Shown: positions 1-64,000, counted from the stretch's first letter. The stretch is 64,000 bases of DNA from Candidatus Poribacteria bacterium (GCA_965242965.1 OZ251518.1:1440001-1504000); one strand, 5' to 3'. Program-made: numbers and translations. The notes: a model not told the origin generated them from the letters alone.

Positions 1-1422
1 GCTGTCACATCATTTTTTTCAAAAGTGAATGAGCCGGTGCTCGCCAATCTTGCACTAGATATGGGGCATATCCAGACAAAAAGTCTGTATCCCCGGCGGC
101 TCCCAGATCTGTTTCGGGGTTCTCAATTAACGGTGCTTGGCCGGTTCGAGACTGCTGGTGACACGCTGCTGACATTGATAGGGGATATCGGCGGCGAAAA
201 GCAGGAATTCTCCAACACCGGACAGTTTCCTGAGCATCAGTCCGAGCACGGGTTTCTGCCGCAGCTGTGGGCGCAACGCAAAGTGGCGTATCTCGTTGAT
301 GAAGTCCGGCTGAACGGCGAAAACGAAGAACTCGTCAACGAAATTGTTCGCCTCAGCAAAAAATACGGGATTATGACTCCCTACACCTCATTTCTCGTTA
401 CCGAAGAGGAGCAACATCTCCGTTTTGAGTTAGGCAAGCGTTTAGGCGCGCCGTCTCCCCAACGTTCATCCGCTTTACAAGAACTCAAACTGGGCACTAC
501 AGAAACCGAGAGCGCGGTATCAGTGAAGCGGATCAAAAACAAGACCTTCCATCGCCGCGAAGGGGTCTGGACAGATAGCGAACACGACGAGGAAACGGAA
601 ACAGAGAAGATTATCTTCGGCAGCGACGCGTATTTTGATCTGATTGCGACAGAATTGGAACTGAGCCATTATCTCGCAATTGGGAAGCAGGTTATTGTCT
701 GTTATAAGGACACGTGCTACGAAATCCTGCCGATGGTGGAGTCACCTCCAACCACGCCTATGGAGAAAGCTGCGGGAACATACACGCTTGTCTCCATGGA
801 TACGCACCTTGGTGGAGAATCTGTGACGCTCTTCCCGCCTGAAGTGAGCGGCACCATAACCTTGCAACCGGGCGGTGGTTCATGGCAGATTGACCTTACT
901 CTGTTCGGAAAACCCATAGCGGAAAGCTCGGGCCCCTCTTGGGAGGTAGTCGATGACGCTGTTCATCTCTACCTCATTGACGGATCCGTCCGCATTCTCA
1001 ATTGGACAGATAACGAGTTGAGTGGGATAGCCGGGGAGTCTACCGATAATCCTCTCGCAATGGTCTGGAAGAAACAGCCAACAGTCGAACCACAGCCTAA
1101 GGCTATGGAGAAAGCTGCGGGAACATACACGCTTGTCTTTGTTAAGTTTGGCGAAGAATCTATGATGGCCTTCCCACCCGACGTGAGCGGTACCATGTCC
1201 TTGGAACCGGGCGGCGGTTCATGGCAGATGACCCTGGCTGTGTCCAGTGGAGAATCTATGGAGGGCTCAGGGCCTTCTTGGGAGGCAGTTGGTGACGCTG
1301 TTCACCTGCACGTCGTTGACTTGCCCAAACGCACGTTCAATTGGACAATTACAAACCATCTCCGAGGAGAGTTCGTAAGTCCCAACGGTCTTCCTATCAC
1401 AATGACTTGGAAGAAAGAATAG
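1..1422 (+). CDS. 5'-partial VIT/vWA (inter-alpha-trypsin-inhibitor-like) protein C-terminal region with two tandem ~115-aa beta-rich C-terminal domains
   Basis: Frame open from base 1. P-L-N-L..LYP..LPDLF.GSQL.V.GR and LWAQRKV..L...EIV.LSKKYGI.TPYTSFLV are typical of the vault/ITIH vWA C-terminal region. MEKAAGTYTLV repeats start at 760 and 1105. Confidence 0.7.
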   Translation, partial: AVTSFFSKVNEPVLANLALDMGHIQTKSLYPRRLPDLFRGSQLTVLGRFETAGDTLLTLIGDIGGEKQEFSNTGQFPEHQSEHGFLPQLWAQRKVAYLVDEVRLNGENEELVNEIVRLSKKYGIMTPYTSFLVTEEEQHLRFELGKRLGAPSPQRSSALQELKLGTTETESAVSVKRIKNKTFHRREGVWTDSEHDEETETEKIIFGSDAYFDLIATELELSHYLAIGKQVIVCYKDTCYEILPMVESPPTTPMEKAAGTYTLVSMDTHLGGESVTLFPPEVSGTITLQPGGGSWQIDLTLFGKPIAESSGPSWEVVDDAVHLYLIDGSVRILNWTDNELSGIAGESTDNPLAMVWKKQPTVEPQPKAMEKAAGTYTLVFVKFGEESMMAFPPDVSGTMSLEPGGGSWQMTLAVSSGESMEGSGPSWEAVGDAVHLHVVDLPKRTFNWTITNHLRGEFVSPNGLPITMTWKKE

Positions 1423-1429
1423 CAACCCG

Positions 1430-1458
1430 GCCGGGAGAAGCAACACGCTTCTCCCGGC
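1430..1458 (+). terminator. GC-rich hairpin after the vWA gene (possible terminator/stabiliser)
   Basis: Perfect 12-bp stem GCCGGGAGAAGC/GCTTCTCCCGGC just after the stop codon; no clear U-tract. Confidence 0.35.
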
Positions 1459-1531
1459 AACAACTAAAAACGAAATACTTTCTCACCAGCGCATGCATCC
1501 ATCCCTCATTATCGCAATCTGAATTAATAGC

Positions 1532-2210
1532 GGGTGTTTCATATCTCAATGGAACCTCCCGGTAGGAGAGACCTCCCAGTCTCGATGCAATAGGGCGGCG
1601 CGCCTCCCGGGGTCGCGGCGGCAGAAAGCATCCCTTCATCGTAGGGCGAGGGCCCTCGGATGCCACACGCGCAGGCGAGCGGGTTCCCCGCGCTTGCGTT
1701 CGCGCAAGCCAACCCGCGCGGAGGACAGGCCCCCGCGCTACAGGAGGGCGGCGGAAACCGCCCGGCGAAACGTAGGGCGAGGGACAGGCACTCGCTATGC
1801 CAATAATGAGAGATGTCTCCGGTCTTTAGGTCTGGAAGACCTTAATGTCTATAGTTCCTCGCAACGCGAAGACTCTTAAGGTCTGTAGGACCTTAATGTG
1901 CAGCCGCACCGCGTGGCTTACGGCCTATTTAAGTCCTAACGGAACTTGAAAACGGGCCGACATGTGTTTCTATAGACATGCAGGACCTAAAGGACCTAAA
2001 GAAGCGGGCCTTTGCAAAAACGGCCGCACCAATCACAACGGAGATAATCCTGAAAATCCTATAATCTTGAAAATCCTGCTTCAGACAACTAGAGGCATCG
2101 CGGGGGACAGGCCCCCGCGCTACGGGCCCTAAAAGCGTTCCTTCAAATCGTAGGGCTTGGGCCCTCGCATGCCACCCGCGCCTGCGAGCGGGTTTCCCTC
2201 GCCATCGTTC
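1532..2210. repeat. Mosaic REP-like palindrome cluster (left terminal motif at 1532)
   Basis: GTAGGAGAGACC..GTCTCG, GTAGGGCGAGGG.., GACAGGCCCCCGCGCTAC and AGGTC..GACCTTAATGTCTATAG units; ends approximate. Confidence 0.85.
2046..2082. repeat. Short degenerate tandem repeat (AATCCTG/AATCTTG units)
   Basis: AATCCTGAAAATCCTATAATCTTGAAAATCCTGCT; reverse complement of the CAGGATT/CAAGATT arrays at 57773 and 62986. Confidence 0.6.
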
Positions 2211-2287
2211 GCGCGACCCAACCCGCGCGAAGCGAACACATTCGCTTTTTTCTATAAAAAAAGAGACAAATATGATATACTGATACC

Positions 2288-3010
2288 ATGATTGAAGTCC
2301 TCAATTACCCTCTCACTCAAATTCCCTCGGGTCCGTTTACGATGGGCACTCTCCCTACCGGATTACGCAAGACAGACCCGGAGGAACCGCAACGCAGCGT
2401 CACTCTCGATGCTTACGCCATCGGCACCTACCACGTCACGAACGCGCAATATGCGCAATTCGTTGAGGATACCGATTATCCCGCGCCGCTGTTTTGGGGA
2501 GACGAACGTTTCAACGGCGCAGCGTGTCCTGTCGTCGGCATCAGCTGGCACGATGCGGAGAACTTCTTGGAATGGCTTTGTGCAATCACGGGAGCGGCAT
2601 ATCGCTTGCCGACAGAAGCGGAGTGGGAAAAGGCGGCTCGCGGCACCGATGCCCGCGAATACCCATGGGGAAACGACTGGATTCTCGGAAAGGCAAATAC
2701 CTCAGAGGCGCGACTGAAACGTTTAACCCCGGTCGGCAGCTATCCGGAAGGGGTCAGTCCCTACGGTTGCCATGACATGGCAGGCAATGCATACTCTTGG
2801 TGCAGCGACTGGTTTCACGCGCAAACTTACCAATACTCTCCAAATGAAAATCCGCAGGGAGCGGTTGAAGGACGGAGGAAAGTTATCAGAGGCGGTTCGT
2901 GGGTGGCGCGCGGGAAATTTGCTGCGCGATGTGCAAACCGCGCCGCTTATGAACCCATCCGCGCCGTGCATAACGTGAGTTTCAGAATCGCAATAGACAA
3001 CCCAGGCTAA
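2288..3010 (+). CDS. Formylglycine-generating enzyme (FGE-sulfatase/SUMF1) family protein
   Basis: F.MG...E.P.R.V.L, VTNAQY..F, PV..ISW.DA, RLPTEAEWEKAARG, YPWG, DMAGN, RGGSW, FR motifs. Confidence 0.92.
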   Translation: MIEVLNYPLTQIPSGPFTMGTLPTGLRKTDPEEPQRSVTLDAYAIGTYHVTNAQYAQFVEDTDYPAPLFWGDERFNGAACPVVGISWHDAENFLEWLCAITGAAYRLPTEAEWEKAARGTDAREYPWGNDWILGKANTSEARLKRLTPVGSYPEGVSPYGCHDMAGNAYSWCSDWFHAQTYQYSPNENPQGAVEGRRKVIRGGSWVARGKFAARCANRAAYEPIRAVHNVSFRIAIDNPG

Positions 3011-3072
3011 AAGGTGCCGGTAGGAGGGACATCCTTGTCCCGATACTAGAACGCATCGCGCAGGACAAAAAT

Positions 3073-4194
3073 ATGAAGAAAAAAGACTACCCTCACTTCC
3101 AAACTGCGCTGTTGGAATGGTTCAAAACTTACCAGCGCGAAATGCCGTGGCGGAACACTCGCAACGCTTACTATATCTGGGTATCGGAGGTGATGCTACA
3201 GCAGACGCAGGTCAAGAAAGTGATGGAATACTATCAGAAATTCATTGATAGGTTTCCCACCGTTCAGCATCTGGCAGAAGCGGAACTGCAAACCGTGCTG
3301 AAACTCTGGGAAGGATTGGGCTACTATACGAGAGCCCGAAACCTCCACAAAGCGGCGAAAATTATCGTAGCAGAATTGGATGGAAAAATCCCGAACGACT
3401 ACGCCGATTTCAGGAAACTGCCGGGTGTCGGAGATTATAGTGCCGCCGCCGTGCAAAGCATCGCCTTTAACGCGCCGTATGCTGCCGTAGATGGGAACGT
3501 CAAACGCGTTCTGGCGCGCCTGTTTTACATGAAAAACCCCATCAACGATTCTGCCTCAACGAAGCAATTTCAGGAAAAGGCGGATGCACTGCTCGCGGCA
3601 GAGGCACCGGGAGATTTCAATCAAGCGATGATGGAATTGGGGGCAACAGTCTGCCGCCCACAATCTCCAACCTGCATTGTGTGTCCGGTGCATTCGTTCT
3701 GTCAAGCGTTCCAAACGGCGCGCCAAGACGAGGTGCCTGTCCGCCGGAAATCCAAACCGATACCGGAATATCATCTCGCTGTCGGCGTTATCCACAAAGT
3801 AGGCACCGCCGGAGTTTTGGCGGAATCATCGGCGGAGCCACAAGGCGAAATGTTGATAACGCAGCGGCCTTTAGACGGTTTGCTCGGGGGGCTTTGGGAA
3901 TTTCCGGGCGGAAGACTCGCCGAGGGAGAAACCGCCGAAGATGCCTGCCGCCGAAACATCGCTGAGACAGTCAACCTCTCCGTTGACAATCTGACATACC
4001 TCACCCGCGTACGGCACGCTTTCACCCACTTCAAAATTGTCGTTGATGTCTTCCAATGCGATTATCTAGCAGGTGAGGTTGCGTTGAACGGGCCGATAGA
4101 CGCAAAGTGGATTCGGTTTGAGGAAATTGAGGAATATCCGTTCCCGCGCTCAAATCATAAATTTATTCCGATGTTGAAGGAAAGAAACGGATGA
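3073..4194 (+). CDS. mutY: A/G-specific adenine glycosylase MutY
   Basis: WVSEVMLQQTQV, WEGLGYY.RARNLH, HhH LPGVG.Y.A.A, VDGNV.RVLAR, FeS motif C-X6-C-X2-C-X5-C, C-terminal NUDIX-like GLLGGLWEFPGG. Confidence 0.97.
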   Translation: MKKKDYPHFQTALLEWFKTYQREMPWRNTRNAYYIWVSEVMLQQTQVKKVMEYYQKFIDRFPTVQHLAEAELQTVLKLWEGLGYYTRARNLHKAAKIIVAELDGKIPNDYADFRKLPGVGDYSAAAVQSIAFNAPYAAVDGNVKRVLARLFYMKNPINDSASTKQFQEKADALLAAEAPGDFNQAMMELGATVCRPQSPTCIVCPVHSFCQAFQTARQDEVPVRRKSKPIPEYHLAVGVIHKVGTAGVLAESSAEPQGEMLITQRPLDGLLGGLWEFPGGRLAEGETAEDACRRNIAETVNLSVDNLTYLTRVRHAFTHFKIVVDVFQCDYLAGEVALNGPIDAKWIRFEEIEEYPFPRSNHKFIPMLKERNG

Positions 4195-4196
4195 TG

Positions 4197-5035
4197 CCGG
4201 TAGGAGAGACCTCCCGGTCTCGATGCAATAGGGCTCGCCATCATCCGCGTACTCCAACGATCGCGGGGGACAGGCCCCCGCGCTACGGGAAAAAACGCCC
4301 CTCATCGTAGGGCGAGGGCCTGTCCCTCGCCATCGCTCGCGCTAGGGAAAAACGTCTCTTGTTCTCTTAGGTCCTTTAGGTCCTTAATGTCTATAGCCTG
4401 CGCGCCCGCGAAGAACGCTAAGGTCCTTTAGGTCCTTAATGTGTTTTGATGTGCCGTGTGTTTTCCCATTAAGGACCTAAAGGACCTTGAAAACGGGCAG
4501 ATACGTTTTTCTATAGACATTAAGGTCCTAACGGACCTAAAACGCTACCGCTTGACGATGGAGATCGCGGGGGACAGGCCCCCGCGCTACGGAAAAAACG
4601 GCGTGCGTACCGTAGGGCGAGGGCCCTCGCATGCCACACGCGCATCCGAGCGGGTTTCCCTCGCCATCGTTCGCGCGCAAGGTTCTGTAGGTCAGGATCG
4701 CCAGATCCTGAACCGTTTGTGATCAGGCGATCACAAACTACAGCGGAGAAAACACACATCGGGACGTTAGAGATCGCGGGGGACAGGCCCCCGCGCTACG
4801 ATAAAAAACGGCGTGCGTTACCGTAGGGCGAGGGCCTGTCCCTCGCCATGCCTCGGTCCACCGAACGATCGCGGGGGACAGGCCCCCGCGCTATGATAAA
4901 AACGTCCCCTCACCGTAGGGCGAGGGCCTGTCCCTCGCCATGCCTCGGTCCACCGAACGATCGCGGGGGACAGGCCCCCGCGCTACGGAAAAAAACGGCA
5001 CGTCATCGTAGGGCGAGGGCCTGTCCCTCGCCATC
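4197..5035. repeat. Mosaic REP-like palindrome cluster between convergent genes
   Basis: Alternating GTAGGGCGAGGGCCTGTCCCTCGCC / CGCGGGGGACAGGCCCCCGCGCTAC doublets, ~170-bp palindrome at 4369-4538, GTAGGTCAGGATC doublet. Confidence 0.9.
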
Positions 5036-5048
5036 GTCCTCCTACCAA

Positions 5049-5996
5049 TTACTGAAAACCGAACCGCTCTTCATATTTCTCCCACACTTCATCGGGGATA
5101 GGCGTGCTTGCGGCGCGGACATTCGCTTCCAACTGCTCAACGTTCAGATTGCCGATGTTATTGCCGTGGATGCGCTCTTCGCGTAGACAGAACTGAAGCG
5201 CGAGCTGGAGCAGATTCACATCTTCTTGGAGGCACCACTGCCAGATTTCACGTGCGCGAGGCACATCGCCATCGTTGCGCCAACGTCCCCGCGCAATCTC
5301 GGCATCAATATCCACCCCGGTCAGGATGCCACGCAGGATGGACCAGCCGTTCATCACACCGATATCCGCTTCGGCGGCGACAGGGAGGATCTCATCAACA
5401 GCTGTCTGCCGAACAAGATTGTAGTCGTTGAAGCACAAAATAAGATCGACATCGCCGGTGGCCATCGCCTTCAGATGGAAATCGTGCGGACGCATCCCGT
5501 AGCCGAGGAAGTGGACTAAGCCGCGCGCTTTGCACTGCAGCAGCCCATCCAACGTTCCCCCTTTCTCTAGCGTCGGATCGATTTCACCCGGGTCGTGAAT
5601 AAGCATGCCGTCTAAGTAGTCCGTGCCGAGTAATTCCAGCTGATCTTCCAGATCTGCAATTGCGCGGTCGGCTGAATAATCCGGTCTGCCCTGGCCGTAG
5701 CCTCCCCATTTCGCCGCGGAATGGCAGCAGAGTCTTGCGGTAATGATGACATCTTCGCGCGGGATTTCCTTGAGTGCCAATCCGAGTTTCCGCATCGAGT
5801 CGCCGTAACAGCGCGCGCAATCGAAATGGTTCACACCGATAGATACGGCGTGTTTGACAAGTGCAACGGCATCCTCATCAGAAACGAACCCGAAGTTGTT
5901 GCCAAACCCCTGCGTGCCAAACGGAATAACCGGGATGCTCAATTCGGTTCTCCCTAAACGCCGTCGAGGGAGTGTGGGTAAAGTCTGATGTGTCAT
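5049..5996 (-). CDS. Aldo/keto reductase
   Basis: RRLGRTEL.I..I.FG, G.NHFD.A..YG, L.LL.TDYLD...IH, QLALQF.L; ATG at 5996 preceded by GGAGGA. Confidence 0.9.
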   Translation of the reverse strand: MTHQTLPTLPRRRLGRTELSIPVIPFGTQGFGNNFGFVSDEDAVALVKHAVSIGVNHFDCARCYGDSMRKLGLALKEIPREDVIITARLCCHSAAKWGGYGQGRPDYSADRAIADLEDQLELLGTDYLDGMLIHDPGEIDPTLEKGGTLDGLLQCKARGLVHFLGYGMRPHDFHLKAMATGDVDLILCFNDYNLVRQTAVDEILPVAAEADIGVMNGWSILRGILTGVDIDAEIARGRWRNDGDVPRAREIWQWCLQEDVNLLQLALQFCLREERIHGNNIGNLNVEQLEANVRAASTPIPDEVWEKYEERFGFQ

Positions 5997-6056
5997 GAGA
6001 TTCCTCCACATTTTGCCGATAGGCGCGGTTTGACACCGCGCCTACAGGGTTCGTTT

Positions 6057-6683
6057 TTAGTATTTATCCGAACCTTCCAAGGGCAACGGGACTGCCCAGA
6101 TGTTCCTGAACTTCACGAGGTTACCGTGGTCTTGGAGCAACAGCGGACCTGGTTCTCCAACGCCGCCGCCGAGGTTCGCGACAGTTGCGCTGGACAAGAT
6201 GACGTTGTTGAGGATGACGAGGCCGTTCTGTAGCGCGGTCACGCGCGTGTTTTCAACGATTTCGCCTTCATCGTTGAGGCGCGGGGCGCGGAAAATGACA
6301 TCGTAGGACTGCCATTCCAACGGCGGTTTGCAGGCGTTGACAAGCGGCGCGAACTGGTTGTAAATCGCACCGCAATCGCCCATGCCCGGCACCTCAATCC
6401 CGTATGAATCCAAGACCTGGATTTCATACCGGCCTTGCAGGAACACACCGCTGTTGCCCTTGGCTTGTCCGGTGGCATCAGGCATATCGGGTGTCATAAA
6501 TTCAAGGTGCAGGAAATGGTCGGTAAACCGTTCGGTTGTCATAATATCGCCGGTGCGCGGGACGACAGCCATTACGCCGTCTTCCACTGCCCAGCCGGGC
6601 GCGCCGCCATCTCGGGCCGTCCAATTGCTCAAATCATTGCCGTTAAAGAGGACTACGGCGGATTCGGGTGGTGTATGAATCAT
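6057..6683 (-). CDS. DUF1080 (3-keto-disaccharide hydrolase-like) protein
   Basis: LFNG.DLSNW, F.D..LHLEF, GNSGVFLQGRYEIQVLDS, CGAIY, WQSYDV.FRAPR, LLQDHG..V.FRNIW. Confidence 0.92.
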   Translation of the reverse strand: MIHTPPESAVVLFNGNDLSNWTARDGGAPGWAVEDGVMAVVPRTGDIMTTERFTDHFLHLEFMTPDMPDATGQAKGNSGVFLQGRYEIQVLDSYGIEVPGMGDCGAIYNQFAPLVNACKPPLEWQSYDVIFRAPRLNDEGEIVENTRVTALQNGLVILNNVILSSATVANLGGGVGEPGPLLLQDHGNLVKFRNIWAVPLPLEGSDKY

Positions 6684-6717
6684 CGTTTTTCCTTTCGGAT
6701 GCTAAAAATTTCCTTTC

Positions 6718-6746
6718 ATTCTAACGCTATTCGTTTTTTTTGTCAA
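6718..6746 (-). promoter_or_regulatory. Sigma70-type promoter for the DUF1080-AKR genes
   Basis: Minus strand TTGACA-N17-TAGAAT about 35 nt upstream of ATG 6683. Confidence 0.65.
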
Positions 6747-6783
6747 ATGGGTTGATTTTTATCGGGAAATGCGTTATTATATT

Positions 6784-7470
6784 GAAGGTGTTTCATATCT
6801 TGATACGTTCGGTAGGAGAGACCTTCTAGTCTCAATGCTGCACTGGTAGGAGAGACTTCCCGGTCTCGGTGCTGCACTGGTAGGAGAGACCTCCTGGTCT
6901 CGATGTTCCCGTAGCGCGTGGGACAGGCCCACGCGTTGTCCAGCGTCACGTTATGTTTTTAGGTCCTTTAGGACCTACATGTCTATAGATACACGTGTCA
7001 GCCCACGTCAAGGTTCTTTAGGTCATTAATAAAAAACACGCGGCCTCTCAAAGTCTATTAAGGACCTAAAGGACCTTAGCGTTCTTCGCGGGCGCGCGTG
7101 CTATAGACATTAAGGACCTAAAGGACCTAAGAGACGTTTTTTCATCGTAGTGCGGGGGCCTGTCCCCCGCGATGGTTGGATTGCGCGAGGCATGGCGAGG
7201 GACAGGCCCTCGCCCTACGACGAAGGGAAGGCGTTATTTTTTCTAGCGCGGGGGCCCCTCGGATGCCATCCGCGCATCCGAGCGGGTTTCCCCCGCGATG
7301 GTTGGATTGCGCGAGGCATGGCGAGGGACAGGCCCTCGCCCTACGATGAAGGGGGCTTTCTGCCGCCGCGCCCCCGGTAGGCGCGCTGCCCTATTGCATC
7401 GAGACCGGGAGGTCTCTCCTACGGAAAGGTGTACGTTGAGACAAGGCGGGTGTCCATTGAGACCGGGAGG
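6784..7470. repeat. Mosaic REP-like palindrome cluster (left terminal motif at 6784)
   Basis: GAAGGTGTTTCATATCT, three tandem GTAGGAGAGAC..GTCTC units, ~170-bp palindrome 6961-7128, A/A' doublets. Confidence 0.88.
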
Positions 7471-7532
7471 ACGCGCCGTTTTCTTTTTCCGGAAATTTTT
7501 GATAGCCCGGCGTAAATCGGTGAGAAACAGAG

Positions 7533-9782
7533 ATGGACACGCTTCAAGGTATTCTCGAACGCATCGTTTTTGAAAACCCCGACAACGGCTATACCGTCGG
7601 CAGATTTTCCGCGCGCGGGCACCCGGAACTCGTCACCGTTGTCGGCAATCTCGTCTCCGTGAATCCCGGCGAAAGTCTGATCTTGCAAGGCACGTGGGTA
7701 GATACCGCCCGATACGGCAGACAATTCAAAATCGAACGCTACGAGACCATCTTGCCTGCTAATATCATGGGGTTGAGGAAATACTTGGGTTCTGGGCTGA
7801 TTAAAGGCATCGGCCCAAAAATGGCGGCGCGGATTGTCAACAAGTTCGGCATGGATACGATGGATGTCATTGAGCAGGCTCCGGAAAAACTGGCACGTAT
7901 CCCCGGCATCGGTAGGAAGCGCGTCACGATGATTCGGCAGGCGTGGGACGCACAGCGCGAGATTAAAAATGTGATGCTCTTCTTGCAATCGCACGATGTC
8001 AGCACGGCGCACGCCGCCAAGATTTACAAAACCTACGAGAATGACGCGATTCCGGTCGTCACCGAAAACCCGTATCGTCTCGCCGACGACATTTACGGCA
8101 TCGGGTTTGTCACGGCGGATACCATCGCACAGAAACTTGGCATGGAGAAGGACGCGCCGCAACGCGTGCAGGCAGGCATCAAATACGTGCTGAGTCAAAA
8201 AGCAGATGAAGGACACGTCTTCCAACATCGCGCGGAACTGATTGAAGCGTGCCAAGAAATTCTGGCGCAGGAACCAGAAGCAATCGAGGCTGGCATCCTC
8301 GCGCTTGCTGAAAAAGAAGAAATTATCCTACCTGTCTATAGTATTGAACAGCCTTCTCAGGAAATAGGGGAATTGGTTATCCCCATTGTTGAGGAGGAGT
8401 CACAAACCGCGCCTCCCGCCGCGGATACCGATGCTATCTACCTCGCGCCTTTCTATTATGCCGAACTAGGAGTCGCGAACCAGTTTTCGCGCCTGCTATC
8501 TAGCCGGAACCGCGAACGCAGTTCGCCGCTAAATATTGACGCGTCTTTGCGGCAGTTAGAAGCGGAGATGCGCATCCGTTTCGCGCCACAGCAACGCGAG
8601 GCGATTCACACCGCGCTCTCGGAACAAGCGATGATTCTCACAGGCGGACCCGGCACCGGTAAAACGACTACCACCGTCGGCATGATTCGGCTGTTTGAAG
8701 CGGAAGGGAGACGCATCGCCTTGACAGCCCCGACCGGGCGCGCCGCCAAACGGCTCAGCGAAACAACCGGACGCGAGGCAAAGACAATACATCGCCTGCT
8801 GGAATTCTCGCCGCAAGAAAACGGCTTTAAACGGAATCGGCGCAATCCGCTGGAAGCAGACGTGGTGATTGTCGATGAGATGTCCATGGTAGATATGGTT
8901 TTGATGAACCGGTTTATGCAGGCGATTCGTCTCGGCGCAACCCTCATCCTGATTGGTGATACGGACCAGCTGCCCTCTGTCGGCGCGGGAAATGTGTTGC
9001 GTTCGCTCATCGATTCGGGAAAGATACCGGTGATTAAACTGACAGAGATTTTCCGCCAAGCGCAGCAGAGCATGATTGTGACGAACGCGCATCGGATTAA
9101 CACGGGAGAATTGCCGCAGCTCACCGGTCCCGCGGATAGGAACTTCTTTTTTATTGAGGAGACAGAACCGGAGGCGGCGGCAGAACTCATCTGCTCGCTC
9201 ATCTCGGAACGTTTACCGCGGCACTACAATTACCATCCGATGGACGACATTCAGCTGCTGTGCCCGATGCGGCGCGGTGTCCTCGGTTCTGAAAACCTTA
9301 ACAAACGGCTTCAAGAGGTGTTGAACCCCGGAGGTGGGACTTCAAGTCCCGAAGCCATCCGTGGCTGGCAAGCATTCCGTGTCGGCGACAAAGTGATGCA
9401 AGTCCGCAACAACTACGACTACGAGGTGTTCAACGGCGACATCGGCAGGATTATCGGCATCAATTCAGTAGATAAGAAGGTCCGCGTCCAATTCCCAGAT
9501 AAACGGGTGGATTACGACATGGCAGACTTGGGCGAACTCGTCTTGGCGTATGCGACGACTATCCACAAAGCGCAAGGCAGTGAATACCCGGCAGTGGTGA
9601 TTCCGTTGCACACGCAGCACTACCTCATGTTGCAACGGAATCTACTTTACACCGGCATCACTCGTGCGAAGGAGCGAGTCGTGATCGTCGGCACGAAACA
9701 AGCACTCGGTTTGTGTATCCGCAACAATCAGGTGATGGAACGTAATAGTTATCTTGCGGAACGGATGCAATTGGAATTGTAA
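7533..9782 (+). CDS. recD2: ATP-dependent RecD-like DNA helicase RecD2
   Basis: N-terminal OB/HhH (YLGSGLIKGIGP, NPY.L..DI.GIGF..AD.IA), Walker A GGPGTGKTT, DEMSMVD, GD.DQLPSVG.G, LAYA.TIHK.QGSEY, RNLLYT.ITRA. Confidence 0.96.
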   Translation: MDTLQGILERIVFENPDNGYTVGRFSARGHPELVTVVGNLVSVNPGESLILQGTWVDTARYGRQFKIERYETILPANIMGLRKYLGSGLIKGIGPKMAARIVNKFGMDTMDVIEQAPEKLARIPGIGRKRVTMIRQAWDAQREIKNVMLFLQSHDVSTAHAAKIYKTYENDAIPVVTENPYRLADDIYGIGFVTADTIAQKLGMEKDAPQRVQAGIKYVLSQKADEGHVFQHRAELIEACQEILAQEPEAIEAGILALAEKEEIILPVYSIEQPSQEIGELVIPIVEEESQTAPPAADTDAIYLAPFYYAELGVANQFSRLLSSRNRERSSPLNIDASLRQLEAEMRIRFAPQQREAIHTALSEQAMILTGGPGTGKTTTTVGMIRLFEAEGRRIALTAPTGRAAKRLSETTGREAKTIHRLLEFSPQENGFKRNRRNPLEADVVIVDEMSMVDMVLMNRFMQAIRLGATLILIGDTDQLPSVGAGNVLRSLIDSGKIPVIKLTEIFRQAQQSMIVTNAHRINTGELPQLTGPADRNFFFIEETEPEAAAELICSLISERLPRHYNYHPMDDIQLLCPMRRGVLGSENLNKRLQEVLNPGGGTSSPEAIRGWQAFRVGDKVMQVRNNYDYEVFNGDIGRIIGINSVDKKVRVQFPDKRVDYDMADLGELVLAYATTIHKAQGSEYPAVVIPLHTQHYLMLQRNLLYTGITRAKERVVIVGTKQALGLCIRNNQVMERNSYLAERMQLEL

Positions 9783-9803
9783 GCGAGAGCTGCGCGATGC
9801 CCA

Positions 9804-10031
9804 TTACTTCTCCGCTTTAGCGCGAACCGACGGTGATGTTAACTTTGGCGAGTCTTTTCTGGGTTGCGTCTCGGCAAACGTGTATTCGCCGGATTGGCGC
9901 AAGTTGCTTTCCAATGTTTGGCAATATGCAGCCAATAGGCTGACATCGTGCCCGAATTCTGCCGAAATTTCGTGTCGAATTTTGCGAATGTCCTTCACTT
10001 CTTTGCAGGCGAGAATTGTTTCTTTTTCCAT
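9804..10031 (-). CDS. Small protein cotranscribed with PIN-domain gene (putative antitoxin)
   Basis: EV.DIRKIRHEISAEFGHDV motif; ATG at 10031 immediately after the PIN gene stop. Confidence 0.6.
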   Translation of the reverse strand: MEKETILACKEVKDIRKIRHEISAEFGHDVSLLAAYCQTLESNLRQSGEYTFAETQPRKDSPKLTSPSVRAKAEK

Positions 10032-10032
10032 T

Positions 10033-10509
10033 TTAAGGCATCCCTCCCAAAGAGTCAAGAGGTGTCGTTAATTCTGGCGTGGGTAAGCCAAATTCACGAT
10101 TAATCTGAAGAATCAAACCTAACTTATTAGGATTGGCAAGGTGCAGACAATTCCATGTGAGAATCACGTCTACCTCATGAAACGAGGCAACTGCCAAGTG
10201 AAGCGCATCACCTGTTGGGTCTTGAGGCATTATCCCCCTCCCAATATAAGTTTGCGCAATCTGAATAATTTCCACAGTGATCGGCAACATCTCAACGGAT
10301 TTGAGCAAGTTAATCCTATCTTGCGTCGCCGCGCTTTGCCCGCGTCTGAGCTCCAAAATGGTAGTCGCACTTGATGTGAGGATAAAGCGATTCGCGTATA
10401 CACTCCACCACTGACGCGTCAACCTTTTTCGAGTAAGAGCGGCTTCGCTAGTCCGCAAAGTGTAATAGTTACTGGGAATTGATGTCTCAATGTATATACG
10501 TTTTCGCAT
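10033..10509 (-). CDS. PIN-domain (VapC-like) protein
   Basis: IYIETSIPS N-terminus, ..LEL.RG, DALHLA.AS.H.VD..LTWNC.HLAN acidic PIN signature. Confidence 0.85.
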   Translation of the reverse strand: MRKRIYIETSIPSNYYTLRTSEAALTRKRLTRQWWSVYANRFILTSSATTILELRRGQSAATQDRINLLKSVEMLPITVEIIQIAQTYIGRGIMPQDPTGDALHLAVASFHEVDVILTWNCLHLANPNKLGLILQINREFGLPTPELTTPLDSLGGMP

Positions 10510-10520
10510 GGTTGCAACAA

Positions 10521-10549
10521 ATTATACCTTAAAAAAATTTAATTGTCAA
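10521..10549 (-). promoter_or_regulatory. Consensus sigma70 promoter for the PIN gene (near-leaderless transcript)
   Basis: Minus strand TTGACA-N17-TATAAT; -10 ends 11 nt before ATG 10509, no SD sequence. Confidence 0.75.
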
Positions 10550-10582
10550 ATCCAGTGCCATCTCGTCCAGAACTATTTAGTT

Positions 10583-10975
10583 GAGGGTGTTTCATAAATA
10601 CCGATAGAAAAACGAGGGAGGACCGCGCATCGGGCTCACTCTGTAGTTCGGGATCGCCCGATCCCGAACAGGTCAGGATCAGGCGATCCTGACCTACAGG
10701 GGTGACGAGGTCTGCGAGCAAAACGCATGGCGAGGGAAACCCGCTCGCATGCGCGTGTGGAAACCTGCGAGGGACAGGCCCTCGTTCTACGGTGAAGTGC
10801 CGTTTTTTCACCGTAGCGCGGGGGCCTGTCCCCCGCGATCGTTGGAGTGCGCGAGCGATGGCGAGGGAAACCTCGCATGCGCGTGTGGCATCCGAGGGCC
10901 CAAGCCCTACGATGAAGGGGCCCTATTGCATCGAGACCGGGAGGTCTCTCCTACACGGATTTATGAACCACCCTC
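10583..10975. mobile_element. TIR-bounded REP cassette (MITE-like)
   Basis: Left GAGGGTGTTTCATAAAT (10583-10599) and right ATTTATGAACCACCCTC (10959-10975) are 16/17 inverted repeats enclosing only REP hairpins; no obvious TSD. Confidence 0.7.
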
Positions 10976-10996
10976 CGTTAAACTCACCTAAGACTT

Positions 10997-11025
10997 TTGA
11001 CAAAAAACACTTTTTTTGGTATCAT
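10997..11025 (+). promoter_or_regulatory. Sigma70-type promoter for the methyltransferase gene
   Basis: TTGACA-N17-TATCAT followed by AAGGAG SD and ATG 11049. Confidence 0.7.
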
Positions 11026-11048
11026 TTTTCCCATAAGGAGAATTAACA

Positions 11049-12503
11049 ATGCTAATCATGCCTGAAATGAATAGCCTCCACTACGGCGATAACCTCCATA
11101 TCATGCGCACATGGCGCGAGGGATGGGTAGACATCGCTTACGCGGATCCGCCGTTTAACAGCAAGGCGAACTATAACCAACTCTATCGCGTTGAAACCGA
11201 GACAAACCAAGGCACCCGCTCCGCCTCCCTCAAAGCGTTTGAGGATACATGGACATGGGGCGCGCCCGCGGTTGAACGCATTGAACGCATTAAAAATGCC
11301 CCGGCGCATCCCGCCTATAAAGCCATCACCGCGCTTCATATCCTCCTCGGAGACAGCGGCATGATGGCATATCTCAGTTATATGGCGGAACGCCTCGTCG
11401 AAATCCATCGCCTCCTCAAACCCACAGGAAGTCTCTATCTCCATTGCGATAACACCGCGGGAGCGCATCTCCAGATTTTGTTGGACGACATCTTCGGTCC
11501 CAAGCAGTTTCGGAATGCGATTCGATGGTGCTATTCCAACAGCGGCCGTTCAAAACGGTTCTTCGTCAAGAAGCACGATACCATCCTCCTCTACACCAAA
11601 ACCGACGCGGCGTATTGGGGAGATTACCGGATACCGATTAGCGACGAATATCTGGAAAGTCATTATCGGCATGTTGACGAACAAGGACGCAGATGCCGCG
11701 TTCGCGTTGACGCAGGGCAAACGCGAGTCTACTATCCCGAAGAGGGAATGACGTGCAACGATTGGTGGACAGATATTCCATCACTGAACTCTGTCGCGAA
11801 GGAGCGGCTGGGATATCCGACACAGAAGCCGGTCGCGCTGTTAGAACGCATCATTGCGGCCTCATCGAGAGAGGGAGACATTGTGCTAGATCCGTTTTGT
11901 GGCTGCGGCACGACAGTCGTCGCGGCGGATACCCTGAAGCGGCAGTGGGTTGGCGTGGACATCAACCCGATTGCGCTGGATATTATCAAGACGCATCGGT
12001 TTCCGGGACGTGACATTCCTATCACGGGCATCCCTGCGGATTTTGCGAGTGCGGAACGGCTAGCACAGGAAAATCGTCGTCATTTTGAGATATGGGCTAT
12101 CGGCTGCGTGCCGGGCCTCGCGCCGAACGAACGCGGCGGTGCCGATGGCGGGATTGACGGTGTCGGCAACACCGTCGAGAAACCGGGGGATGGTTTCAAA
12201 CCGCTGGTGCTTGCGCAAGTGAAGAGCGGCAAGTTTTCGCTGAGCCATCTCCGCGATTTTCTGCACGTGATAGAACGAGAGAAGGCCGCCCTGGGGATTT
12301 ACCTGACGCTGTTTCCGGTGACATCTCCGAGCGCGGCGGCAGAGATAGCCAACAAAGGCACGGTTATTATCGGCACGGAGACGTTTCCGCGTGTGCAATG
12401 CTATTCAATGTCGGAGCATTTTGATGGGCAGCGCGGCAGGTTGCAGTTGCCGCAGTTGACAGATCCGTATACGGGAAAGCCGTTGCAAAATTTGTTGTGG
12501 TAG
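11049..12503 (+). CDS. Beta-class N4/N6 DNA methyltransferase fused to a C-terminal Mrr-like restriction endonuclease domain
   Basis: YGDNL, DPPF (motif IV), YPTQKP..LLERII.ASS..GD.VLDPFCGCGT (motif I); C-terminus FE.WA, GADGGIDG, QVKSG, LRDF..VIERE.A..G. Confidence 0.88.
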   Translation: MLIMPEMNSLHYGDNLHIMRTWREGWVDIAYADPPFNSKANYNQLYRVETETNQGTRSASLKAFEDTWTWGAPAVERIERIKNAPAHPAYKAITALHILLGDSGMMAYLSYMAERLVEIHRLLKPTGSLYLHCDNTAGAHLQILLDDIFGPKQFRNAIRWCYSNSGRSKRFFVKKHDTILLYTKTDAAYWGDYRIPISDEYLESHYRHVDEQGRRCRVRVDAGQTRVYYPEEGMTCNDWWTDIPSLNSVAKERLGYPTQKPVALLERIIAASSREGDIVLDPFCGCGTTVVAADTLKRQWVGVDINPIALDIIKTHRFPGRDIPITGIPADFASAERLAQENRRHFEIWAIGCVPGLAPNERGGADGGIDGVGNTVEKPGDGFKPLVLAQVKSGKFSLSHLRDFLHVIEREKAALGIYLTLFPVTSPSAAAEIANKGTVIIGTETFPRVQCYSMSEHFDGQRGRLQLPQLTDPYTGKPLQNLLW

Positions 12504-12545
12504 TCGCTGAGATCCAATTCAATGCGGCAGAAATCCCCCCTTCAT

Positions 12546-13592
12546 CGTAGGGCGAGGGCCTGTCCCTCGCCGTGCCTCGGTCAGCACGGGAAACGGCCTT
12601 GGACGGCGGGTGGTTTTCGCGCGGGTCGGGTGCTCGCGGGGGACAGGCCCCCGCGCTACGGGCCGGGAAAGGGTTTTAGGTCCGTAGGACCTTAATGTCT
12701 ATAGTTCGCGCGGACCGCCAAGTCCTCAAGGTCTTTTAGGACCTTAATGTTTTCTGCGGCGGTGCATCTGCTGCAGATTAAGGACCTAAAGGACCTTCGC
12801 GTTTTTTTCGGTCGGCGGGTGACTATAGACATGCAGGACCTAAAGGACCTGAAGAGATGTTTTCATGGGTGCGCTCGCGGGGGACAGGCCCCCGCGCTAC
12901 GGTTTGCAAGGCCGCCTCCGTTTCACCGTAGGGCGAGGGACGGGCCCTCGCCGTGCCATCGGGTACACGAGAGATCGCGGGGGACAGGCCCCCGCGCTAC
13001 GGGCCCGGAAAGGGTTCTCCTCGTCATGCGCCGTTCAGAATCAGGTGCTCCCGAACTACAGTCTCTTATAGGTCCGTAGGACCTTAATGTCTATAGTTCG
13101 CGCAGGCCGCCAAGTTTCTCAAGGTCCGTAGGACCTTAATGTTTTCTGCGGCGGTGCATTTGCTGCCTATTAAGGACCTAAAGGACCTTAGTTTTTTTCT
13201 GTCGGCGAGGTTCTATAGACATGCAGGACCTAAAGGACCTGAAGAGATGTTTTCACAGGCGAGATCGCGGGGGACAGGCCCCCGCGCTACGGTGAAAAAA
13301 CGGCGTGCGTTACCGTAGGGCGTGGGCCCTCGCAGGTTTCTACACGCGCATGCGAGTAGGATTCCCTCGCCCAGGCCCTGTAGGTCAGGATCGCCTGATC
13401 CTGACCTGTTTGTGATCAGGCGATCACAAACTACAGAGAGAACGAAAGAAACGCCACTTGCCGATGGAGATCGCGGGGGACAGGCCCCCGCGCTACGGTG
13501 AAAAAAACGGCGTGCGTTCCCGTAGGGCGAGGGCCTGTCCCTCGCCATCGTTCGTGCTACGGGAACATCGAGACCGGGAGGTCTCTTCTACC
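12546..13592. repeat. Mosaic REP-like palindrome cluster between convergent genes, with two near-identical ~170-bp palindromes
   Basis: Palindromes at ~12678-12850 and 13070-13240; multiple A/A', D and B hairpins. Confidence 0.9.
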
Positions 13593-13633
13593 GGGGAAGC
13601 GGATGTCTATATCCGTTCCTCATGAAAGGCTTC

Positions 13634-14410
13634 TCATGCCTGAATCATCGCCCGGAAGTTCTTGGTAAATTCGCAGCTGCGCTTGATGCTCGCCACGTCC
13701 TCCATCTTATATTGGACGACGAGGGGACCCGCGAAGCCAATCTCTTTCAAGCCGCGCGCAAACGTCTCAAAATCAAACACACCGCCGCCCGGCTCACCGC
13801 GATTGCTTCCAGAGACATGCACATCGCCGAGGCATGCCTTCATCGCGTGTGCGGCGGCGTGCGGTGCCGCATCATCGTTGAAAAGGTGATACGTATCGCA
13901 GGTAAGATAAACAGGTAATCCTGTATCCTCAATGAACGCGATGCCTTCGCGGTAGTTGTCAAGTGGGCATCCCTTCTCGAACTCCAGCGCGATTTTGATG
14001 CCGTTTTCTTCACACGGGACAGTCATCCGCGACAGGTTTTCTGCGAGTGTATCCAATGATTCTTCTCGCGATGCATCGGCGGAAGGATTCACCCACACCC
14101 CGATGACATCAGACTCAAAACGGCGTGCAACTTCCAGCACAATCTCAAAGTGTTTGAGTGCCTCGTCTTTTTTGGAAGGTGTCGTCAAAATATGGTTGCC
14201 GAAGCCGATTGTCGGCGCGATGAGGTTGTGTTTCTCGGCGAGGTTGACTGCATCCGCTATGCCAGCGGGGTAGGAGAGTTCACCGAGAAATGCGGCATTC
14301 ACAGGGATGTTGATGCCTTCGTATCCCGCCGCCGCGACAAGATCGAAGATTTCGGCACGCGTGAATCTGCCTAAAGTGCCAGCGTAAGGGTCATAGCAAA
14401 CAGGTAGCAT
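13634..14410 (-). CDS. Sugar phosphate isomerase/epimerase (xylose isomerase-like TIM barrel)
   Basis: AAAGYEGI, IALEFE, CDTYHL, DVHVSGSNRG.PG.G.FDF, L.EIGF.GPL. Confidence 0.88.
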   Translation of the reverse strand: MLPVCYDPYAGTLGRFTRAEIFDLVAAAGYEGINIPVNAAFLGELSYPAGIADAVNLAEKHNLIAPTIGFGNHILTTPSKKDEALKHFEIVLEVARRFESDVIGVWVNPSADASREESLDTLAENLSRMTVPCEENGIKIALEFEKGCPLDNYREGIAFIEDTGLPVYLTCDTYHLFNDDAAPHAAAHAMKACLGDVHVSGSNRGEPGGGVFDFETFARGLKEIGFAGPLVVQYKMEDVASIKRSCEFTKNFRAMIQA

Positions 14411-14439
14411 TTTTTCTCCTTAGAAAGATTTTTGAGGGT

Positions 14440-14468
14440 ATGCTAGCATGAATGCAGTTCTGTGTCAA
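14440..14468 (-). promoter_or_regulatory. Sigma70-type promoter
   Basis: Minus strand TTGACA-N17-TAGCAT upstream of AAGGAG SD and ATG 14410. Confidence 0.55.
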
Positions 14469-14632
14469 GCCATAATTTTGAAGATACCCTCTCTTGAAGT
14501 TTACTAACCTTAGTGTTGATTTACGCAGAAGAGCCCCGTTGTCGCGCTTTGGAAACGCGATAGCGGTGACATGGTGGTAGGCACGGTTGAAAACCTCGCC
14601 TATTAATTTTTCAGACTAAAGGAGCATATTTC

Positions 14633-15106
14633 ATGAATCGCATTTTTTGGAGCGGACTTTCCGTGATTGCAATGATGCTGGCGGTTTCTGTGATGAGCAG
14701 CTGCTCTCGGACAGATGACTTGCCCCTCAGCGATAACGGCGAAGAATCTAACACCGAATTCGCGCTGGATGCGCAATATGACCGGGTGCGTTACGGTGCC
14801 CGGCTCATCTTGGCATACGATGCGCAGACGAATTCCTTCAAAGGCACCGTCGAAAACACGACAAACGCAACGCTGAAGCAGGTGCGCGTGGAAGTCCACT
14901 TGTCAAACGGAATAGAACTCGGCCCGACACCGCCGGGGGATCTCGCACCCGGTGAGACAAGAGACATCGTCCTCGTCGCAACGAGCACCGACTTCAACGG
15001 ATGGACAGCACATCCTGAAGTCGGCGGTGGCGGCGAATCCGGTGAAGGCGAACATAGCGGCGAATCGGGGGAACATACCGGCGAGCAAGGAAATGAACAC
15101 AATTAG
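14633..15106 (+). CDS. Lipoprotein with FxLYD-like Ig-fold domain and Gly/Glu/His-rich tail
   Basis: Signal peptide with lipobox (VMSSC); GTVENTT..TL.QVRVEVHL, DLAPGE; GESGEGEHSGE tail; AAGGAG SD. Confidence 0.65.
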   Translation: MNRIFWSGLSVIAMMLAVSVMSSCSRTDDLPLSDNGEESNTEFALDAQYDRVRYGARLILAYDAQTNSFKGTVENTTNATLKQVRVEVHLSNGIELGPTPPGDLAPGETRDIVLVATSTDFNGWTAHPEVGGGGESGEGEHSGESGEHTGEQGNEHN

Positions 15107-15174
15107 GAGGAAGCAAAAAGGGATGGGGGAACTCGGTTATGGGGTTTCCCTATTCCTGTATCCCTAAATTCACT

Positions 15175-15786
15175 ATGAAATTCGTATTCGCGCTTATACT
15201 GCTATTCGGGAGCGCGGGGCTTGCATACACAGCGGATGCTCCCGAAAACATCCTCAAGAACGGCGACTTTGACATGAACCTTGAACATTGGGCACCTTGG
15301 ACGCACGAGAGTGCCGACGCGCTCTTCCAACCGGAAGGCAGAAAGGCGGAACCCATCGCTGGGAAGAAAGTCGCCGCTATTGAAATTAAGAAGCCGGGCA
15401 ACGCTCTCTGGCACATTCAATTCTATCAGCAGCCTTTCACGCTGGAGAAGGGCAAGACGTATACCTTCAACCTGTGGGCGAAAAGCGAAATGCCGCGCAC
15501 CGTCAGGATGCGCATCCTCCATCAGGGTGCCCCGTGGAACGAATACGCCGTCAAGGAAATCAATCTGTCTGAAACGTGGCAGGAGTTCTTTGTCACGTTC
15601 AGCATGCCTGAGGACGATTTCAATTCGCGTGCTGGCATCATCATGGGCGGCCAGAAAGGCGATGTCTGGTTAGATCATTTCCGTCTCTATGAAGGCGAGT
15701 TTGCCAGCGACATTGAAGGCGCAGCACCACAAGCAGTCAAACCTACGGGTAAATTGACAACGACGTGGGCATCCTTGAAACTGTAG
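15175..15786 (+). CDS. Secreted carbohydrate-binding (CBM4/9-like) protein with C-terminal TWxxLK motif
   Basis: Signal peptide; NILKNGDFD, W.IQF.Q, LEKGKTYTF..WAKS, W.EF..TF, VWLD..RL; ends AVKPTGKLTTTWASLKL. Confidence 0.8.
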   Translation: MKFVFALILLFGSAGLAYTADAPENILKNGDFDMNLEHWAPWTHESADALFQPEGRKAEPIAGKKVAAIEIKKPGNALWHIQFYQQPFTLEKGKTYTFNLWAKSEMPRTVRMRILHQGAPWNEYAVKEINLSETWQEFFVTFSMPEDDFNSRAGIIMGGQKGDVWLDHFRLYEGEFASDIEGAAPQAVKPTGKLTTTWASLKL

Positions 15787-15921
15787 GGTGAAGACTCGTG
15801 GGGGACAGGCGTAAAGGACGAGTTCGTGAAGGCTATGTCGTTTTTTCTTGCAAATTCTGGCGCGAAATTGTATCATACCGGCAAGAAATACTATTGATAG
15901 AGGGACATTCACGTTTGCGGG

Positions 15922-16054
15922 CATCGAGACCGGGCGGTCTCGCCTACGGGGAGCAATCGAGACCGGGAGGGCTCTTCTACTGGCATGCATCGAGACCGGG
16001 CGGTCTCGCCTACGGGGACACCACTTGCATCGAGACCGGGAGGTCTCGCCTACC
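15922..16054. repeat. Four tandem B-type REP hairpins
   Basis: CATCGAGACCGGG.GGTCTCGCCTAC repeated four times (one degenerate). Confidence 0.85.
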
Positions 16055-16079
16055 GAGAAACATTACTAGAGAGGTAAAC

Positions 16080-16253
16080 ATGCTTGTTGAATTTGAAAAC
16101 CGCTCCGGCGAATTGGAGCAAGCGGACATGGAGATTGACGAACCTTGTCCTATCTGCTGCGGCATGCTCTTCCCGATTGTGGATTCCCAACCCGAAAGTG
16201 GGTATCGGTGTAGCAGCTGCGGACTTGTTTTTGAGTCGGTGGACGAAGAATAG
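16080..16253 (+). CDS. Small acidic zinc-ribbon protein (57 aa)
   Basis: GAGGT SD then ATG 16080; CPICC...YRCSSCG cysteine pairs. Confidence 0.7.
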   Translation: MLVEFENRSGELEQADMEIDEPCPICCGMLFPIVDSQPESGYRCSSCGLVFESVDEE

Positions 16254-16340
16254 ATAAGCGCGGCACAGCATTTCAGCTGGTAGACGCGCGCCGGTTTATC
16301 GATAATCTGAAAATTGCCAACAACAGAGAGGAATTGAATC

Positions 16341-17324
16341 ATGACAAGATGCGCACTTATCAGCGGCAGAGGAATGGGCATCATGCACGGGGGCAACTTC
16401 CATGCTCATCCCGACGCAGAAGTTGTCGCTGTCTGCGACATGGATGCCGAACTCCTCGCGAAAGCAGAGGAAAAATTTGGCGTACCGGGGTATCCAACGA
16501 TTGAAGCACTCTTAGCTAACTGCGACGCGGAGCTCATGCTCCTCATCGTCAATGAAACCCGGCGCATTCCACCCCTACGGCAACTGCTCGCCGCTGGCAG
16601 GAACGTCTTCACGGAAAAACCGCTGTGTGGATTAGAGGGACAATCTCGGCTGCGTGAGGCAGACCTGGGGATTGCGGCACCCGCTATCAAAGAGTGGCGC
16701 GCCTCCGCACTCAAGTTCGGCATCGATTTTAACTATCGCTTTATGCACCACTTCCGCAAACTGCATGACGATGCAGTGGAAGGAAGATTGGGCGAAATCC
16801 GGACCGTCCGTGCCCGGGCGCATTTCAACTGCTGGTCCCACGTGATCGATCAGATTCTTTGGACGATGGGGGTGCCGGAATGGGTCAGCGTTATCGGTGA
16901 CCCGAGCGAAGCAGGCAGTTGGCAGCGACTTATTCATATAGGCTGGGCAAACGGGGCCATCGGTTCGCTGGATGGCACAAACCTGTGGGGTTACGATGGA
17001 CATCCGTTACGCGTGATGCTCGTCGGCGATAAATCCTACGCCGAGGCGCGGGGACTTGATGGCTGGTACCGCCGCCGGGCATCGAACAGTTCTGAAGAGG
17101 AAGAACTCTGGCAAAGCGAGGAAGGCAAACCGGAGATGCCCGAATCTTTCCGCAGGATGGCAGACGGTGTCATCAAAGCGATGCATGCCGATACCCCGTT
17201 CCCGGCAGATGGCGAAGCGGCGTGGAATGAGTTGCTGTTTGAGGCGGCGGTGCATCGTTCCGCCTTACAAAACGGCGCGCGTGTCTTCCTCGCGGACGTG
17301 GAAGCCGCCGCGATGAGCCTCTAA
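16341..17324 (+). CDS. Gfo/Idh/MocA family oxidoreductase
   Basis: G.GMG..H, VVAVCD, VF.EKP, FNYRF, G.LGEI, H..D. Confidence 0.85.
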   Translation: MTRCALISGRGMGIMHGGNFHAHPDAEVVAVCDMDAELLAKAEEKFGVPGYPTIEALLANCDAELMLLIVNETRRIPPLRQLLAAGRNVFTEKPLCGLEGQSRLREADLGIAAPAIKEWRASALKFGIDFNYRFMHHFRKLHDDAVEGRLGEIRTVRARAHFNCWSHVIDQILWTMGVPEWVSVIGDPSEAGSWQRLIHIGWANGAIGSLDGTNLWGYDGHPLRVMLVGDKSYAEARGLDGWYRRRASNSSEEEELWQSEEGKPEMPESFRRMADGVIKAMHADTPFPADGEAAWNELLFEAAVHRSALQNGARVFLADVEAAAMSL

Positions 17325-17347
17325 CATGTTTACAGGAGGAAACGTTC

Positions 17348-20300
17348 ATGAAAACACGTCACTTACGTTTAACGAGTCTGATAGCGTTCGCGCTGTTGCT
17401 GACGATGGCACTGCAAATTCCCGCCGCCGAACGTCTCCACTTCGACCGGGATATTCGCCCGATTTTATCGGATAAGTGCTACGCCTGCCACGGGCCAGAC
17501 CCGGCGCAACGCCAAGCCGAACTCCGGTTGGACACGAAAGAGGGGGCATTCTCAGCACCTAGTGGTTATCCCATCATCGTGCCGGGAGAACCGGAGAATA
17601 GCGAGTTAGTCGCGCGCATCACACACGCAGATGTAGGACAGCGGATGCCGCCGCAGTCATCGAATCGCCAACCAACGCAGGAACAGATTGATACGCTCGT
17701 CCAGTGGATTGCTGAAGGTGCGGAATGGGAGGAGCATTGGGTATATGATTTGCCGGAACACGTCGAATTACCGACAGTTCAAAACAGTGCATGGTCCCGC
17801 AATCCTATTGACAGGTTTATCCTCGCAAGATTGGAAGCCGAAGGACTCAAACCTGCAGTAGAAGCAGACAAACGCACGCTCATCCGCCGACTGAATTTTG
17901 ATCTGACTGGGTTATTGCCACAACCTGCAGAGATAGATCAGTTCGTAAGGGATGAACGCCCCGGGACCTACGACGCACTCGTCAACCGCCTCCTGTCTAA
18001 ACCGCAGTATGGCGAACGGATGGCGATGTATTGGCTCGATCTGGTGCGTTACGCCGATACCAGCGGCTACCACGCTGACGAATCGGTTAACGTCTGGCCC
18101 TATCGTGACTACGTCATTCGCGCCTTTAATGAAAACATGCCGTTTGACCGGTTCACGCTAGAGAATCTCGCCGGCGATCTGCTGCCCAACGCAACGCGAG
18201 AACAGAAAGTGGCATCGGGATACAACCGCCTCAACCAGACTACTTCTGAAGGCGGCGCGCAGGCGAAGGAGTATCTCGCTATCTATGCCGCAGACCGGGT
18301 GCGCACCACGGCATCTGTCTGGCTCGGTGCAACCCTCGGATGCGCACAATGCCATGACCACAAGTTCGACCCTTATACTGCAAAAGACTTTTACAGTTTC
18401 GCAGCCTTCTTCGCTGACGTTGAGGGACCCGGGGTATATGGCGGCGGTAGCAAGTGGGCACCTGTCGTCATGCTCCCTACTGCCGCGCAACAGACTGCAT
18501 TACAAGAGATTGACGACGAACTCGCAAAATTGCGGAAGGTATTTGAAGCATCATCGCCTGCCTTGGAAGCGGAACAAGCACGATGGGAAGCAGAGATTCT
18601 CTCCCTGCTCCCCTCAACAGAACCTGCCGATTTCGCATGGGTAGATGACGCGCAGGACAACGGCGGTAGAACCGATGGTGCATGGGAATTCGTCGGCAAA
18701 CATGAGGCACCCGTTTTCAGCAAGTTACGTTCGCGCCGCCAGACAGCGAAACCGGAACAGACAATTCAGCACAGTTTCCGAGGGGTCAATCGGAAGTTCA
18801 CGCTGGACGAAGAAGACAGGCTCTTCGCCTATGTCTGGCTTGACCCGGGTGCACCGCCAGAAACCCTCATGCTCCAATGGAACGATGGAAATTGGGAACA
18901 TCGTGCATTCTGGGGTGCAGATAAAATTACCTTTGGCGGGATAGGCAAGGATACGCCTGCGCATAAACCGATGGGGCCCCTGCCGGCAGTTGGCGAATGG
19001 GTGCGGCTTGAAGTAGCACCTGCCGATGTGGGATTGGAGCCGGGGAGCGTTCTCAACGGGATGGCGTTCGTCCAGCACGGCGGGACAGCCTATTGGGATG
19101 TAGCCGGTATCGCAACCACGCGCGGCTCGGCAGTGAAACACACCCACACTGAACCTGTCATTGAAGCAATTCAGGTGGATGCCTTCGTCAGAACAACCAG
19201 CCAGAAAAAACAGATTGCCGATGAGTATCGCCGCATCGCACCGGCACTTGACGGTATTCGGAATCAGATAGCCGCATTAGCGCAACAGAAAGCCGCTATT
19301 GAAGCGGAGATTCCCTATTCGTTGACGACCGTCTCGGCTCAACCTCGCACTACTCGTGTGTTGCCGCGCGGGAATTGGATGGACGATTCGGGCGAAATCG
19401 TTGAACCGGCGATACCAGAATTCCTCGGCGATATGAAAATTAAAAACCGCCGGCCCACGCGCCTTGAACTCGCGCAGTGGGTAGTATCAAAGGACAATCC
19501 GTTGACAGCACGCGCCTTTGTGAATCGCCTCTGGGCACTTTTCTTTGGCACGGGGCTCTCCCGCGTTCTCGATGACCTGGGTGCGCAGGGGGAACCGCCG
19601 GTGCATCCTGAATTGCTTGACTGGCTCGCGCTGGAATTCATGGACAGCGGTTGGAATGTCAAGCACATCGTGAAACTCATCGTCACCTCAAACACCTATC
19701 GGCAGTCCTCAAAACCGACAGAGGTGTTGCGCGAACGAGACGCTTACAATCGATTGCTCGCGCGGCAATCCCGCTGGCGGCTTGATGCTGAGGTCGTCCG
19801 CGACACTGCCTTGCAACTGAGTGGGCTTCTTGTCCCCGAAATCGGCGGACCGAGTGTGAGGCCGTATCAGCCAAAAGGATATTATTCAAACCTGAACTTT
19901 CCGAAGCGGACGTACGTCCACGACAGCGGCGAAAGTCAGTATCGTCGCGGGCTGTATACGCATTGGCAACGCACCTTCTTGCATCCGAGTTTGATGGCGT
20001 TTGATGCGCCGAGTCGTCAGGAATGCACGGCGGAACGCCCCACTTCCAACACACCGATGCAGGCGTTGACGCTCCTCAACGATCCGACTTATGTTGAGGC
20101 GGCGCGGGTGTTTGCCACGCGCATTATCAACGAAGGTGGTGAAACGCCGACGGAACGCATTAACTGGGCGTATCAGTGGGCTTTGTCGCGTCTGCCGCAA
20201 CCGGAAGAGTTGGAAATTATGAACGCGCTTTACGAAAAGCACCGAGGCGAATTCACCGCTGAACTTGATGCTGCCGAAACGTTAGTCACAACCGGCGACG

Positions 20301-20398
20301 CTCCCGCAATAGAGGGAGTTGAAATCAATGAACTCGCCGCGTGGACTTCGGTGGCGCGCGTTGTCTTGAATTTGCATGAGACGATTACGCGGTATTAG
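17348..20398 (+). CDS. Planctomycete cytochrome c / DUF1549 / DUF1553 (PSD1) protein
   Basis: F.RDIRPILSDKCYACHGPD, NPIDRFI, TLIRRL.FDLTGL, YGERMA..WLDLVRYADT.G, CAQCHDHKFDP, NPLTAR.FVNRLW, HPELLDWLA, NTP.QAL.LLND, LNLHE.ITR. Confidence 0.95.
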   Translation: MKTRHLRLTSLIAFALLLTMALQIPAAERLHFDRDIRPILSDKCYACHGPDPAQRQAELRLDTKEGAFSAPSGYPIIVPGEPENSELVARITHADVGQRMPPQSSNRQPTQEQIDTLVQWIAEGAEWEEHWVYDLPEHVELPTVQNSAWSRNPIDRFILARLEAEGLKPAVEADKRTLIRRLNFDLTGLLPQPAEIDQFVRDERPGTYDALVNRLLSKPQYGERMAMYWLDLVRYADTSGYHADESVNVWPYRDYVIRAFNENMPFDRFTLENLAGDLLPNATREQKVASGYNRLNQTTSEGGAQAKEYLAIYAADRVRTTASVWLGATLGCAQCHDHKFDPYTAKDFYSFAAFFADVEGPGVYGGGSKWAPVVMLPTAAQQTALQEIDDELAKLRKVFEASSPALEAEQARWEAEILSLLPSTEPADFAWVDDAQDNGGRTDGAWEFVGKHEAPVFSKLRSRRQTAKPEQTIQHSFRGVNRKFTLDEEDRLFAYVWLDPGAPPETLMLQWNDGNWEHRAFWGADKITFGGIGKDTPAHKPMGPLPAVGEWVRLEVAPADVGLEPGSVLNGMAFVQHGGTAYWDVAGIATTRGSAVKHTHTEPVIEAIQVDAFVRTTSQKKQIADEYRRIAPALDGIRNQIAALAQQKAAIEAEIPYSLTTVSAQPRTTRVLPRGNWMDDSGEIVEPAIPEFLGDMKIKNRRPTRLELAQWVVSKDNPLTARAFVNRLWALFFGTGLSRVLDDLGAQGEPPVHPELLDWLALEFMDSGWNVKHIVKLIVTSNTYRQSSKPTEVLRERDAYNRLLARQSRWRLDAEVVRDTALQLSGLLVPEIGGPSVRPYQPKGYYSNLNFPKRTYVHDSGESQYRRGLYTHWQRTFLHPSLMAFDAPSRQECTAERPTSNTPMQALTLLNDPTYVEAARVFATRIINEGGETPTERINWAYQWALSRLPQPEELEIMNALYEKHRGEFTAELDAAETLVTTGDAPAIEGVEINELAAWTSVARVVLNLHETITRY

Positions 20399-20451
20399 AG
20401 ATGAATCGGTAGGCGCGGTTTGCAACCGCGCTTCCACAGGAGGGATTACAG

Positions 20452-21885
20452 ATGGCTACAGATACTCATCAAGAAACCAATCTTCGCCTCACGAGGCGCA
20501 CGTTTTTAGGAAAAGCCGTGCGGAGTGTCGGTTCACTCGCGCTGGGCTCCCTGCTGATGCCATCGCTACTCAACGCCGCGCCGAAGATTGAACGATGGCC
20601 CGGCATCATCACGGAACCGCATGTGCAGCCGACAGCAAAACGGGTAATTCACCTCTGCATGGCAGGTGGCCCCTCGCATCTGGAGACGTTGGACTACAAA
20701 CCCAAACTCGCCGAGATGCACGGCAAACCGATGCCGGAGTCGTTCACCAAAGGGCAGCCTATTGCGCAGCTCCAGAATCAGGAGCTCAAATGCCTCGGGC
20801 CGACGCACGAATTCCAAAAGTATGGGAAATCGGGACAGGAGATAAGTTCGGCGTTTCCGCACATCGGAAGCCTTGCCGATGACATTTGCATTGTCCGTTC
20901 CCTGCAAACCGAGCAGATTAATCACGACCCGGCGCATACCTTCATGAATACAGGAACGGTGATTTCCGGAAGACCGAGTATGGGCTCGTGGCTGCTCTAC
21001 GGACTCGGCAGTGAAAACGATAACCTGCCAGGCTACGTCGTGCTCATCTCTTCCGGTGGTGGGCAAGACCAGCCGATTGCGACGCGGCAGTGGCACAGCG
21101 GGTTTTTGCCGGGGCAATTCCAAGGCGTGCAGTTCCATTCAACGGGAGATCCTGTCCACTACGTCGCCAATCCTAGCGGCGTGAACACGGAACAGCAGCG
21201 CGACGTTGTCGATGCCGTGCAGACGCTGAACAGCATGCTTGACGAGACAGTCGATGACCCGGGCATTGCGACGCGCATCAGCCAATATGAGATGGCGTTC
21301 CGAATGCAGACGAGTGTGCCGGAGCTCACTGATATTTCCCAAGAGCCGCAGCATGTCTTGGATATGTATGGCGCGGTGCCAGGCGACGGGTCTTACGCTT
21401 CAAACTGCCTCCTTGCACGGCGGCTCGCTGAGCGCGACGTGCGGTTTATTCAACTCTACCACCGTGGGTGGGACCATCACGGGGGTATCCAAAACGCGAT
21501 TAAAACAACAGCCGGCTATGTGGATAAGGCGACAGCGGCTCTCGTTATGGACTTGAAACAGCGCGGTATGTTGGACGAAACCTTAGTGATATGGGGCGGT
21601 GAATTCGGACGGACCCCGATGGCACAGGGCACCGGGCGCGACCATCACATCCGCGGGTTCTCAATGTGGATGGCAGGCGGCGGTGTCCGGGGCGGCATCA
21701 GTTATGGGAACACCGATGACTTGGGGTATTACGCCGTTGAGAACATCGTGCATGTCCACGATTTCCATGCGACAATGCTACATCTCCTCGGGATCGACCA
21801 CGAGAAACTCACCTACCGCTTCCAGGGGCGGGATTTTCGTTTGACGGACGTGCATGGGCACGTCGTGCGGGATATTTTGGCTTAG
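20452..21885 (+). CDS. DUF1501 domain protein (Tat-exported, sulfatase-like), partner of the PSD1 gene
   Basis: TRRTFL Tat motif, AKRVI.L.M.GGPSH.ET.DYKP, CLLARRL.E..VRF.QL, WDHH, WGGEFGRTP, GRDFRLTDVHG. Confidence 0.95.
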   Translation: MATDTHQETNLRLTRRTFLGKAVRSVGSLALGSLLMPSLLNAAPKIERWPGIITEPHVQPTAKRVIHLCMAGGPSHLETLDYKPKLAEMHGKPMPESFTKGQPIAQLQNQELKCLGPTHEFQKYGKSGQEISSAFPHIGSLADDICIVRSLQTEQINHDPAHTFMNTGTVISGRPSMGSWLLYGLGSENDNLPGYVVLISSGGGQDQPIATRQWHSGFLPGQFQGVQFHSTGDPVHYVANPSGVNTEQQRDVVDAVQTLNSMLDETVDDPGIATRISQYEMAFRMQTSVPELTDISQEPQHVLDMYGAVPGDGSYASNCLLARRLAERDVRFIQLYHRGWDHHGGIQNAIKTTAGYVDKATAALVMDLKQRGMLDETLVIWGGEFGRTPMAQGTGRDHHIRGFSMWMAGGGVRGGISYGNTDDLGYYAVENIVHVHDFHATMLHLLGIDHEKLTYRFQGRDFRLTDVHGHVVRDILA

Positions 21886-21892
21886 CGTGTTC

Positions 21893-22424
21893 GGTAGGAG
21901 AGACCTCGGGGCTCGATTTTCCGGTAAGAGAGACCTCCCGGTCTCGATGCAATAGGGCGGCGCGCCTACCGGGGCCGCGGCGGGAGAAAGCTCCCGTAAA
22001 AAAACGTTTTTTAGGTCCGTAGGACCTAAGAGACGTTTTTTCATCGTAGCGGGCACGATGGCGAGGGACAGGCCCTCGCCCTACGGTAAAAGGGAGCTTT
22101 TCTCGGCCCGTAGCGCGGGGGCCTGTCCCCCGCGAGCTCCATCGTCCCGATGTGTGTTTCCCCATCTGTAGTTTGTGATCGCCTGATCACAAACGGGTCA
22201 GGATCAGGCGATCCTGACCTACAGGGCCTGGCGCACGGACGATGGCGAGGGACAGGCCCTCGCCCTATGGTGAAAGGGAGTTTTCTCCGCCCGTAGCGCG
22301 GGGGTCTGTCCCCCGCGAGCGTGGGATTACGCGGACAATATTGAGATCGGTAGGGAGCTCATACTGCATCGAGACCAGGAGGTCTCTCCTACGGGGAAAT
22401 TGAGACCAGGAGGTCTCTCCTACC
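21893..22424. repeat. Mosaic REP-like palindrome cluster between convergent genes
   Basis: B units at both ends facing inward; A/A' and D doublets inside. Confidence 0.88.
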
Positions 22425-22454
22425 GGAAGACATTGATATAAGGAGGACTCTCTC

Positions 22455-23540
22455 CTAAACCCGAAAATCCGGCACCGCCACCGGCATCCCCCCGTTCGCA
22501 ATAGATTCCTCCGAAACTAACCCCGGCACCGTGAAATCCATCGCCGTGTAGACATCTATCGGTGGCACGGAGTCGTTGAGGATGCTGTCCACGAAGTCGC
22601 GCACCTTGAAATACTCGCCTAAATCGCCAGCATGTTCCGCTTCGGCAGGCGGGTTTCTCCACCGTTCCGGCAAGAAATCCGCCTCAAATTCTGAAACTGG
22701 TCTCCACGTTTCAGCAGCCCCCATCTCCGATAACCAGACCTTGGCTTCTGCGCCAAACCCACGCGAACTCTCATAACACCCTTTCGTCCCCTGCAGACTA
22801 AAATAGGAATTCGCCGGACGATTGGAGAGCATGTCAATCCGAATCTTAATCAACCCGCCGCTCTCCGTTTTGCAAAGCATCATCACCGTATCCTCCATCG
22901 CATGCTCGGGGTCTGTGTGAACGCCAGTCCCTAGACAACAGACGCTGATGACGCGCTCATCAAACCACTGTAGCACCGGACCGAGGCTGTGCGTCGCATA
23001 ATTGCACCGATTAATGCCGACTTGCCAGTAGTAACGCCACGTCGGATTGCCGGTCGCGTCGTGATGGAGCGATTTGATGTTGTGGACGTATTCCCCTTCG
23101 CCAAAGTAGACATCGCCGAATAACCCTTGCGCCACCATATTTCGGATGAGCACATTGGCACGGGAATAGCAGGTGTTTTCCGCCATTGTGTATTTGGCGG
23201 AGGCGTTTCGGACAGCGTTCACCAATTGATAGCATTCGTCTAACTTGACAGCCGCGGTCACCTCGCTGATGACATGTTTGCCGGCTTCAAGTGCTTCAAT
23301 TGCCTGCGGCACGTGCAAGTTTTCGGGTGTCGCGAGGACAACCATATCTACCGCGTCCAGCATCTCCGAATAATCCGTGAACCGCCGCCGAATGCCGAAC
23401 CGTTCCGCGATGCTGTGAAGCGTGGCTTCGTTGATGTCGCACACCGCTGTAACCTCGGTTTCGGCTATCGCCGTGAAAGGTTGCACATAAGCACTTCCCC
23501 GGTGCGCGCCGACAATTCCGACTTTCAGTTGATCCGCCAT
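22455..23540 (-). CDS. Gfo/Idh/MocA family oxidoreductase
   Basis: LKVGIVG..RG, AVCD, V.LATP..LH.PQ...AL.AGKHV.SEV, MAENTCY, EGEYVH, Y.THSLGP; ATG 23540 after GGAGGAG. Confidence 0.92.
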   Translation of the reverse strand: MADQLKVGIVGAHRGSAYVQPFTAIAETEVTAVCDINEATLHSIAERFGIRRRFTDYSEMLDAVDMVVLATPENLHVPQAIEALEAGKHVISEVTAAVKLDECYQLVNAVRNASAKYTMAENTCYSRANVLIRNMVAQGLFGDVYFGEGEYVHNIKSLHHDATGNPTWRYYWQVGINRCNYATHSLGPVLQWFDERVISVCCLGTGVHTDPEHAMEDTVMMLCKTESGGLIKIRIDMLSNRPANSYFSLQGTKGCYESSRGFGAEAKVWLSEMGAAETWRPVSEFEADFLPERWRNPPAEAEHAGDLGEYFKVRDFVDSILNDSVPPIDVYTAMDFTVPGLVSEESIANGGMPVAVPDFRV

Positions 23541-23759
23541 GTCTGTCTCCTCCCCATGAGTGAAAGAGAGTATAGCAGCGTGTCGGGAATTTATCCACTG
23601 ATTTCCTCTTCCTCGTGGAAAAATCATTTTTTTTTGAATTTTTATGGTACCTTTTGCAGGCAATCAACGTCTATGTGTTTAAAAGCAGGCATATTATCCG
23701 GGACAACGCGGGACTTAGTAGGGGCATCCCCGTTTCCTCTGTTTTCAAAGGAGCAAATC

Positions 23760-23890
23760 ATGAAATATCTCACGTTCATTTGCGCGCTCACGGTGCTCAT
23801 TGCAACCATAGCACCGGCGAAAATCGTTTTTCAATCCCATCGGGATGGTAACGGCGAAATCTATGTGATGGAAGATAATGGCAGCAATAC
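23760..23890 (+). pseudogene. Truncated TolB/PD40 beta-propeller protein (N-terminal remnant)
   Basis: AAGGAG SD, signal peptide, then KIVFQSHRDGNGEIYVMEDNGSN (PD40 repeat start); similarity stops after ~43 codons. Confidence 0.7.
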
Positions 23891-23974
23891 TGGGCCCCGG
23901 GGGCTCTCGCTGTTTCTCCGGCAGACAAATTGGGCACGCAGTGGGGGAAGGTCAAATAAGGAGCTCGGAAAGCG

Positions 23975-24754
23975 ATGACAACCCGTAACGCCATAATTGG
24001 CGCGATTCTCCTGACGCTTGTACTAGTGGGCGGAATCTCCTTTTATGCCCACTGGGAACTGAAGCGATTCACGGCATCCCTTCCGATGCCACCGGCAGCG
24101 GTACCGACGCAGGAACATACCGGTACCGAAAAACAGCTGCCAAAAACCGGTGATGTGTCTGTTGACAGCCACTCCGAAACCGAGGCTGTCGTCGATGACA
24201 CAGTTGAACAATTAGCCGATGTCCCTGCTGCGTCGCAGGCGGAGACAGACATCGGTGAAACCGAGAGTGTTCCCTGGCTTGAGGGAACGCCAGCGGAGAT
24301 GCCAATTGAAGCGGGGCGCATTTCGCCGTTTGGGTTTGGGTCTTATCCGGACGTGCCACCAGATTTCCCACTCATCGTCTCTTGGAACCGGCCTGAAGAA
24401 GTGATGGCCAGGTTTAGTGAAGATATCCGAATGAAATTTGAACTCATGGATCGCGTTTTCATTAAACTCTGGAACCAAGGACACACTGCCCTTAGTGGTG
24501 GGACTTTTGAAAACGGATTAGTTTTACCGCTCTATCCAAACACTGCCTATGTCCGCTATGAAGAGGACTGGCAGGAGGAAGAATACGGCGACAGTTATAC
24601 TGTTAACACCCGAATCCTTGCTGACTCTAGCGTTTCGGAGCAGGAAAAGGCACGAATCCGCAAGGGCGAAAAACCTCAAAGGCTCCGCATTCTCGATTTT
24701 GATTTAGATGGGATTAATCCCTATACATTCCTAGAACTACCTGAGTTCAAATGA
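23975..24754 (+). CDS. Membrane-anchored hypothetical protein, family I (YPNTxYVR / GIxPYxFL)
   Basis: N-terminal TM helix, acidic/Pro linker, SPFGFG.YP.VP, KLWNQG, PLYPNTAYVR, GINPYTFL shared with 26198 and 33256. Confidence 0.8.
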   Translation: MTTRNAIIGAILLTLVLVGGISFYAHWELKRFTASLPMPPAAVPTQEHTGTEKQLPKTGDVSVDSHSETEAVVDDTVEQLADVPAASQAETDIGETESVPWLEGTPAEMPIEAGRISPFGFGSYPDVPPDFPLIVSWNRPEEVMARFSEDIRMKFELMDRVFIKLWNQGHTALSGGTFENGLVLPLYPNTAYVRYEEDWQEEEYGDSYTVNTRILADSSVSEQEKARIRKGEKPQRLRILDFDLDGINPYTFLELPEFK

Positions 24755-24805
24755 GGACTGACAGGGGTTTACTACCCTGCACTCTTCTGAACGGAGGATA
24801 GAACC

Positions 24806-26158
24806 ATGTTGAAAAAGAGAATCGTCACAGTGGCGGTGTTGTGCCTTGTGATGCTCGGCGGCGCGATGTTCTTCCTGCACAACCGGCATCAACCCGGCCA
24901 GAATGAATTCCAGAAACACCTCGATAAACTGCGTTCTCTCTCGGGAAAACTGACACCCGAAGAAAAACAGGTTTATTTCGATACCACGTTGGCCATCATT
25001 GAACTTGAGAAACAGCACCCCCTTTCTCAAGAACAACTTGCCCTGATGGCAGGGCCCCTTCGGGACTTACAGCGTGAAAACCCGGACCTTGTCACGGACT
25101 ATCCGTATGAGGTGCCGCATTCACATCCGACAGATCAGTCGCATCCAACTCAAGAAGAGGTGCAGGCCGAACTTGACAAACTCAATGCTGCTATTGAGGA
25201 AGTTGAGGCATCGGAACTATCACGCGGTGCCAAAGACGCAATGCTCGCTGTCCTGGAACATCGCCGCTATTTCCTGCTGCACCATGAGCGCGACGCAGCG
25301 CGGTTGCAAAGGATGGCAGAGGAACTCATGAAGACGGATCCCGACATGATCGGCTTAGAGCAAGACCTGCTTACCGGTGAGTATACCAAAGTCTATCCGC
25401 ATATGCTGACAGTCTATAGAAAGCGGATCCATCATGCTGATGGCACCGTAGTGGATAGGTGGGTTGGGACATCGTCACATGCCAGCAATCCGGAGATTGG
25501 CGCGGCGATACAGGCCTATCTGGAGGCGTTGGATAGCAAACCGGCTTGGGCACCGCCCCCGGCACCTCCCGCTTACGAGGAATTGCGGTTTTCTGTCGAA
25601 TACGAGGATGTTTATCTCAACGCGGCTGGCGAGAAAATACCCGACGGACAGCTTCAATTACCCGAGCAGTCGGAGGACGCGTCAGAGGCAGATCCCATTG
25701 AAGAGCTTCCGGTATCCCCGGCACCACGAGTGCCTGAAGCGGAGAGCGCATCGTTGCCGGATGCCTTAGAAGAATTAAAGGATTTAGACGATGCCGAAGC
25801 GTTAGAAATGCACAAACTCTTTGAGCAAGTCATGGGTATCCCTCTGGAGCGGTTCTTAGAAATGAGCGATGCAGAAATTGAGGCGGCATTGCGTAACCAA
25901 TTTTCGCCAGACCGCGAAGCAGCCGAGGCTGAACTTGAAAAACAGATTACCTCCCCGGGGACTCACCAACCCGGTGTGTCTTCTGAAGAAGGCTTCAGGG
26001 TCTCCCTTCGCGAACGCTTTTCACCAGAGCGGTTCAACCGTGCGATGCAGACATTGAATCGCTATGGGACTGAAGAAGGCATCCGTCGTCTACAAGCGTC
26101 AGACCCGGAAGTTGCTGAACATGTCACGCGGTTCCTGCGGAGACAACAAGAAGATTGA
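24806..26158 (+). CDS. Membrane-anchored hypothetical protein, family III (C-terminal RYG.EEG.R.L.ASDP)
   Basis: GGAGG SD, N-terminal TM; C-terminal PERF..A...L.RYG.EEG.R.L.ASDP shared with 39460. Confidence 0.8.
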   Translation: MLKKRIVTVAVLCLVMLGGAMFFLHNRHQPGQNEFQKHLDKLRSLSGKLTPEEKQVYFDTTLAIIELEKQHPLSQEQLALMAGPLRDLQRENPDLVTDYPYEVPHSHPTDQSHPTQEEVQAELDKLNAAIEEVEASELSRGAKDAMLAVLEHRRYFLLHHERDAARLQRMAEELMKTDPDMIGLEQDLLTGEYTKVYPHMLTVYRKRIHHADGTVVDRWVGTSSHASNPEIGAAIQAYLEALDSKPAWAPPPAPPAYEELRFSVEYEDVYLNAAGEKIPDGQLQLPEQSEDASEADPIEELPVSPAPRVPEAESASLPDALEELKDLDDAEALEMHKLFEQVMGIPLERFLEMSDAEIEAALRNQFSPDREAAEAELEKQITSPGTHQPGVSSEEGFRVSLRERFSPERFNRAMQTLNRYGTEEGIRRLQASDPEVAEHVTRFLRRQQED

Positions 26159-26197
26159 AGTCTGAAAGATACACACTTCCTAAAGGAGGTCTACGTT

Positions 26198-26947
26198 ATG
26201 TTACGCAGAAACCGATTTATACGCTATAGCATCGGCGTAGCGATTCTACTCGTAGGAGCGGTTGTGCTCTTCAGCCATTATCGGAACGCGCGTGTCCAAG
26301 AACCTATAAGAATCTATAAAGTCACTCGACCCGCGCCGCGTGTGCAGGCAGCGAAACGCGCGCCTAGCGAAGCGAGTCAACCTGATGTGACAGTTCACGC
26401 TGATGCCGAACCCGCGGACGCGCCAAACCTCAAAGCACCGCCACATCCAGAAACGGAAATGGATGTGGCAGACGGTGATGTCGGCACAGAACCGGCGATG
26501 CCCGTTGCAGTGCTTTCAGAGACACCGGCAGCGGCGGCGGTGCCAAATTTCAAGACAACTCCCGCTGGTTTTCCGCTGCCGATCTATTGGGATCAACCGG
26601 AACATAAGCAACAGTATTACCATTACGAACATAAGTTGATCGCTCATGTCCTCGTGAAACTTTGGCATCAGGGGGTGCGTGATTTTACGGGCGGTTCCAT
26701 CGGTGATGACGGTAAAGTTTATCCGCACTATAGAAATACCCTCTATGTGAGATGGAAAGAGGTTCGTCATCCGGATGGCACGCTGCGCCAGACGATTCAG
26801 AGTTGTTTTGGAGACAATGTTGGTTTCGTGCAAAAAACCCTTTTCGACCTGCCGCCTCCGGATGTGCGGCTAATCGATTTAAATTCACCTGAAGGACAAG
26901 GGATCGACCCTTATGCCTTCTTAACTTCCAAGGAGTTACCAAAATGA
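26198..26947 (+). CDS. Membrane-anchored hypothetical protein, family I
   Basis: AAGGAGG SD, TM, Pro/Ala linker, KLWHQG, VYPHYRNTLYVRW, GIDPYAFL. Confidence 0.8.
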   Translation: MLRRNRFIRYSIGVAILLVGAVVLFSHYRNARVQEPIRIYKVTRPAPRVQAAKRAPSEASQPDVTVHADAEPADAPNLKAPPHPETEMDVADGDVGTEPAMPVAVLSETPAAAAVPNFKTTPAGFPLPIYWDQPEHKQQYYHYEHKLIAHVLVKLWHQGVRDFTGGSIGDDGKVYPHYRNTLYVRWKEVRHPDGTLRQTIQSCFGDNVGFVQKTLFDLPPPDVRLIDLNSPEGQGIDPYAFLTSKELPK

Positions 26948-27009
26948 AAATCTGTCCGTTATCGTCCTTCCGATAGACAGATTTCCCGTTTGCGTCCCGA
27001 GCCCTATTT

Positions 27010-27560
27010 CCGGTCTCGATGCTGTAGGAGAGCCCTCCTGGTCTCGATTTTTTGTCGGCGCGCCGTCCCGGTCTCAATTTTCCCGTAGCGCGGGGGCCTG
27101 TCCCCCGCGATCGTTGAATTGCGCGTGCATGAACGATGGCGAGGGACAGGCCCTCGCCCTACGATGAAAGGAAGACGTTTTTATCGTAGCGCGGGGGCCC
27201 TCGGATGCCATACGCGCATCCGAGCGGGTTTCCCCCGCGAGCTCCATCGTCACGATGTATGTTTCCCCCTCTGTAGTTTGTGATCGCCTGATCACAAACG
27301 GGTCAGGATCAGGCGATCCTGACCTACAGAGCCTGGCGAGCGAGGGATGGCGAGGGACAGGCCCTCGCCCTACGGTGAAACGGAGGCGGCCTTGACAACC
27401 GTAGCGCGGGGGCCTGTCCCCCGCGAACGTTCATGTACTCCAGGCATGGCGAGGGACAGGCCCTCGCCCTACGGTGAAACGGAGGCTTTTCTCCTACCGT
27501 AGCGCGGGGGCCTGTCCCCCGCGAGCGTTCGATCGCGCGAGCCATTTATGAAACCCCCTC
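27010..27560. repeat. Mosaic REP-like cluster ending in a right terminal motif that overlaps the downstream stop codon
   Basis: A/A' doublets, D doublet; ATTTATGAAACCCCCTC at 27544-27560. Confidence 0.88.
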
Positions 27561-28026
27561 ACTTTAGCGATTTAGGCGGAGGCCCTTCAATGATAAACAA
27601 CTGGTTTTTGCCAGGGAGAGGTGTCACCTTGACACCTCTCGCCTTCAGCCCTTGAAAGTAGTCAAGTTGTGCCAAGGTTTTTGAATGCGGGTTGAGAGAA
27701 TAAAACGCATAGAGATAGAGGATCTCTTCCTCAAGCGTCCGCATGTCCTTGGCTTCTACCCGATCCAAACAAGCTTGAAGGCGTGCTGGCGTTGTCGGGT
27801 GCGGCTCGATTGTCCAAAGCGCGCAGAGGTAAAGCATCTCCTCCTCAAGCGTCCGTGCATCCTTGGTTTCTAACTGTTTCAAGGTGAACGCCGCCTCTTG
27901 AGGCGTTAAAGGGAACGGATACCGGCTCCCGGGGTCTGACACCATGGGTGCGCATCCGGAGAAAGCCGTTTGGAAGAGGAGGCATCCTATTAGCAAAAAC
28001 GGCAGGAGTCCCCATATCTTGTTCAT
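27559..28026 (-). CDS. Putative lipoprotein with two internal helical repeats (family II-related)
   Basis: AAGGAGG SD; signal/lipobox (FSGC); KD.RTLEEE.LYL.A.....PH..T repeated twice. Confidence 0.72.
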   Translation of the reverse strand: MNKIWGLLPFLLIGCLLFQTAFSGCAPMVSDPGSRYPFPLTPQEAAFTLKQLETKDARTLEEEMLYLCALWTIEPHPTTPARLQACLDRVEAKDMRTLEEEILYLYAFYSLNPHSKTLAQLDYFQGLKARGVKVTPLPGKNQLFIIEGPPPKSLK

Positions 28027-28046
28027 GAAAAAATCCTCCTTTAAAA

Positions 28047-28910
28047 TTAGTCATCATCCCAGTTAATGTCGTAGAATGAGATGCCTTCTGCCCGTGCCTC
28101 GCGGTATTTTCCAAGACGGTGCAACCAAACCGCGTCTAATCTTCCGATCTGGTTCACCGCTTCAAGCCGGGCGTAGGATTCATAACGTGAGGCAGGCGGT
28201 GCTGTAGAGTTTTTGCCTGCGGAAGAATAGAGTGCTAGGTATGCATGAAAAAAAGCGTGGCATTCTTGATTTGTTCGGTGGATATCCAACTCCAACTTTC
28301 GGAGAAACTTAACAACGATGTGAACATCGGGAATGTCACCATGCATCTCAATGAGGGCGGCGCGCTTGTGTTTGATCCACACCTCGGGGGATTCTCTTCG
28401 GAGCCTATCCAGAAAAAGACGTTCTTTTTCCTCTTCCATCGGCTTCTTCAGTTTTTCAACCGTCCGCCGGTTGGCTTCACTCGGGAAAAGAAAATACAAT
28501 GCCTCAAAATAAGCGATTAAGCGCGTCGGGTCGGTTGTCCACCCCTTCTCCGGCTGCCGCTCATACTCGGCAATGCAGCGCACCTGCGGGATATCGCCGA
28601 ACCGTTGAAAGAGCGTGGCAGCGAAGTATTTGTGGTATAACGCCGGGTTTGTATGCAGATAGAAATTCCAGCGTTGCGGAACCTCTAGTTGCATGAGTTC
28701 CGCCACTTCCTCTTCTGTCAACCTTATCCACGCTTCGTCCGGCGGGTAAGTAAATTCTGTTGAGTTTGCGGGCATTACCGTGATAGCGGATGCTGCCGTG
28801 GGGGTTTCCATGTCTGCCGCCTCTTCCGAGCCTCCACAGCCGATGCAGAGCAACAGACTGAGGCAGATAGCGAGAGAAAAGAATGAGCGGCAAGTGAACT
28901 GATTTTTCAT
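28047..28910 (-). CDS. Putative lipoprotein, family II (two FGDIP-type repeats)
   Basis: Lipobox LCIGC; QRFGDIPQV...IAYFEAL.FLFPSEA and HGDIPDV repeats; ATG 28910 after GAGG. Confidence 0.78.
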   Translation of the reverse strand: MKNQFTCRSFFSLAICLSLLLCIGCGGSEEAADMETPTAASAITVMPANSTEFTYPPDEAWIRLTEEEVAELMQLEVPQRWNFYLHTNPALYHKYFAATLFQRFGDIPQVRCIAEYERQPEKGWTTDPTRLIAYFEALYFLFPSEANRRTVEKLKKPMEEEKERLFLDRLRRESPEVWIKHKRAALIEMHGDIPDVHIVVKFLRKLELDIHRTNQECHAFFHAYLALYSSAGKNSTAPPASRYESYARLEAVNQIGRLDAVWLHRLGKYREARAEGISFYDINWDDD

Positions 28911-28927
28911 CGTTTCTTCCTCTTTTT

Positions 28928-29587
28928 GAGAGTGTTTCATAAATCCGTTGGCACGCCATCCCGGTCTCGATGCGAGCGATGTCCCCCGGTAGGAGAGACC
29001 TCCTGGTCTCGATTTTTCCCGTAGCGCGAGCGATGGCGAGGGACAGGCCCTCGCCCTACGATGAGGGGGAGGCTTTTCTCCTACCGTAGCGCGGGGGCCT
29101 GTCCCCCGCGATCTCCCGCGGGGGCCTGTCCCCCGCGATCTCCCTCGTCACGAGGTGGCGTTTTAGGTCCTTTAGGTCCTATATGTCTATAGCAGCATGT
29201 GTCGTTACGTTGTCAAGGTCCTTTAGGTCTTAATAAAAAACACGCTGCGCGTCAAAGTCTATTAAGGACCTAAAGGACCTTAAATCTCTCCACGAGCGCA
29301 CGAGCTATAAACATTAAGGTCCTACGGACCTAAGAAACGTTTTTTCCCCGTAGCGCGGGGGCCTGTCCCCCGCGATCGTTGGAGTGCGCGTGCCTGAACG
29401 ATGGCGAGGGACAGGCCCTCGCCCTACGGTGAGGGTGGCGTTTTTTTCGTGCGCCTCCTCTGTAGTTTGTGATCGCCTGATCACAAACGGGTCAGGAGCA
29501 GGTGCTCCTGACCTACAGTCGGGGAGCGCAAGCTCAATAGCGCGGAGGCCTGTCCCCGCGACGTTGGGAGATTTAGGAAACACCCTC
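28928..29587. mobile_element. TIR-bounded REP cassette inserted in a 5' UTR
   Basis: Left GAGAGTGTTTCATAAAT (28928-28944), right ATTTAGGAAACACCCTC (29571-29587); lies between promoter 29604-29632 and start codon 28910. Confidence 0.72.
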
Positions 29588-29603
29588 GCTTTATTATGCA
29601 CCC

Positions 29604-29632
29604 AGTATATACGTTGTCACGTTTTGTGTCAA
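29604..29632 (-). promoter_or_regulatory. Sigma70-type promoter for the 28910/28026 lipoprotein genes
   Basis: Minus strand TTGACA-N17-TATACT. Confidence 0.7.
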
Positions 29633-29807
29633 ACGTTACACAAAAACTTCAAAATTTCTGACTTTTTTGAATTTCGGGGTGAGAACTCGGAGCATTTTAG
29701 CATGAAAAAGAAGAATTTTCCACGATGCAACCAGAGTATTCCAAGAAGATTCAGTTGTCCTATTTCTGTCGTTTGCGAACGTTCGCAAATGGGCCAAGAC
29801 TGCATGG

Positions 29808-29998
29808 CTGTAGTTTGTGATCGCCTGATCACAAACGGGTCAGGATCAGGCGATCCTGACCTACAGTTCGGGGAGCGCACGTTAGTTCTGTAGTTCGGGA
29901 TCGCCCGATCCCGAACGGATTATGATAAGCCACGCCTTACCTCATCGAGACCAGGAGGTCTCTCCTACCAACATTGAGACCAGGAGGTCTCTCCTACC
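29808..29998. repeat. REP-like cluster (D and B units)
   Basis: GTAGTTTGTGATCGCCTGATCACAAAC/GGTCAGGATCAGGCGATCCTGACCTAC doublet, GTAGTTCGGGATCGCCCGATCCCGAAC, two GAGACCAGGAGGTCTCTCCTAC. Confidence 0.85.
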
Positions 29999-30126
29999 GG
30001 GATTTTTGTGCGCTATCCGCGCTTGCAAAATTCCCCTGTTTCTTGTAAAATTAAAAGAAAACGAGAGACAAGCCCTCGCGCTACATGCCACCGACAGTTT
30101 ACAAAAAAAATGCCGGTTCCCAGAAA

Positions 30127-31548
30127 ATGTCCAACAAAACGCTTAACCACCTGCTCATTGCCCTCACAATCCTCTTTGATGTCTGTTTCGTTGCCACCGC
30201 CATTCTCGTCGCTTATTGGCTGCGATTCGTATCGGGATGGTTTGAGGCAGTCGCTTTGCACAAAGGCGGCACACCGCCGCTCGCAGATTATTTCCGCCTG
30301 ATTCCGCTCATGGCAGTTATATGGTTCCTAACGTTGCGAACGTTGAAACTCTATCATCTCGATAACAACGCCAGCGTTTCGGCATTCTGGCATCTTTGCA
30401 AAGCCGCCCTCATCGCGCTGATCGCAACGTTAGGCGCGCTCTTCTTTCTCTTCCACCACGATGCCTACTCACGTTGGGTCATGCTCCTCGCAACGGGATT
30501 GAGTTTGATGTGGCTATTCCTCGGGCGCGTCGCGCTGCACCGGTTCAGGCAAGCCATCTATGCGCAAGGAGTCGGCGTGAACCGCGCCGCCATCGTCGGT
30601 TACGATGCACGCGTCCAAAAATTTATCGACGCGCTCTGTGCCAAAACGGACAGCGGTTATCAGATAGTCGGCACAATAGGAGAGCCCTCCGAGTGTCAAA
30701 CAACGCCTCGTTCTCATTGTTCTCAATTCCCGAATCTTGGGGAAACCGCGGCGGTGCTATCTCTCGTGCAAAAGCACCAACTTGACATCCTCTTTATCGC
30801 ATCGCCGACGGTGCCGAATGCGACTATTCTCCAGATTCTCCGCGACTGCGAAGGCGTGCCGGTGCAGATTCACATGCTCCCCGAACTCTCCGAATTTATC
30901 ATCGGCGGCACCGGTGTCAAATCTGTTGCCGGGATGCCAGTTATCCAACTCCGAGATACGCCGATGCAGGGGATGCAGGGCATTGTTAAACGTGCGATTG
31001 ACATCGTTTTCAGCGCGGCGGCGTTAATCGTGCTGAGCCCACTCCTGTTAACAATTGCGATTGCCATCCGTCTCACTTCCCCCGGCAAAGCGATTTTTCG
31101 GCAGGAACGCATTGGCAGAGCCGGCAAGCGGTTCCAGATGTATAAATTCCGCTCCATGCGCGCCGATGCGGAGGAGAACGTCGGGCACGTTTGGGCAAAA
31201 CCCGATGACGCACGTCAGACCGCGCTTGGCAAGTTTCTACGACGCTGGAGTCTAGATGAACTCCCCCAGTTTTTCAATGTTCTCAAAGGTGACATGAGTC
31301 TCGTCGGACCGCGCCCTGAGATGTCCGGGCTTATCCCGACGTTCAGCGAATCTATACCGCACTATCTCGCGCGGCAACGCGTGAAGGCTGGCATGACAGG
31401 ATGGGCCCAGGTCAACGGCTTGCGAGGCAATACTTCGCTTGAAGAACGCATCTGCTACGATAGAGACTATATTGAAAACTGGACGCTCGGTTTGGATATC
31501 AAAATCATTCTGAAGACGTTGTGGGCTATCAAAGCAGGCTCGCGATAG
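30127..31548 (+). CDS. wcaJ: Undecaprenyl-phosphate glucose phosphotransferase (WcaJ/WbaP family)
   Basis: Multiple N-terminal TMs, Rossmann-like linker, KRAIDI, F.QERIG..GK.F..YKFRSM, LRRWSLDELPQFFNVLKGDMSLVGPRPE, GMTGWAQVNGLRG, YIENW.L.LDIKI. Confidence 0.93.
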   Translation: MSNKTLNHLLIALTILFDVCFVATAILVAYWLRFVSGWFEAVALHKGGTPPLADYFRLIPLMAVIWFLTLRTLKLYHLDNNASVSAFWHLCKAALIALIATLGALFFLFHHDAYSRWVMLLATGLSLMWLFLGRVALHRFRQAIYAQGVGVNRAAIVGYDARVQKFIDALCAKTDSGYQIVGTIGEPSECQTTPRSHCSQFPNLGETAAVLSLVQKHQLDILFIASPTVPNATILQILRDCEGVPVQIHMLPELSEFIIGGTGVKSVAGMPVIQLRDTPMQGMQGIVKRAIDIVFSAAALIVLSPLLLTIAIAIRLTSPGKAIFRQERIGRAGKRFQMYKFRSMRADAEENVGHVWAKPDDARQTALGKFLRRWSLDELPQFFNVLKGDMSLVGPRPEMSGLIPTFSESIPHYLARQRVKAGMTGWAQVNGLRGNTSLEERICYDRDYIENWTLGLDIKIILKTLWAIKAGSR

Positions 31549-31561
31549 GTGCCTCAAACTG

Positions 31562-32632
31562 TCAGGAAAAATACCGGCGCACGAAGGGCCATGCTCCAGC
31601 CTTGTAATACCGATGCCCACCCTCACCGATGAAAAGTTCACACCGCTCTGGGACACCTGCTACCGCGTAAATCGTCTTCAACCTTTCATACGCCAATTCC
31701 ACATGAGCGATGGGGAAGATGCCGTCATCGCGGCCCGCAATTGCACAGAATGGGCGCGGCGCAATTAAACCGGCGACATCATACATCTCACCTAACCGCA
31801 TCAACCCCGGCACGTAGTTGCAATCGCAGTGATGAATGGTGCCGATGCTTCCCTCAAACGTGCAGAAATAGCAGCTCGGCACGGCGACAGCAATGCGGGT
31901 TTCACACGCGGCAGCGAAGAGGGAAACGGTGCCGCCGCCCGAATTGCCGGTAATTGCGATGCGTTTTGCATCTACCGGCAGATTCGCAATTGCCCAATCG
32001 ATGAGGCGTGACATGTCCCACACCCGTTCGCCGATGGGTGTCCTACCGATGAGCATGCTATGCACCAGTTCCTCGCGGCAGGAGTTGGTGCGGTTGTTGC
32101 GTTTCGCTGCTTCCGTGCGGGTTTCACCGAATGCGCGCGTCGTCGGCGCGATGGCGATATATCCTTCCTCAGCCGCCGCCTGCCTTGCGATGTCGCGCTC
32201 GCCTTCCAGCATCTCCTTCTCCTCGCTTTCGTTATGCGCGATGCCGGCGTAGATATGCGGATGGTTATGTCCGTGCGGCGCGAGAATCAATGGCAGTTTG
32301 TCCTCTTCCTCTGCTTCCCGGCGCGATGCCTTTTGCGCTGTCTTCGGCAGGAGCAGATAAAACGGCAGCGGCACCGTCGGTTCTACCCACAGATGCCAAC
32401 TTTCACGGATGTGGTTGCCCATGTCCAGCGATTCGGTGCGTTCTGCTTTTGGCACGTAGCCAGCCAAATCGGATTCCATGTGATGCAAACCGAGTGCCTC
32501 ACGCAGTTTCGGGCGAAAAGCGGTTTGCCATGCCAGCCATCCTTCTTGCGAGGTAACCCGAAATTCGTAGTCCCTCGGCACGGAGGCGTATAAGGATTCA
32601 AAGTGTTTCGCGGCGTTATAGGGGGTTTCCAT
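31562..32632 (-). CDS. Alpha/beta hydrolase (dienelactone hydrolase / acetyl xylan esterase-like)
   Basis: PHGH, VD.KRI.ITGNSGGG nucleophile elbow, HC.CNYVPG, LIAPRP, G.DD.IFP, GGHRY. Confidence 0.88.
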   Translation of the reverse strand: METPYNAAKHFESLYASVPRDYEFRVTSQEGWLAWQTAFRPKLREALGLHHMESDLAGYVPKAERTESLDMGNHIRESWHLWVEPTVPLPFYLLLPKTAQKASRREAEEEDKLPLILAPHGHNHPHIYAGIAHNESEEKEMLEGERDIARQAAAEEGYIAIAPTTRAFGETRTEAAKRNNRTNSCREELVHSMLIGRTPIGERVWDMSRLIDWAIANLPVDAKRIAITGNSGGGTVSLFAAACETRIAVAVPSCYFCTFEGSIGTIHHCDCNYVPGLMRLGEMYDVAGLIAPRPFCAIAGRDDGIFPIAHVELAYERLKTIYAVAGVPERCELFIGEGGHRYYKAGAWPFVRRYFS

Positions 32633-32748
32633 GATGCAATTCTCCTAAAATTCCAAACTTTTCCTTGACAACGCTCAGAATTTTATGATGATCTATTGAT
32701 ATGCAGTATACACGAACGCTGAATATAGGGCAAATTGCGCGTAAAATG

Positions 32749-32786
32749 AAAAAAGAGTGGACAGTTTGACGATTTTGGTCGACATT
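32749..32786 (+). promoter_or_regulatory. Candidate alternative-sigma promoter, copy 1 (TGGACA-N16-CGACATT)
   Basis: 32/38 identical to 36568-36605; all mismatches fall in the central spacer and the spacing is conserved. Confidence 0.55.
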
Positions 32787-32814
32787 AAGAGAATAGCGAA
32801 TTTTCGGTAAGGAA

Positions 32815-33113
32815 AGAGGTGCGCAACAAGCGAAACGCGAAACCAGACGAAACTGGCAAGCAGATGGTGAGGAACTGTTCAGCACCCTCTGCATCGCGAT
32901 AGCGCGAACCCTCGTTCCAAGGTTGGCGGAGTGGGGGCACATTTTGCAGCATTTTGCAGTATTTTTGGAAATTATCGGGGAAAAAGTAAAAAAAAGACCG
33001 GTTTTTCCAAAAAAAAGTGAAAAAAAAGCAAAATCACCCTAAATCTTCTGCCGAAAATACCTATACTTAAGTACAAAGGAGAGAGGACCGCAACAAGCGA
33101 AACGAAAAACCAG
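32815..33113 (+). repeat. Pair of 32-nt direct repeats in a non-coding leader
   Basis: AGAGGTGCGCAACAAGCGAAACGCGAAACCAG (32815-32846) vs AGAGGACCGCAACAAGCGAAACGAAAAACCAG (33082-33113), 28/32 identical. Confidence 0.75.
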
Positions 33114-33255
33114 CGGGAATTGAACATATTCGATGTTTGAGTTTCGCTGGATGCATCACGGTGATGCAAGGCTTGATGAGATTTCTTTCCGGTTGTGACG
33201 AGTTATCCGATGTGAAGGTTGTCAATCTGCATTCAACCAAAAGGGAGGTGCAAAG

Positions 33256-34044
33256 ATGTTACGCGAAGTGTTTGCAAACAAAAGTCTTATCGCCGCATTG
33301 ATAGGTTGTGGGCTCGTGATTGTCGGCATCCACTTTTGGAGCCAACACGAACACAGCAAACTCCGACAGGAGGAAGCGGAGACGCGGCGATTCATCCAAC
33401 AAGTGGCGGCGGAGAAGAAAGCGGCCACCACACGCGTGGAAGAACTATCTGTCGTCTCACAACCACACGAGGTGAAGCACGACGCGCAGGCGGCGCACGA
33501 TAACTTCGCGGGGGATACCGATAATGGGATACCGGAGGTAGACACCGCAACGAAAGCGATAGAAGTTGAGACCCTCGTTGAGGACGAACTCGTCGCGCAC
33601 GAGGAACCGCCAGAACCGCAGCGCATGTCCCTCTTTGGCTTCGGTGCTTATCCCGAACTCCCGCCGGATTACCGAGAACCAGACGTGTGGGAGCGGATAG
33701 AAGAACTCTACCATTCTGACGCGGAATTGGCAGAGAGTTGTGAACTGATGGCGCGCGTTCAAATCAAACTCTGGAAACAAGGACGCCATTCTGTCGGTGC
33801 TTCCCGCGACAGGCAAACGGGGCTCATCTATCCACATTATCCCAACACGGCGTATGTCCGATGGGCATGGGACGTGGACGAAAATGGGCACCCGGTTCGC
33901 TATGCCGCTGGTGTAAAAGGTGGTGCAGATCTCGCGCAGTATAACCACTATTTCGCTGAGGGAGAAATTCCGCCGCACATCACCGTGATTGACTACGAGG
34001 ATGCGGGCATCGATCCCTATCAATTCTTGGACTTCCAACACTAA
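33256..34044 (+). CDS. Membrane-anchored hypothetical protein, family I
   Basis: GGAGG SD, TM, S.FGFG.YPE.PPDY, ELM.RV.IKLWKQG, GLIYPHYPNTAYVRW, GIDPYQFL. Confidence 0.82.
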   Translation: MLREVFANKSLIAALIGCGLVIVGIHFWSQHEHSKLRQEEAETRRFIQQVAAEKKAATTRVEELSVVSQPHEVKHDAQAAHDNFAGDTDNGIPEVDTATKAIEVETLVEDELVAHEEPPEPQRMSLFGFGAYPELPPDYREPDVWERIEELYHSDAELAESCELMARVQIKLWKQGRHSVGASRDRQTGLIYPHYPNTAYVRWAWDVDENGHPVRYAAGVKGGADLAQYNHYFAEGEIPPHITVIDYEDAGIDPYQFLDFQH

Positions 34045-34081
34045 AAAGGATTTATTCTTGAATTCGGCGAATGACTGATAA

Positions 34082-34171
34082 CAGGGACACTACGCCGAAG
34101 GAGTCGTCTATAAGAGCAAAACTGGGTTAATTTACCCACTCTATCCTAACACCGCTTACATCAAGTATTGA
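34082..34171 (+). pseudogene. Internal fragment of a further family I paralogue
   Basis: Reads QGHYAEGVVYKSKTGLIYPLYPNTAYIKY-stop, with no start codon. Confidence 0.75.
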
Positions 34172-34179
34172 GGTGCATC

Positions 34180-34872
34180 ATGCAGAAACTTGCCTATGCT
34201 GCTATCGTCGTCCTGCTCGTCGTCGGTGGCATCATCATCTATGCCGAATGGGAGAAAAAGAACTTCACCGAGAGGCTCCCGAAACCCCCGGAAGTCGTGG
34301 AGGCACCCGCCGCGTCGCCAGCAGAGAAGCCGTTGTCTCTTGTTGAGAGAGCCCCCACGCTGGAACATCATGACGCGACAGAACAGGCGGATCCGGATAG
34401 CGAGATAACTGGCGGACAATCTTCTATCGAACATTACGATTGGCAAACCGAACCTCATCCGGATAACCACAAACACGCACGGAAATCTGATCCGTGGCGA
34501 AACAACGACGCTGCAACGCAGGAATCTTTGCCCCCGGAAGCGATGAGTGATGACGAACTTGGGGAGCAGACCCTGAATCAACTCATCGAACGGTTCGGCG
34601 ATATTCCAGAGGTGCATGCCTATATGGAATACGACCGGCGTGTCAAAACCGGACAGGATATTCCGCTTGAAGAGGATATCGCTTACCTTGAGGCCATGCA
34701 GTTTCTGTTTCCCAATGAGGCGACGCGCAAAACAATCGTCCTTAAAAAATGGGAGTTGAAAAATGGTTTCATCTTGCCAACGGCAGCGGATTTGGAGTAT
34801 TTCAAGAGTGAGGGCATCACGGTTCTCTATCATAAGGACGGTTCTCTCAAGAAAATCACGACGAAGTATTAA
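34180..34872 (+). CDS. Membrane-anchored hypothetical protein, family II (FGDIPEV)
   Basis: GAGGTG SD, ATG 34180, TM, WE.K.FTE.LPKPP, ERFGDIPEVH, EE.IAYLEA..FLFPNEA. Confidence 0.82.
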   Translation: MQKLAYAAIVVLLVVGGIIIYAEWEKKNFTERLPKPPEVVEAPAASPAEKPLSLVERAPTLEHHDATEQADPDSEITGGQSSIEHYDWQTEPHPDNHKHARKSDPWRNNDAATQESLPPEAMSDDELGEQTLNQLIERFGDIPEVHAYMEYDRRVKTGQDIPLEEDIAYLEAMQFLFPNEATRKTIVLKKWELKNGFILPTAADLEYFKSEGITVLYHKDGSLKKITTKY

Positions 34873-34922
34873 CGGGAAGGAGAGGAACTGCGGTTTCCCC
34901 CTCTCTTCCACACCGCGGCGGC

Positions 34923-35446
34923 AGGTAGGAGGGACATCCCTGTCCCGATGGGTTTTTGGGTAGGAGGGACATCCCTGTCCCGATGCAAGCGATGCTTCCG
35001 GTAGGAGAGACCTCCCGGTCTCGATGCAATAGGGCGGCGCGCCTACCGGGGGCGCGGCGGCAGAAAGCCCCCCCCTTCATCGTAGGGCGAGGGCCTGTCC
35101 CTCGCCAGCGTCCGCGCAATCCAACGCATGCGGGGGACAGGCCCCCGCACTACGATAAAAACGGCACTTCACCGTAGGGCGAGGGCCTGTCCCTCGCCAT
35201 GCCTCGCGCTACGGGAAAAACGTCGCTTGTTCTCTTCAGGTCCGTAGGACCTAAAGAGGCATCGGGACGATAGAGATCGCGGGGGACAGGCCCCCGCGCT
35301 ACGAAAAAAAAAACGGTTCTTGAGCCATCGCGGGGGAAACCCGCTCGGATGCGCGTATGGCATCCGAGGGCCCCCGCGCTACGGGTGCATCGAGACCGGG
35401 AGGTCTCTCCTACCGGGAAAAATCGAGACCAGGAGGTCTCTCCTAC
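34923..35446. repeat. Mosaic REP-like palindrome cluster
   Basis: C, B and A/A' units and a nested-loop variant. Confidence 0.88.
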
Positions 35447-35670
35447 AAGGAATTTAGTTAAGGACATTGTCCACTTTAATCCTGAAATGGCATCCATACT
35501 TGGCGATGCCGCTCAACCTATTAACCGGCGCGCGTTGGAAACGGCGCATGCCAAACCGAATTTAGGAAGTCAAACGTAATGATTCAACAGGTGAATGTCA
35601 ACATGAAGTGCAGGTAGAGGCGGTGCATCTCTGATGCGCGCCTTTGCTAATTCCCAAAAGGAGCGCGATC

Positions 35671-36498
35671 ATGATGTCCGAACATTTTGATATCCCACAC
35701 CTGAGCCCTGCTATTGAGCGGCTCATTTCAAGTTATCCCTTGTTGTCTGCCGAGGAAGAACGTTCCCTCGCGCGCGACGGTTCCGAAGCCGCGCGCGAGG
35801 AGCTCATCCTTTGCAATCTGCGGCTTGTCAAGTCCATCGCCCTCCAATTTTCAGGCTGTGGGCTAGAGCTCGATGACCTCTTCTCGGAAGGAGAGGTGGC
35901 ACTCATCCAAGCCGTTGATAAATTCAATCCCTCCCGTGGCCGACTCGCCACTTATGCCAGCTACCGTATCCGTGGCAGAATCATGGATTACATCGACAAG
36001 CACCGGACGCTCGTCCACGTGCCGAAACCGCTGCGGCAGCAGGTGAACCGGTTTCGCCGCATGCTTGATAGCCTCGGCGGTTCTGTCTCCGATGAAATGA
36101 TGGCATCCGTGTTGGACTGTTCTCTCAAAGAGGTGCAAGAGATTCGTCGCTGCTCGGCGCAGGGCACAGAGAGTCTTGATGCCCCGGTGGGGACAGATGC
36201 TGACGAAGAAGACATAACGCTCGCCGAGTGCGTCGGCACCCACGATGCCGACATCGCGGCTGTTGAAGCGCGGCAGGACTTAGACTTCTTCCTCGCGCGC
36301 CTTAAACCCGAGGAAGCCGAGGTGATTCGGCTTCAGTGGGGCATCGGTGGCGCCCCTCCAATGAGCGTTCGCGAGATTGCAGCAGTCGTTGGCTACGGCA
36401 AATCCTGGGTCTCGGAGACCTCGTCTGCCGCAATGAAGAAACTGAAGCAGCTCGCGAGGGAAATGAGGGAACAGGAGGATGATCCAGGTTCTCATTGA
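35671..36498 (+). CDS. Sigma-70 family RNA polymerase sigma factor (divergent, group 3-like)
   Basis: AAGGAG SD; region 1.2 PLLSAEEE..LA; region 2 AREELI..NLRLV.SIA, DL..EG...LI.AVDKF.P.RG...TYA..RIRG.I; region 3 SLDAPVG; region 4 HTH L...E..VI.L..G..G..PMS.REIA. Confidence 0.92.
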   Translation: MMSEHFDIPHLSPAIERLISSYPLLSAEEERSLARDGSEAAREELILCNLRLVKSIALQFSGCGLELDDLFSEGEVALIQAVDKFNPSRGRLATYASYRIRGRIMDYIDKHRTLVHVPKPLRQQVNRFRRMLDSLGGSVSDEMMASVLDCSLKEVQEIRRCSAQGTESLDAPVGTDADEEDITLAECVGTHDADIAAVEARQDLDFFLARLKPEEAEVIRLQWGIGGAPPMSVREIAAVVGYGKSWVSETSSAAMKKLKQLAREMREQEDDPGSH

Positions 36499-36567
36499 CA
36501 AGGCGCGTCGATGCGCCTGTCTTTGGCATGCGCACGACGCAAAACATACGGAAGTACGCGTGTCGTA

Positions 36568-36605
36568 AAAAAAGAGTGGACACTTCCAGCTTTTTGGTCG
36601 ACATT
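36568..36605 (+). promoter_or_regulatory. Candidate alternative-sigma promoter, copy 2, 70 nt downstream of the sigma gene
   Basis: AAAAAAGAGTGGACA-CTTCCAGCT-TTTTGGTCGACATT; matches 32749-32786. Confidence 0.55.
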
Positions 36606-36617
36606 GGAGGTAGAACT

Positions 36618-37158
36618 GAGGTTGTTTCATAACTCGTTGTTGTCAAAATGGTTTCGTGAGACCTTGAACGATTCCGTTTCCTCGGTAGGAGAGACCTCCT
36701 GGTCTCGATGCAATAGGGCAGCGCGCCTCTCGGGGCAGCGGCGGCAGAAGGTCCCCCTTCATCGTAGGGCGAGGGACAGGCCCTCGCCATGCCTCGCGCT
36801 ACGGGAAAAACGTCTCTTGTTCTCTTCAGGTCCGTAGGACCTTAATGTCTATAGACCCGCGTAGACGCGAAGAATGCTAAGGTCCTTTAGGTCCTTAATA
36901 GACTTTGAGATGCCGCGTGTTTTTTATTAAGGTCCTAAAGGACCTTGCCGTTGTCTGGCACGTTTTTCTATAGATATGGTCCTAAAGGACCTAAAACGCC
37001 ACTCTTGACGACGGAGATCGCGGGGGACAGGCCCCCGCGCTACGATAAAAAAAACGGTTCTTGAGCCATCGCGCGGGACAGGTCCCCGCGTTACGGGAAC
37101 ATCGAGACCGGGAGGTCTCTCCTACGGGGAGGCATCGAGACCGGGAGGTCTCTCCTAC
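36618..37158. repeat. Mosaic REP-like cluster with left terminal motif
   Basis: GAGGTTGTTTCATAACT at 36618; B and A/A' units, long palindrome at ~36828-36992. Confidence 0.85.
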
Positions 37159-37187
37159 CCGGAGGGCATTGATAAAGGAGTTTTCCA

Positions 37188-37841
37188 ATGAAAAAACTCA
37201 CCTTCATAGGGATAGGCTGCCTGCTTTTGATAACTCTCGGTGTTCTCTACACCTATCGAGAGACGACAAATTTTGTAGACAGCCTGCCGAAGCCGCCTGC
37301 AGCGGCACCAACTGTTGAGGAAGAAACGCAGCCGGGCCCCACCGAAGAAACACAAGAAAGGGGCTCGGATGACATCGGCAGAAAAGCTGTGTCTCCCGAA
37401 GTATCCGAGAGTGCCGAGGGTGAGGCTGAAATCCAAACGGAAGCAAACCCAGAAGCACCACGCGAGGCCGATTATGATTGGCGAGAGGGCTCGGCACATT
37501 CGCATGAACCTCTGCACCAGCCAAAGCTGTGGCATCAGGTAGAAACTGCCGTAGAACGCCCGGTAAATGTGAGGGACGTTACTGCAGAAGCACTCCGGCA
37601 TCAACTGATTCAAAGGTTTGGAGACATTCCCGAAGTTCACACCTTTGTTGAGATGGGGGAGCGGGTCGAAAACGGTGAGCAGCTTACCCCTGAGGAATCT
37701 ATTGCGTATATTGAGAGTATGCTCCACTTGTTCCCGAGTAAACAGACGGAGCATGCGCTTGAAGAAATCAAGCGAATACTGCGGCTGTATCAAGTGAAAG
37801 GGGCCCCCGGGGGCATCCGTATACAGGAACTCCCGGAGTGA
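37188..37841 (+). CDS. Membrane-anchored hypothetical protein, family II
   Basis: AAGGAG SD, TM, F.DSLPKPP, YDW...HSH, QRFGDIPEVH, EESIAY.E...HLFPS. Confidence 0.82.
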   Translation: MKKLTFIGIGCLLLITLGVLYTYRETTNFVDSLPKPPAAAPTVEEETQPGPTEETQERGSDDIGRKAVSPEVSESAEGEAEIQTEANPEAPREADYDWREGSAHSHEPLHQPKLWHQVETAVERPVNVRDVTAEALRHQLIQRFGDIPEVHTFVEMGERVENGEQLTPEESIAYIESMLHLFPSKQTEHALEEIKRILRLYQVKGAPGGIRIQELPE

Positions 37842-37856
37842 CAGGAGGATAAACCG

Positions 37857-38303
37857 ATGCAATTTCAGAACCCGCTCCTGCTAGCCCTGGCGATGCTCGT
37901 CCTGACAGCCTGCCTTTACGGCTGTAGTAGCAGACACGCCAGCGAGACAACGGCGGACACCTTTCCGCTCGGCTGGCAGGAATCCAAGGCACATTTTCGG
38001 GAAACGCGGAACTTCAGTGCTGACAACCCGCTTCCCGGAATGTTCAATCCCGGCGCAAATGATGAGTCATTCATCAAGAAGTTTGGAGACACCCCGCAGG
38101 TGCGGAACTATCTCTCCCTGAGAAAACAGTTTCTGCGGGGTGAATCCCTTAATATTGACGAGGCGATAGCACTCCTGTCCGCCGAATCCATGCTCTCGCC
38201 AACTGAAATTACAGCGAAGCTGCTAAATCAACTCTTGGCGATAAAAAGACAGTTGGATACGGAGGGCACCTCTGACTTTGAATACAGATATGAACGAAAG
38301 TAA
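37857..38303 (+). CDS. Putative lipoprotein, family II
   Basis: AGGAGG SD, lipobox CLYGC, KFGDTPQVR.Y..L...FL.G.SL.IDEAIAL, FEYRY. Confidence 0.8.
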   Translation: MQFQNPLLLALAMLVLTACLYGCSSRHASETTADTFPLGWQESKAHFRETRNFSADNPLPGMFNPGANDESFIKKFGDTPQVRNYLSLRKQFLRGESLNIDEAIALLSAESMLSPTEITAKLLNQLLAIKRQLDTEGTSDFEYRYERK

Positions 38304-38427
38304 GCGTGTTGTGAGTGTCAATGCGTTTGTCTACGGGCTGACGCTCGGCGACTTCGTTCGGTATAAGAGGTAATCCAACCCTCACGTTATCTGAAAGTTT
38401 TTAGCCAAAAAACGGAGAATTAACGTT

Positions 38428-38970
38428 ATGAAATGCCAAAAGGGAATGTTAATCGGGATGCTTGTTTTGACGGTTTGCCTTTACGGGTGCGGTGGTAAAC
38501 ACGTCAGCGAGCCCTCCCCCAACGGAACACCGAGTCAGTTGCAAGTCTCCGACGAATCTTTTGTCCTTTGCAACCCACTAACGGATAGTCCTCACAACCC
38601 CCTGGTCAGGAAGTTTGGGGACATCCCACAGGTGCGCACCTATATGACGCTTCAGCGCAAGTTCTTGACAGGGACATCGCTCACCATTGATGAGGCGATT
38701 GCTCTCACGGCAGCCGACTTGCATTTGTACCCGTCTGAAATGATGGCGAAAAGACTCAAAAGGCTCAAAGAGGTAAAGAATCGACTGGAAACAGGAAGTT
38801 CCTCCGGCTTTGAGTATAGATATAGTGGCGGCACCGTATTCGATCTTCGGACCGGCGACAGCATCGTGGTTTACCATCCAGACGGGAGCAAAACGGTGAA
38901 TGACTTCCGGAACCCTGATGGAAAACCGATAGTGGTTCCTCCACCGAAACGGCCTAGCGAGACACGTTAA
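38428..38970 (+). CDS. Putative lipoprotein, family II (close paralogue of 37857)
   Basis: Lipobox CLYGC, KFGDIPQVR.Y..L...FL.G.SL.IDEAIAL, FEYRY. Confidence 0.8.
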   Translation: MKCQKGMLIGMLVLTVCLYGCGGKHVSEPSPNGTPSQLQVSDESFVLCNPLTDSPHNPLVRKFGDIPQVRTYMTLQRKFLTGTSLTIDEAIALTAADLHLYPSEMMAKRLKRLKEVKNRLETGSSSGFEYRYSGGTVFDLRTGDSIVVYHPDGSKTVNDFRNPDGKPIVVPPPKRPSETR

Positions 38971-39057
38971 CGGGGATTCTAAACAACCCGCGCGCTTTTC
39001 AGTGGCACGCTTTCAAAGGGAAGTGTTGATAGGCGCGCCGGGTCTTGATGGCTTCCC

Positions 39058-39398
39058 GGTAGGAGAGACCTCCTGGTCTCGATGCAATAGGGCGGCGCGC
39101 CTACCGGGGGCGCGGCGGCAGAAGGTCTCCCTTCATCGTAGGGCGAGGGCCTGTCCCTCGCCATCGTTCGCGCACTCCAACGATCGCGGGGGACAGGCCC
39201 CCGCGCTACGATAAAAAAACGGTTTTTGAGCCATCGCGGGGGACAGGCCCCCGCGCTACGATAAAAAAAACGGTTTTTGAGCCATCGCGGGGGAAACCCG
39301 CTCGGATGCGCGTGTGGCATCCGAGGGCCCCCGCGCTACGGGAGAATCGAGACCGGGAGGTCTCTCCTACGGGGAGGGCATTGATATATGAAACACTC
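39058..39398. repeat. Mosaic REP-like cluster with right terminal motif
   Basis: B and A/A' units; ATATATGAAACACTC at 39384-39398. Confidence 0.85.
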
Positions 39399-39459
39399 GC
39401 AGAGAATCTAGCAGGCCCTAACAAGGAATTCGCAATCATCTATAAGAGGAGAATGAACC

Positions 39460-40530
39460 ATGAACGCGAAACGATTCGCTCCCTTTTACGTAGGTATCGG
39501 CGGGCTCCTCCTCGCCGTGCTCGGGACAGGGCTCTTTATGTGGCTGTCCCCCTCAAAGACAGCGACAGTCAGAAAAATCTATAGTGCAGCACCGGCACCT
39601 GCTCAGAAAGAGGGTATCGATGCAGCGCAATTTCTCTCTACGCTTAGGGAGGAGTTAGCCGACGATACCCGGCCAGAAACGCAACAATACCTCGCGTTTC
39701 TGGCATCCGATGAGGGACAAGCGTTCCTAAAAAGCGGTCCCACCCTTGCGGAGATAAACGAGGTAATGGAACGCTATATTCCACCCACTGATTTGCATCT
39801 ACAGCGAATCGATGAGTGGTACCGGCTTTACTTTCCTACTGGAACGCTAGAGGAGAGTGAGCAAGAGATCCTCGCTTTGATCCAGCGGTGCATCCAAGCG
39901 AAAGGGTATCTACCGTCCGAACTCAGGGACGCACACTACATCTTTGAAGTCAAGAGTGAACTGCATCAAGATGAAAGGTTAGCCCCCTTTTTATATAAAA
40001 AGTTTGATGGCGACGTATGGCGTGCAGCCAAATGGTTTAATGCCACGGTGACGCGCCATTTCGCCAGCGAGGCAGACCGGCGGATGCATGAACTAAATGC
40101 AAGAGGCGATACAGCGCAGCCAGCCCCGGCAAACGTGACGGTGCATGTCAATGTCGACAACTATCGAAAACCGGCCTCAGTGCTGCCTCGCGATGATGTG
40201 AAAGCCTTCGTCGATTTCATCGATGCAACTCCGGCGCGGGATGTTGACAACCCTGAACCACTTTTGCCGCAAACAACCGTTTCGCCGCTTGAAATGCCGC
40301 TGTGGGACTTCACAAAAGCAGTTATGTCAGAACTTGTTGACATCTCTGCGCGCGAACAGTGGACACCGGAACGCTTTGAAAAGGCGAGGGAATTTTTCAA
40401 GTACGCGACAGCACCACTAGATCGATACGGAGAGGAAGAGGGGCTCCGGCACCTCAAGGCATCAGACCCGGGAGCTGCCCTGCATATTGAACGTCTTCTC
40501 CAGAAATACCAAGAGCAAAAGCCTGATTAA
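39460..40530 (+). CDS. Membrane-anchored hypothetical protein, family III
   Basis: GAGGAG SD, TM, C-terminal PERF..A....LDRYGEEEGLRHLKASDP. Confidence 0.8.
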   Translation: MNAKRFAPFYVGIGGLLLAVLGTGLFMWLSPSKTATVRKIYSAAPAPAQKEGIDAAQFLSTLREELADDTRPETQQYLAFLASDEGQAFLKSGPTLAEINEVMERYIPPTDLHLQRIDEWYRLYFPTGTLEESEQEILALIQRCIQAKGYLPSELRDAHYIFEVKSELHQDERLAPFLYKKFDGDVWRAAKWFNATVTRHFASEADRRMHELNARGDTAQPAPANVTVHVNVDNYRKPASVLPRDDVKAFVDFIDATPARDVDNPEPLLPQTTVSPLEMPLWDFTKAVMSELVDISAREQWTPERFEKAREFFKYATAPLDRYGEEEGLRHLKASDPGAALHIERLLQKYQEQKPD

Positions 40531-40564
40531 GGGTTTGTGGCTCGCGAGGACAACAAGAAGGAAT

Positions 40565-41093
40565 CGAGACTGGTGGGAAAACCTGTCCCTCGCCATCGTC
40601 GTGCACGCGCACCCCAACGATCGCGGGGGCCTGTCCCCCGCGCTACGATGAAAAAACGCCTCCTCTTCACGTAGGGCGAGGGCCTGTCCCTCGCCGTGCT
40701 TCGATCTACCGGACATTCGCGGGGGACAGGCCCCCGCGCTACGGTATCCAGAACGGCCGCTCTTACCGTAGGGCGAGGGCCTGTCCCTCGCCATGCAACG
40801 ATCGCGAGGATAGCATCCGAGGGGTGCCCGCGCCACGGGGCCTAAAACGATCGCGGGGGACAGGCCCCCGCGCTACGGTAAAACGGCGGTGTTCATTCGC
40901 AGCGGCGAAACCGCTGTTGAAAAAACGGCTCTTCAGGTCCTTTAGGTCCTGCATGTCTATAGACAAACGTGCCCTTCATCGTTTTCAAGGTCCGCTAGGA
41001 CCTTAATAGGCGGCTAGCCACGCGGTGCAGATGTATATTAAGGTCCTACAGACCTTAAGAGGCTTCGCGACGCAAGGAACTATAGACATTAAG
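40565..41093. repeat. Mosaic REP-like palindrome cluster
   Basis: A/A' doublets and long palindrome at ~40935-41093. Confidence 0.85.
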
Positions 41094-41202
41094 GCAGCAG
41101 AAATCTTCGCATCAGTTGCGACGTTGAGCAAGTTAAGGATGTCCCTCCTATTGATTTTATCGCTGCTTTATGCTATGCTATTTCCAAGGAGGCGAAAACG
41201 CT

Positions 41203-42084
41203 ATGAAAGTATTGATAACCGGGGCAAGCGGCAGACTCGGCGCGTTTGTCATCAGGGAATTGGCAGAACAGCATACACTGACGCTCATGTCACGCCGGCA
41301 ACCACCGGCCGAATTCTCACATCTCCCGTTTATTCAGGGAGATCTGAACACTTTTGAGGATTGCCAGCGCGCCGTTGAAGGCGTAGACGCAATCCAACAC
41401 CTCGGCGCGCAGCCGGGGCCCGTAGATCATCCCGATATGCGGGAAAACGCCGCAGCGCAAGGCATCCCTTTCGATGCCACCTTCAAAACGAACATGCTCG
41501 GCACCTATTACCTGATGCAGGCGGCGATTGAAGCAGGCGTGCAAACGGTGGTGATGTCCGGCAGCAATTGCGCATTAGGCCACGGCTTCCGCATCAGCAA
41601 AACCGACATGCCGCTCGATTACCTGCCTTTAGACGAGGAGCATCCGTGCTATCCGGAGGATTCCTATAGTTTCTCTAAACTGCACGGCGAGGCGTTGCTG
41701 GAGAGTTATACCCGCGCCTACGGCATCCGAACCTACGTCACGCGCCCAGCAGGCATCTGTCCGGAAGAACGGCGGCAGCAGATGGCAGAAAATGCGAAAC
41801 CGACTGCCGGGTGGACACCGTGGCTGTGGTGTTGGGTAGGCAGCGAAGATGTCGCCAGCGCGCACCGATTACTGATGGAAAAGGCGGAGACGCTCCCGCC
41901 GCACGATGTCTATTTCCTCAACGGAGACGACACCACGGCGTTGGAACCTTCACAAGAATTGGTGGCGCGGTTCAAACCGGAACTGCTGCCGAAAGTGCGA
42001 ACGCTCCAAGGGCATCAATCGTTTATCAACTGCGACAAGTTAAAGCGTGCCATCGGCTGGCGACACACTACCTCGTGGAGGTGA
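41203..42084 (+). CDS. NAD-dependent epimerase/dehydratase (extended SDR)
   Basis: MKVLITGASGRLG, GVDAI.HL, N..GTY, Y..SK; AAGGAGG SD. Confidence 0.9.
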   Translation: MKVLITGASGRLGAFVIRELAEQHTLTLMSRRQPPAEFSHLPFIQGDLNTFEDCQRAVEGVDAIQHLGAQPGPVDHPDMRENAAAQGIPFDATFKTNMLGTYYLMQAAIEAGVQTVVMSGSNCALGHGFRISKTDMPLDYLPLDEEHPCYPEDSYSFSKLHGEALLESYTRAYGIRTYVTRPAGICPEERRQQMAENAKPTAGWTPWLWCWVGSEDVASAHRLLMEKAETLPPHDVYFLNGDDTTALEPSQELVARFKPELLPKVRTLQGHQSFINCDKLKRAIGWRHTTSWR

Positions 42085-42103
42085 CGTAAAACCGTCCGAA
42101 GCA

Positions 42104-42368
42104 CGTAGCGCGAGGGCCTGTCCCTCGCATGGTTTCGGTTGGAAAAACGCCATCCGCAGTGCCCGTAGCGCGAGGGCCTGTCCCTCGCGTGTTTTCGGTT
42201 GGAAAAACGCCGTCCGTAGTGACCGTAGCGCGAGGGCCTGTCCCTCGCGTGTTTTCGGTTGAAAAAAAGCCATCCGTAGTGACCGTAGGGCGAGGGCCTG
42301 TCCCTCGCGTGGCTTCGCCGAAAAAACGCTATCCGTAGTGCCCGTAGCGCGAGGGCCTGTCCCTCGCG
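42104..42368 (+). repeat. Direct tandem array of a 60-bp REP-containing unit (5 hairpins)
   Basis: CGTAG(C/G)GCGAGGGCCTGTCCCTCGC at 42104, 42164, 42224, 42284 and 42343 with near-identical linkers. Confidence 0.92.
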
Positions 42369-42384
42369 AACTTTCCATTTCATT

Positions 42385-42760
42385 GAGGGTGTTTGATATC
42401 TTGATGGCTCCCCGGTAGGAGAGACCTCCCGGTCTCGATGCATCGCGCATGCGAGAGACTATAGTTCGGGAGTGCCTGCTCCCGAACGGGTCAAGATCGC
42501 TTGGCAAACATGCCAGAGCTTCAGACGATCTTGACCTACAGAGGGGGATGCCTCGTCTTACCGTAGGGCGAGGGTCTGTCCCTCGCCATCGTTCGCACAT
42601 CCCAACGCTCGCGGGGGACAGGCCCCCGCGCTACGGTGTCAGCAGCATTTCTCGCACCGATCTCGGAAGAAACCCGCCCGGATGCGCGTGTGGCATCCGA
42701 GGGGCCCCGCGCTACGGGGAAAAAAACAGCCCCTTGTTGAGCGATTTATGAAACACCCAC
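42385..42760. mobile_element. TIR-bounded REP cassette (MITE-like)
   Basis: Left GAGGGTGTTTGATATCT (42385), right ATTTATGAAACACCCAC (42744-42760). Confidence 0.6.
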
Positions 42761-42790
42761 ATTTCATTAGGGATTCTTTTGGAGGAAAAA

Positions 42791-43867
42791 ATGAACAACA
42801 GAGTTCGCATCGGAGTCGTCGGTGTCGGGAGTATCTCCGTGCGCGGCATTCTCCCGCACCTCACACAAGACGATGTTCAAGATAGACTACAGGTAACCGC
42901 TGTCTGCGATCCGGTTCCCGGCAGAGCCCAAGCCGCGTCCGAGAAATTCAACGTCCCGCACACGTATGAAACCTACGAGGCGTTGTTGGCAGACAGACAA
43001 GTGGATGCAGTAAGCATCGCATCGCCGATCGGGTTGCATTATGAACAGGGAAAACTCGCCATTGAGCACGGCGTGCATGCACACTTCAACAAGACGATGA
43101 CAACCAGCGTTGCGGAAGCGGATGCGTTAATCGCCGCCGCAGCGGAAAAGGAGGTCAAATTAGTAGCTTCGCCTGGGCAGATGTTGCGTCCAATCAACAG
43201 AGAGATTCGTCGGCTTGTTAGTGAAGGCGCGCTCGGAACGCTGACATGGGCGGCGACCGGGGCTGCTTTCGGCAGATACCACGAAAACGAATCGGTACGG
43301 CACGGCGATGATCTGCTATCCAATATCAACCCGGCGTGGTATTTCCGAAAACCGGGCGGCGGACCGCTTTACGACATGACAGTCTATGGCTTGCACACGC
43401 TGACAGGCATTCTCGGACCCGCGAAGCGCGTAACGGCGTTCTCCGGCGTGCGCATCAAGGAACGTGAATTCCGCGGCGAAATGCTCCCGTGCGACATGGA
43501 CGATAACACCTTCATCTTGCTAGACTTCGGCGAGGCGTTTTTCGGGTTTGTCTACGGTGCCGCCGCAGGATACCAGGTCCGCGGCGGATTAGCGATTCAC
43601 GGGACAGCCGGGACAATTGAGGGCGGTTCCTTCAACGGCAAACCAATTGACGCGCCGGACATGGCACTCCCGCACGTGGTGGGAGTGCATCGGGACATTC
43701 AGGAATCGCATGTCTATGAGGACATTATGCAACTAGTAGACTGGATTCGTGAGGGTATCCCCACTATCGTCACGGCGGAACATGCGCGGCACGTAATCGA
43801 AATTTTTGATGCCGGTTACCGTTCTGCTCAAACCGGGCAAGCGCAAACCTTGCGAACCACTTTTTAG
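42791..43867 (+). CDS. Gfo/Idh/MocA family oxidoreductase
   Basis: RIGVVGVG, AVCD, VDAV.IASP..LH, GGGPLYDM.VY.LH, DD; GGAGG SD. Confidence 0.92.
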   Translation: MNNRVRIGVVGVGSISVRGILPHLTQDDVQDRLQVTAVCDPVPGRAQAASEKFNVPHTYETYEALLADRQVDAVSIASPIGLHYEQGKLAIEHGVHAHFNKTMTTSVAEADALIAAAAEKEVKLVASPGQMLRPINREIRRLVSEGALGTLTWAATGAAFGRYHENESVRHGDDLLSNINPAWYFRKPGGGPLYDMTVYGLHTLTGILGPAKRVTAFSGVRIKEREFRGEMLPCDMDDNTFILLDFGEAFFGFVYGAAAGYQVRGGLAIHGTAGTIEGGSFNGKPIDAPDMALPHVVGVHRDIQESHVYEDIMQLVDWIREGIPTIVTAEHARHVIEIFDAGYRSAQTGQAQTLRTTF

Positions 43868-43925
43868 ATGCATCGGCTAAGGCCTGTTTGCCATGCTTAT
43901 TTTAAAACGCGTTGATTGGCCCTTC

Positions 43926-44437
43926 CGTAGGGCTTGGGCCCTCGGATGCCACACGCGCTGGCGAGCGGGTTTCCCTCGCCAGCGTTCATGCACGCGCACT
44001 CCAACGCTCGCGGGGGACAGGCCCCCGCGCTACGATAAAAAACGCCACTCCCTCATCCCGTAGGGCGAGGGACAGGCCCTCGCCAGCGTTTTGCTACCAG
44101 AGCTCCTCACCTCTGTAGGTCAGGAGCGCCTGCTCCTGACCTGTTTGTGATCAGGCGATCACAAACTACAGAGGGGGAAACGCACATCGTGACGATGGAG
44201 ATCGCGGGGGAAACCCGCTCGGATGCGCGTATGGCATCCGAGGGCCCCCGCGCTACGATGAAAAAACGCCCCTCACCGTAGGGCGAGGGCCTGTCCCTCG
44301 CCATCGTTCATGCACGCGCACTCCAACGATCGCGGGGGACAGGCCCCCGCGCTACGATGAAAAAAACGCCACTCCCTCACCGTAGGGCGAGGGCCCTCGC
44401 ATGCCACACGCGCATGCGAGAGGGTTTCCCTCGCCAT
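43926..44437. repeat. Mosaic REP-like palindrome cluster
   Basis: A/A' units (three with nested-loop inserts) and a D doublet. Confidence 0.88.
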
Positions 44438-44476
44438 GCTTGTCTAACAAGAAAATCATCTAAAGGAAAAAACGTC

Positions 44477-45427
44477 ATGCCAAAAGCTTTATGTATCGGT
44501 GAATTGCTCATCGATTTTGTATCCACTACCCCCGATGTAACGCTTGCGGCGGCACCGGGGTTCGTCAAAGCCCCCGGTGGCGCGCCCGCGAACGTTGCTG
44601 TAGGCTTAGCAAAACTCGGTATTGATGCCGGGTTCATCGGCAAAGTCGGCGCGGATGCGTTCGGCGATTTCCTGCGAGAAACGCTGACACAGCACCACGT
44701 CAATACCGACTACCTCATCGCCGATGAGACATCTCGCACGACGTTAGCCTTCGTCGCCACGCGCTCCGATGGCATGAAAGACATCACCTTCTATCGGCAT
44801 CCCGGCGCGGATATCCAACTCTCGCCTGACGAAATCGACGCGGACTATATCCACTCAGCGGCACTTTTTCACTATGGTTCTGTCAGCCTGAGTCATTCGC
44901 CAAGCCGGGAGGCGACGCTGGCAGCGATTCAGGAGGCGAAGGCCGGCGGCGTGCTACTCTCCTATGATGTGAACCTACGGTTGATGCTCTGGGACGATGC
45001 CGACGATGCAAAACGGTGGATTTGGGCTGTCTTGCCCTACGCCGATGTTGTTAAAATATCGGAAGAAGAATGGAATTTCATCATGGGCGATGTGAGTTTT
45101 GCAAGTGGCGCAAAACGCATCCTTGAACAAGGTGCATCCCTCGTCGTTGTCACGCTCGGGGAAAAGGGGTGTTACTACACAAACGGCAGCGCGGAAGGCA
45201 CGGTTGATGGATTCGCTGTCAAGGTGGTGGATACCCTCGGCGCGGGCGATGCCTTCGTCGCGGCGATGCTGTTCCAGCTGCTGCGTCATGAAAATCTTCA
45301 GTCGCTTAACGCGGAACAACTCGGCGCGATAATGCGTTATGCGAACGCCGCGGGGGCATTAGCGACGCAGAAGGTAGGGGTAATCCCTGCCTTGCCAACG
45401 GCTGCAGAGATTGCGGCGTTCCTGTAA
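44477..45427 (+). CDS. PfkB family carbohydrate kinase (fructokinase-like)
   Basis: GELLIDF, PGGAPANVAVGLAKLG, GKVG.D.FG, YD.NLR..LW, VDT.GAGDAF; AAGGA SD before ATG 44477. Confidence 0.93.
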   Translation: MPKALCIGELLIDFVSTTPDVTLAAAPGFVKAPGGAPANVAVGLAKLGIDAGFIGKVGADAFGDFLRETLTQHHVNTDYLIADETSRTTLAFVATRSDGMKDITFYRHPGADIQLSPDEIDADYIHSAALFHYGSVSLSHSPSREATLAAIQEAKAGGVLLSYDVNLRLMLWDDADDAKRWIWAVLPYADVVKISEEEWNFIMGDVSFASGAKRILEQGASLVVVTLGEKGCYYTNGSAEGTVDGFAVKVVDTLGAGDAFVAAMLFQLLRHENLQSLNAEQLGAIMRYANAAGALATQKVGVIPALPTAAEIAAFL

Positions 45428-45453
45428 GTCGGGACAACAATGGACTACGGAAG

Positions 45454-45934
45454 GAAGGGGTTTCATAAATTGCTATGCGTTTGGCTGGCAGACCGCCTCA
45501 CCCCTGTAGGTCAGGATCGCCTGATCCTGACCCGTTCGGGAGCGGGCGCTCCCGAACTACAGAAGTGGGCCCGATGCATCCCGGTAGGAGAGACCTCCCG
45601 GTCTCGATGCAATACCCGGTAGGCGAGACCTCCTGGTCTCGATGCGTTTTGTTGGTGTTTTTATCGGGACAAGGATGTCCCTCCTACCTGGCTCGATTTC
45701 TGCCGGTAGGCGAGACCTCCTGGTCTCGATGCTGCAAGGCTCGGGCGCGCCCCACCTATAGTTCAGGAGCGCCTGCTCCTGAACGCTTTGTGCTCAGGCG
45801 ATTGCAAACGACGATGGGCTTCTCAATGTCTTCCCGATACGGACCACGTTGAGACCCGGGCGGCAGAAATCGAGACCGGGAGGTCTCTCCTACGGGGCCA
45901 TCGCGCGCATCGAGACCAGGAGGTCTCTCCTACC
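45454..45934. repeat. Mosaic REP-like cluster with left terminal motif
   Basis: GAAGGGGTTTCATAAAT at 45454; D, B and C units. Confidence 0.87.
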
Positions 45935-46007
45935 GGGGAAACGGAATCGTTTCGGGGTATCACGAAACCAGAGCACGGCGGTGAGTGGATTATTGAGTTG
46001 TTCTAAA

Positions 46008-46808
46008 TCAACCCCGCCGCGCCCGAACCGCATACATCGGCCATGAAAAATAGAAATCCTCACCTGCTGGCCGGACGGTGTAATGCTCCTTTGCCTCATC
46101 TGGGGAGAGTTGCGCGAAGGCATCACGGATTGCACGCACCACCGCCGGTGGATTATTCTCCGGCCGCACCCACCACAAAAACGACATCTGCGCATTACGC
46201 ACGTGCGCAGAACGTTCTATCGTAAATCCTGCAGCGGTAATCATCGCATCCCACTGAGACGGTGGGTAGCCATATACATGCGAATTATCTCGCAGCCTCT
46301 CCACGCGATTCTGCCACGCGATGAGTTTCTCCGATTCGGGTGAGACAGAATCCACCATGCAGAAGAGTCCATTCGGGCGTAAAACCCGATGGACTTCTCT
46401 TAAAAACGCAGGCACATCTTCAAAGTGATGCGGCGCGATCCGGCACGTCACCAAATCGTAAGCGGCATTGGCGAACGGCAGTGCCTCCGCAGCGGCGAGC
46501 GAAAAGGCGATGTTCGGTATCGCTTGCTCTTGTGCCAATTCGGCTGCCTTGACAAGCATCTCTTCTGTCAAATCTGTCGCGACGACATTCGCGACGTTGG
46601 GTGCGAACGCGAACGCCGTGAATCCTGTCCCGGTGGCGATGTCTAGCACCTGTTCCGTGCCTTTCGGTTCGGCAAATTCAAGGATGACATCAAGCGTATC
46701 GCCTTTAGCATGTGCAGTGCTTTGCGCGTAGTATTCGGCATGTTGGCTGAACTGTGCTGTGACAGCGTTGTGGATAGATTTCATGTTGTGCTGTGCCTCC
46801 ACGTCCAT
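46008..46808 (-). CDS. Class I SAM-dependent methyltransferase
   Basis: VLDIATGTG, V.A.DLT..ML, AE.LPF....D.VTCRIAPHHF, E..RVLRP.G. Confidence 0.92.
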   Translation of the reverse strand: MDVEAQHNMKSIHNAVTAQFSQHAEYYAQSTAHAKGDTLDVILEFAEPKGTEQVLDIATGTGFTAFAFAPNVANVVATDLTEEMLVKAAELAQEQAIPNIAFSLAAAEALPFANAAYDLVTCRIAPHHFEDVPAFLREVHRVLRPNGLFCMVDSVSPESEKLIAWQNRVERLRDNSHVYGYPPSQWDAMITAAGFTIERSAHVRNAQMSFLWWVRPENNPPAVVRAIRDAFAQLSPDEAKEHYTVRPAGEDFYFSWPMYAVRARRG

Positions 46809-46810
46809 TT

Positions 46811-47212
46811 TTACTGCAGCGGCGGCGCAGGCGGCATTTGTAACGCGGCGTTCTCCACGGGTGCCGATTCCGTTTCAGATGCAACTGCAGCGGCGGGCAT
46901 CGCCTCGGACAACGGCTCAACCGTCAGACGACAGCCGAGGGCTTTGAGAAGGCACGCGAACGTGTCTAGGGACAGTTCCTCCTCGCCTGAAAGCAGCCGC
47001 GTCACTGTTGCTGCGTCTAACGACATCTGCTGCGCCAACTGCGCAACACCCCCCTGTGAAGCGACGAACGTTCGGAGCCCCAGGAGAAATACAGGCGTGT
47101 CGCCATCCTCTTGATATTCTTCCACTGTCAATTGGAGATAACTCAATGCTCTCTCCCGGTTTTTGGCGAATCTCTCAATGATATATTCGCGCCAGTCTCC
47201 CATTTCTGTCAT
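46811..47212 (-). CDS. Addiction-module antidote (HTH antitoxin, HI1420/HigA-like)
   Basis: A..YL....EE...DGD...FL..LR......GG.A.LA, L.G...SL.TF..LLKALG.RLTV. Confidence 0.82.
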   Translation of the reverse strand: MTEMGDWREYIIERFAKNRERALSYLQLTVEEYQEDGDTPVFLLGLRTFVASQGGVAQLAQQMSLDAATVTRLLSGEEELSLDTFACLLKALGCRLTVEPLSEAMPAAAVASETESAPVENAALQMPPAPPLQ

Positions 47213-47325
47213 CGGTGTGCCTCCTTATATGTTTGCCAATACGTCTTGGCACGGCGAATGTCCCGTTGCTGCGATGACTTATCACCACTGCACAGCAATA
47301 GGATAACCGTGTTGCCGATTTCCCC
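47209..47325 (-). pseudogene. 3' remnant of a RelE/ParE-type addiction-module killer toxin
   Basis: Reads GEIGNTVILLLCSGDKSSQQRDIRRAKTYWQTYKEAHR-stop; TGA overlaps the antitoxin ATG; REP cluster lies in place of the 5' half. Confidence 0.82.
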
Positions 47326-47360
47326 TAGAAAAGCGAGGAGGCGCGCATCGGGCCCACCAC

Positions 47361-47516
47361 TGTAGTTCGGGAGCACCCGCTCCCGAACAGGTCAGGAGCA
47401 GGCACTCCTGTCCTACAGGGGTGAGGCGGTCTGCCAGCCAAACGCGGTCTACCGAAAACTCGCGAGGGACAGGCCCTCGCGCTACGGAGTATCGGGACAA
47501 GGATGTCCCTCCTACC
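47361..47516. repeat. REP-like cluster (D doublet, A and C units)
   Basis: GTAGTTCGGGAGCACCCGCTCCCGAAC, GCGAGGGACAGGCCCTCGCGCTAC, ATCGGGACAAGGATGTCCCTCCTAC. Confidence 0.85.
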
Positions 47517-48350
47517 TCAATAATTCTTAATAAACAACTCCTTCCCTTTCGCCGCTGTAGTTTTCCGATAGTTGTTCATCCCATACTGCAGTGTCCACTC
47601 CTGAATCTCTGCAAAATCGAAGAGCTCCCTGATAACAGGCGAATCATCGTAAGTTATCAGCCATTTATGCGGACACTTCTTCATATTTTCAGCGAATTGC
47701 CCGTGGTCAAACGCCGTATGCAAACTGCCTCTCACGCCATATAGTTTTGACGCAGTCGCCTTCCAATACGGCGGCTCCAAGAAAAGAAAGACATTTTCGC
47801 CTTCGTGGAACAGCACGTCGGCGTAATCCTCGCACGTGATGTTGACATCGCGGAGATACGGCGCAACCTGTCCTACGCGCGCAATGGACGATGCTGTCCA
47901 CCGATTCGCATAGGCGGAAGGCGAATACCCCCCAGAATCTACCACACCCGAAAAGGTGATACGATTCAGGATGAAAAACCGCACGGCGCGTTCAAATTCG
48001 GAAAGCAGGGAGCGGTTTTCGCTGAGTGCATCCTTATCCGATGTTAACTCGGCAAATAAGGCGCGGCCATCGGTTGTGTTTGAGTGCGTTGTCGTCAACG
48101 CTTCTACCAATGCGAGGTTATTGTCGCGCGCTTGCCGCCAAAAACAGACGACATCATAGTTGAAATCATTTATCCAATAGGTTTTGATGCGGCTGTGGAA
48201 GAGGCTGCGGATAGCGAAGAAGACAGAACCGCCTCCGACGAAAGGTTCTCGGAACTCGGCAATGTTCATCGGAATGAGGGGGAGAATCTGTTTCAAGGCG
48301 CGAGATTTCCCACCCGGATATCGTAAGGGACTTTTCGCTAATTTAGGCAT
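47517..48350 (-). CDS. Dam-like (D12 class) DNA adenine methyltransferase, orphan, with catalytic motif EPPY
   Basis: SPLRYPGGKS, EPFVGGGSVF, IND, LNR.TFSG, FLEPPY in place of DPPY, W.ITYDD, EL.I.NY. Confidence 0.88.
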   Translation of the reverse strand: MPKLAKSPLRYPGGKSRALKQILPLIPMNIAEFREPFVGGGSVFFAIRSLFHSRIKTYWINDFNYDVVCFWRQARDNNLALVEALTTTHSNTTDGRALFAELTSDKDALSENRSLLSEFERAVRFFILNRITFSGVVDSGGYSPSAYANRWTASSIARVGQVAPYLRDVNITCEDYADVLFHEGENVFLFLEPPYWKATASKLYGVRGSLHTAFDHGQFAENMKKCPHKWLITYDDSPVIRELFDFAEIQEWTLQYGMNNYRKTTAAKGKELFIKNY

Positions 48351-48485
48351 CGCGTGCAGTTATCCAAATTTGTAATTTGTCGTTTTCACCCGCTTCTCGG
48401 TACCGAACGCATCGAAATATGAAACCCCCTCATCACCCGAAAGCCCCCGTTTCGCGCAAGGAAAAATCGCGCGATGGCCCAAAGG

Positions 48486-49589
48486 CTAATCAAAAACAAT
48501 CACGCCGCGCGCGTTTTCGCCCGCCTCCATGTCCGCAAACGCCTCGTTAATTTGCTCAAGCCGATAGTGACGCGTGATGAGCTCATCTAACTTCAGCTTA
48601 CCCTCTTCGTAAAGCGAGAGGAGTTTCGGCATGTCTACCCGCGGGTTGCACGAACCGTAGAAAGAACCGATGAGCTGCCGCTCAGTGGAAACGAAATGCT
48701 GCGCGGGGATGCTGAATTCCGCCTCATGATGCGCCATCCCGACGATAACCGCTGTGCCTGCCGCCCGAACCATCCGATACGCCTGCACGATAGTCTTTGG
48801 ATTGCCGATTACCTCAAAGGCGTAATCTACGCCGAGCCCGGCGGTGAGTTCACGAACTGCATCAACTGCATCAACTTCGGCGGCATTGACGACATCTGTC
48901 GCGCCGAAACACTCGGCAAAATCCAATTTCTTCTCGGCAATATCGACAGCGATAATCCGTTCCGCTCGCGCCAGCACCGCGCCTTGGATGACGTTCAACC
49001 CCACGCCGCCCGTGCCGATAACCGCCACCGTGCTACCCGGCTCCACCTGCGCGGTATTGAGCACGGCACCGACACCTGTCGTCACACCACACCCGACGAG
49101 CGCGGCTTTCTCTAGGGGATAGTGCGGCGCGATTTTGACGAGGTTCTGTTGCGGAACTACCATGTATTCGGACATCGTCGCCACGCGTGCCATTTGGAGG
49201 ATGCCATCTCCCGATTTGTTGTAGAGGCGATAAGTGCCATCTAACTGAAATCCACGCGGCACATCGTAACTCTCGCAGAGACACACTTTCTCCATCTGGC
49301 ACATCCGACACGTGCCACAATAAGTGACGAACGAGAGAATCACCCGTTCGCCGGGGCTGAAGTCTGTCACGTCATCGCCGATGCGCTCAATTGTGCCAGC
49401 ACCTTCGTGTCCTAGCACGACAGCGGCATCGTAATAGATGGCACCGGTGACGACAGATAAGTCGGAATGGCAGACACCGCTTGCCCCCGTGCGGATGAGC
49501 ACTTCGTTGGCTTTCGGTTCTTCAAGTTCAAGTTCTTCAACGACGACAGGTTGGTTGTGTTGATAAACAACAGCGGCGCGCGTTTTCAT
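48486..49589 (-). CDS. Zn-dependent alcohol dehydrogenase (class III-like MDR)
   Basis: GVCHSD, LGHEGAG, CG.C..C.......C, GCGVTTG.GA, G.GGVGL. Confidence 0.95.
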   Translation of the reverse strand: MKTRAAVVYQHNQPVVVEELELEEPKANEVLIRTGASGVCHSDLSVVTGAIYYDAAVVLGHEGAGTIERIGDDVTDFSPGERVILSFVTYCGTCRMCQMEKVCLCESYDVPRGFQLDGTYRLYNKSGDGILQMARVATMSEYMVVPQQNLVKIAPHYPLEKAALVGCGVTTGVGAVLNTAQVEPGSTVAVIGTGGVGLNVIQGAVLARAERIIAVDIAEKKLDFAECFGATDVVNAAEVDAVDAVRELTAGLGVDYAFEVIGNPKTIVQAYRMVRAAGTAVIVGMAHHEAEFSIPAQHFVSTERQLIGSFYGSCNPRVDMPKLLSLYEEGKLKLDELITRHYRLEQINEAFADMEAGENARGVIVFD

Positions 49590-49686
49590 ATTTCTATCTC
49601 CCTGGGGCAGTACGATTTCGCCGTGTTTGAGCGCGTTTTGCGTCGTGCGAGAACTTCAGACGCGCTCAAACTACAGTAGGTAATGT

Positions 49687-50019
49687 GAAGGTGTTTCATA
49701 AATCGCTCAACGTCGCGGGGGACAGGCCCCCGCGCTACGGTGAAAAAATGGAGAATTGCCGGCGGACCCGCCCGAGCTCAATGTCCGCCGGGTAGGAGGG
49801 ACATCCTTGTCCCGATAACAACATCGAGACCGGGACGGCAAGCCGACAGGAAAAAATTGAGACCAGGAGGTCTCTCCTACGGTATTGCATCGAGACCGGG
49901 AGGTCTCTCCTACCGGGGTGTGCATCGTTTCGGGTAGGAGGGACATCCTTGTCCCGATAACAACATCGAGACCGGGAGGTCTCTCCTAACGGGGACATCG
50001 CTTGCTATGAAACACCCTG
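49687..50019. mobile_element. TIR-bounded REP cassette (MITE-like)
   Basis: Left GAAGGTGTTTCATAAAT (49687-49703), right TATGAAACACCCT (50006-50018); A, B and C units inside. Confidence 0.65.
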
Positions 50020-50020
50020 A

Positions 50021-50821
50021 TTACAAGAGTGACTCCAAATAGTTCCTCGCCTTGCGCATGGCCGCAATAGGCTCGGATTCGCCTTCGTAGACGACAGAGA
50101 GACAGCCGTTATAGCCAACGCCGCGCAAAATATCTAATACGCGCGGATAGTCCAGCCATTGTTCAACCCCACTATCAATCTGGTAAAACTTAGTGCGGAC
50201 ATAGACAGCGTGCGGTGCCGTCTGTTCAATGCTGGCGTAGCAGTCATAATCCGGATGCGATGAACCGCGATGTCCACTCGCACCGGGTGAGCCAGCATAT
50301 TGCCCCGTGTCCAAGATATGCGTGAAATAGGGATGGTTCGTCTCGTTCAAGGCGCGTAAAACGGCATCGCCATCGCGCGTGACGTTGTTGTGGTTGTGAT
50401 TCTGCAACCCGACGAGGATGCCAGCCTGATGCCCGTATTCCGCCACTTCCTGGAACCCCTCAATCATCGGGGGCCACAAGGTTTCCTCGTCTTCGCAGTC
50501 GTCTGGGACATACGCGGCGAAGACCCGCACGAGCGGGCAGCTCATAAACGCCGCTACATCAATCCACTGCTTAATCAGGTTAATCTGCTCGCGGTGCTCG
50601 GCTACGGGGCGGCCGAAATTGTTGCTAACGCCGATGTAGCCGAGTGGCAGACCTTTGCGCATCAGATTCTTCTTTAACTCGCGCAGATACGAGGTATCGG
50701 TGGATTCAAACGCGCTGGCATGCAACTCAATCACGTCAAATCCCAAGTCGTAGACGATTTGCGCGAAGGCAGTAGCCGTAGTATTTCTGACATTGAGGGA
50801 CATTGTGCCGATTTTCATCAT
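50021..50821 (-). CDS. Sugar phosphate isomerase/epimerase (TIM barrel)
   Basis: LGFD.IEL, K.WID.A..M..P.VRVF, GLQNHNH, LDTG, LDY....IL...GY.G.LS..YEG. Confidence 0.87.
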   Translation of the reverse strand: MMKIGTMSLNVRNTTATAFAQIVYDLGFDVIELHASAFESTDTSYLRELKKNLMRKGLPLGYIGVSNNFGRPVAEHREQINLIKQWIDVAAFMSCPLVRVFAAYVPDDCEDEETLWPPMIEGFQEVAEYGHQAGILVGLQNHNHNNVTRDGDAVLRALNETNHPYFTHILDTGQYAGSPGASGHRGSSHPDYDCYASIEQTAPHAVYVRTKFYQIDSGVEQWLDYPRVLDILRGVGYNGCLSVVYEGESEPIAAMRKARNYLESLL

Positions 50822-50836
50822 GGGACGGTTCTCCTT

Positions 50837-51670
50837 CTATAAGGCGCGGGATGACTCTTTCAGCAACATATCCGTTTGATGATGCAAAGCCTGGAGGAAC
50901 GTTTCCAAGGTGTTTTGCAATTCACGGATTTGCTGCCGGTCTGCTTCAAGAAGCGTGACGCGTTCGTCAAGGGTTTCCAGTCGGTTAAGATGCTCCAGTA
51001 TCTCCTGCACCATATCTCGGACTTTTCGGTGATGCTGCCGGTCTTCTTCCAACTGTTGGACTTTCTCGACGGTTAAAGCGAGGGTTTTCTGCGCCTCAGT
51101 CAATTCGCGTTGTAAGTTTTGCGTAAAAGCGATTAACTTCTCCAACGTATTCGTCGTTTTGTAAGGCGGTTTCTCCGTTTCCCGTTGCGATGCATAGAGA
51201 GGAGAGCCCGCGGGTTCTTCGTGGCGCGGCACCTCGCTGACTTCGGGGACTTCATGTTCCGGGCCAAAAATGCCGAGCAACTTGATGTGATACAGAAACG
51301 GTGTGTAGTGTCCCTTCCGCTCCGTGTAGGTAATCTGCACCCGGATTTCTTCATCAACTTTCAGCGTATTCAGCCGACTGCGAATGTTCCGAATGACTAC
51401 CTCGTTATACCCGAATGCGTCATTTGACTTCGGATTTAATTGCCGGAGGTAATGAACGAGCTCAAGGCTGTCGGCACTCTCCCGCACCGTGCCTTCGACT
51501 GTTAAAACGCCGATGATGTCCTCATCCGGCGCATTCGGGTCCGGCCGTAATTTCTGTTCCGGTAGGACGACATCCAGCGGCACTTCGCCCTGGACGGCTT
51601 TCATGCCGAGGTTCCAACTGGTGAGGGAACGTCTGTTACAGAATGCGATGAAGTCGTAATGAATTGCCAT
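50837..51670 (-). CDS. Hypothetical protein with C-terminal coiled coil
   Basis: 277-aa ORF within an apparent operon; heptad-rich C-terminal third. Confidence 0.7.
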   Translation of the reverse strand: MAIHYDFIAFCNRRSLTSWNLGMKAVQGEVPLDVVLPEQKLRPDPNAPDEDIIGVLTVEGTVRESADSLELVHYLRQLNPKSNDAFGYNEVVIRNIRSRLNTLKVDEEIRVQITYTERKGHYTPFLYHIKLLGIFGPEHEVPEVSEVPRHEEPAGSPLYASQRETEKPPYKTTNTLEKLIAFTQNLQRELTEAQKTLALTVEKVQQLEEDRQHHRKVRDMVQEILEHLNRLETLDERVTLLEADRQQIRELQNTLETFLQALHHQTDMLLKESSRAL

Positions 51671-51716
51671 AGTTGTGTCTGCTGTTTTGATAGCCGCGCC
51701 ACCTTATTTCGGATGC

Positions 51717-52571
51717 CTAACGGTGTGTTAAAGGAACGAATCTTTTTTCGACTTGGGTGAGTGTCGGAATGCAAGAGGTGCCGACACCCTCCACTGCAAA
51801 CGATGCAACGCAGTGTGCGAAGTTAAGTGCATCGGGTGCTGAACGCGTCTGATAGTAGTTGATTAAAAACGCTGTTGCGAACACATCGCCGCCCCCCGTC
51901 GGATCTACTTCGGTAATCGGATATGCGGGGGAATTGAGGATACGCCCGTTTTGGAAAAGTTTTGCGTCCCGCGAGCCGCGCGTCAACACCACAATGGGTG
52001 TCAATTCAATATACTTCTCCAATTCGTCTGGATATGTTCCCAAGTCCTCGTCGCTGAGGATTAGGATGTCAGTGTGCGGCAAAATCTCGTGCGCGTTCTC
52101 CCACCGTTTTGGAAACACCTGTCCGTTGTCGTCCCACTGCCGCATCCACCCCTGCGGCGTTACACCGATTAAGGTTTTGTCGCCGAAGCTGTGAACGAGT
52201 GCCGCCTCAACCTCGCCTGCGATGGGGCACAAGTAGACGACATCCGGCGTTCGCCATTCCGCGGGGATGTGGCGCGCACCGAGACGCAGTGCTACCGCGG
52301 AGAGGAACTGCTGTCGATTTCCGTGCGCATCGTAGCGGTTATCAAAAACTGTTGTCTCCGGTGATGCGTGATACACCGCTTCGATGCCCGCTAAGCGGCG
52401 ATTCCCCCGGTCGAAATTCGCGCCGACGGCTGTGACAGCGCGGACAGGACAGCCGAGGTTCTGCGCCGTCAACGCGGCATACGCAGCGGAACCACCGAGG
52501 ATATACCCATCAGGTGCCACATCATAGCAGAAATGTCCGACAGAGAGAAACGTTGGAGACATTGGAGACAT
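51717..52571 (-). CDS. PfkB family carbohydrate kinase
   Basis: VGH...D, LGG.A.YA, DPTGGGDVFA; start chosen at ATG 52571. Confidence 0.88.
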   Translation of the reverse strand: MSPMSPTFLSVGHFCYDVAPDGYILGGSAAYAALTAQNLGCPVRAVTAVGANFDRGNRRLAGIEAVYHASPETTVFDNRYDAHGNRQQFLSAVALRLGARHIPAEWRTPDVVYLCPIAGEVEAALVHSFGDKTLIGVTPQGWMRQWDDNGQVFPKRWENAHEILPHTDILILSDEDLGTYPDELEKYIELTPIVVLTRGSRDAKLFQNGRILNSPAYPITEVDPTGGGDVFATAFLINYYQTRSAPDALNFAHCVASFAVEGVGTSCIPTLTQVEKRFVPLTHR

Positions 52572-52581
52572 TGAGTTATCC

Positions 52582-52914
52582 TTACAGTTCAAAAACGGGC
52601 TCCATGCGGGCCCACCATTCGCCGGGCTGCGCCTCCGGTACCGGTTCTTGGAAGGTTCGCATTAATGCGTCCCATTCTTTGCATCGCGGGTGTTGTTCGA
52701 GGTAGCGCGGAAAGTCACGTTCAATATCAAACGTGTCCACCGTTTCCATCGCCATGAAAAGTCGGCGGCCCAGCAGATAGATGTCCATTCGGGTGATGCC
52801 GACTGCTTTCAACGCGGCGACTATTTCGGGCCATGCATCGCGGTGATATGTCTTATACTGCTCAATGATGCCCGGTTCGTTTTTCAGGTTTAGCGTTAAG
52901 CCGAAGTGTTTCAT
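52582..52914 (-). CDS. rhaM: L-rhamnose mutarotase family protein
   Basis: I..Y...H...WPE....L...GI..M.IY..G.RLFM, W..LM..FQ, W..ME.VF.L. Confidence 0.82.
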   Translation of the reverse strand: MKHFGLTLNLKNEPGIIEQYKTYHRDAWPEIVAALKAVGITRMDIYLLGRRLFMAMETVDTFDIERDFPRYLEQHPRCKEWDALMRTFQEPVPEAQPGEWWARMEPVFEL

Positions 52915-52947
52915 CGATTGTGCTCGGTAACAAAAGTTTCAGTTGCT

Positions 52948-52976
52948 ATCTTACCAAATTTTGACATATTTGTCAA
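52948..52976 (-). promoter_or_regulatory. Sigma70-type promoter with an overlapping palindrome
   Basis: Minus strand TTGACA-N17-TAAGAT; TTGACA-N4-TGTCAA palindrome at 52961-52976. Confidence 0.55.
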
Positions 52977-53132
52977 CAATTTTTTTGAAAATATTTTACG
53001 AAGGCGAATCTGCACTTGCAATAACCGCATATTTCATGCTATAATAGAGACAATCAGACTTACACAGGACAAACGGAGAATAATGACATTTGCGTTCGTC
53101 CTGAAAAAAACAACGCGCAGGGGAAAATTGCT

Positions 53133-54200
53133 ATGAAACGCCGACTTCTGAAAACCAGCTCAAATGCCTTGATTCTGTCTATCGGGCTGCATCTTCTCTT
53201 GTTTCTGATGCTTGGGACGTTGTATCGGCAGCGAGCGATGCAGCCATTGGAACCGTCTACAGCACTTGTGCTAGAGAAAACTCGGCCCCGGGTCCCTCTG
53301 CGGCGTTTGAAGCGGCGGCCGCCTCTCCCGATAGCAGTTGCAACGGCACCACGGAACATGCAACCGACGAAGGTGATAAACGTTCGGCCAACTTCGTTGC
53401 AGCCTGCGGCGAGAGCGGTGCTGCATCGCGAGACGACAATTCACCTTCAAACGCCTGGGCTTCCTACACCTGCGACGGTGGGATACACGGGTGGCGGCGC
53501 GTCACCGGTGCCAGGGTTCAGGGGGAAAATAGGCAACGGCATCGGCACAGGCGTTGCTGTCGGCAGGAGCGCGCCCGGCGGTGCAAAGCGGTTTCTGATA
53601 AGCCCAAACGAAGAACCGGCAGCGGATATAGCGGAACTGACGTTGCCGGCGTTGGCACTCACTAAAATCGGCAGGCATATTGTCGCCAACCGCACTGTGG
53701 ACAAGGTTGACATCGTCTTCGTGATTGACGGTAGCGGGAGCATGAAAAACGACATTAACGCCGTGCGCGAACATCTTAGTCACATGACAGACTTAGTTGA
53801 TGCGGCGCAGATAGACTTCACCCTCGGCATTGTGGCGTTCCGAGCCGGCACCGGGTATACCCTCCTCGGCATGGACTTTGAGGTTATTCCGCAAACCCGT
53901 TCTATCGCGCGGATTCAAAAGATACTCGGCCAACTGCGCTGCAGCGGCGATGAAAAGGCACTAGACGCGCTCGTGCGCGCCGCCGATGAGGTGCGGTTCC
54001 GGCGCGACGCGGATGTCCATTTCATTCTTGTGACAGACGAATACGTGAGCGGCGCGTATTCGTCCATCGACGTGCTGACGAAGATGAAGACAGCGAAGAT
54101 TCGGGTGGATGTCATTGGGCGCGATGAACCTTCGCAAAAGTTTCTGGCGAAAAGCACGGGTGGGTTGTGGTTGCCGATTTCGAGTCTTGCGGTGCATTAG
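53133..54200 (+). CDS. Membrane-anchored vWA domain protein
   Basis: N-terminal SI.LH TM, Pro/Gly linker, DIVFVIDGSGSM MIDAS, FR.......ILVTDE, LA..TGG. Confidence 0.85.
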   Translation: MKRRLLKTSSNALILSIGLHLLLFLMLGTLYRQRAMQPLEPSTALVLEKTRPRVPLRRLKRRPPLPIAVATAPRNMQPTKVINVRPTSLQPAARAVLHRETTIHLQTPGLPTPATVGYTGGGASPVPGFRGKIGNGIGTGVAVGRSAPGGAKRFLISPNEEPAADIAELTLPALALTKIGRHIVANRTVDKVDIVFVIDGSGSMKNDINAVREHLSHMTDLVDAAQIDFTLGIVAFRAGTGYTLLGMDFEVIPQTRSIARIQKILGQLRCSGDEKALDALVRAADEVRFRRDADVHFILVTDEYVSGAYSSIDVLTKMKTAKIRVDVIGRDEPSQKFLAKSTGGLWLPISSLAVH

Positions 54201-54281
54201 GGAGGTTTCATCAACATTCACGGGCTAGGAAACGGCCCACCTCTGTAGTTCGGGAGCACCCGCTCCCGAACGTGTTTCATA

Positions 54282-55322
54282 CTACTCTGTCTCCGTCCGA
54301 TACCGAATCGTCAGCACCGGCCGCAGCGGCTCATCTGCATGCTCTTTAGCAGCGAACACCACTTCGCCATTTTCATCTTGCACGGCGAAAAGATAGCCGT
54401 AGTTGTAATCAGGGTTTGCCACCCAAAATCGCACCGCTTCCGTAAGCCGCTCCCCTTTCCAAACGTAGCGTTTGGCGGCATCCGCAATTTCAGTTGTGCT
54501 ATCCACGCGATGCGCCACATCTTCCGAACCGTTGTAATCGCTCTCCTTGTCGCCGTTTATTCCCGGTAACATCGCCTGCGCCGGCGGTTTATTCCACGGC
54601 AGGTTCCGATGGAGCGCGCTGTTATAGGTGAGTTCATTCTCCTCGGCCGGCGACGAGGTGCCTCTCCCTTCGCGCCACGGCAGTAGCACGCGCCGAATCA
54701 GCACAGTCTGCGTCCCTTCGCACTGCTGTGCATGGAGACTTAACGTCGCTTCCAAAACCTGCGCCGGTGCCTCAATGCCCATATCGGCGAAGGCATCAAA
54801 CAAATCAAATGAAACGAAAAAGACACCGCCTGTCGCGCTACAACGCAGAAAGGGTTCCGCGCCAGCATTGTGGTTGCGCGTCTTTCTGTCTTTCGCCACG
54901 ATAAGGTTCGTATCCTGCAGCGTCGAAAATGTGACTGTCTGCCCCGCGCCGAAGGTTATCTCGTTTTCCATCGGAAGTGTGAAAACGATTTCTCCTGTTT
55001 CTGCTGTCGCCTTACCCGCTTGCAACCCCGCGCCTTTTTGCAAAAGGGTATACGCTTTTCCCACAGCCAACGGCGTGGTGAACAGCATCACACGAGTCCC
55101 CCGTTTGTCAAGCAACACATCTTCTATCTGGATATCCGGCGTGATGTGATAATTGGCTGCGTTTTCCGCGGTTTCTGCAGCAAGCTGCCCATCGAATTGT
55201 AACTGAATCGCGGTTTGAGAAAGGGGGAATGCCTTCACAACTTTCGGCATTTCTGCCCAACTGTTTAGGGCAAAAATCGAGAAAAATAGCGCGGCGGCAC
55301 CCGCGCCTTTAAAAATTTTCAA
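54282..55322 (-). CDS. Secreted protein with Ig-like N-terminus and DNRLRE/CBM96-like domain
   Basis: GGAGG SD before TTG 55322; signal peptide; F......AEN.ANY.I; QDT, ATL.L, W.EG.G, V..WV.NP..NYG, RP.L.I.Y. Confidence 0.65.
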   Translation of the reverse strand: MKIFKGAGAAALFFSIFALNSWAEMPKVVKAFPLSQTAIQLQFDGQLAAETAENAANYHITPDIQIEDVLLDKRGTRVMLFTTPLAVGKAYTLLQKGAGLQAGKATAETGEIVFTLPMENEITFGAGQTVTFSTLQDTNLIVAKDRKTRNHNAGAEPFLRCSATGGVFFVSFDLFDAFADMGIEAPAQVLEATLSLHAQQCEGTQTVLIRRVLLPWREGRGTSSPAEENELTYNSALHRNLPWNKPPAQAMLPGINGDKESDYNGSEDVAHRVDSTTEIADAAKRYVWKGERLTEAVRFWVANPDYNYGYLFAVQDENGEVVFAAKEHADEPLRPVLTIRYRTETE

Positions 55323-55407
55323 AATGCACCTCCAAAACGGGCAAAACGGGGGGATAGGGACATCCTCTGACGCACGAGGAATGTCAAGGCACAGATATAG
55401 AAATCCG

Positions 55408-56619
55408 CTAATCCACATCCATCGTAATAAAAACGGCATTCAATACCTCCCGTTCGCTTTGTCCGGAAGGTTTGTTGATAACTGCATCGTTGACGACAAA
55501 GGTGCTAGACGAGCCGCCGTCAAGATTAATCGCTTCAGTCGCGCCGAACTCAATGAGGAGACTGGCGAGTTCATAGAGTGTTAAACCGGTGCTATACTGC
55601 GGCTGTCTCCCATCAGCAACGACGAGGAATAAGGTATCCGCATTGTAGCCGAGGGCAGTGCGCGGTTCATGACTCAGATTTAGCACGGATGTCCGCTTCC
55701 CGGGACGATGTTTCTTCTCGGCTTCGTGCATCTTCACCAGCGTCGGGTTTATCATGCCGTTCGTGAGGAGTCGGAGCCGGCCGCCAATTGCATGCCGCGC
55801 CCGATTCCAACTCGGCGGCGAGAGGGTGAGCGTCACCGTGCCTTCCACGCCTTCATTGAATGCGGAGACAGCAGGCGTTTTCACCCGTGAACTTATCCAG
55901 AGAACAGCACCGTCCCTTGGAATCGCGCTGTTTCCATCTTTCGTCACGCCGTTCACACGGTAAGGTTGCGTATAATGCGGCGTTAGCGGTAGGAGCGAAC
56001 TCCCGGCAAGGACGACTTCTTGTCCACGGCGACGATTCGTGCGGGTGGATGCTCCCATCCGCGGCGTGTAAAGCGTCACCTCACAGCCATCAAGCCGCCG
56101 CTGATTAATGCATCCAAGTGACAGCGTGTGCGTGCCTATCGTCACCGACGCTTGCATCTCAACGGGCCCGGTAAGAAACTCGCCTGTGTCGGTGACACCG
56201 AAACAGGCATCGACATCTGTCGGCTGCGTCATCAATTCGCCATCTTGGATGTGTAAATTTTCCAAGACACCGCCGTAACCGCGCATATCCCCGAGCACGC
56301 CGAAGCCGCCGTTGACAGCGACAAGGACGCGCCTATCCCCCCGTTTTGCGCGACGCTGTGCCATGGAGCGCACGGTTTCTTTCCCCAGAATCTGTGCATT
56401 CGCAAGCGATACCTCAACATGCAACGTCGGTTGATGCCGAGACATCTCGGCGACATACAGCACGCACGTTTCAACATCCCAATCGTAGCGATAGAGCCGG
56501 AGCCCAGAAGACAATTCGGTGGAAAATAAATCCGTTTTTTCACCGCCGGCTTGCGCGAAGAGGGGAGTCAAAAGCAGGAAGCAGAAAAGGCACAGGAATG
56601 GGAAAATATGACGTTTCAT
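55408..56619 (-). CDS. Phosphodiester glycosidase (NAGPA/DUF2233) family protein
   Basis: Signal peptide, VAVNGGF, PRTALG, VVADGRQ..YS.G.TL.ELA, GA.EAINLDGGSSS, IN.PS. Confidence 0.9.
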   Translation of the reverse strand: MKRHIFPFLCLFCFLLLTPLFAQAGGEKTDLFSTELSSGLRLYRYDWDVETCVLYVAEMSRHQPTLHVEVSLANAQILGKETVRSMAQRRAKRGDRRVLVAVNGGFGVLGDMRGYGGVLENLHIQDGELMTQPTDVDACFGVTDTGEFLTGPVEMQASVTIGTHTLSLGCINQRRLDGCEVTLYTPRMGASTRTNRRRGQEVVLAGSSLLPLTPHYTQPYRVNGVTKDGNSAIPRDGAVLWISSRVKTPAVSAFNEGVEGTVTLTLSPPSWNRARHAIGGRLRLLTNGMINPTLVKMHEAEKKHRPGKRTSVLNLSHEPRTALGYNADTLFLVVADGRQPQYSTGLTLYELASLLIEFGATEAINLDGGSSSTFVVNDAVINKPSGQSEREVLNAVFITMDVD

Positions 56620-57011
56620 AGGCTTGGCTGCCCTTGCATTCGTTGATATGTTTCGTCCTTTGTCCGCCGAATCTGAACGGCGAAATAGGCAATCGGATGT
56701 TCGATGGGTGGATGAAGTTTCTTGACGGTGAGATGCACTTCATCCACCGCGAACTGCGCGAGAATCGCTGTCGCTATCGCCTCAGCGAGTGCTTCAATGA
56801 GTTGGAACGACTGCCGCGTGCCGATATCGACGATGAGCGTTACCACTTCGGCGTAGTCAATCGTTTCATCAAGAGCGTCGGTTTTGCCGGCATCGGCAAG
56901 CGAACAGCCTAACGTTGCATCGACTTCATAATGGCCGCCCACCTGCCGTTCTTCTGCGGGCACCCCGTGGTGGCCGTGAAATCGGATGCCTTTGAGGATA
57001 AGTTTATCCAT
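56616..57011 (-). CDS. folB: Dihydroneopterin aldolase
   Basis: MDKL.LKG.RF.G.HGV..EE..VG..Y.VD, D.L..TIDY.EV, LIEALAE.IA, V.K..PP; several in-frame upstream starts are possible. Confidence 0.93.
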   Translation of the reverse strand: MDKLILKGIRFHGHHGVPAEERQVGGHYEVDATLGCSLADAGKTDALDETIDYAEVVTLIVDIGTRQSFQLIEALAEAIATAILAQFAVDEVHLTVKKLHPPIEHPIAYFAVQIRRTKDETYQRMQGQPSL

Positions 57012-57066
57012 TTTTTCTCGGCCATTTTTTCTTGAGGCCATTTTTTCTCGCGGCTGCGCGCCGGTT

Positions 57067-57681
57067 TTAGTTGACAATCTTCTCGCCTACCTCATGGCCA
57101 GGCTCAACCAGATCGCGAATCTGTTTGCCGTTCTTCCCGGCGGTGTAGTCAATGGCGCGGATTTTCCACTCGTCCTTCTGCTTTCTGAGCGTGGAATAGA
57201 GGTCACCGCCTTGATTGCCCCACATATATTTGCCGTGCAGAACGGCATCCTTGCCGCGGCTATCAATGGCGATGTAAGCGATATCCACGTTCATTTTCCC
57301 GCCGCGGAGCTGGAAAATCCCTTCCCAGGCTTTATTCACGGCGTTCCAACCGTCATTCCGTTCAAAGGTGCCGGCCCAAAATGTCCACGCCGTAAACACT
57401 TCGTCTTCCTGCTTCTCGCTTTTGAACCAGGTATCGCCTAGGATATCAATATCCTGTTCGCCATGGGCGATGGCATAAACTTCGTAAAGCGCGCGAATCG
57501 CCTCCTCTTCGGCGGCGAAGTCAATGTTCCTCTCAAAGGTTACCGCTGGTTCCGCGGGAGTTGCTGTCGGAGTTTGTGTCGTCGTTGGAGCTTCGGTATC
57601 TGCTGCGTCGTCGCCGCCGCATGCCATCATACCCACGGCGAGTCCGAGGATGAGAAAATAACAAATCGCTTTCGGTTTCAT
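57067..57681 (-). CDS. Lipoprotein with NTF2/SnoaL-like domain
   Basis: GAGGAG SD, lipobox MMACGG, Thr/Pro linker, EEEAIRALY..Y..A....D.D, GW.AV...W, WKI. Confidence 0.7.
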   Translation of the reverse strand: MKPKAICYFLILGLAVGMMACGGDDAADTEAPTTTQTPTATPAEPAVTFERNIDFAAEEEAIRALYEVYAIAHGEQDIDILGDTWFKSEKQEDEVFTAWTFWAGTFERNDGWNAVNKAWEGIFQLRGGKMNVDIAYIAIDSRGKDAVLHGKYMWGNQGGDLYSTLRKQKDEWKIRAIDYTAGKNGKQIRDLVEPGHEVGEKIVN

Positions 57682-57772
57682 AACGATTCTCCTCTTTTGA
57701 AGATAAATAAACTGATATTATTCTAGCATGTCTAGCGAATAAAAGTCAAGGTTAAATTTTGGCGCGGGGTGC

Positions 57773-57870
57773 CAGGATTATCAAGATTCGCCAGAGATGA
57801 GCAGGATTTGCAGGATTATCAAGATTCGCCAGAGATGAGCAGGATTTACACGATTTACAAGATTAGCAAG
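57773..57870. repeat. Short tandem repeats (CAGGATT/CAAGATT) with a duplicated ~38-bp unit
   Basis: CAGGATTATCAAGATTCGCCAGAGATGAGCAGGATTT at 57773 and 57811. Confidence 0.8.
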
Positions 57871-57877
57871 ATAAGAC

Positions 57878-58314
57878 TGTAGTTCGGGAGCACCTTCTCC
57901 CGAACTGCACATGGAGAGGAGGACTTCCTGGCCCGTAGCGCGGGGGCCTGTCCCCCGCGATCGTCAACTTACGCGAAAACCGCACGCCGACAAAGGCCGT
58001 TTCCCCGATCGAGGCACGGCGAGGGACAGGCCCTCGCCCTACGGTAAACGGCACGCTTTTCTTAACCGTAGCGCGGGGGCCTGTCCCCCGCGATCACACC
58101 CGTGAAAAAATTTCTTCAGAAACTCTGCAGCGGTTTATCTCTGTAGAGCAAGAGCACCTGCTCTGGATCCGTTTCGGGAGCGGGTGCTCCCGAACTACAG
58201 ATCTGGGGCAGGTCGGGCGATCGCGGGGGACAGGCCCCCGCGCTACGGGCCAGGACGAAAAAACGCGCGGGCGACAACCTAATAGGCCACCGCCCGCGCG
58301 AGATATGAAACAAT
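57878..58314. repeat. Mosaic REP-like cluster with a degenerate right terminal motif
   Basis: D and A/A' units; AGATATGAAACAAT at 58301-58314. Confidence 0.85.
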
Positions 58315-58322
58315 ACGCAAGA

Positions 58323-61300
58323 TTACTCCCGCTGCTTGACTTCGCCAAACGTTGTCAACGAACGATTCGCCGGCGAAACGGGACCCGGTAAGTAACGTGT
58401 CCGCAACACTTCCGGCCGACCGCCTAACGAAACCTCTTCGATCTGATAGTAATACTCGACCCCAGGCTTCGCGGACGTATCGGTGAACGTGTAAGTTTGA
58501 CGTTCGCCTGTCGTGCCGGCACCGGCGATGAGCACAGGATTCAAAAGCGTGAATCCACTATCGCGCTTCAGACTGCGACGCAGGTTGAAACCGGCGTTGT
58601 CGACTTCCGACTCGGTTGTCCATGAAACCACAACCGGACCTGCATCGGTGCGCGTGAGGGTGAAACTTGACAACTCCACGGGCAAGGCACCGCCTTGACG
58701 ATACCCCGGCGTGCCGATGTCATCTGCATGGCCGTAGTGCAGCGATTCAACTTTGAATTTATTGAAATGCGCCGCTAATGCCCAATTGGACTTCAGCATG
58801 CCGTCGCGCGCCACCGCGCCTTTATCGTAACGGCGGACAACCGAACTGCGCGCGCCATCCCGACGATTCGTGGGCCACACCCAGACCGGCGCATCATCGG
58901 TGCGACGATTGTCATCGATGTTCCCGACTTCGTCTATCTTCGTCCCGTTTCGATCGGATAACTTCAGATAGAATCCCTCGCCACTCAAGAAGGTATCTCG
59001 CGCGGTTTTGATGCGGAGATTTTTCTCGTGCAACTCGAGCAGGTTGTAAACCCGGTCTTCAGGGAAAACATCTGTCGATGAAGCGCGGGCATCGCCTGCG
59101 ACTATCAAGAGGGTCTGATTCGGTTGAATCACTTTCTCTTGCAGCGTCAAGGTGACAATCGGGCGGCCGACCAAGTCTCCCGAATTCCGATTCTGGATCT
59201 CCAATTGCCAGCGATTCAGATTCAGTGCCTCGGTTTTCGACTTATTATACAACTCAATCCACTGCGGCAATGTGCCACCCTCAGAATCAAACATGATCTC
59301 GCTGATGGTGACTGCCCCTTTCGGCGTAGATGCCTCCGTTTTCACCGCACCATTCGGATAGCCCGGTGTGCCTGCAGTCGCCGGAGACTGCGTCACTTTT
59401 CTATCGTAGCCGATACCAGTAAACGCGGCTTCTGCCCAGGCATCTCGATGATATCCGATGAGATCCGCTTTGGCGCGCTGCCAGACTTTGCCAGAACTCA
59501 GCGCATCTTCGGTGGCATCACCGGGAGATTCTAGCACTTGCAGGGGCCAGACATGCGTATCATAATCGCCTGTCTCGTCACGGACAAACGCATCGGTGTC
59601 ACTGCCGCCGCCACCGGCGACATCGATGAATGCCTCATCCAAGCCGAGTTTCTCTTTGGCATTGCGCAGAATCAATAGGAATTTGCCATCATCGGGAAGC
59701 GAGAGGCCCGCATCCACTAAAGAGGCATGCGATAACCCTTTCTGCGCACCACCTGCGAGTGGCGTTTTGTCCGACGCGCTGTTGGTTATCAATAACAAAC
59801 CATTTGCCGGCACACTCACATCGGGAAAAACGATAAGCGACGTATCCTCTTTCTTGCCATCGGCGACAACGGACAACTCCCAGTCTTTCAGGGAGACATC
59901 TGAACCGGTAACATTGCGGAATTCTAGCCAGTCATTTGTTGCTTCACTGCCATTGCCCAGCTCGTTGAAAACGATGGGACTGCGAGGCACAGTTGATGCA
60001 ACCGCCTTTGAGACAGTGTCATCCTGCGGAATGTAAACCACCGGGGTCACCGCCACATCAAACGTTTTCGTCGGCTGAGAGGGTGAATCCGAGATCGGCG
60101 CAGCCTGACCCGGAGCCATCGCCGGATCGGCGGTACCACGACGCTCAAGCCCTGATGAAGCCTTCAACGTCGTTTCCCGCGGAACAGCCAAACTGTTGAT
60201 ACTGTCAATCTCCACGCTCACCGATGCTGCCGGCGGATCGGTCGCTTGCAAAACATACGCAAACGGCACAATCGTGGAACCCGAACGTTCCTCGCCTTGC
60301 TGCCACACGGCATGCCGGGCATTCGCGGCTTCTCGCGCGCCGAGATAGATTGTCACATACGGCGGATTTTCGCCTTCATAAGTCAACCCATCCTGCGCAA
60401 ACGGCACCTCAACGGTGATCTCGCTACCCGCAAGATACGCACCGCCTTCGGGTTCAACAACCTTAATCTCATCCGCAACTACCTGCACCGTGTCTATCTG
60501 CACCGTGACAGTGTTCGATGCCAAATTGCCGATTGCGGGATCATGGGCAAACACCGTATCTGCTGGCACTTGGAACGTCAACTCCCCTTTAAAGCCGAGC
60601 GCGGGCACCACCCTCACCTGATACCGCAACCACGCATCCGCCGCGCCGAGACGGCTCACCGTCACCGTGCCACCTTCAACACCTGCCGCCAGCGCAGTTT
60701 GCAACGTCGCGAGAAGCTCTTCGCTCGTCGCATCATGATACGCAGCGGTTTGCCCAGCTGCACCGTAGTCCTCCTGGAACCGCAATGTCACCGTAAACGT
60801 CCCAGTTTGTGTCCCCGACGGCACGTCGACTATCTCTGTCATCGCGGCGACAGGGTCCGGCACTATCGTCGGATAGGCGATAGTGCCCTTAGCGGTATCA
60901 TACGTGGGCGGAAAGTGGTGAGGGAACTCCGTCTCCTCATGTAGCGCATAAAAACCCGCCGAGACAGTATAGTGATCTACGCGACCATCTTTGTTTGTCC
61001 TACTCTGCTCCGTTAGCTCTAACAACGTTAACGCGAGAGTGCCGGCGGCAGGGCGGACGGTGGGGGAGACGAAGTTCACTACGTCATCAATTACTGGGAG
61101 GTAGTCAAGAATACCGTCGCCGTTTCTGTCAAAATGCTCTGGCTTGAATTTGAAATCCGCCCCTTTTCTGTAAATAGTACTGCCTCCCCCCAGACGCAGC
61201 CTGTGGTGACGATATTCATCCGCCTTGTCGGGGTCGGGACTATCTGGGTAGGGCTCGAGTTCTACGCCCGCCTCTAAAAGCGCAGACGGGTCGAGAAAAG

Positions 61301-62889
61301 TTGACCATCGCTGACCCGCGTCAAATTCAGCAGAAGTATCACCAAATGGCACGGCGAATCCAAACTCCTGCTCGTGCAGGGCTGTGATGTCCTCGTACGT
61401 GTGACCGTGGGGCTCGGCCTCCCCTTCCCGTTTGGGGTACACGCCATAGAAATCAGCGTATTCGTAATTAAAACCGAAACCCGGCCTGTATGGGACATTG
61501 AACGGGGCCACGGTAGTGCCCATCCCGGCCAACCACTCGCCCAAGGCATTCAAGGACTCATGCGCCTTTGTCACCTTAAATTGGTAGACGATGGTATGGT
61601 AACCATCCACACCCGGATGCCCCCACTCCGTACCGGTAACCGAATGGTCGGCATGGAGGTAGTTGACGCGGCCATTCTGTCGTATCCGTTCCAGTGGATA
61701 ATTGGGATTCAGTATCCCTACCCCCTCAATGCCCACGGCTGCAACTATCATCCCGCCGGCGATTTCCCTGTCGGTGCCGGCATTGCGCGCCCAGACAGTG
61801 TTTACCGGGTTCGCCTTTTCACCGTCATTGAACAATAATGGCAAAAAATTCTCCGTCCAGTCGACGGTCCGGGGCTTGTCAACGTCAACTGGATAGTGAT
61901 TGTTGACATGCAAGAGTGGCGGAAGATTTTTAACCGGATCAGCCATACTCACAGGATCAGGACCAGGCTTAGGCGTTATGAATTCCCTTACCGCTTCACA
62001 GTAACGAAGTTTGACGTTGATGGCAATGGCGACGATATCCCCGGGGACCACCGTATCATTTTGCCCGGGCATGACATGCCCACTGTTGCCGGGTTTGTCC
62101 GGATCTTCTTCCAGTTCGCCGCTCGTCGGATCGATATCAACCCAGAAGTAGGTGTCCGCCTCGCTTGCCAGTTGCGCTGTGCCCTGCCAGAGCGGCTCAT
62201 AGTCCTTCCATAAGGATGGGAACAGCCGCGCGCGCCGATTTGGAAAACCGGGCGGCGTAACAACAGGATTCGTCTCAGGGCCGCCGGGCCCGCGAGTATA
62301 GGTACCAACCTGCTGCAGCTCTCCCAGCTTCGTGAGCTCTCCCACCTTCGTGGTTTTCGGATTTTTATAGACCCGTATCCACTGAATGTCAAAATAATCC
62401 GGCGGGATAGCTGTCAACTCGCCACCAAAGAATTTGTCAATACCAACAGCATGCGAGTGGCCGTGTGGCGAATTATCCGGCAGGTTAAACCCTGTCTTTC
62501 CGATCGCATGGACTGCCAAGGGCCGGTTCAACCACTCAAGACCGAAGTAATCACCGTTATCATCCTCGACATCGCCTCGCGTCCATGTGTCGTGGCTCTC
62601 TCCCGGCGGTGCAAGCACCGTCAGCACACCGAATGTGAGCAGTAGGCAGCCTATCAAAACGGGATGGATGCGCGCGGCGGACCGCGGGTGTCCCCCGTCC
62701 TTCTGCGCCTTCCTGCTGAGAGCCGCAGGAGTTAACGCGCGTAGATGAGAGGGGGGTCTTCAGGTTGGATGCGTCACCGGCGGGCGCATGCGCGCGGAAT
62801 CTTTGCAGCGGGTGCTGCAATAACGCGGTGACGGTAGGTTTCAGGCGGACAGCAATGCCCGCGAAAATCGAAAACAATAGGAATCTCAC
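58323..62889 (-). CDS. Large secreted/surface protein with Ig-like and two lamin-tail domains; apparent frameshift near the 5' end
   Basis: Main ORF 58323-62657 (IVFNEL....DW.E.RN and ISEIM......QWIELYN LTD motifs; LPVELSSF...W.T.SE..NAGFN; C-terminal LTTFGEVK). The likely start GTG 62889 (AAGGAG SD, consensus promoter) is in another frame, joined at the G6 tract 62751-62756. Confidence 0.78.
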
Positions 62890-62944
62890 TGTTTTATCTC
62901 CTTTAAATTGATGTAAAAATGATTGAAAATTAAACACTGTATTA

Positions 62945-62973
62945 ATTATACCATTTTTTTACGTTTTTGTCAA
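62945..62973 (-). promoter_or_regulatory. Consensus sigma70 promoter for the large surface protein gene
   Basis: Minus strand TTGACA-N17-TATAAT. Confidence 0.75.
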
Positions 62974-62985
62974 ATTAAAAAATAT

Positions 62986-63067
62986 GAGCAGGATTTTGAG
63001 CAGGATTTACAAGATTAGGCAAGATTAGGAGCAGGATTTACAAGATTTTCAAGATTAGGCAAGATTA
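62986..63067. repeat. Short tandem repeats (GAGCAGGATTT / CAAGATT)
   Basis: Repeated GAGCAGGATTTACAAGATT and AGGCAAGATT units. Confidence 0.8.
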
Positions 63068-63070
63068 GTC

Positions 63071-63575
63071 CGTAGCGCGGGGGCCTGTCCCCCGCGATCG
63101 TTCACGTGCCCAGAGACCGTAGTTCGGGATCGCCTGATCCCGAACGGACCTTGAGGAGAACCCCTTCCTGGCCCGTAGCGCGGGGGCCTGTCCCCCGCGA
63201 TCACTCGCATAAGAAAACACCTCTTCAGGTCCTTTAGGTCCTGCATGTCTATAGTATCCGCGGATCGAAAAAAGCCCTAAGGTCCTTTAGGTCCTTAATA
63301 TGTAGCACACGCAACGCCGCCGGAAAACATTAAGGTCCTAAAGGACCTTGAGGACGCAGCGGCTTGCGCGTGCTATAGACATTAAGGTCCTAAGGACCTT
63401 GAAGAGACCGTAGTTCGGGATCCCCTGCTCCCGAACGGGTCAAGAGCAGGCACTCTTGCCCTACAGAGGGGATGCGCGCTCGCATGCCCGATGGCACGGC
63501 GAGGGACAGGCCCTCGCGCTACGGTAAAGGGAGACGGCCTCCCCTACCGTAGCGCGGGGGCCTGTCCCCCGCGAT
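63071..63575. repeat. Mosaic REP-like palindrome cluster
   Basis: A/A' and D units, ~170-bp palindrome at ~63227-63399. Confidence 0.88.
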
Positions 63576-63612
63576 CGTTCAACCTGCGTGAAAACCGCAC
63601 GCCGCCCAAGGC

Positions 63613-64000
63613 CTATTTTCTTCGCCACCAACCCGTTTTGCCCTGATACGATGCCAGCAGCTTTGAAATCGCCCTGTCCTTTTTCTCCTGCAGCACCGCC
63701 TCGCAAGCACGAATCACCTTTTGCTTTGCCGTTTCATCTTGCGTGCGGGAATAGACGTGATGATAACTCTGCGCAACAACGGCATGATAAGCCGCGCTGT
63801 CTACACCCGCCGGCACTTCATCGGGGAGTTCGGCGAGACACGCCACCGCCTCATCCCACGCCTCGGCGTTCGCATAACATATCACTTTGTGATACAACGG
63901 CGCGGGTTGCGAATCGTCAAGCCAATACGCCTGCTCATAACAGGTTACCGCCTCGGTATAGGCATCGTTGACGGCGTGCAATTGGGCGAGCTCGGTATAG
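63613..64000 (-). CDS. TPR-like protein, C-terminal part (5' end outside the window)
   Basis: Y.EA..CYEQA..LD......LY.K..CY.....W.EA helical-repeat pattern; frame open to the window end. Confidence 0.65.
   Translation of the reverse strand, partial: YTELAQLHAVNDAYTEAVTCYEQAYWLDDSQPAPLYHKVICYANAEAWDEAVACLAELPDEVPAGVDSAAYHAVVAQSYHHVYSRTQDETAKQKVIRACEAVLQEKKDRAISKLLASYQGKTGWWRRK

Follow-up and report, generated by a model that had tools for sequence, protein, structure and literature searches.

Terminal inverted repeats of a probable DDE-mobilised MITE enclose variable REP cargo in a Candidatus Poribacteria genome

A 64,000-nt stretch of a Candidatus Poribacteria genome (herein the window) raises the question of why a short motif should recur, facing inward, at the edges of REP clusters, and whether it bounds a mobile element whose cargo is itself a repeat of another class. 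An initial annotation of this DNA read the motif as the terminal inverted repeat (TIR) of a non-autonomous, possibly DDE-mobilised element, a reading that is supported here by the polarity of the motif, by empty sites and by a cognate insertion sequence (IS). We conclude, with a probability of roughly 0.88, that the motif is the TIR of a MITE moved in trans by a DDE IS with identical ends, and that REP units form its interior.

Both strands of the window and of the 5.7-Mb genome to which it belongs (G000) were scanned for GAGGGTGTTTCATAAAT, with up to three mismatches allowed. The window holds 14 sites against 0.16 expected (none of 100 shuffled windows exceeded two), which are listed by strand in table 1, and the whole genome holds 1005. 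Sixteen sites had been annotated initially, 14 of which were recovered (the one placed at 1532 really begins at 1530); the site near 50006 is weak, being found by profile search alone (E 0.96) with its true core at 50003-50019, and the one at 58301 retains the inner motif half, TGTTTCATA, only and was excluded from the count. All four complete pairs that had been described are present. The motif is not a hairpin, as had been noted, since its DNA fold (-2.2 kcal/mol, z -1.66) was matched by 14 of 200 shuffles; with neither a GTAG nor a significant hairpin, it falls outside the GTAG-tagged palindromes. Its conservation ends abruptly at the outer G of GAGGG, the target consensus described below excepted. 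The motif often lies close to the promoters of adjoining genes.

Table 1. Motif-bearing features of the window, with motif sites (first position or full core) and strand
Coordinates	Feature	Strand	Motif sites	Extent	Content and flanks
10583..10975	complete TIR-to-TIR element		10583-10599 (+), 10959-10975 (-)	393 bp	3 GTAG hairpin units inside; flanks without matching target duplication
28928..29587	complete TIR-to-TIR element		28928-28944 (+), 29571-29587 (-)	660 bp	6 GTAG units and one ~240-bp TAAGGTCC-type repeat copy; flanks without matching target duplication
42377..42768	complete element (42385-42760) and duplication		42385 (+), 42744 (-)	376 bp (element)	flanked by ATTTCATT, an 8-bp target-site duplication without mismatch (42377-42384, 42761-42768); adjoined by unbracketed REP cluster 42103-42384
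49687..50019	complete element		49687 (+), 50003-50019 (right TIR, degenerate)	333 bp	flanks without matching target duplication
1530..2215	one-ended element	+	left TIR 1530-1546	686-bp repeat cluster	TIR points into cluster; search for right TIR gave none
6784..7470	one-ended element	+	left TIR 6784-6800	687-bp cluster	TIR points into cluster
27010..27560	one-ended element	-	right TIR 27544-27560	552-bp cluster	TIR points into cluster; 8 GTAG units
36618..37162	one-ended element	+	left TIR 36618-36634	540-bp cluster	TIR points into cluster
39047..39400	one-ended element	-	right TIR 39384-39400	350-bp cluster	TIR points into cluster
45454..45951	one-ended element	+	left TIR 45454-45470	495-bp cluster	TIR points into cluster
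48415..48431	solo TIR relic	-	48415-48431		outside all listed repeat clusters

The orientation check that accompanied the initial annotation reveals a strongly non-random polarity genome-wide: high-copy repeat DNA lies on the inside only at 879 of the 1005 motif copies and on the outside only at 6, with 98 flanked on both sides and 22 on neither. Consecutive copies no more than 1 kb apart face inward in 291 cases and outward in 25 (tandem arrangements number 11 and 14), and across the genome 293 inward pairs lie within 1.2 kb, alongside 419 single ends. The statement that REP clusters are bracketed by the motif is true for some clusters and fails for most. A complete pair is present in 4 of the window's 23 repeat clusters and a single end in 6; the other 13 lack the motif, two of them being gene-family repeats without a GTAG unit. 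The 1932 clusters in the genome divide into 234 with both ends, 400 with one and 1298 with none. As the motif is present in only about one-third of REP clusters, these clusters are generally not cassettes of the MITE, and one REP unit type has 69% of its copies in motif-free clusters. Decay of the ends was considered as a source of the bare clusters; a degenerate motif was detected at only 26-31 of 2390 edges (control, 1), and such an origin is not supported in general, barring clean deletion of the ends.

The initial annotation saw no convincing target-site duplication, a view that the genome-wide data overturn. When one mismatch is allowed, duplications of 8 bp, sometimes 9-10 bp, flank 149 of the 293 pairs, against 5.9 for shuffled partners, and perfect 8-10-bp duplications flank 93, against 0.85 (8 bp in 63 pairs, 9 bp in 26 and 10 bp in 4); the window pair 42385-42760 is among the perfect cases. 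A register test of the duplications favours 8 bp over 7 bp. The duplicated sites have a G+C content of 16% and the consensus A-N-T-T-A-A-N-T, and the insertion target is AT-rich and near-palindromic (ANTTAANT). A recognisable duplication is absent at 144 of the 293 pairs, including three of the four in the window, and hence some of these may be the ends of separate events or may have been rearranged.

Empty sites, which the initial annotation had proposed as a check, have breakpoints that coincide precisely with the motif's outer end in two paralogous cases within G000 and in one orthologous case between G000 and the sister genome G001. Of the two outcomes that the initial annotation named as refuting its reading, random orientation and breakpoints unrelated to the motif, neither was seen. 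The element at C1:2879605-2879856 splits a repeat otherwise represented by some 180 uninterrupted copies, and the element at C1:4648025-4648466 (441 bp, with many REP units) is wholly missing from a tandem paralogue, the flank AGTAAAGT being present twice at the filled site and once at the empty one. In the orthologous case, a 198-bp element copy present in G001 is missing from the matching G000 site. At two loci G001 and G000 carry different elements at one site with junctions 1 bp apart, which may reflect repeated insertion or remodelling. One G001/G000 comparison shows an end lost by clean deletion. The window can also be compared with the sister genome G002, with which it shares good gene synteny at 84-90% identity; no clean empty site was found there for 6784, 9828-11035 or 49590-50022, because the intergenic DNA has been replaced or is not alignable (at 6784, G002 homology ends 3 bp short of the TIR and a gene stands there instead). 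A 15-mer of the MITE end (up to one mismatch) occurs 807 times in G000, against 8 times and once in the other two genomes of the genus, while 28 further relatives have 0-7 copies each, a distribution best explained by expansion of the MITE as a burst in the G000 Poribacteria lineage, with about 290 complete and about 400 one-ended elements.

A search for an IS with the same termini, likewise proposed at the outset, identified a DDE insertion sequence of ~1.1 kb that is intact in sister genera. Six full copies, each with an 8-bp duplication, were found in other Poribacteria genomes: the IS at L026:1472-2581 is 1110 bp long, has ends identical to the MITE ends and is flanked by the duplication AATATAAT, and the five further copies lie in L021, L023, L025, L030 and L031. 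Its ORF of 332 aa matches Pfam DDE_Tnp_1_3 at 40.6 bits (cut-off 27). The best NCBIfam family is IS982 (NF033520), but its 59.7 bits fall short of the cut-off of 130, which places the IS outside IS982 by the NCBI criterion; the IS1182 and IS5 models give weak matches, and the transposase is distantly IS982/IS5-like. Of 151 genomes in the order, 59 contain homologues. The MITE consensus has the terminal 15-19 bp alone in common with this IS, and the MITE elements measure 69-1200 bp (median ~430 bp, both ends included).

In G000 itself, a relic at C1:2371362-2371746 retains an intact end beside transposase fragments with stop codons. No intact transposase was found in G000 or in two same-genus genomes, a Pfam DDE_Tnp_1_3 search of G000 gave no match, and a genome self-comparison for IS-sized repeats returned mainly multi-copy genes. 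Eleven long TIR pairs (0.9-8 kb) in G000 have matching flanks, which arise by chance because the targets are AT-rich, and the six checked for ORFs by eye contain no obvious transposase. With the G000 transposase reduced to a relic, the MITE family is probably immobile now and its copies are probably fossils; since none of these three genomes yielded an intact transposase, we infer mobilisation from the IS copies of other genera.

The proposal that the element carries REP units holds as well, in that the interior consists of GTAG-tagged REP units and the genome encodes a RAYT. There are 6254 GTAG-plus-hairpin units genome-wide (3163 and 3091 on the two strands; 433 on one strand of the reversed sequence, used as a control), 946 of which (~15%) lie within the 293 pairs, and high-copy short repeats make up 9.4% of the 5.7-Mb genome. 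The single RAYT gene (C1:3147499-3147972; REP_Tyr_transpos, 120.5 bits; cut-off 80) has 13 GTAG units within ~600 bp on either side and no motif copy within 3.5 kb. A Y1_Tnp search of G000 returned two matches, one of them an IS200/IS605 element in which TnpB accompanies a broken TnpA; this element bears no relation to the motif. One 25-mer REP unit is present in 2452 copies in G000 and in 428 and 360 copies in the two same-genus genomes; the REP family is older within the genus than the MITE burst, and most of its units reside outside MITEs.

Eleven interior layouts recur, at 2 to 57 loci each, and 208 of the 293 are unique. REP units occupy fixed positions in the 57-member family, and in this family and ten smaller ones the same REP units keep their order among loci that differ in their duplications; the REP units thus travelled inside the element, and several layouts moved as whole units. 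Duplications accompany 104 of the 208 unique layouts and 45 of the 85 repeated ones.

We propose that the 17-19-bp TIR bounds a non-autonomous cut-and-paste element that was probably mobilised in trans by the transposase (DDE_Tnp_1_3) of the ~1.1-kb IS, that staggered cuts at AT-rich ANTTAANT generate a direct duplication of 8 bp, less often 9-10 bp, and that the transposase gene decayed after the expansion. The interior, devoid of IS sequence, comprises GTAG-tagged REP hairpin units, repeats of the kind associated with RAYT, an HUH tyrosine transposase. The variety of the cargo probably arose in large part in place, as REP units were gained or duplicated, or recombined with REP clusters nearby, and the same processes may have removed one end to produce the one-ended forms.

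It could instead be argued that REP units were never carried, and that MITEs or their ends landed beside older REP clusters or that REP units filled resident MITEs. All three genomes from this genus do contain the REP unit (2452, 428 and 360 copies) while the ends are near-confined to G000, 69% of that unit lies in end-less clusters, nearly half of the pairs (144 of 293) have no duplication, and the equal frequency of duplications in unique and repeated layouts fits change after insertion. We nevertheless consider this improbable: the 57-element family and ten smaller ones keep their REP order across loci with different duplications, the 441-bp REP-rich element is absent whole from its paralogous empty site, and chance landing predicts both orientations, whereas outward placement accounts for only 6 of 1005 copies.

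The tight linkage of the motif to GTAG REP units would also suit a motif that belongs to the HUH/RAYT system, TIRYT-like and moved by single-strand transposition, and PMC3733652 reports RAYT genes bounded by long terminal inverted repeats that have no relation to GTAG repeats. Against this, what lies between identical ends in six sequenced copies is a DDE transposase gene, and the RAYT gene of G000 has no motif within 3.5 kb. Direct target duplications are a sign of staggered double-strand cuts and not of Y1 HUH transposition (IS200/IS605 family), and the observed duplications of 8-10 bp make such an origin highly implausible. We give just as little credence to a role for the motif in marking REP cluster edges as a boundary or in binding a host protein there, by analogy with the IHF site that some E. 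coli BIMEs contain; a fixed position at cluster edges, frequent proximity to promoters and the lack of a hairpin would be in keeping with such a site, but the duplications, empty sites and same-ended IS explain the motif without a host function, two sister genomes with the common REP family nearly lack it, and two-thirds of clusters are without it. An IHF-like binding site was dropped as a candidate for want of a match to the IHF consensus.

Read as a MITE with a DDE partner, the system has affinities with several known ones. The cognate IS resembles IS982 in its size of ~1.1 kb, its one ORF of ~330 aa with DDE_Tnp_1_3 and its short inverted ends, and its duplication falls inside the 3-9-bp range of the IS982 family (ISfinder). 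By description, the element resembles BOX in being modular and non-autonomous with an internal module number that varies between conserved ends (boxA and boxC in BOX), although the internal modules of BOX do not form a separate class of repeats served by a transposase of their own. Correia/NEMIS, RUP and Nezha are examples of bacterial MITEs that a cognate IS mobilises in trans (excerpts of PMC3733652 and PMC3184786). Like these, the present elements have short TIRs and direct duplications, are small, intergenic and numerous, and share their ends with an IS; unlike them, they contain a variable GTAG REP mosaic in place of a deleted IS or one conserved sequence, the REP units of the interior also live free in the genome, 208 of 293 layouts are unique and ~400 copies are one-ended. 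The cargo in turn resembles the GTAG-tagged REPs, BIMEs and REPINs that accompany RAYT (excerpts of PMC3733652, PMC3116915 and PMC2817692) in its GTAG with a G+C-rich hairpin, its frequent inverted doublets and a RAYT flanked by units. As published in those excerpts, such repeats have neither DDE-type TIRs nor an 8-bp duplication, whereas ~15% of the units here are framed in this way. The ends also differ from TIRYT-type repeats (as treated in part of PMC3733652) in flanking a DDE gene and not a tyrosine transposase gene.

A more tentative suggestion, which we think somewhat doubtful, is that the DDE MITE and REP systems are functionally coupled and not merely nested. The MITE would then serve as a vehicle by which GTAG REP units reach further AT-rich sites between genes, at which RAYT-dependent gain or REP-driven recombination would enlarge or reshuffle the cargo and strip the ends. 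Were this the case, some present REP clusters would be former MITEs, the MITE burst would account for part of the sevenfold REP excess over the sister genome, and the whole would amount to a two-tier mobile system uniting cut-and-paste with HUH chemistry. Our literature search found no description of this arrangement, the supplementary tables of the REP papers, which possibly list comparable composites, lying outside its scope.

MITEs and REPs are handled as two separate classes of small repeat in the excerpts of PMC3184786 and PMC3733652 cited here; in this genome one repeat class is built from the other at large scale, with ~1000 transposon ends and >6000 REP units. In the literature searched, no report of MITEs or REPs was found for this uncultivated sponge-symbiont phylum. 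The elements disrupt short-read assemblies of Poribacteria, many matches being at contig ends. With hundreds of dated insertions of known boundaries, sister genomes in which the MITE is almost absent and neighbouring genera that retain an intact transposase, the genome constitutes a natural data set on the growth and movement of REP clusters and on the interplay of two non-autonomous elements that differ in chemistry.

The 17-base motif GAGGGTGTTTCATAAAT, the terminal inverted repeat (hereafter end) of the MITE, occurs at 14 window sites versus 0.16 expected (at most three mismatches), and 12 of these 14 lie at exactly the positions listed in the initial annotation; the 14th is the solo relic recorded there at 48415. 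Other positions in that list require adjustment: the site reported at 1532 is genuine and starts two bases away at 1530, the site at 50006 is weak and recovered by profile search only (E 0.96; core 50003–50019), and at 58301 just half of the motif is retained. The source genome (G000; 5.70 Mb, two contigs, 54% G+C) holds 222 exact copies and 1005 with at most three mismatches, all on contig 1 (C1), where the window spans 1440001-1504000, and neighboring copies at most 1 kb apart are inward-facing in 291 cases genome-wide, outward-facing in 25 and tandem in 11 and 14. A logo of all copies is conserved over a stretch that begins 8 bases outside the motif and reaches ~20 bases from the motif start; beyond it there is nothing outward and a mix of repeat families inward. 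Repeat DNA, defined as 14-mers occurring at least 15 times in the genome, makes up 80% of the 100 bases on the inner side of the motif versus 7% of the 100 on the outer side. Of the 1005 copies, 879 have such DNA inside only, 98 on both sides, 6 outside only and 22 on neither side; of the 419 unpaired copies, 345 have it inside only versus 4 outside only. Random orientation, the outcome that the initial annotation had set against its reading, is clearly ruled out because repeat DNA is overwhelmingly on the inner side of the motif.

The shortest pairs of inward-facing ends (52–200 bp between motif starts) have direct repeats right outside GAGGG...CCCTC, such as ACTTACAT, CTTTAACT, and AGTTTACCT. 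Across 293 pairs of at most 1.2 kb, the left 8 bases equal the right 8 in 63, with a single-base difference in another 35 (1 and 2, respectively, for shuffled partners); when 8–10 bp are allowed, 93 pairs have a perfect duplication and 149 have one with at most one mismatch (shuffled partners, 0.85 and 5.9). Perfect duplications measure 8 bp (63), 9 bp (26), or 10 bp (4), with a few of other lengths, and a register test on duplication length gives 8 bp. The duplicated sites are 16% G+C with the consensus A-N-T-T-A-A-N-T, which accounts for the outer part of the logo. The earlier statement that no convincing target-site duplication was seen is therefore overturned by these 149 pairs, which include one of the four window pairs (42385–42760, perfect duplication ATTTCATT); flank comparison found none at the other three. 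In one element of canonical length in G001, a same-genus sister genome, the flanking direct repeat is imperfect and exceeds the usual 8–10 bp (table). Ends also lie back to back exactly 8 bp apart at four places in G000 and one in another genus, and in the only case with both partners the spacer is the right element's duplication, ACTTAAAT, so that the second element inserted directly against an existing end.

A scan of relatives with a 15-mer of the motif (at most one mismatch) gave 807 matches in G000, 8 and 1 in the same-genus genomes, and 0–7 in 28 other relatives. In one of the relatives (G006), several matches lie ~120 bases from contig ends and adjoin the 3′ end of a transposase gene, with a 198-bp MITE of other contents and duplication ATATAAGT nearby. 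An IS with the same termini, whose existence the initial annotation had proposed to check, was indeed found in other genomes (table); besides the copy in G016 there are five full copies, each with an 8-bp duplication. The IS protein scores 40.6 against Pfam DDE_Tnp_1_3 (cut-off 27), and its best NCBIfam model is IS982 at 59.7 bits, below the cut-off of 130; from these matches we regard the transposase as an unclassified, distantly IS982/IS5-like enzyme. Within the order, homologs were detected in 59 of 151 genomes, with none in the two other genomes of the genus, and a search of 5.8 billion proteins returned 907 relatives at E ≤ 1e-10; among the 120 listed, nearly all are 332 aa and many are on ~1.1 kb contigs. 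No intact IS copy was found in G000, which holds a relic, and a fainter transposase trace lies beside the single end of the other sister genome, G002. The MITE consensus and the IS have only the terminal 15–19 bases in common. G000 also encodes an IS200/IS605-type element that is unrelated to the motif.

Coordinates of mobile elements, repeats and genes
Feature	Location	Details
Complete IS, G016	L021:961-2062	1102 bp; duplication AATTATAT; 332-aa ORF
Complete IS, G119	L026:1472-2581	8-bp duplication; ends identical to G000 consensus for 17 bases
IS relic, G000	C1:2371362-2371746	Intact end; transposase fragments broken by stop codons
IS200/IS605-type element, G000	C1:3123891-3127127 (L001)	Intact 408-aa TnpB-like ORF; TnpA broken by two TGA codons
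RAYT gene, G000	C1 ~3147499-3147972	120.5 bits versus REP-associated tyrosine transposase model (cut-off 80)
Back-to-back ends, G000	C1:658550, 1204954, 2596136, 3695474	
Back-to-back ends, G010	L011:2384-2425	
Element with 14-bp flanking repeat, G001	L067:6095-6400	ACTGAGGTTCCTCT and ACTAAGGTTCCTCT
~240-bp repeat	window 1820-2000, 4360-4540, 6950-7140, 29160-29340; G000 C1:2879545-2879916	Rich in TAAGGTCC/GGACCTTA words
REP units with nested hairpin	window 27190-27240, 7245-7300, 4610-4665	GGGGCCCTCGGATGCC...CATCCGAGCGGGTTTCCCC
N6/N4 DNA methylase gene	window 11049-12503	Weak Mrr-like C-terminal match
Lamin-tail protein gene	window 58323-62657 (-)	1444 aa

Empty sites, another check raised by the initial annotation, were found in two paralogous cases within G000 and one orthologous case. 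The element at C1:2879605-2879856 interrupts a separate high-copy repeat of ~240 bp, found inside many clusters, of which ~180 uninterrupted genome copies connect the two flanks directly and have the 8 duplicated bases once; the 441-bp element at C1:4648025-4648466, with many REP units, is missing from a tandem paralog, where AGTAAAGT occurs once versus twice; and the G000 ortholog of one G001 site lacks the 198-bp element present there, whose duplication is 10 bp with one mismatch. For the window elements no clean empty site was found in G002, the intergenic DNA being replaced or not alignable. Three further comparisons show that MITE/REP loci are fluid between G001 and G000. At one shared site, one genome has an 863-bp element and the other an element of ~480 bp with other cargo, and the junctions are offset by one base. 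At another, G001 has a 263-bp element with both ends where G000 has a 490-bp cluster with a single end. At the third, the G001 cluster has one end and the G000 cluster none; the two differ by 66 bp that lie between short matching sequences.

Several window genes were noted in passing. A PIN-domain gene (10033-10509) and the MITE at 10583-10975 fill 1.2 kb (9828-11035) where G002 has just 50 bp between the matching flanking genes. At the one-ended element at 6780-7490, G002 (L034) has a gene instead, whose product starts MNATERNHF and is by eye a candidate Uma2-type endonuclease; homology stops 3 bp short of the transposon end. The methylase gene has many paralogs at 65–87% identity in both sister genomes, the lamin-tail protein belongs to a multicopy family (~8 similar stretches in G000; more than a dozen in G002, these at 72–77% identity), and a PSCyt1/PSCyt2/PSD1 protein is also encoded, in keeping with an origin in Candidatus Poribacteria, a group of sponge symbionts.

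A search for GTAG tags that precede a perfect or nearly perfect hairpin, which misses one abundant unit with a stem of only 6 bp, found 6254 REP units in G000 (3163 and 3091 per strand) versus 433 on one strand of the reversed-sequence control. Some units carry a second hairpin of ~24 bp nested in the loop, as if a palindrome had been inserted into a palindrome. Both the GTAG tag and the association of REPs with RAYT transposases are described in a published account (PMC3733652), and the single RAYT gene of G000 has GTAG units on both sides. The motif could be regarded as a RAYT-linked terminal repeat, but three observations contradict this: the direct target-site duplications, the identical ends flanking a DDE gene, and the lack of any motif copy within 3.5 kb of the RAYT gene. 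Nor is a host binding site needed as an explanation, and it is at odds with the near absence of the motif in sister genomes sharing these REPs: one 25-base unit has 2452 copies in G000, 428 in G001 and 360 in G002 (0–1 in 18 genomes of other genera), and since ends are scarce outside G000, the REP family is genus-wide and the MITE is not.

A third possibility, that the REP content of the MITE is purely secondary, bears on the 946 of 6254 REP units inside the 293 pairs (usually 2–4 per element, maximum 14). With clustering thresholds of 80% identity and 90% length coverage, the elements fall into one layout family of 57 (227–304 bp), ten of 2–6 and 208 unique layouts. Such multicopy layouts contradict a purely secondary origin: in the 57-member family the REP units and their order are constant at loci with different duplications, and the units therefore moved inside the frame of MITE ends. 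In total, 74 elements match at least 85% of this family's consensus in one stretch, with a mean identity of 85%, so the burst was not recent. The unique layouts draw on the same set of modules, arranged as mosaics with a different order and orientation, and duplications are as frequent among them as among family members (104/208 and 45/85; 35/83 in elements >500 bp, nearly as frequent); each of these pairs therefore represents a single insertion with unique content, which either moved once in that form or was remodeled in place. Secondary acquisition may still apply to part of the unique layouts.

Transport of REP units within the MITE does not extend to REP clusters in general. G000 has 1932 repeat clusters that are 40 bp or longer, 234 with both ends, 400 with one end and 1298 with none (4, 6, and 13 of 23 in the window), so the bracketed cassettes of the initial annotation exist as a minority arrangement. 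The 25-base unit has 69% of its G000 copies in clusters without an end and 11% inside pairs. Cluster edges without the motif start directly with GTAG units, and just 26–31 of 2390 bare edges have a degenerate end; most REP clusters are therefore not cassettes of the MITE.

None of the features tested sets the frame apart from an ordinary MITE, and its cargo consists of ordinary GTAG REPs. The open-access literature yielded no description of the two combined, no MITE report and nothing relevant on REPs for Poribacteria, no IS982-linked MITE with target-site duplication and no system joining REP, MITE, DDE transposase and RAYT. By layout, the nearest analog is the pneumococcal BOX element, which is described as a modular, nonautonomous array (PMC3184786).
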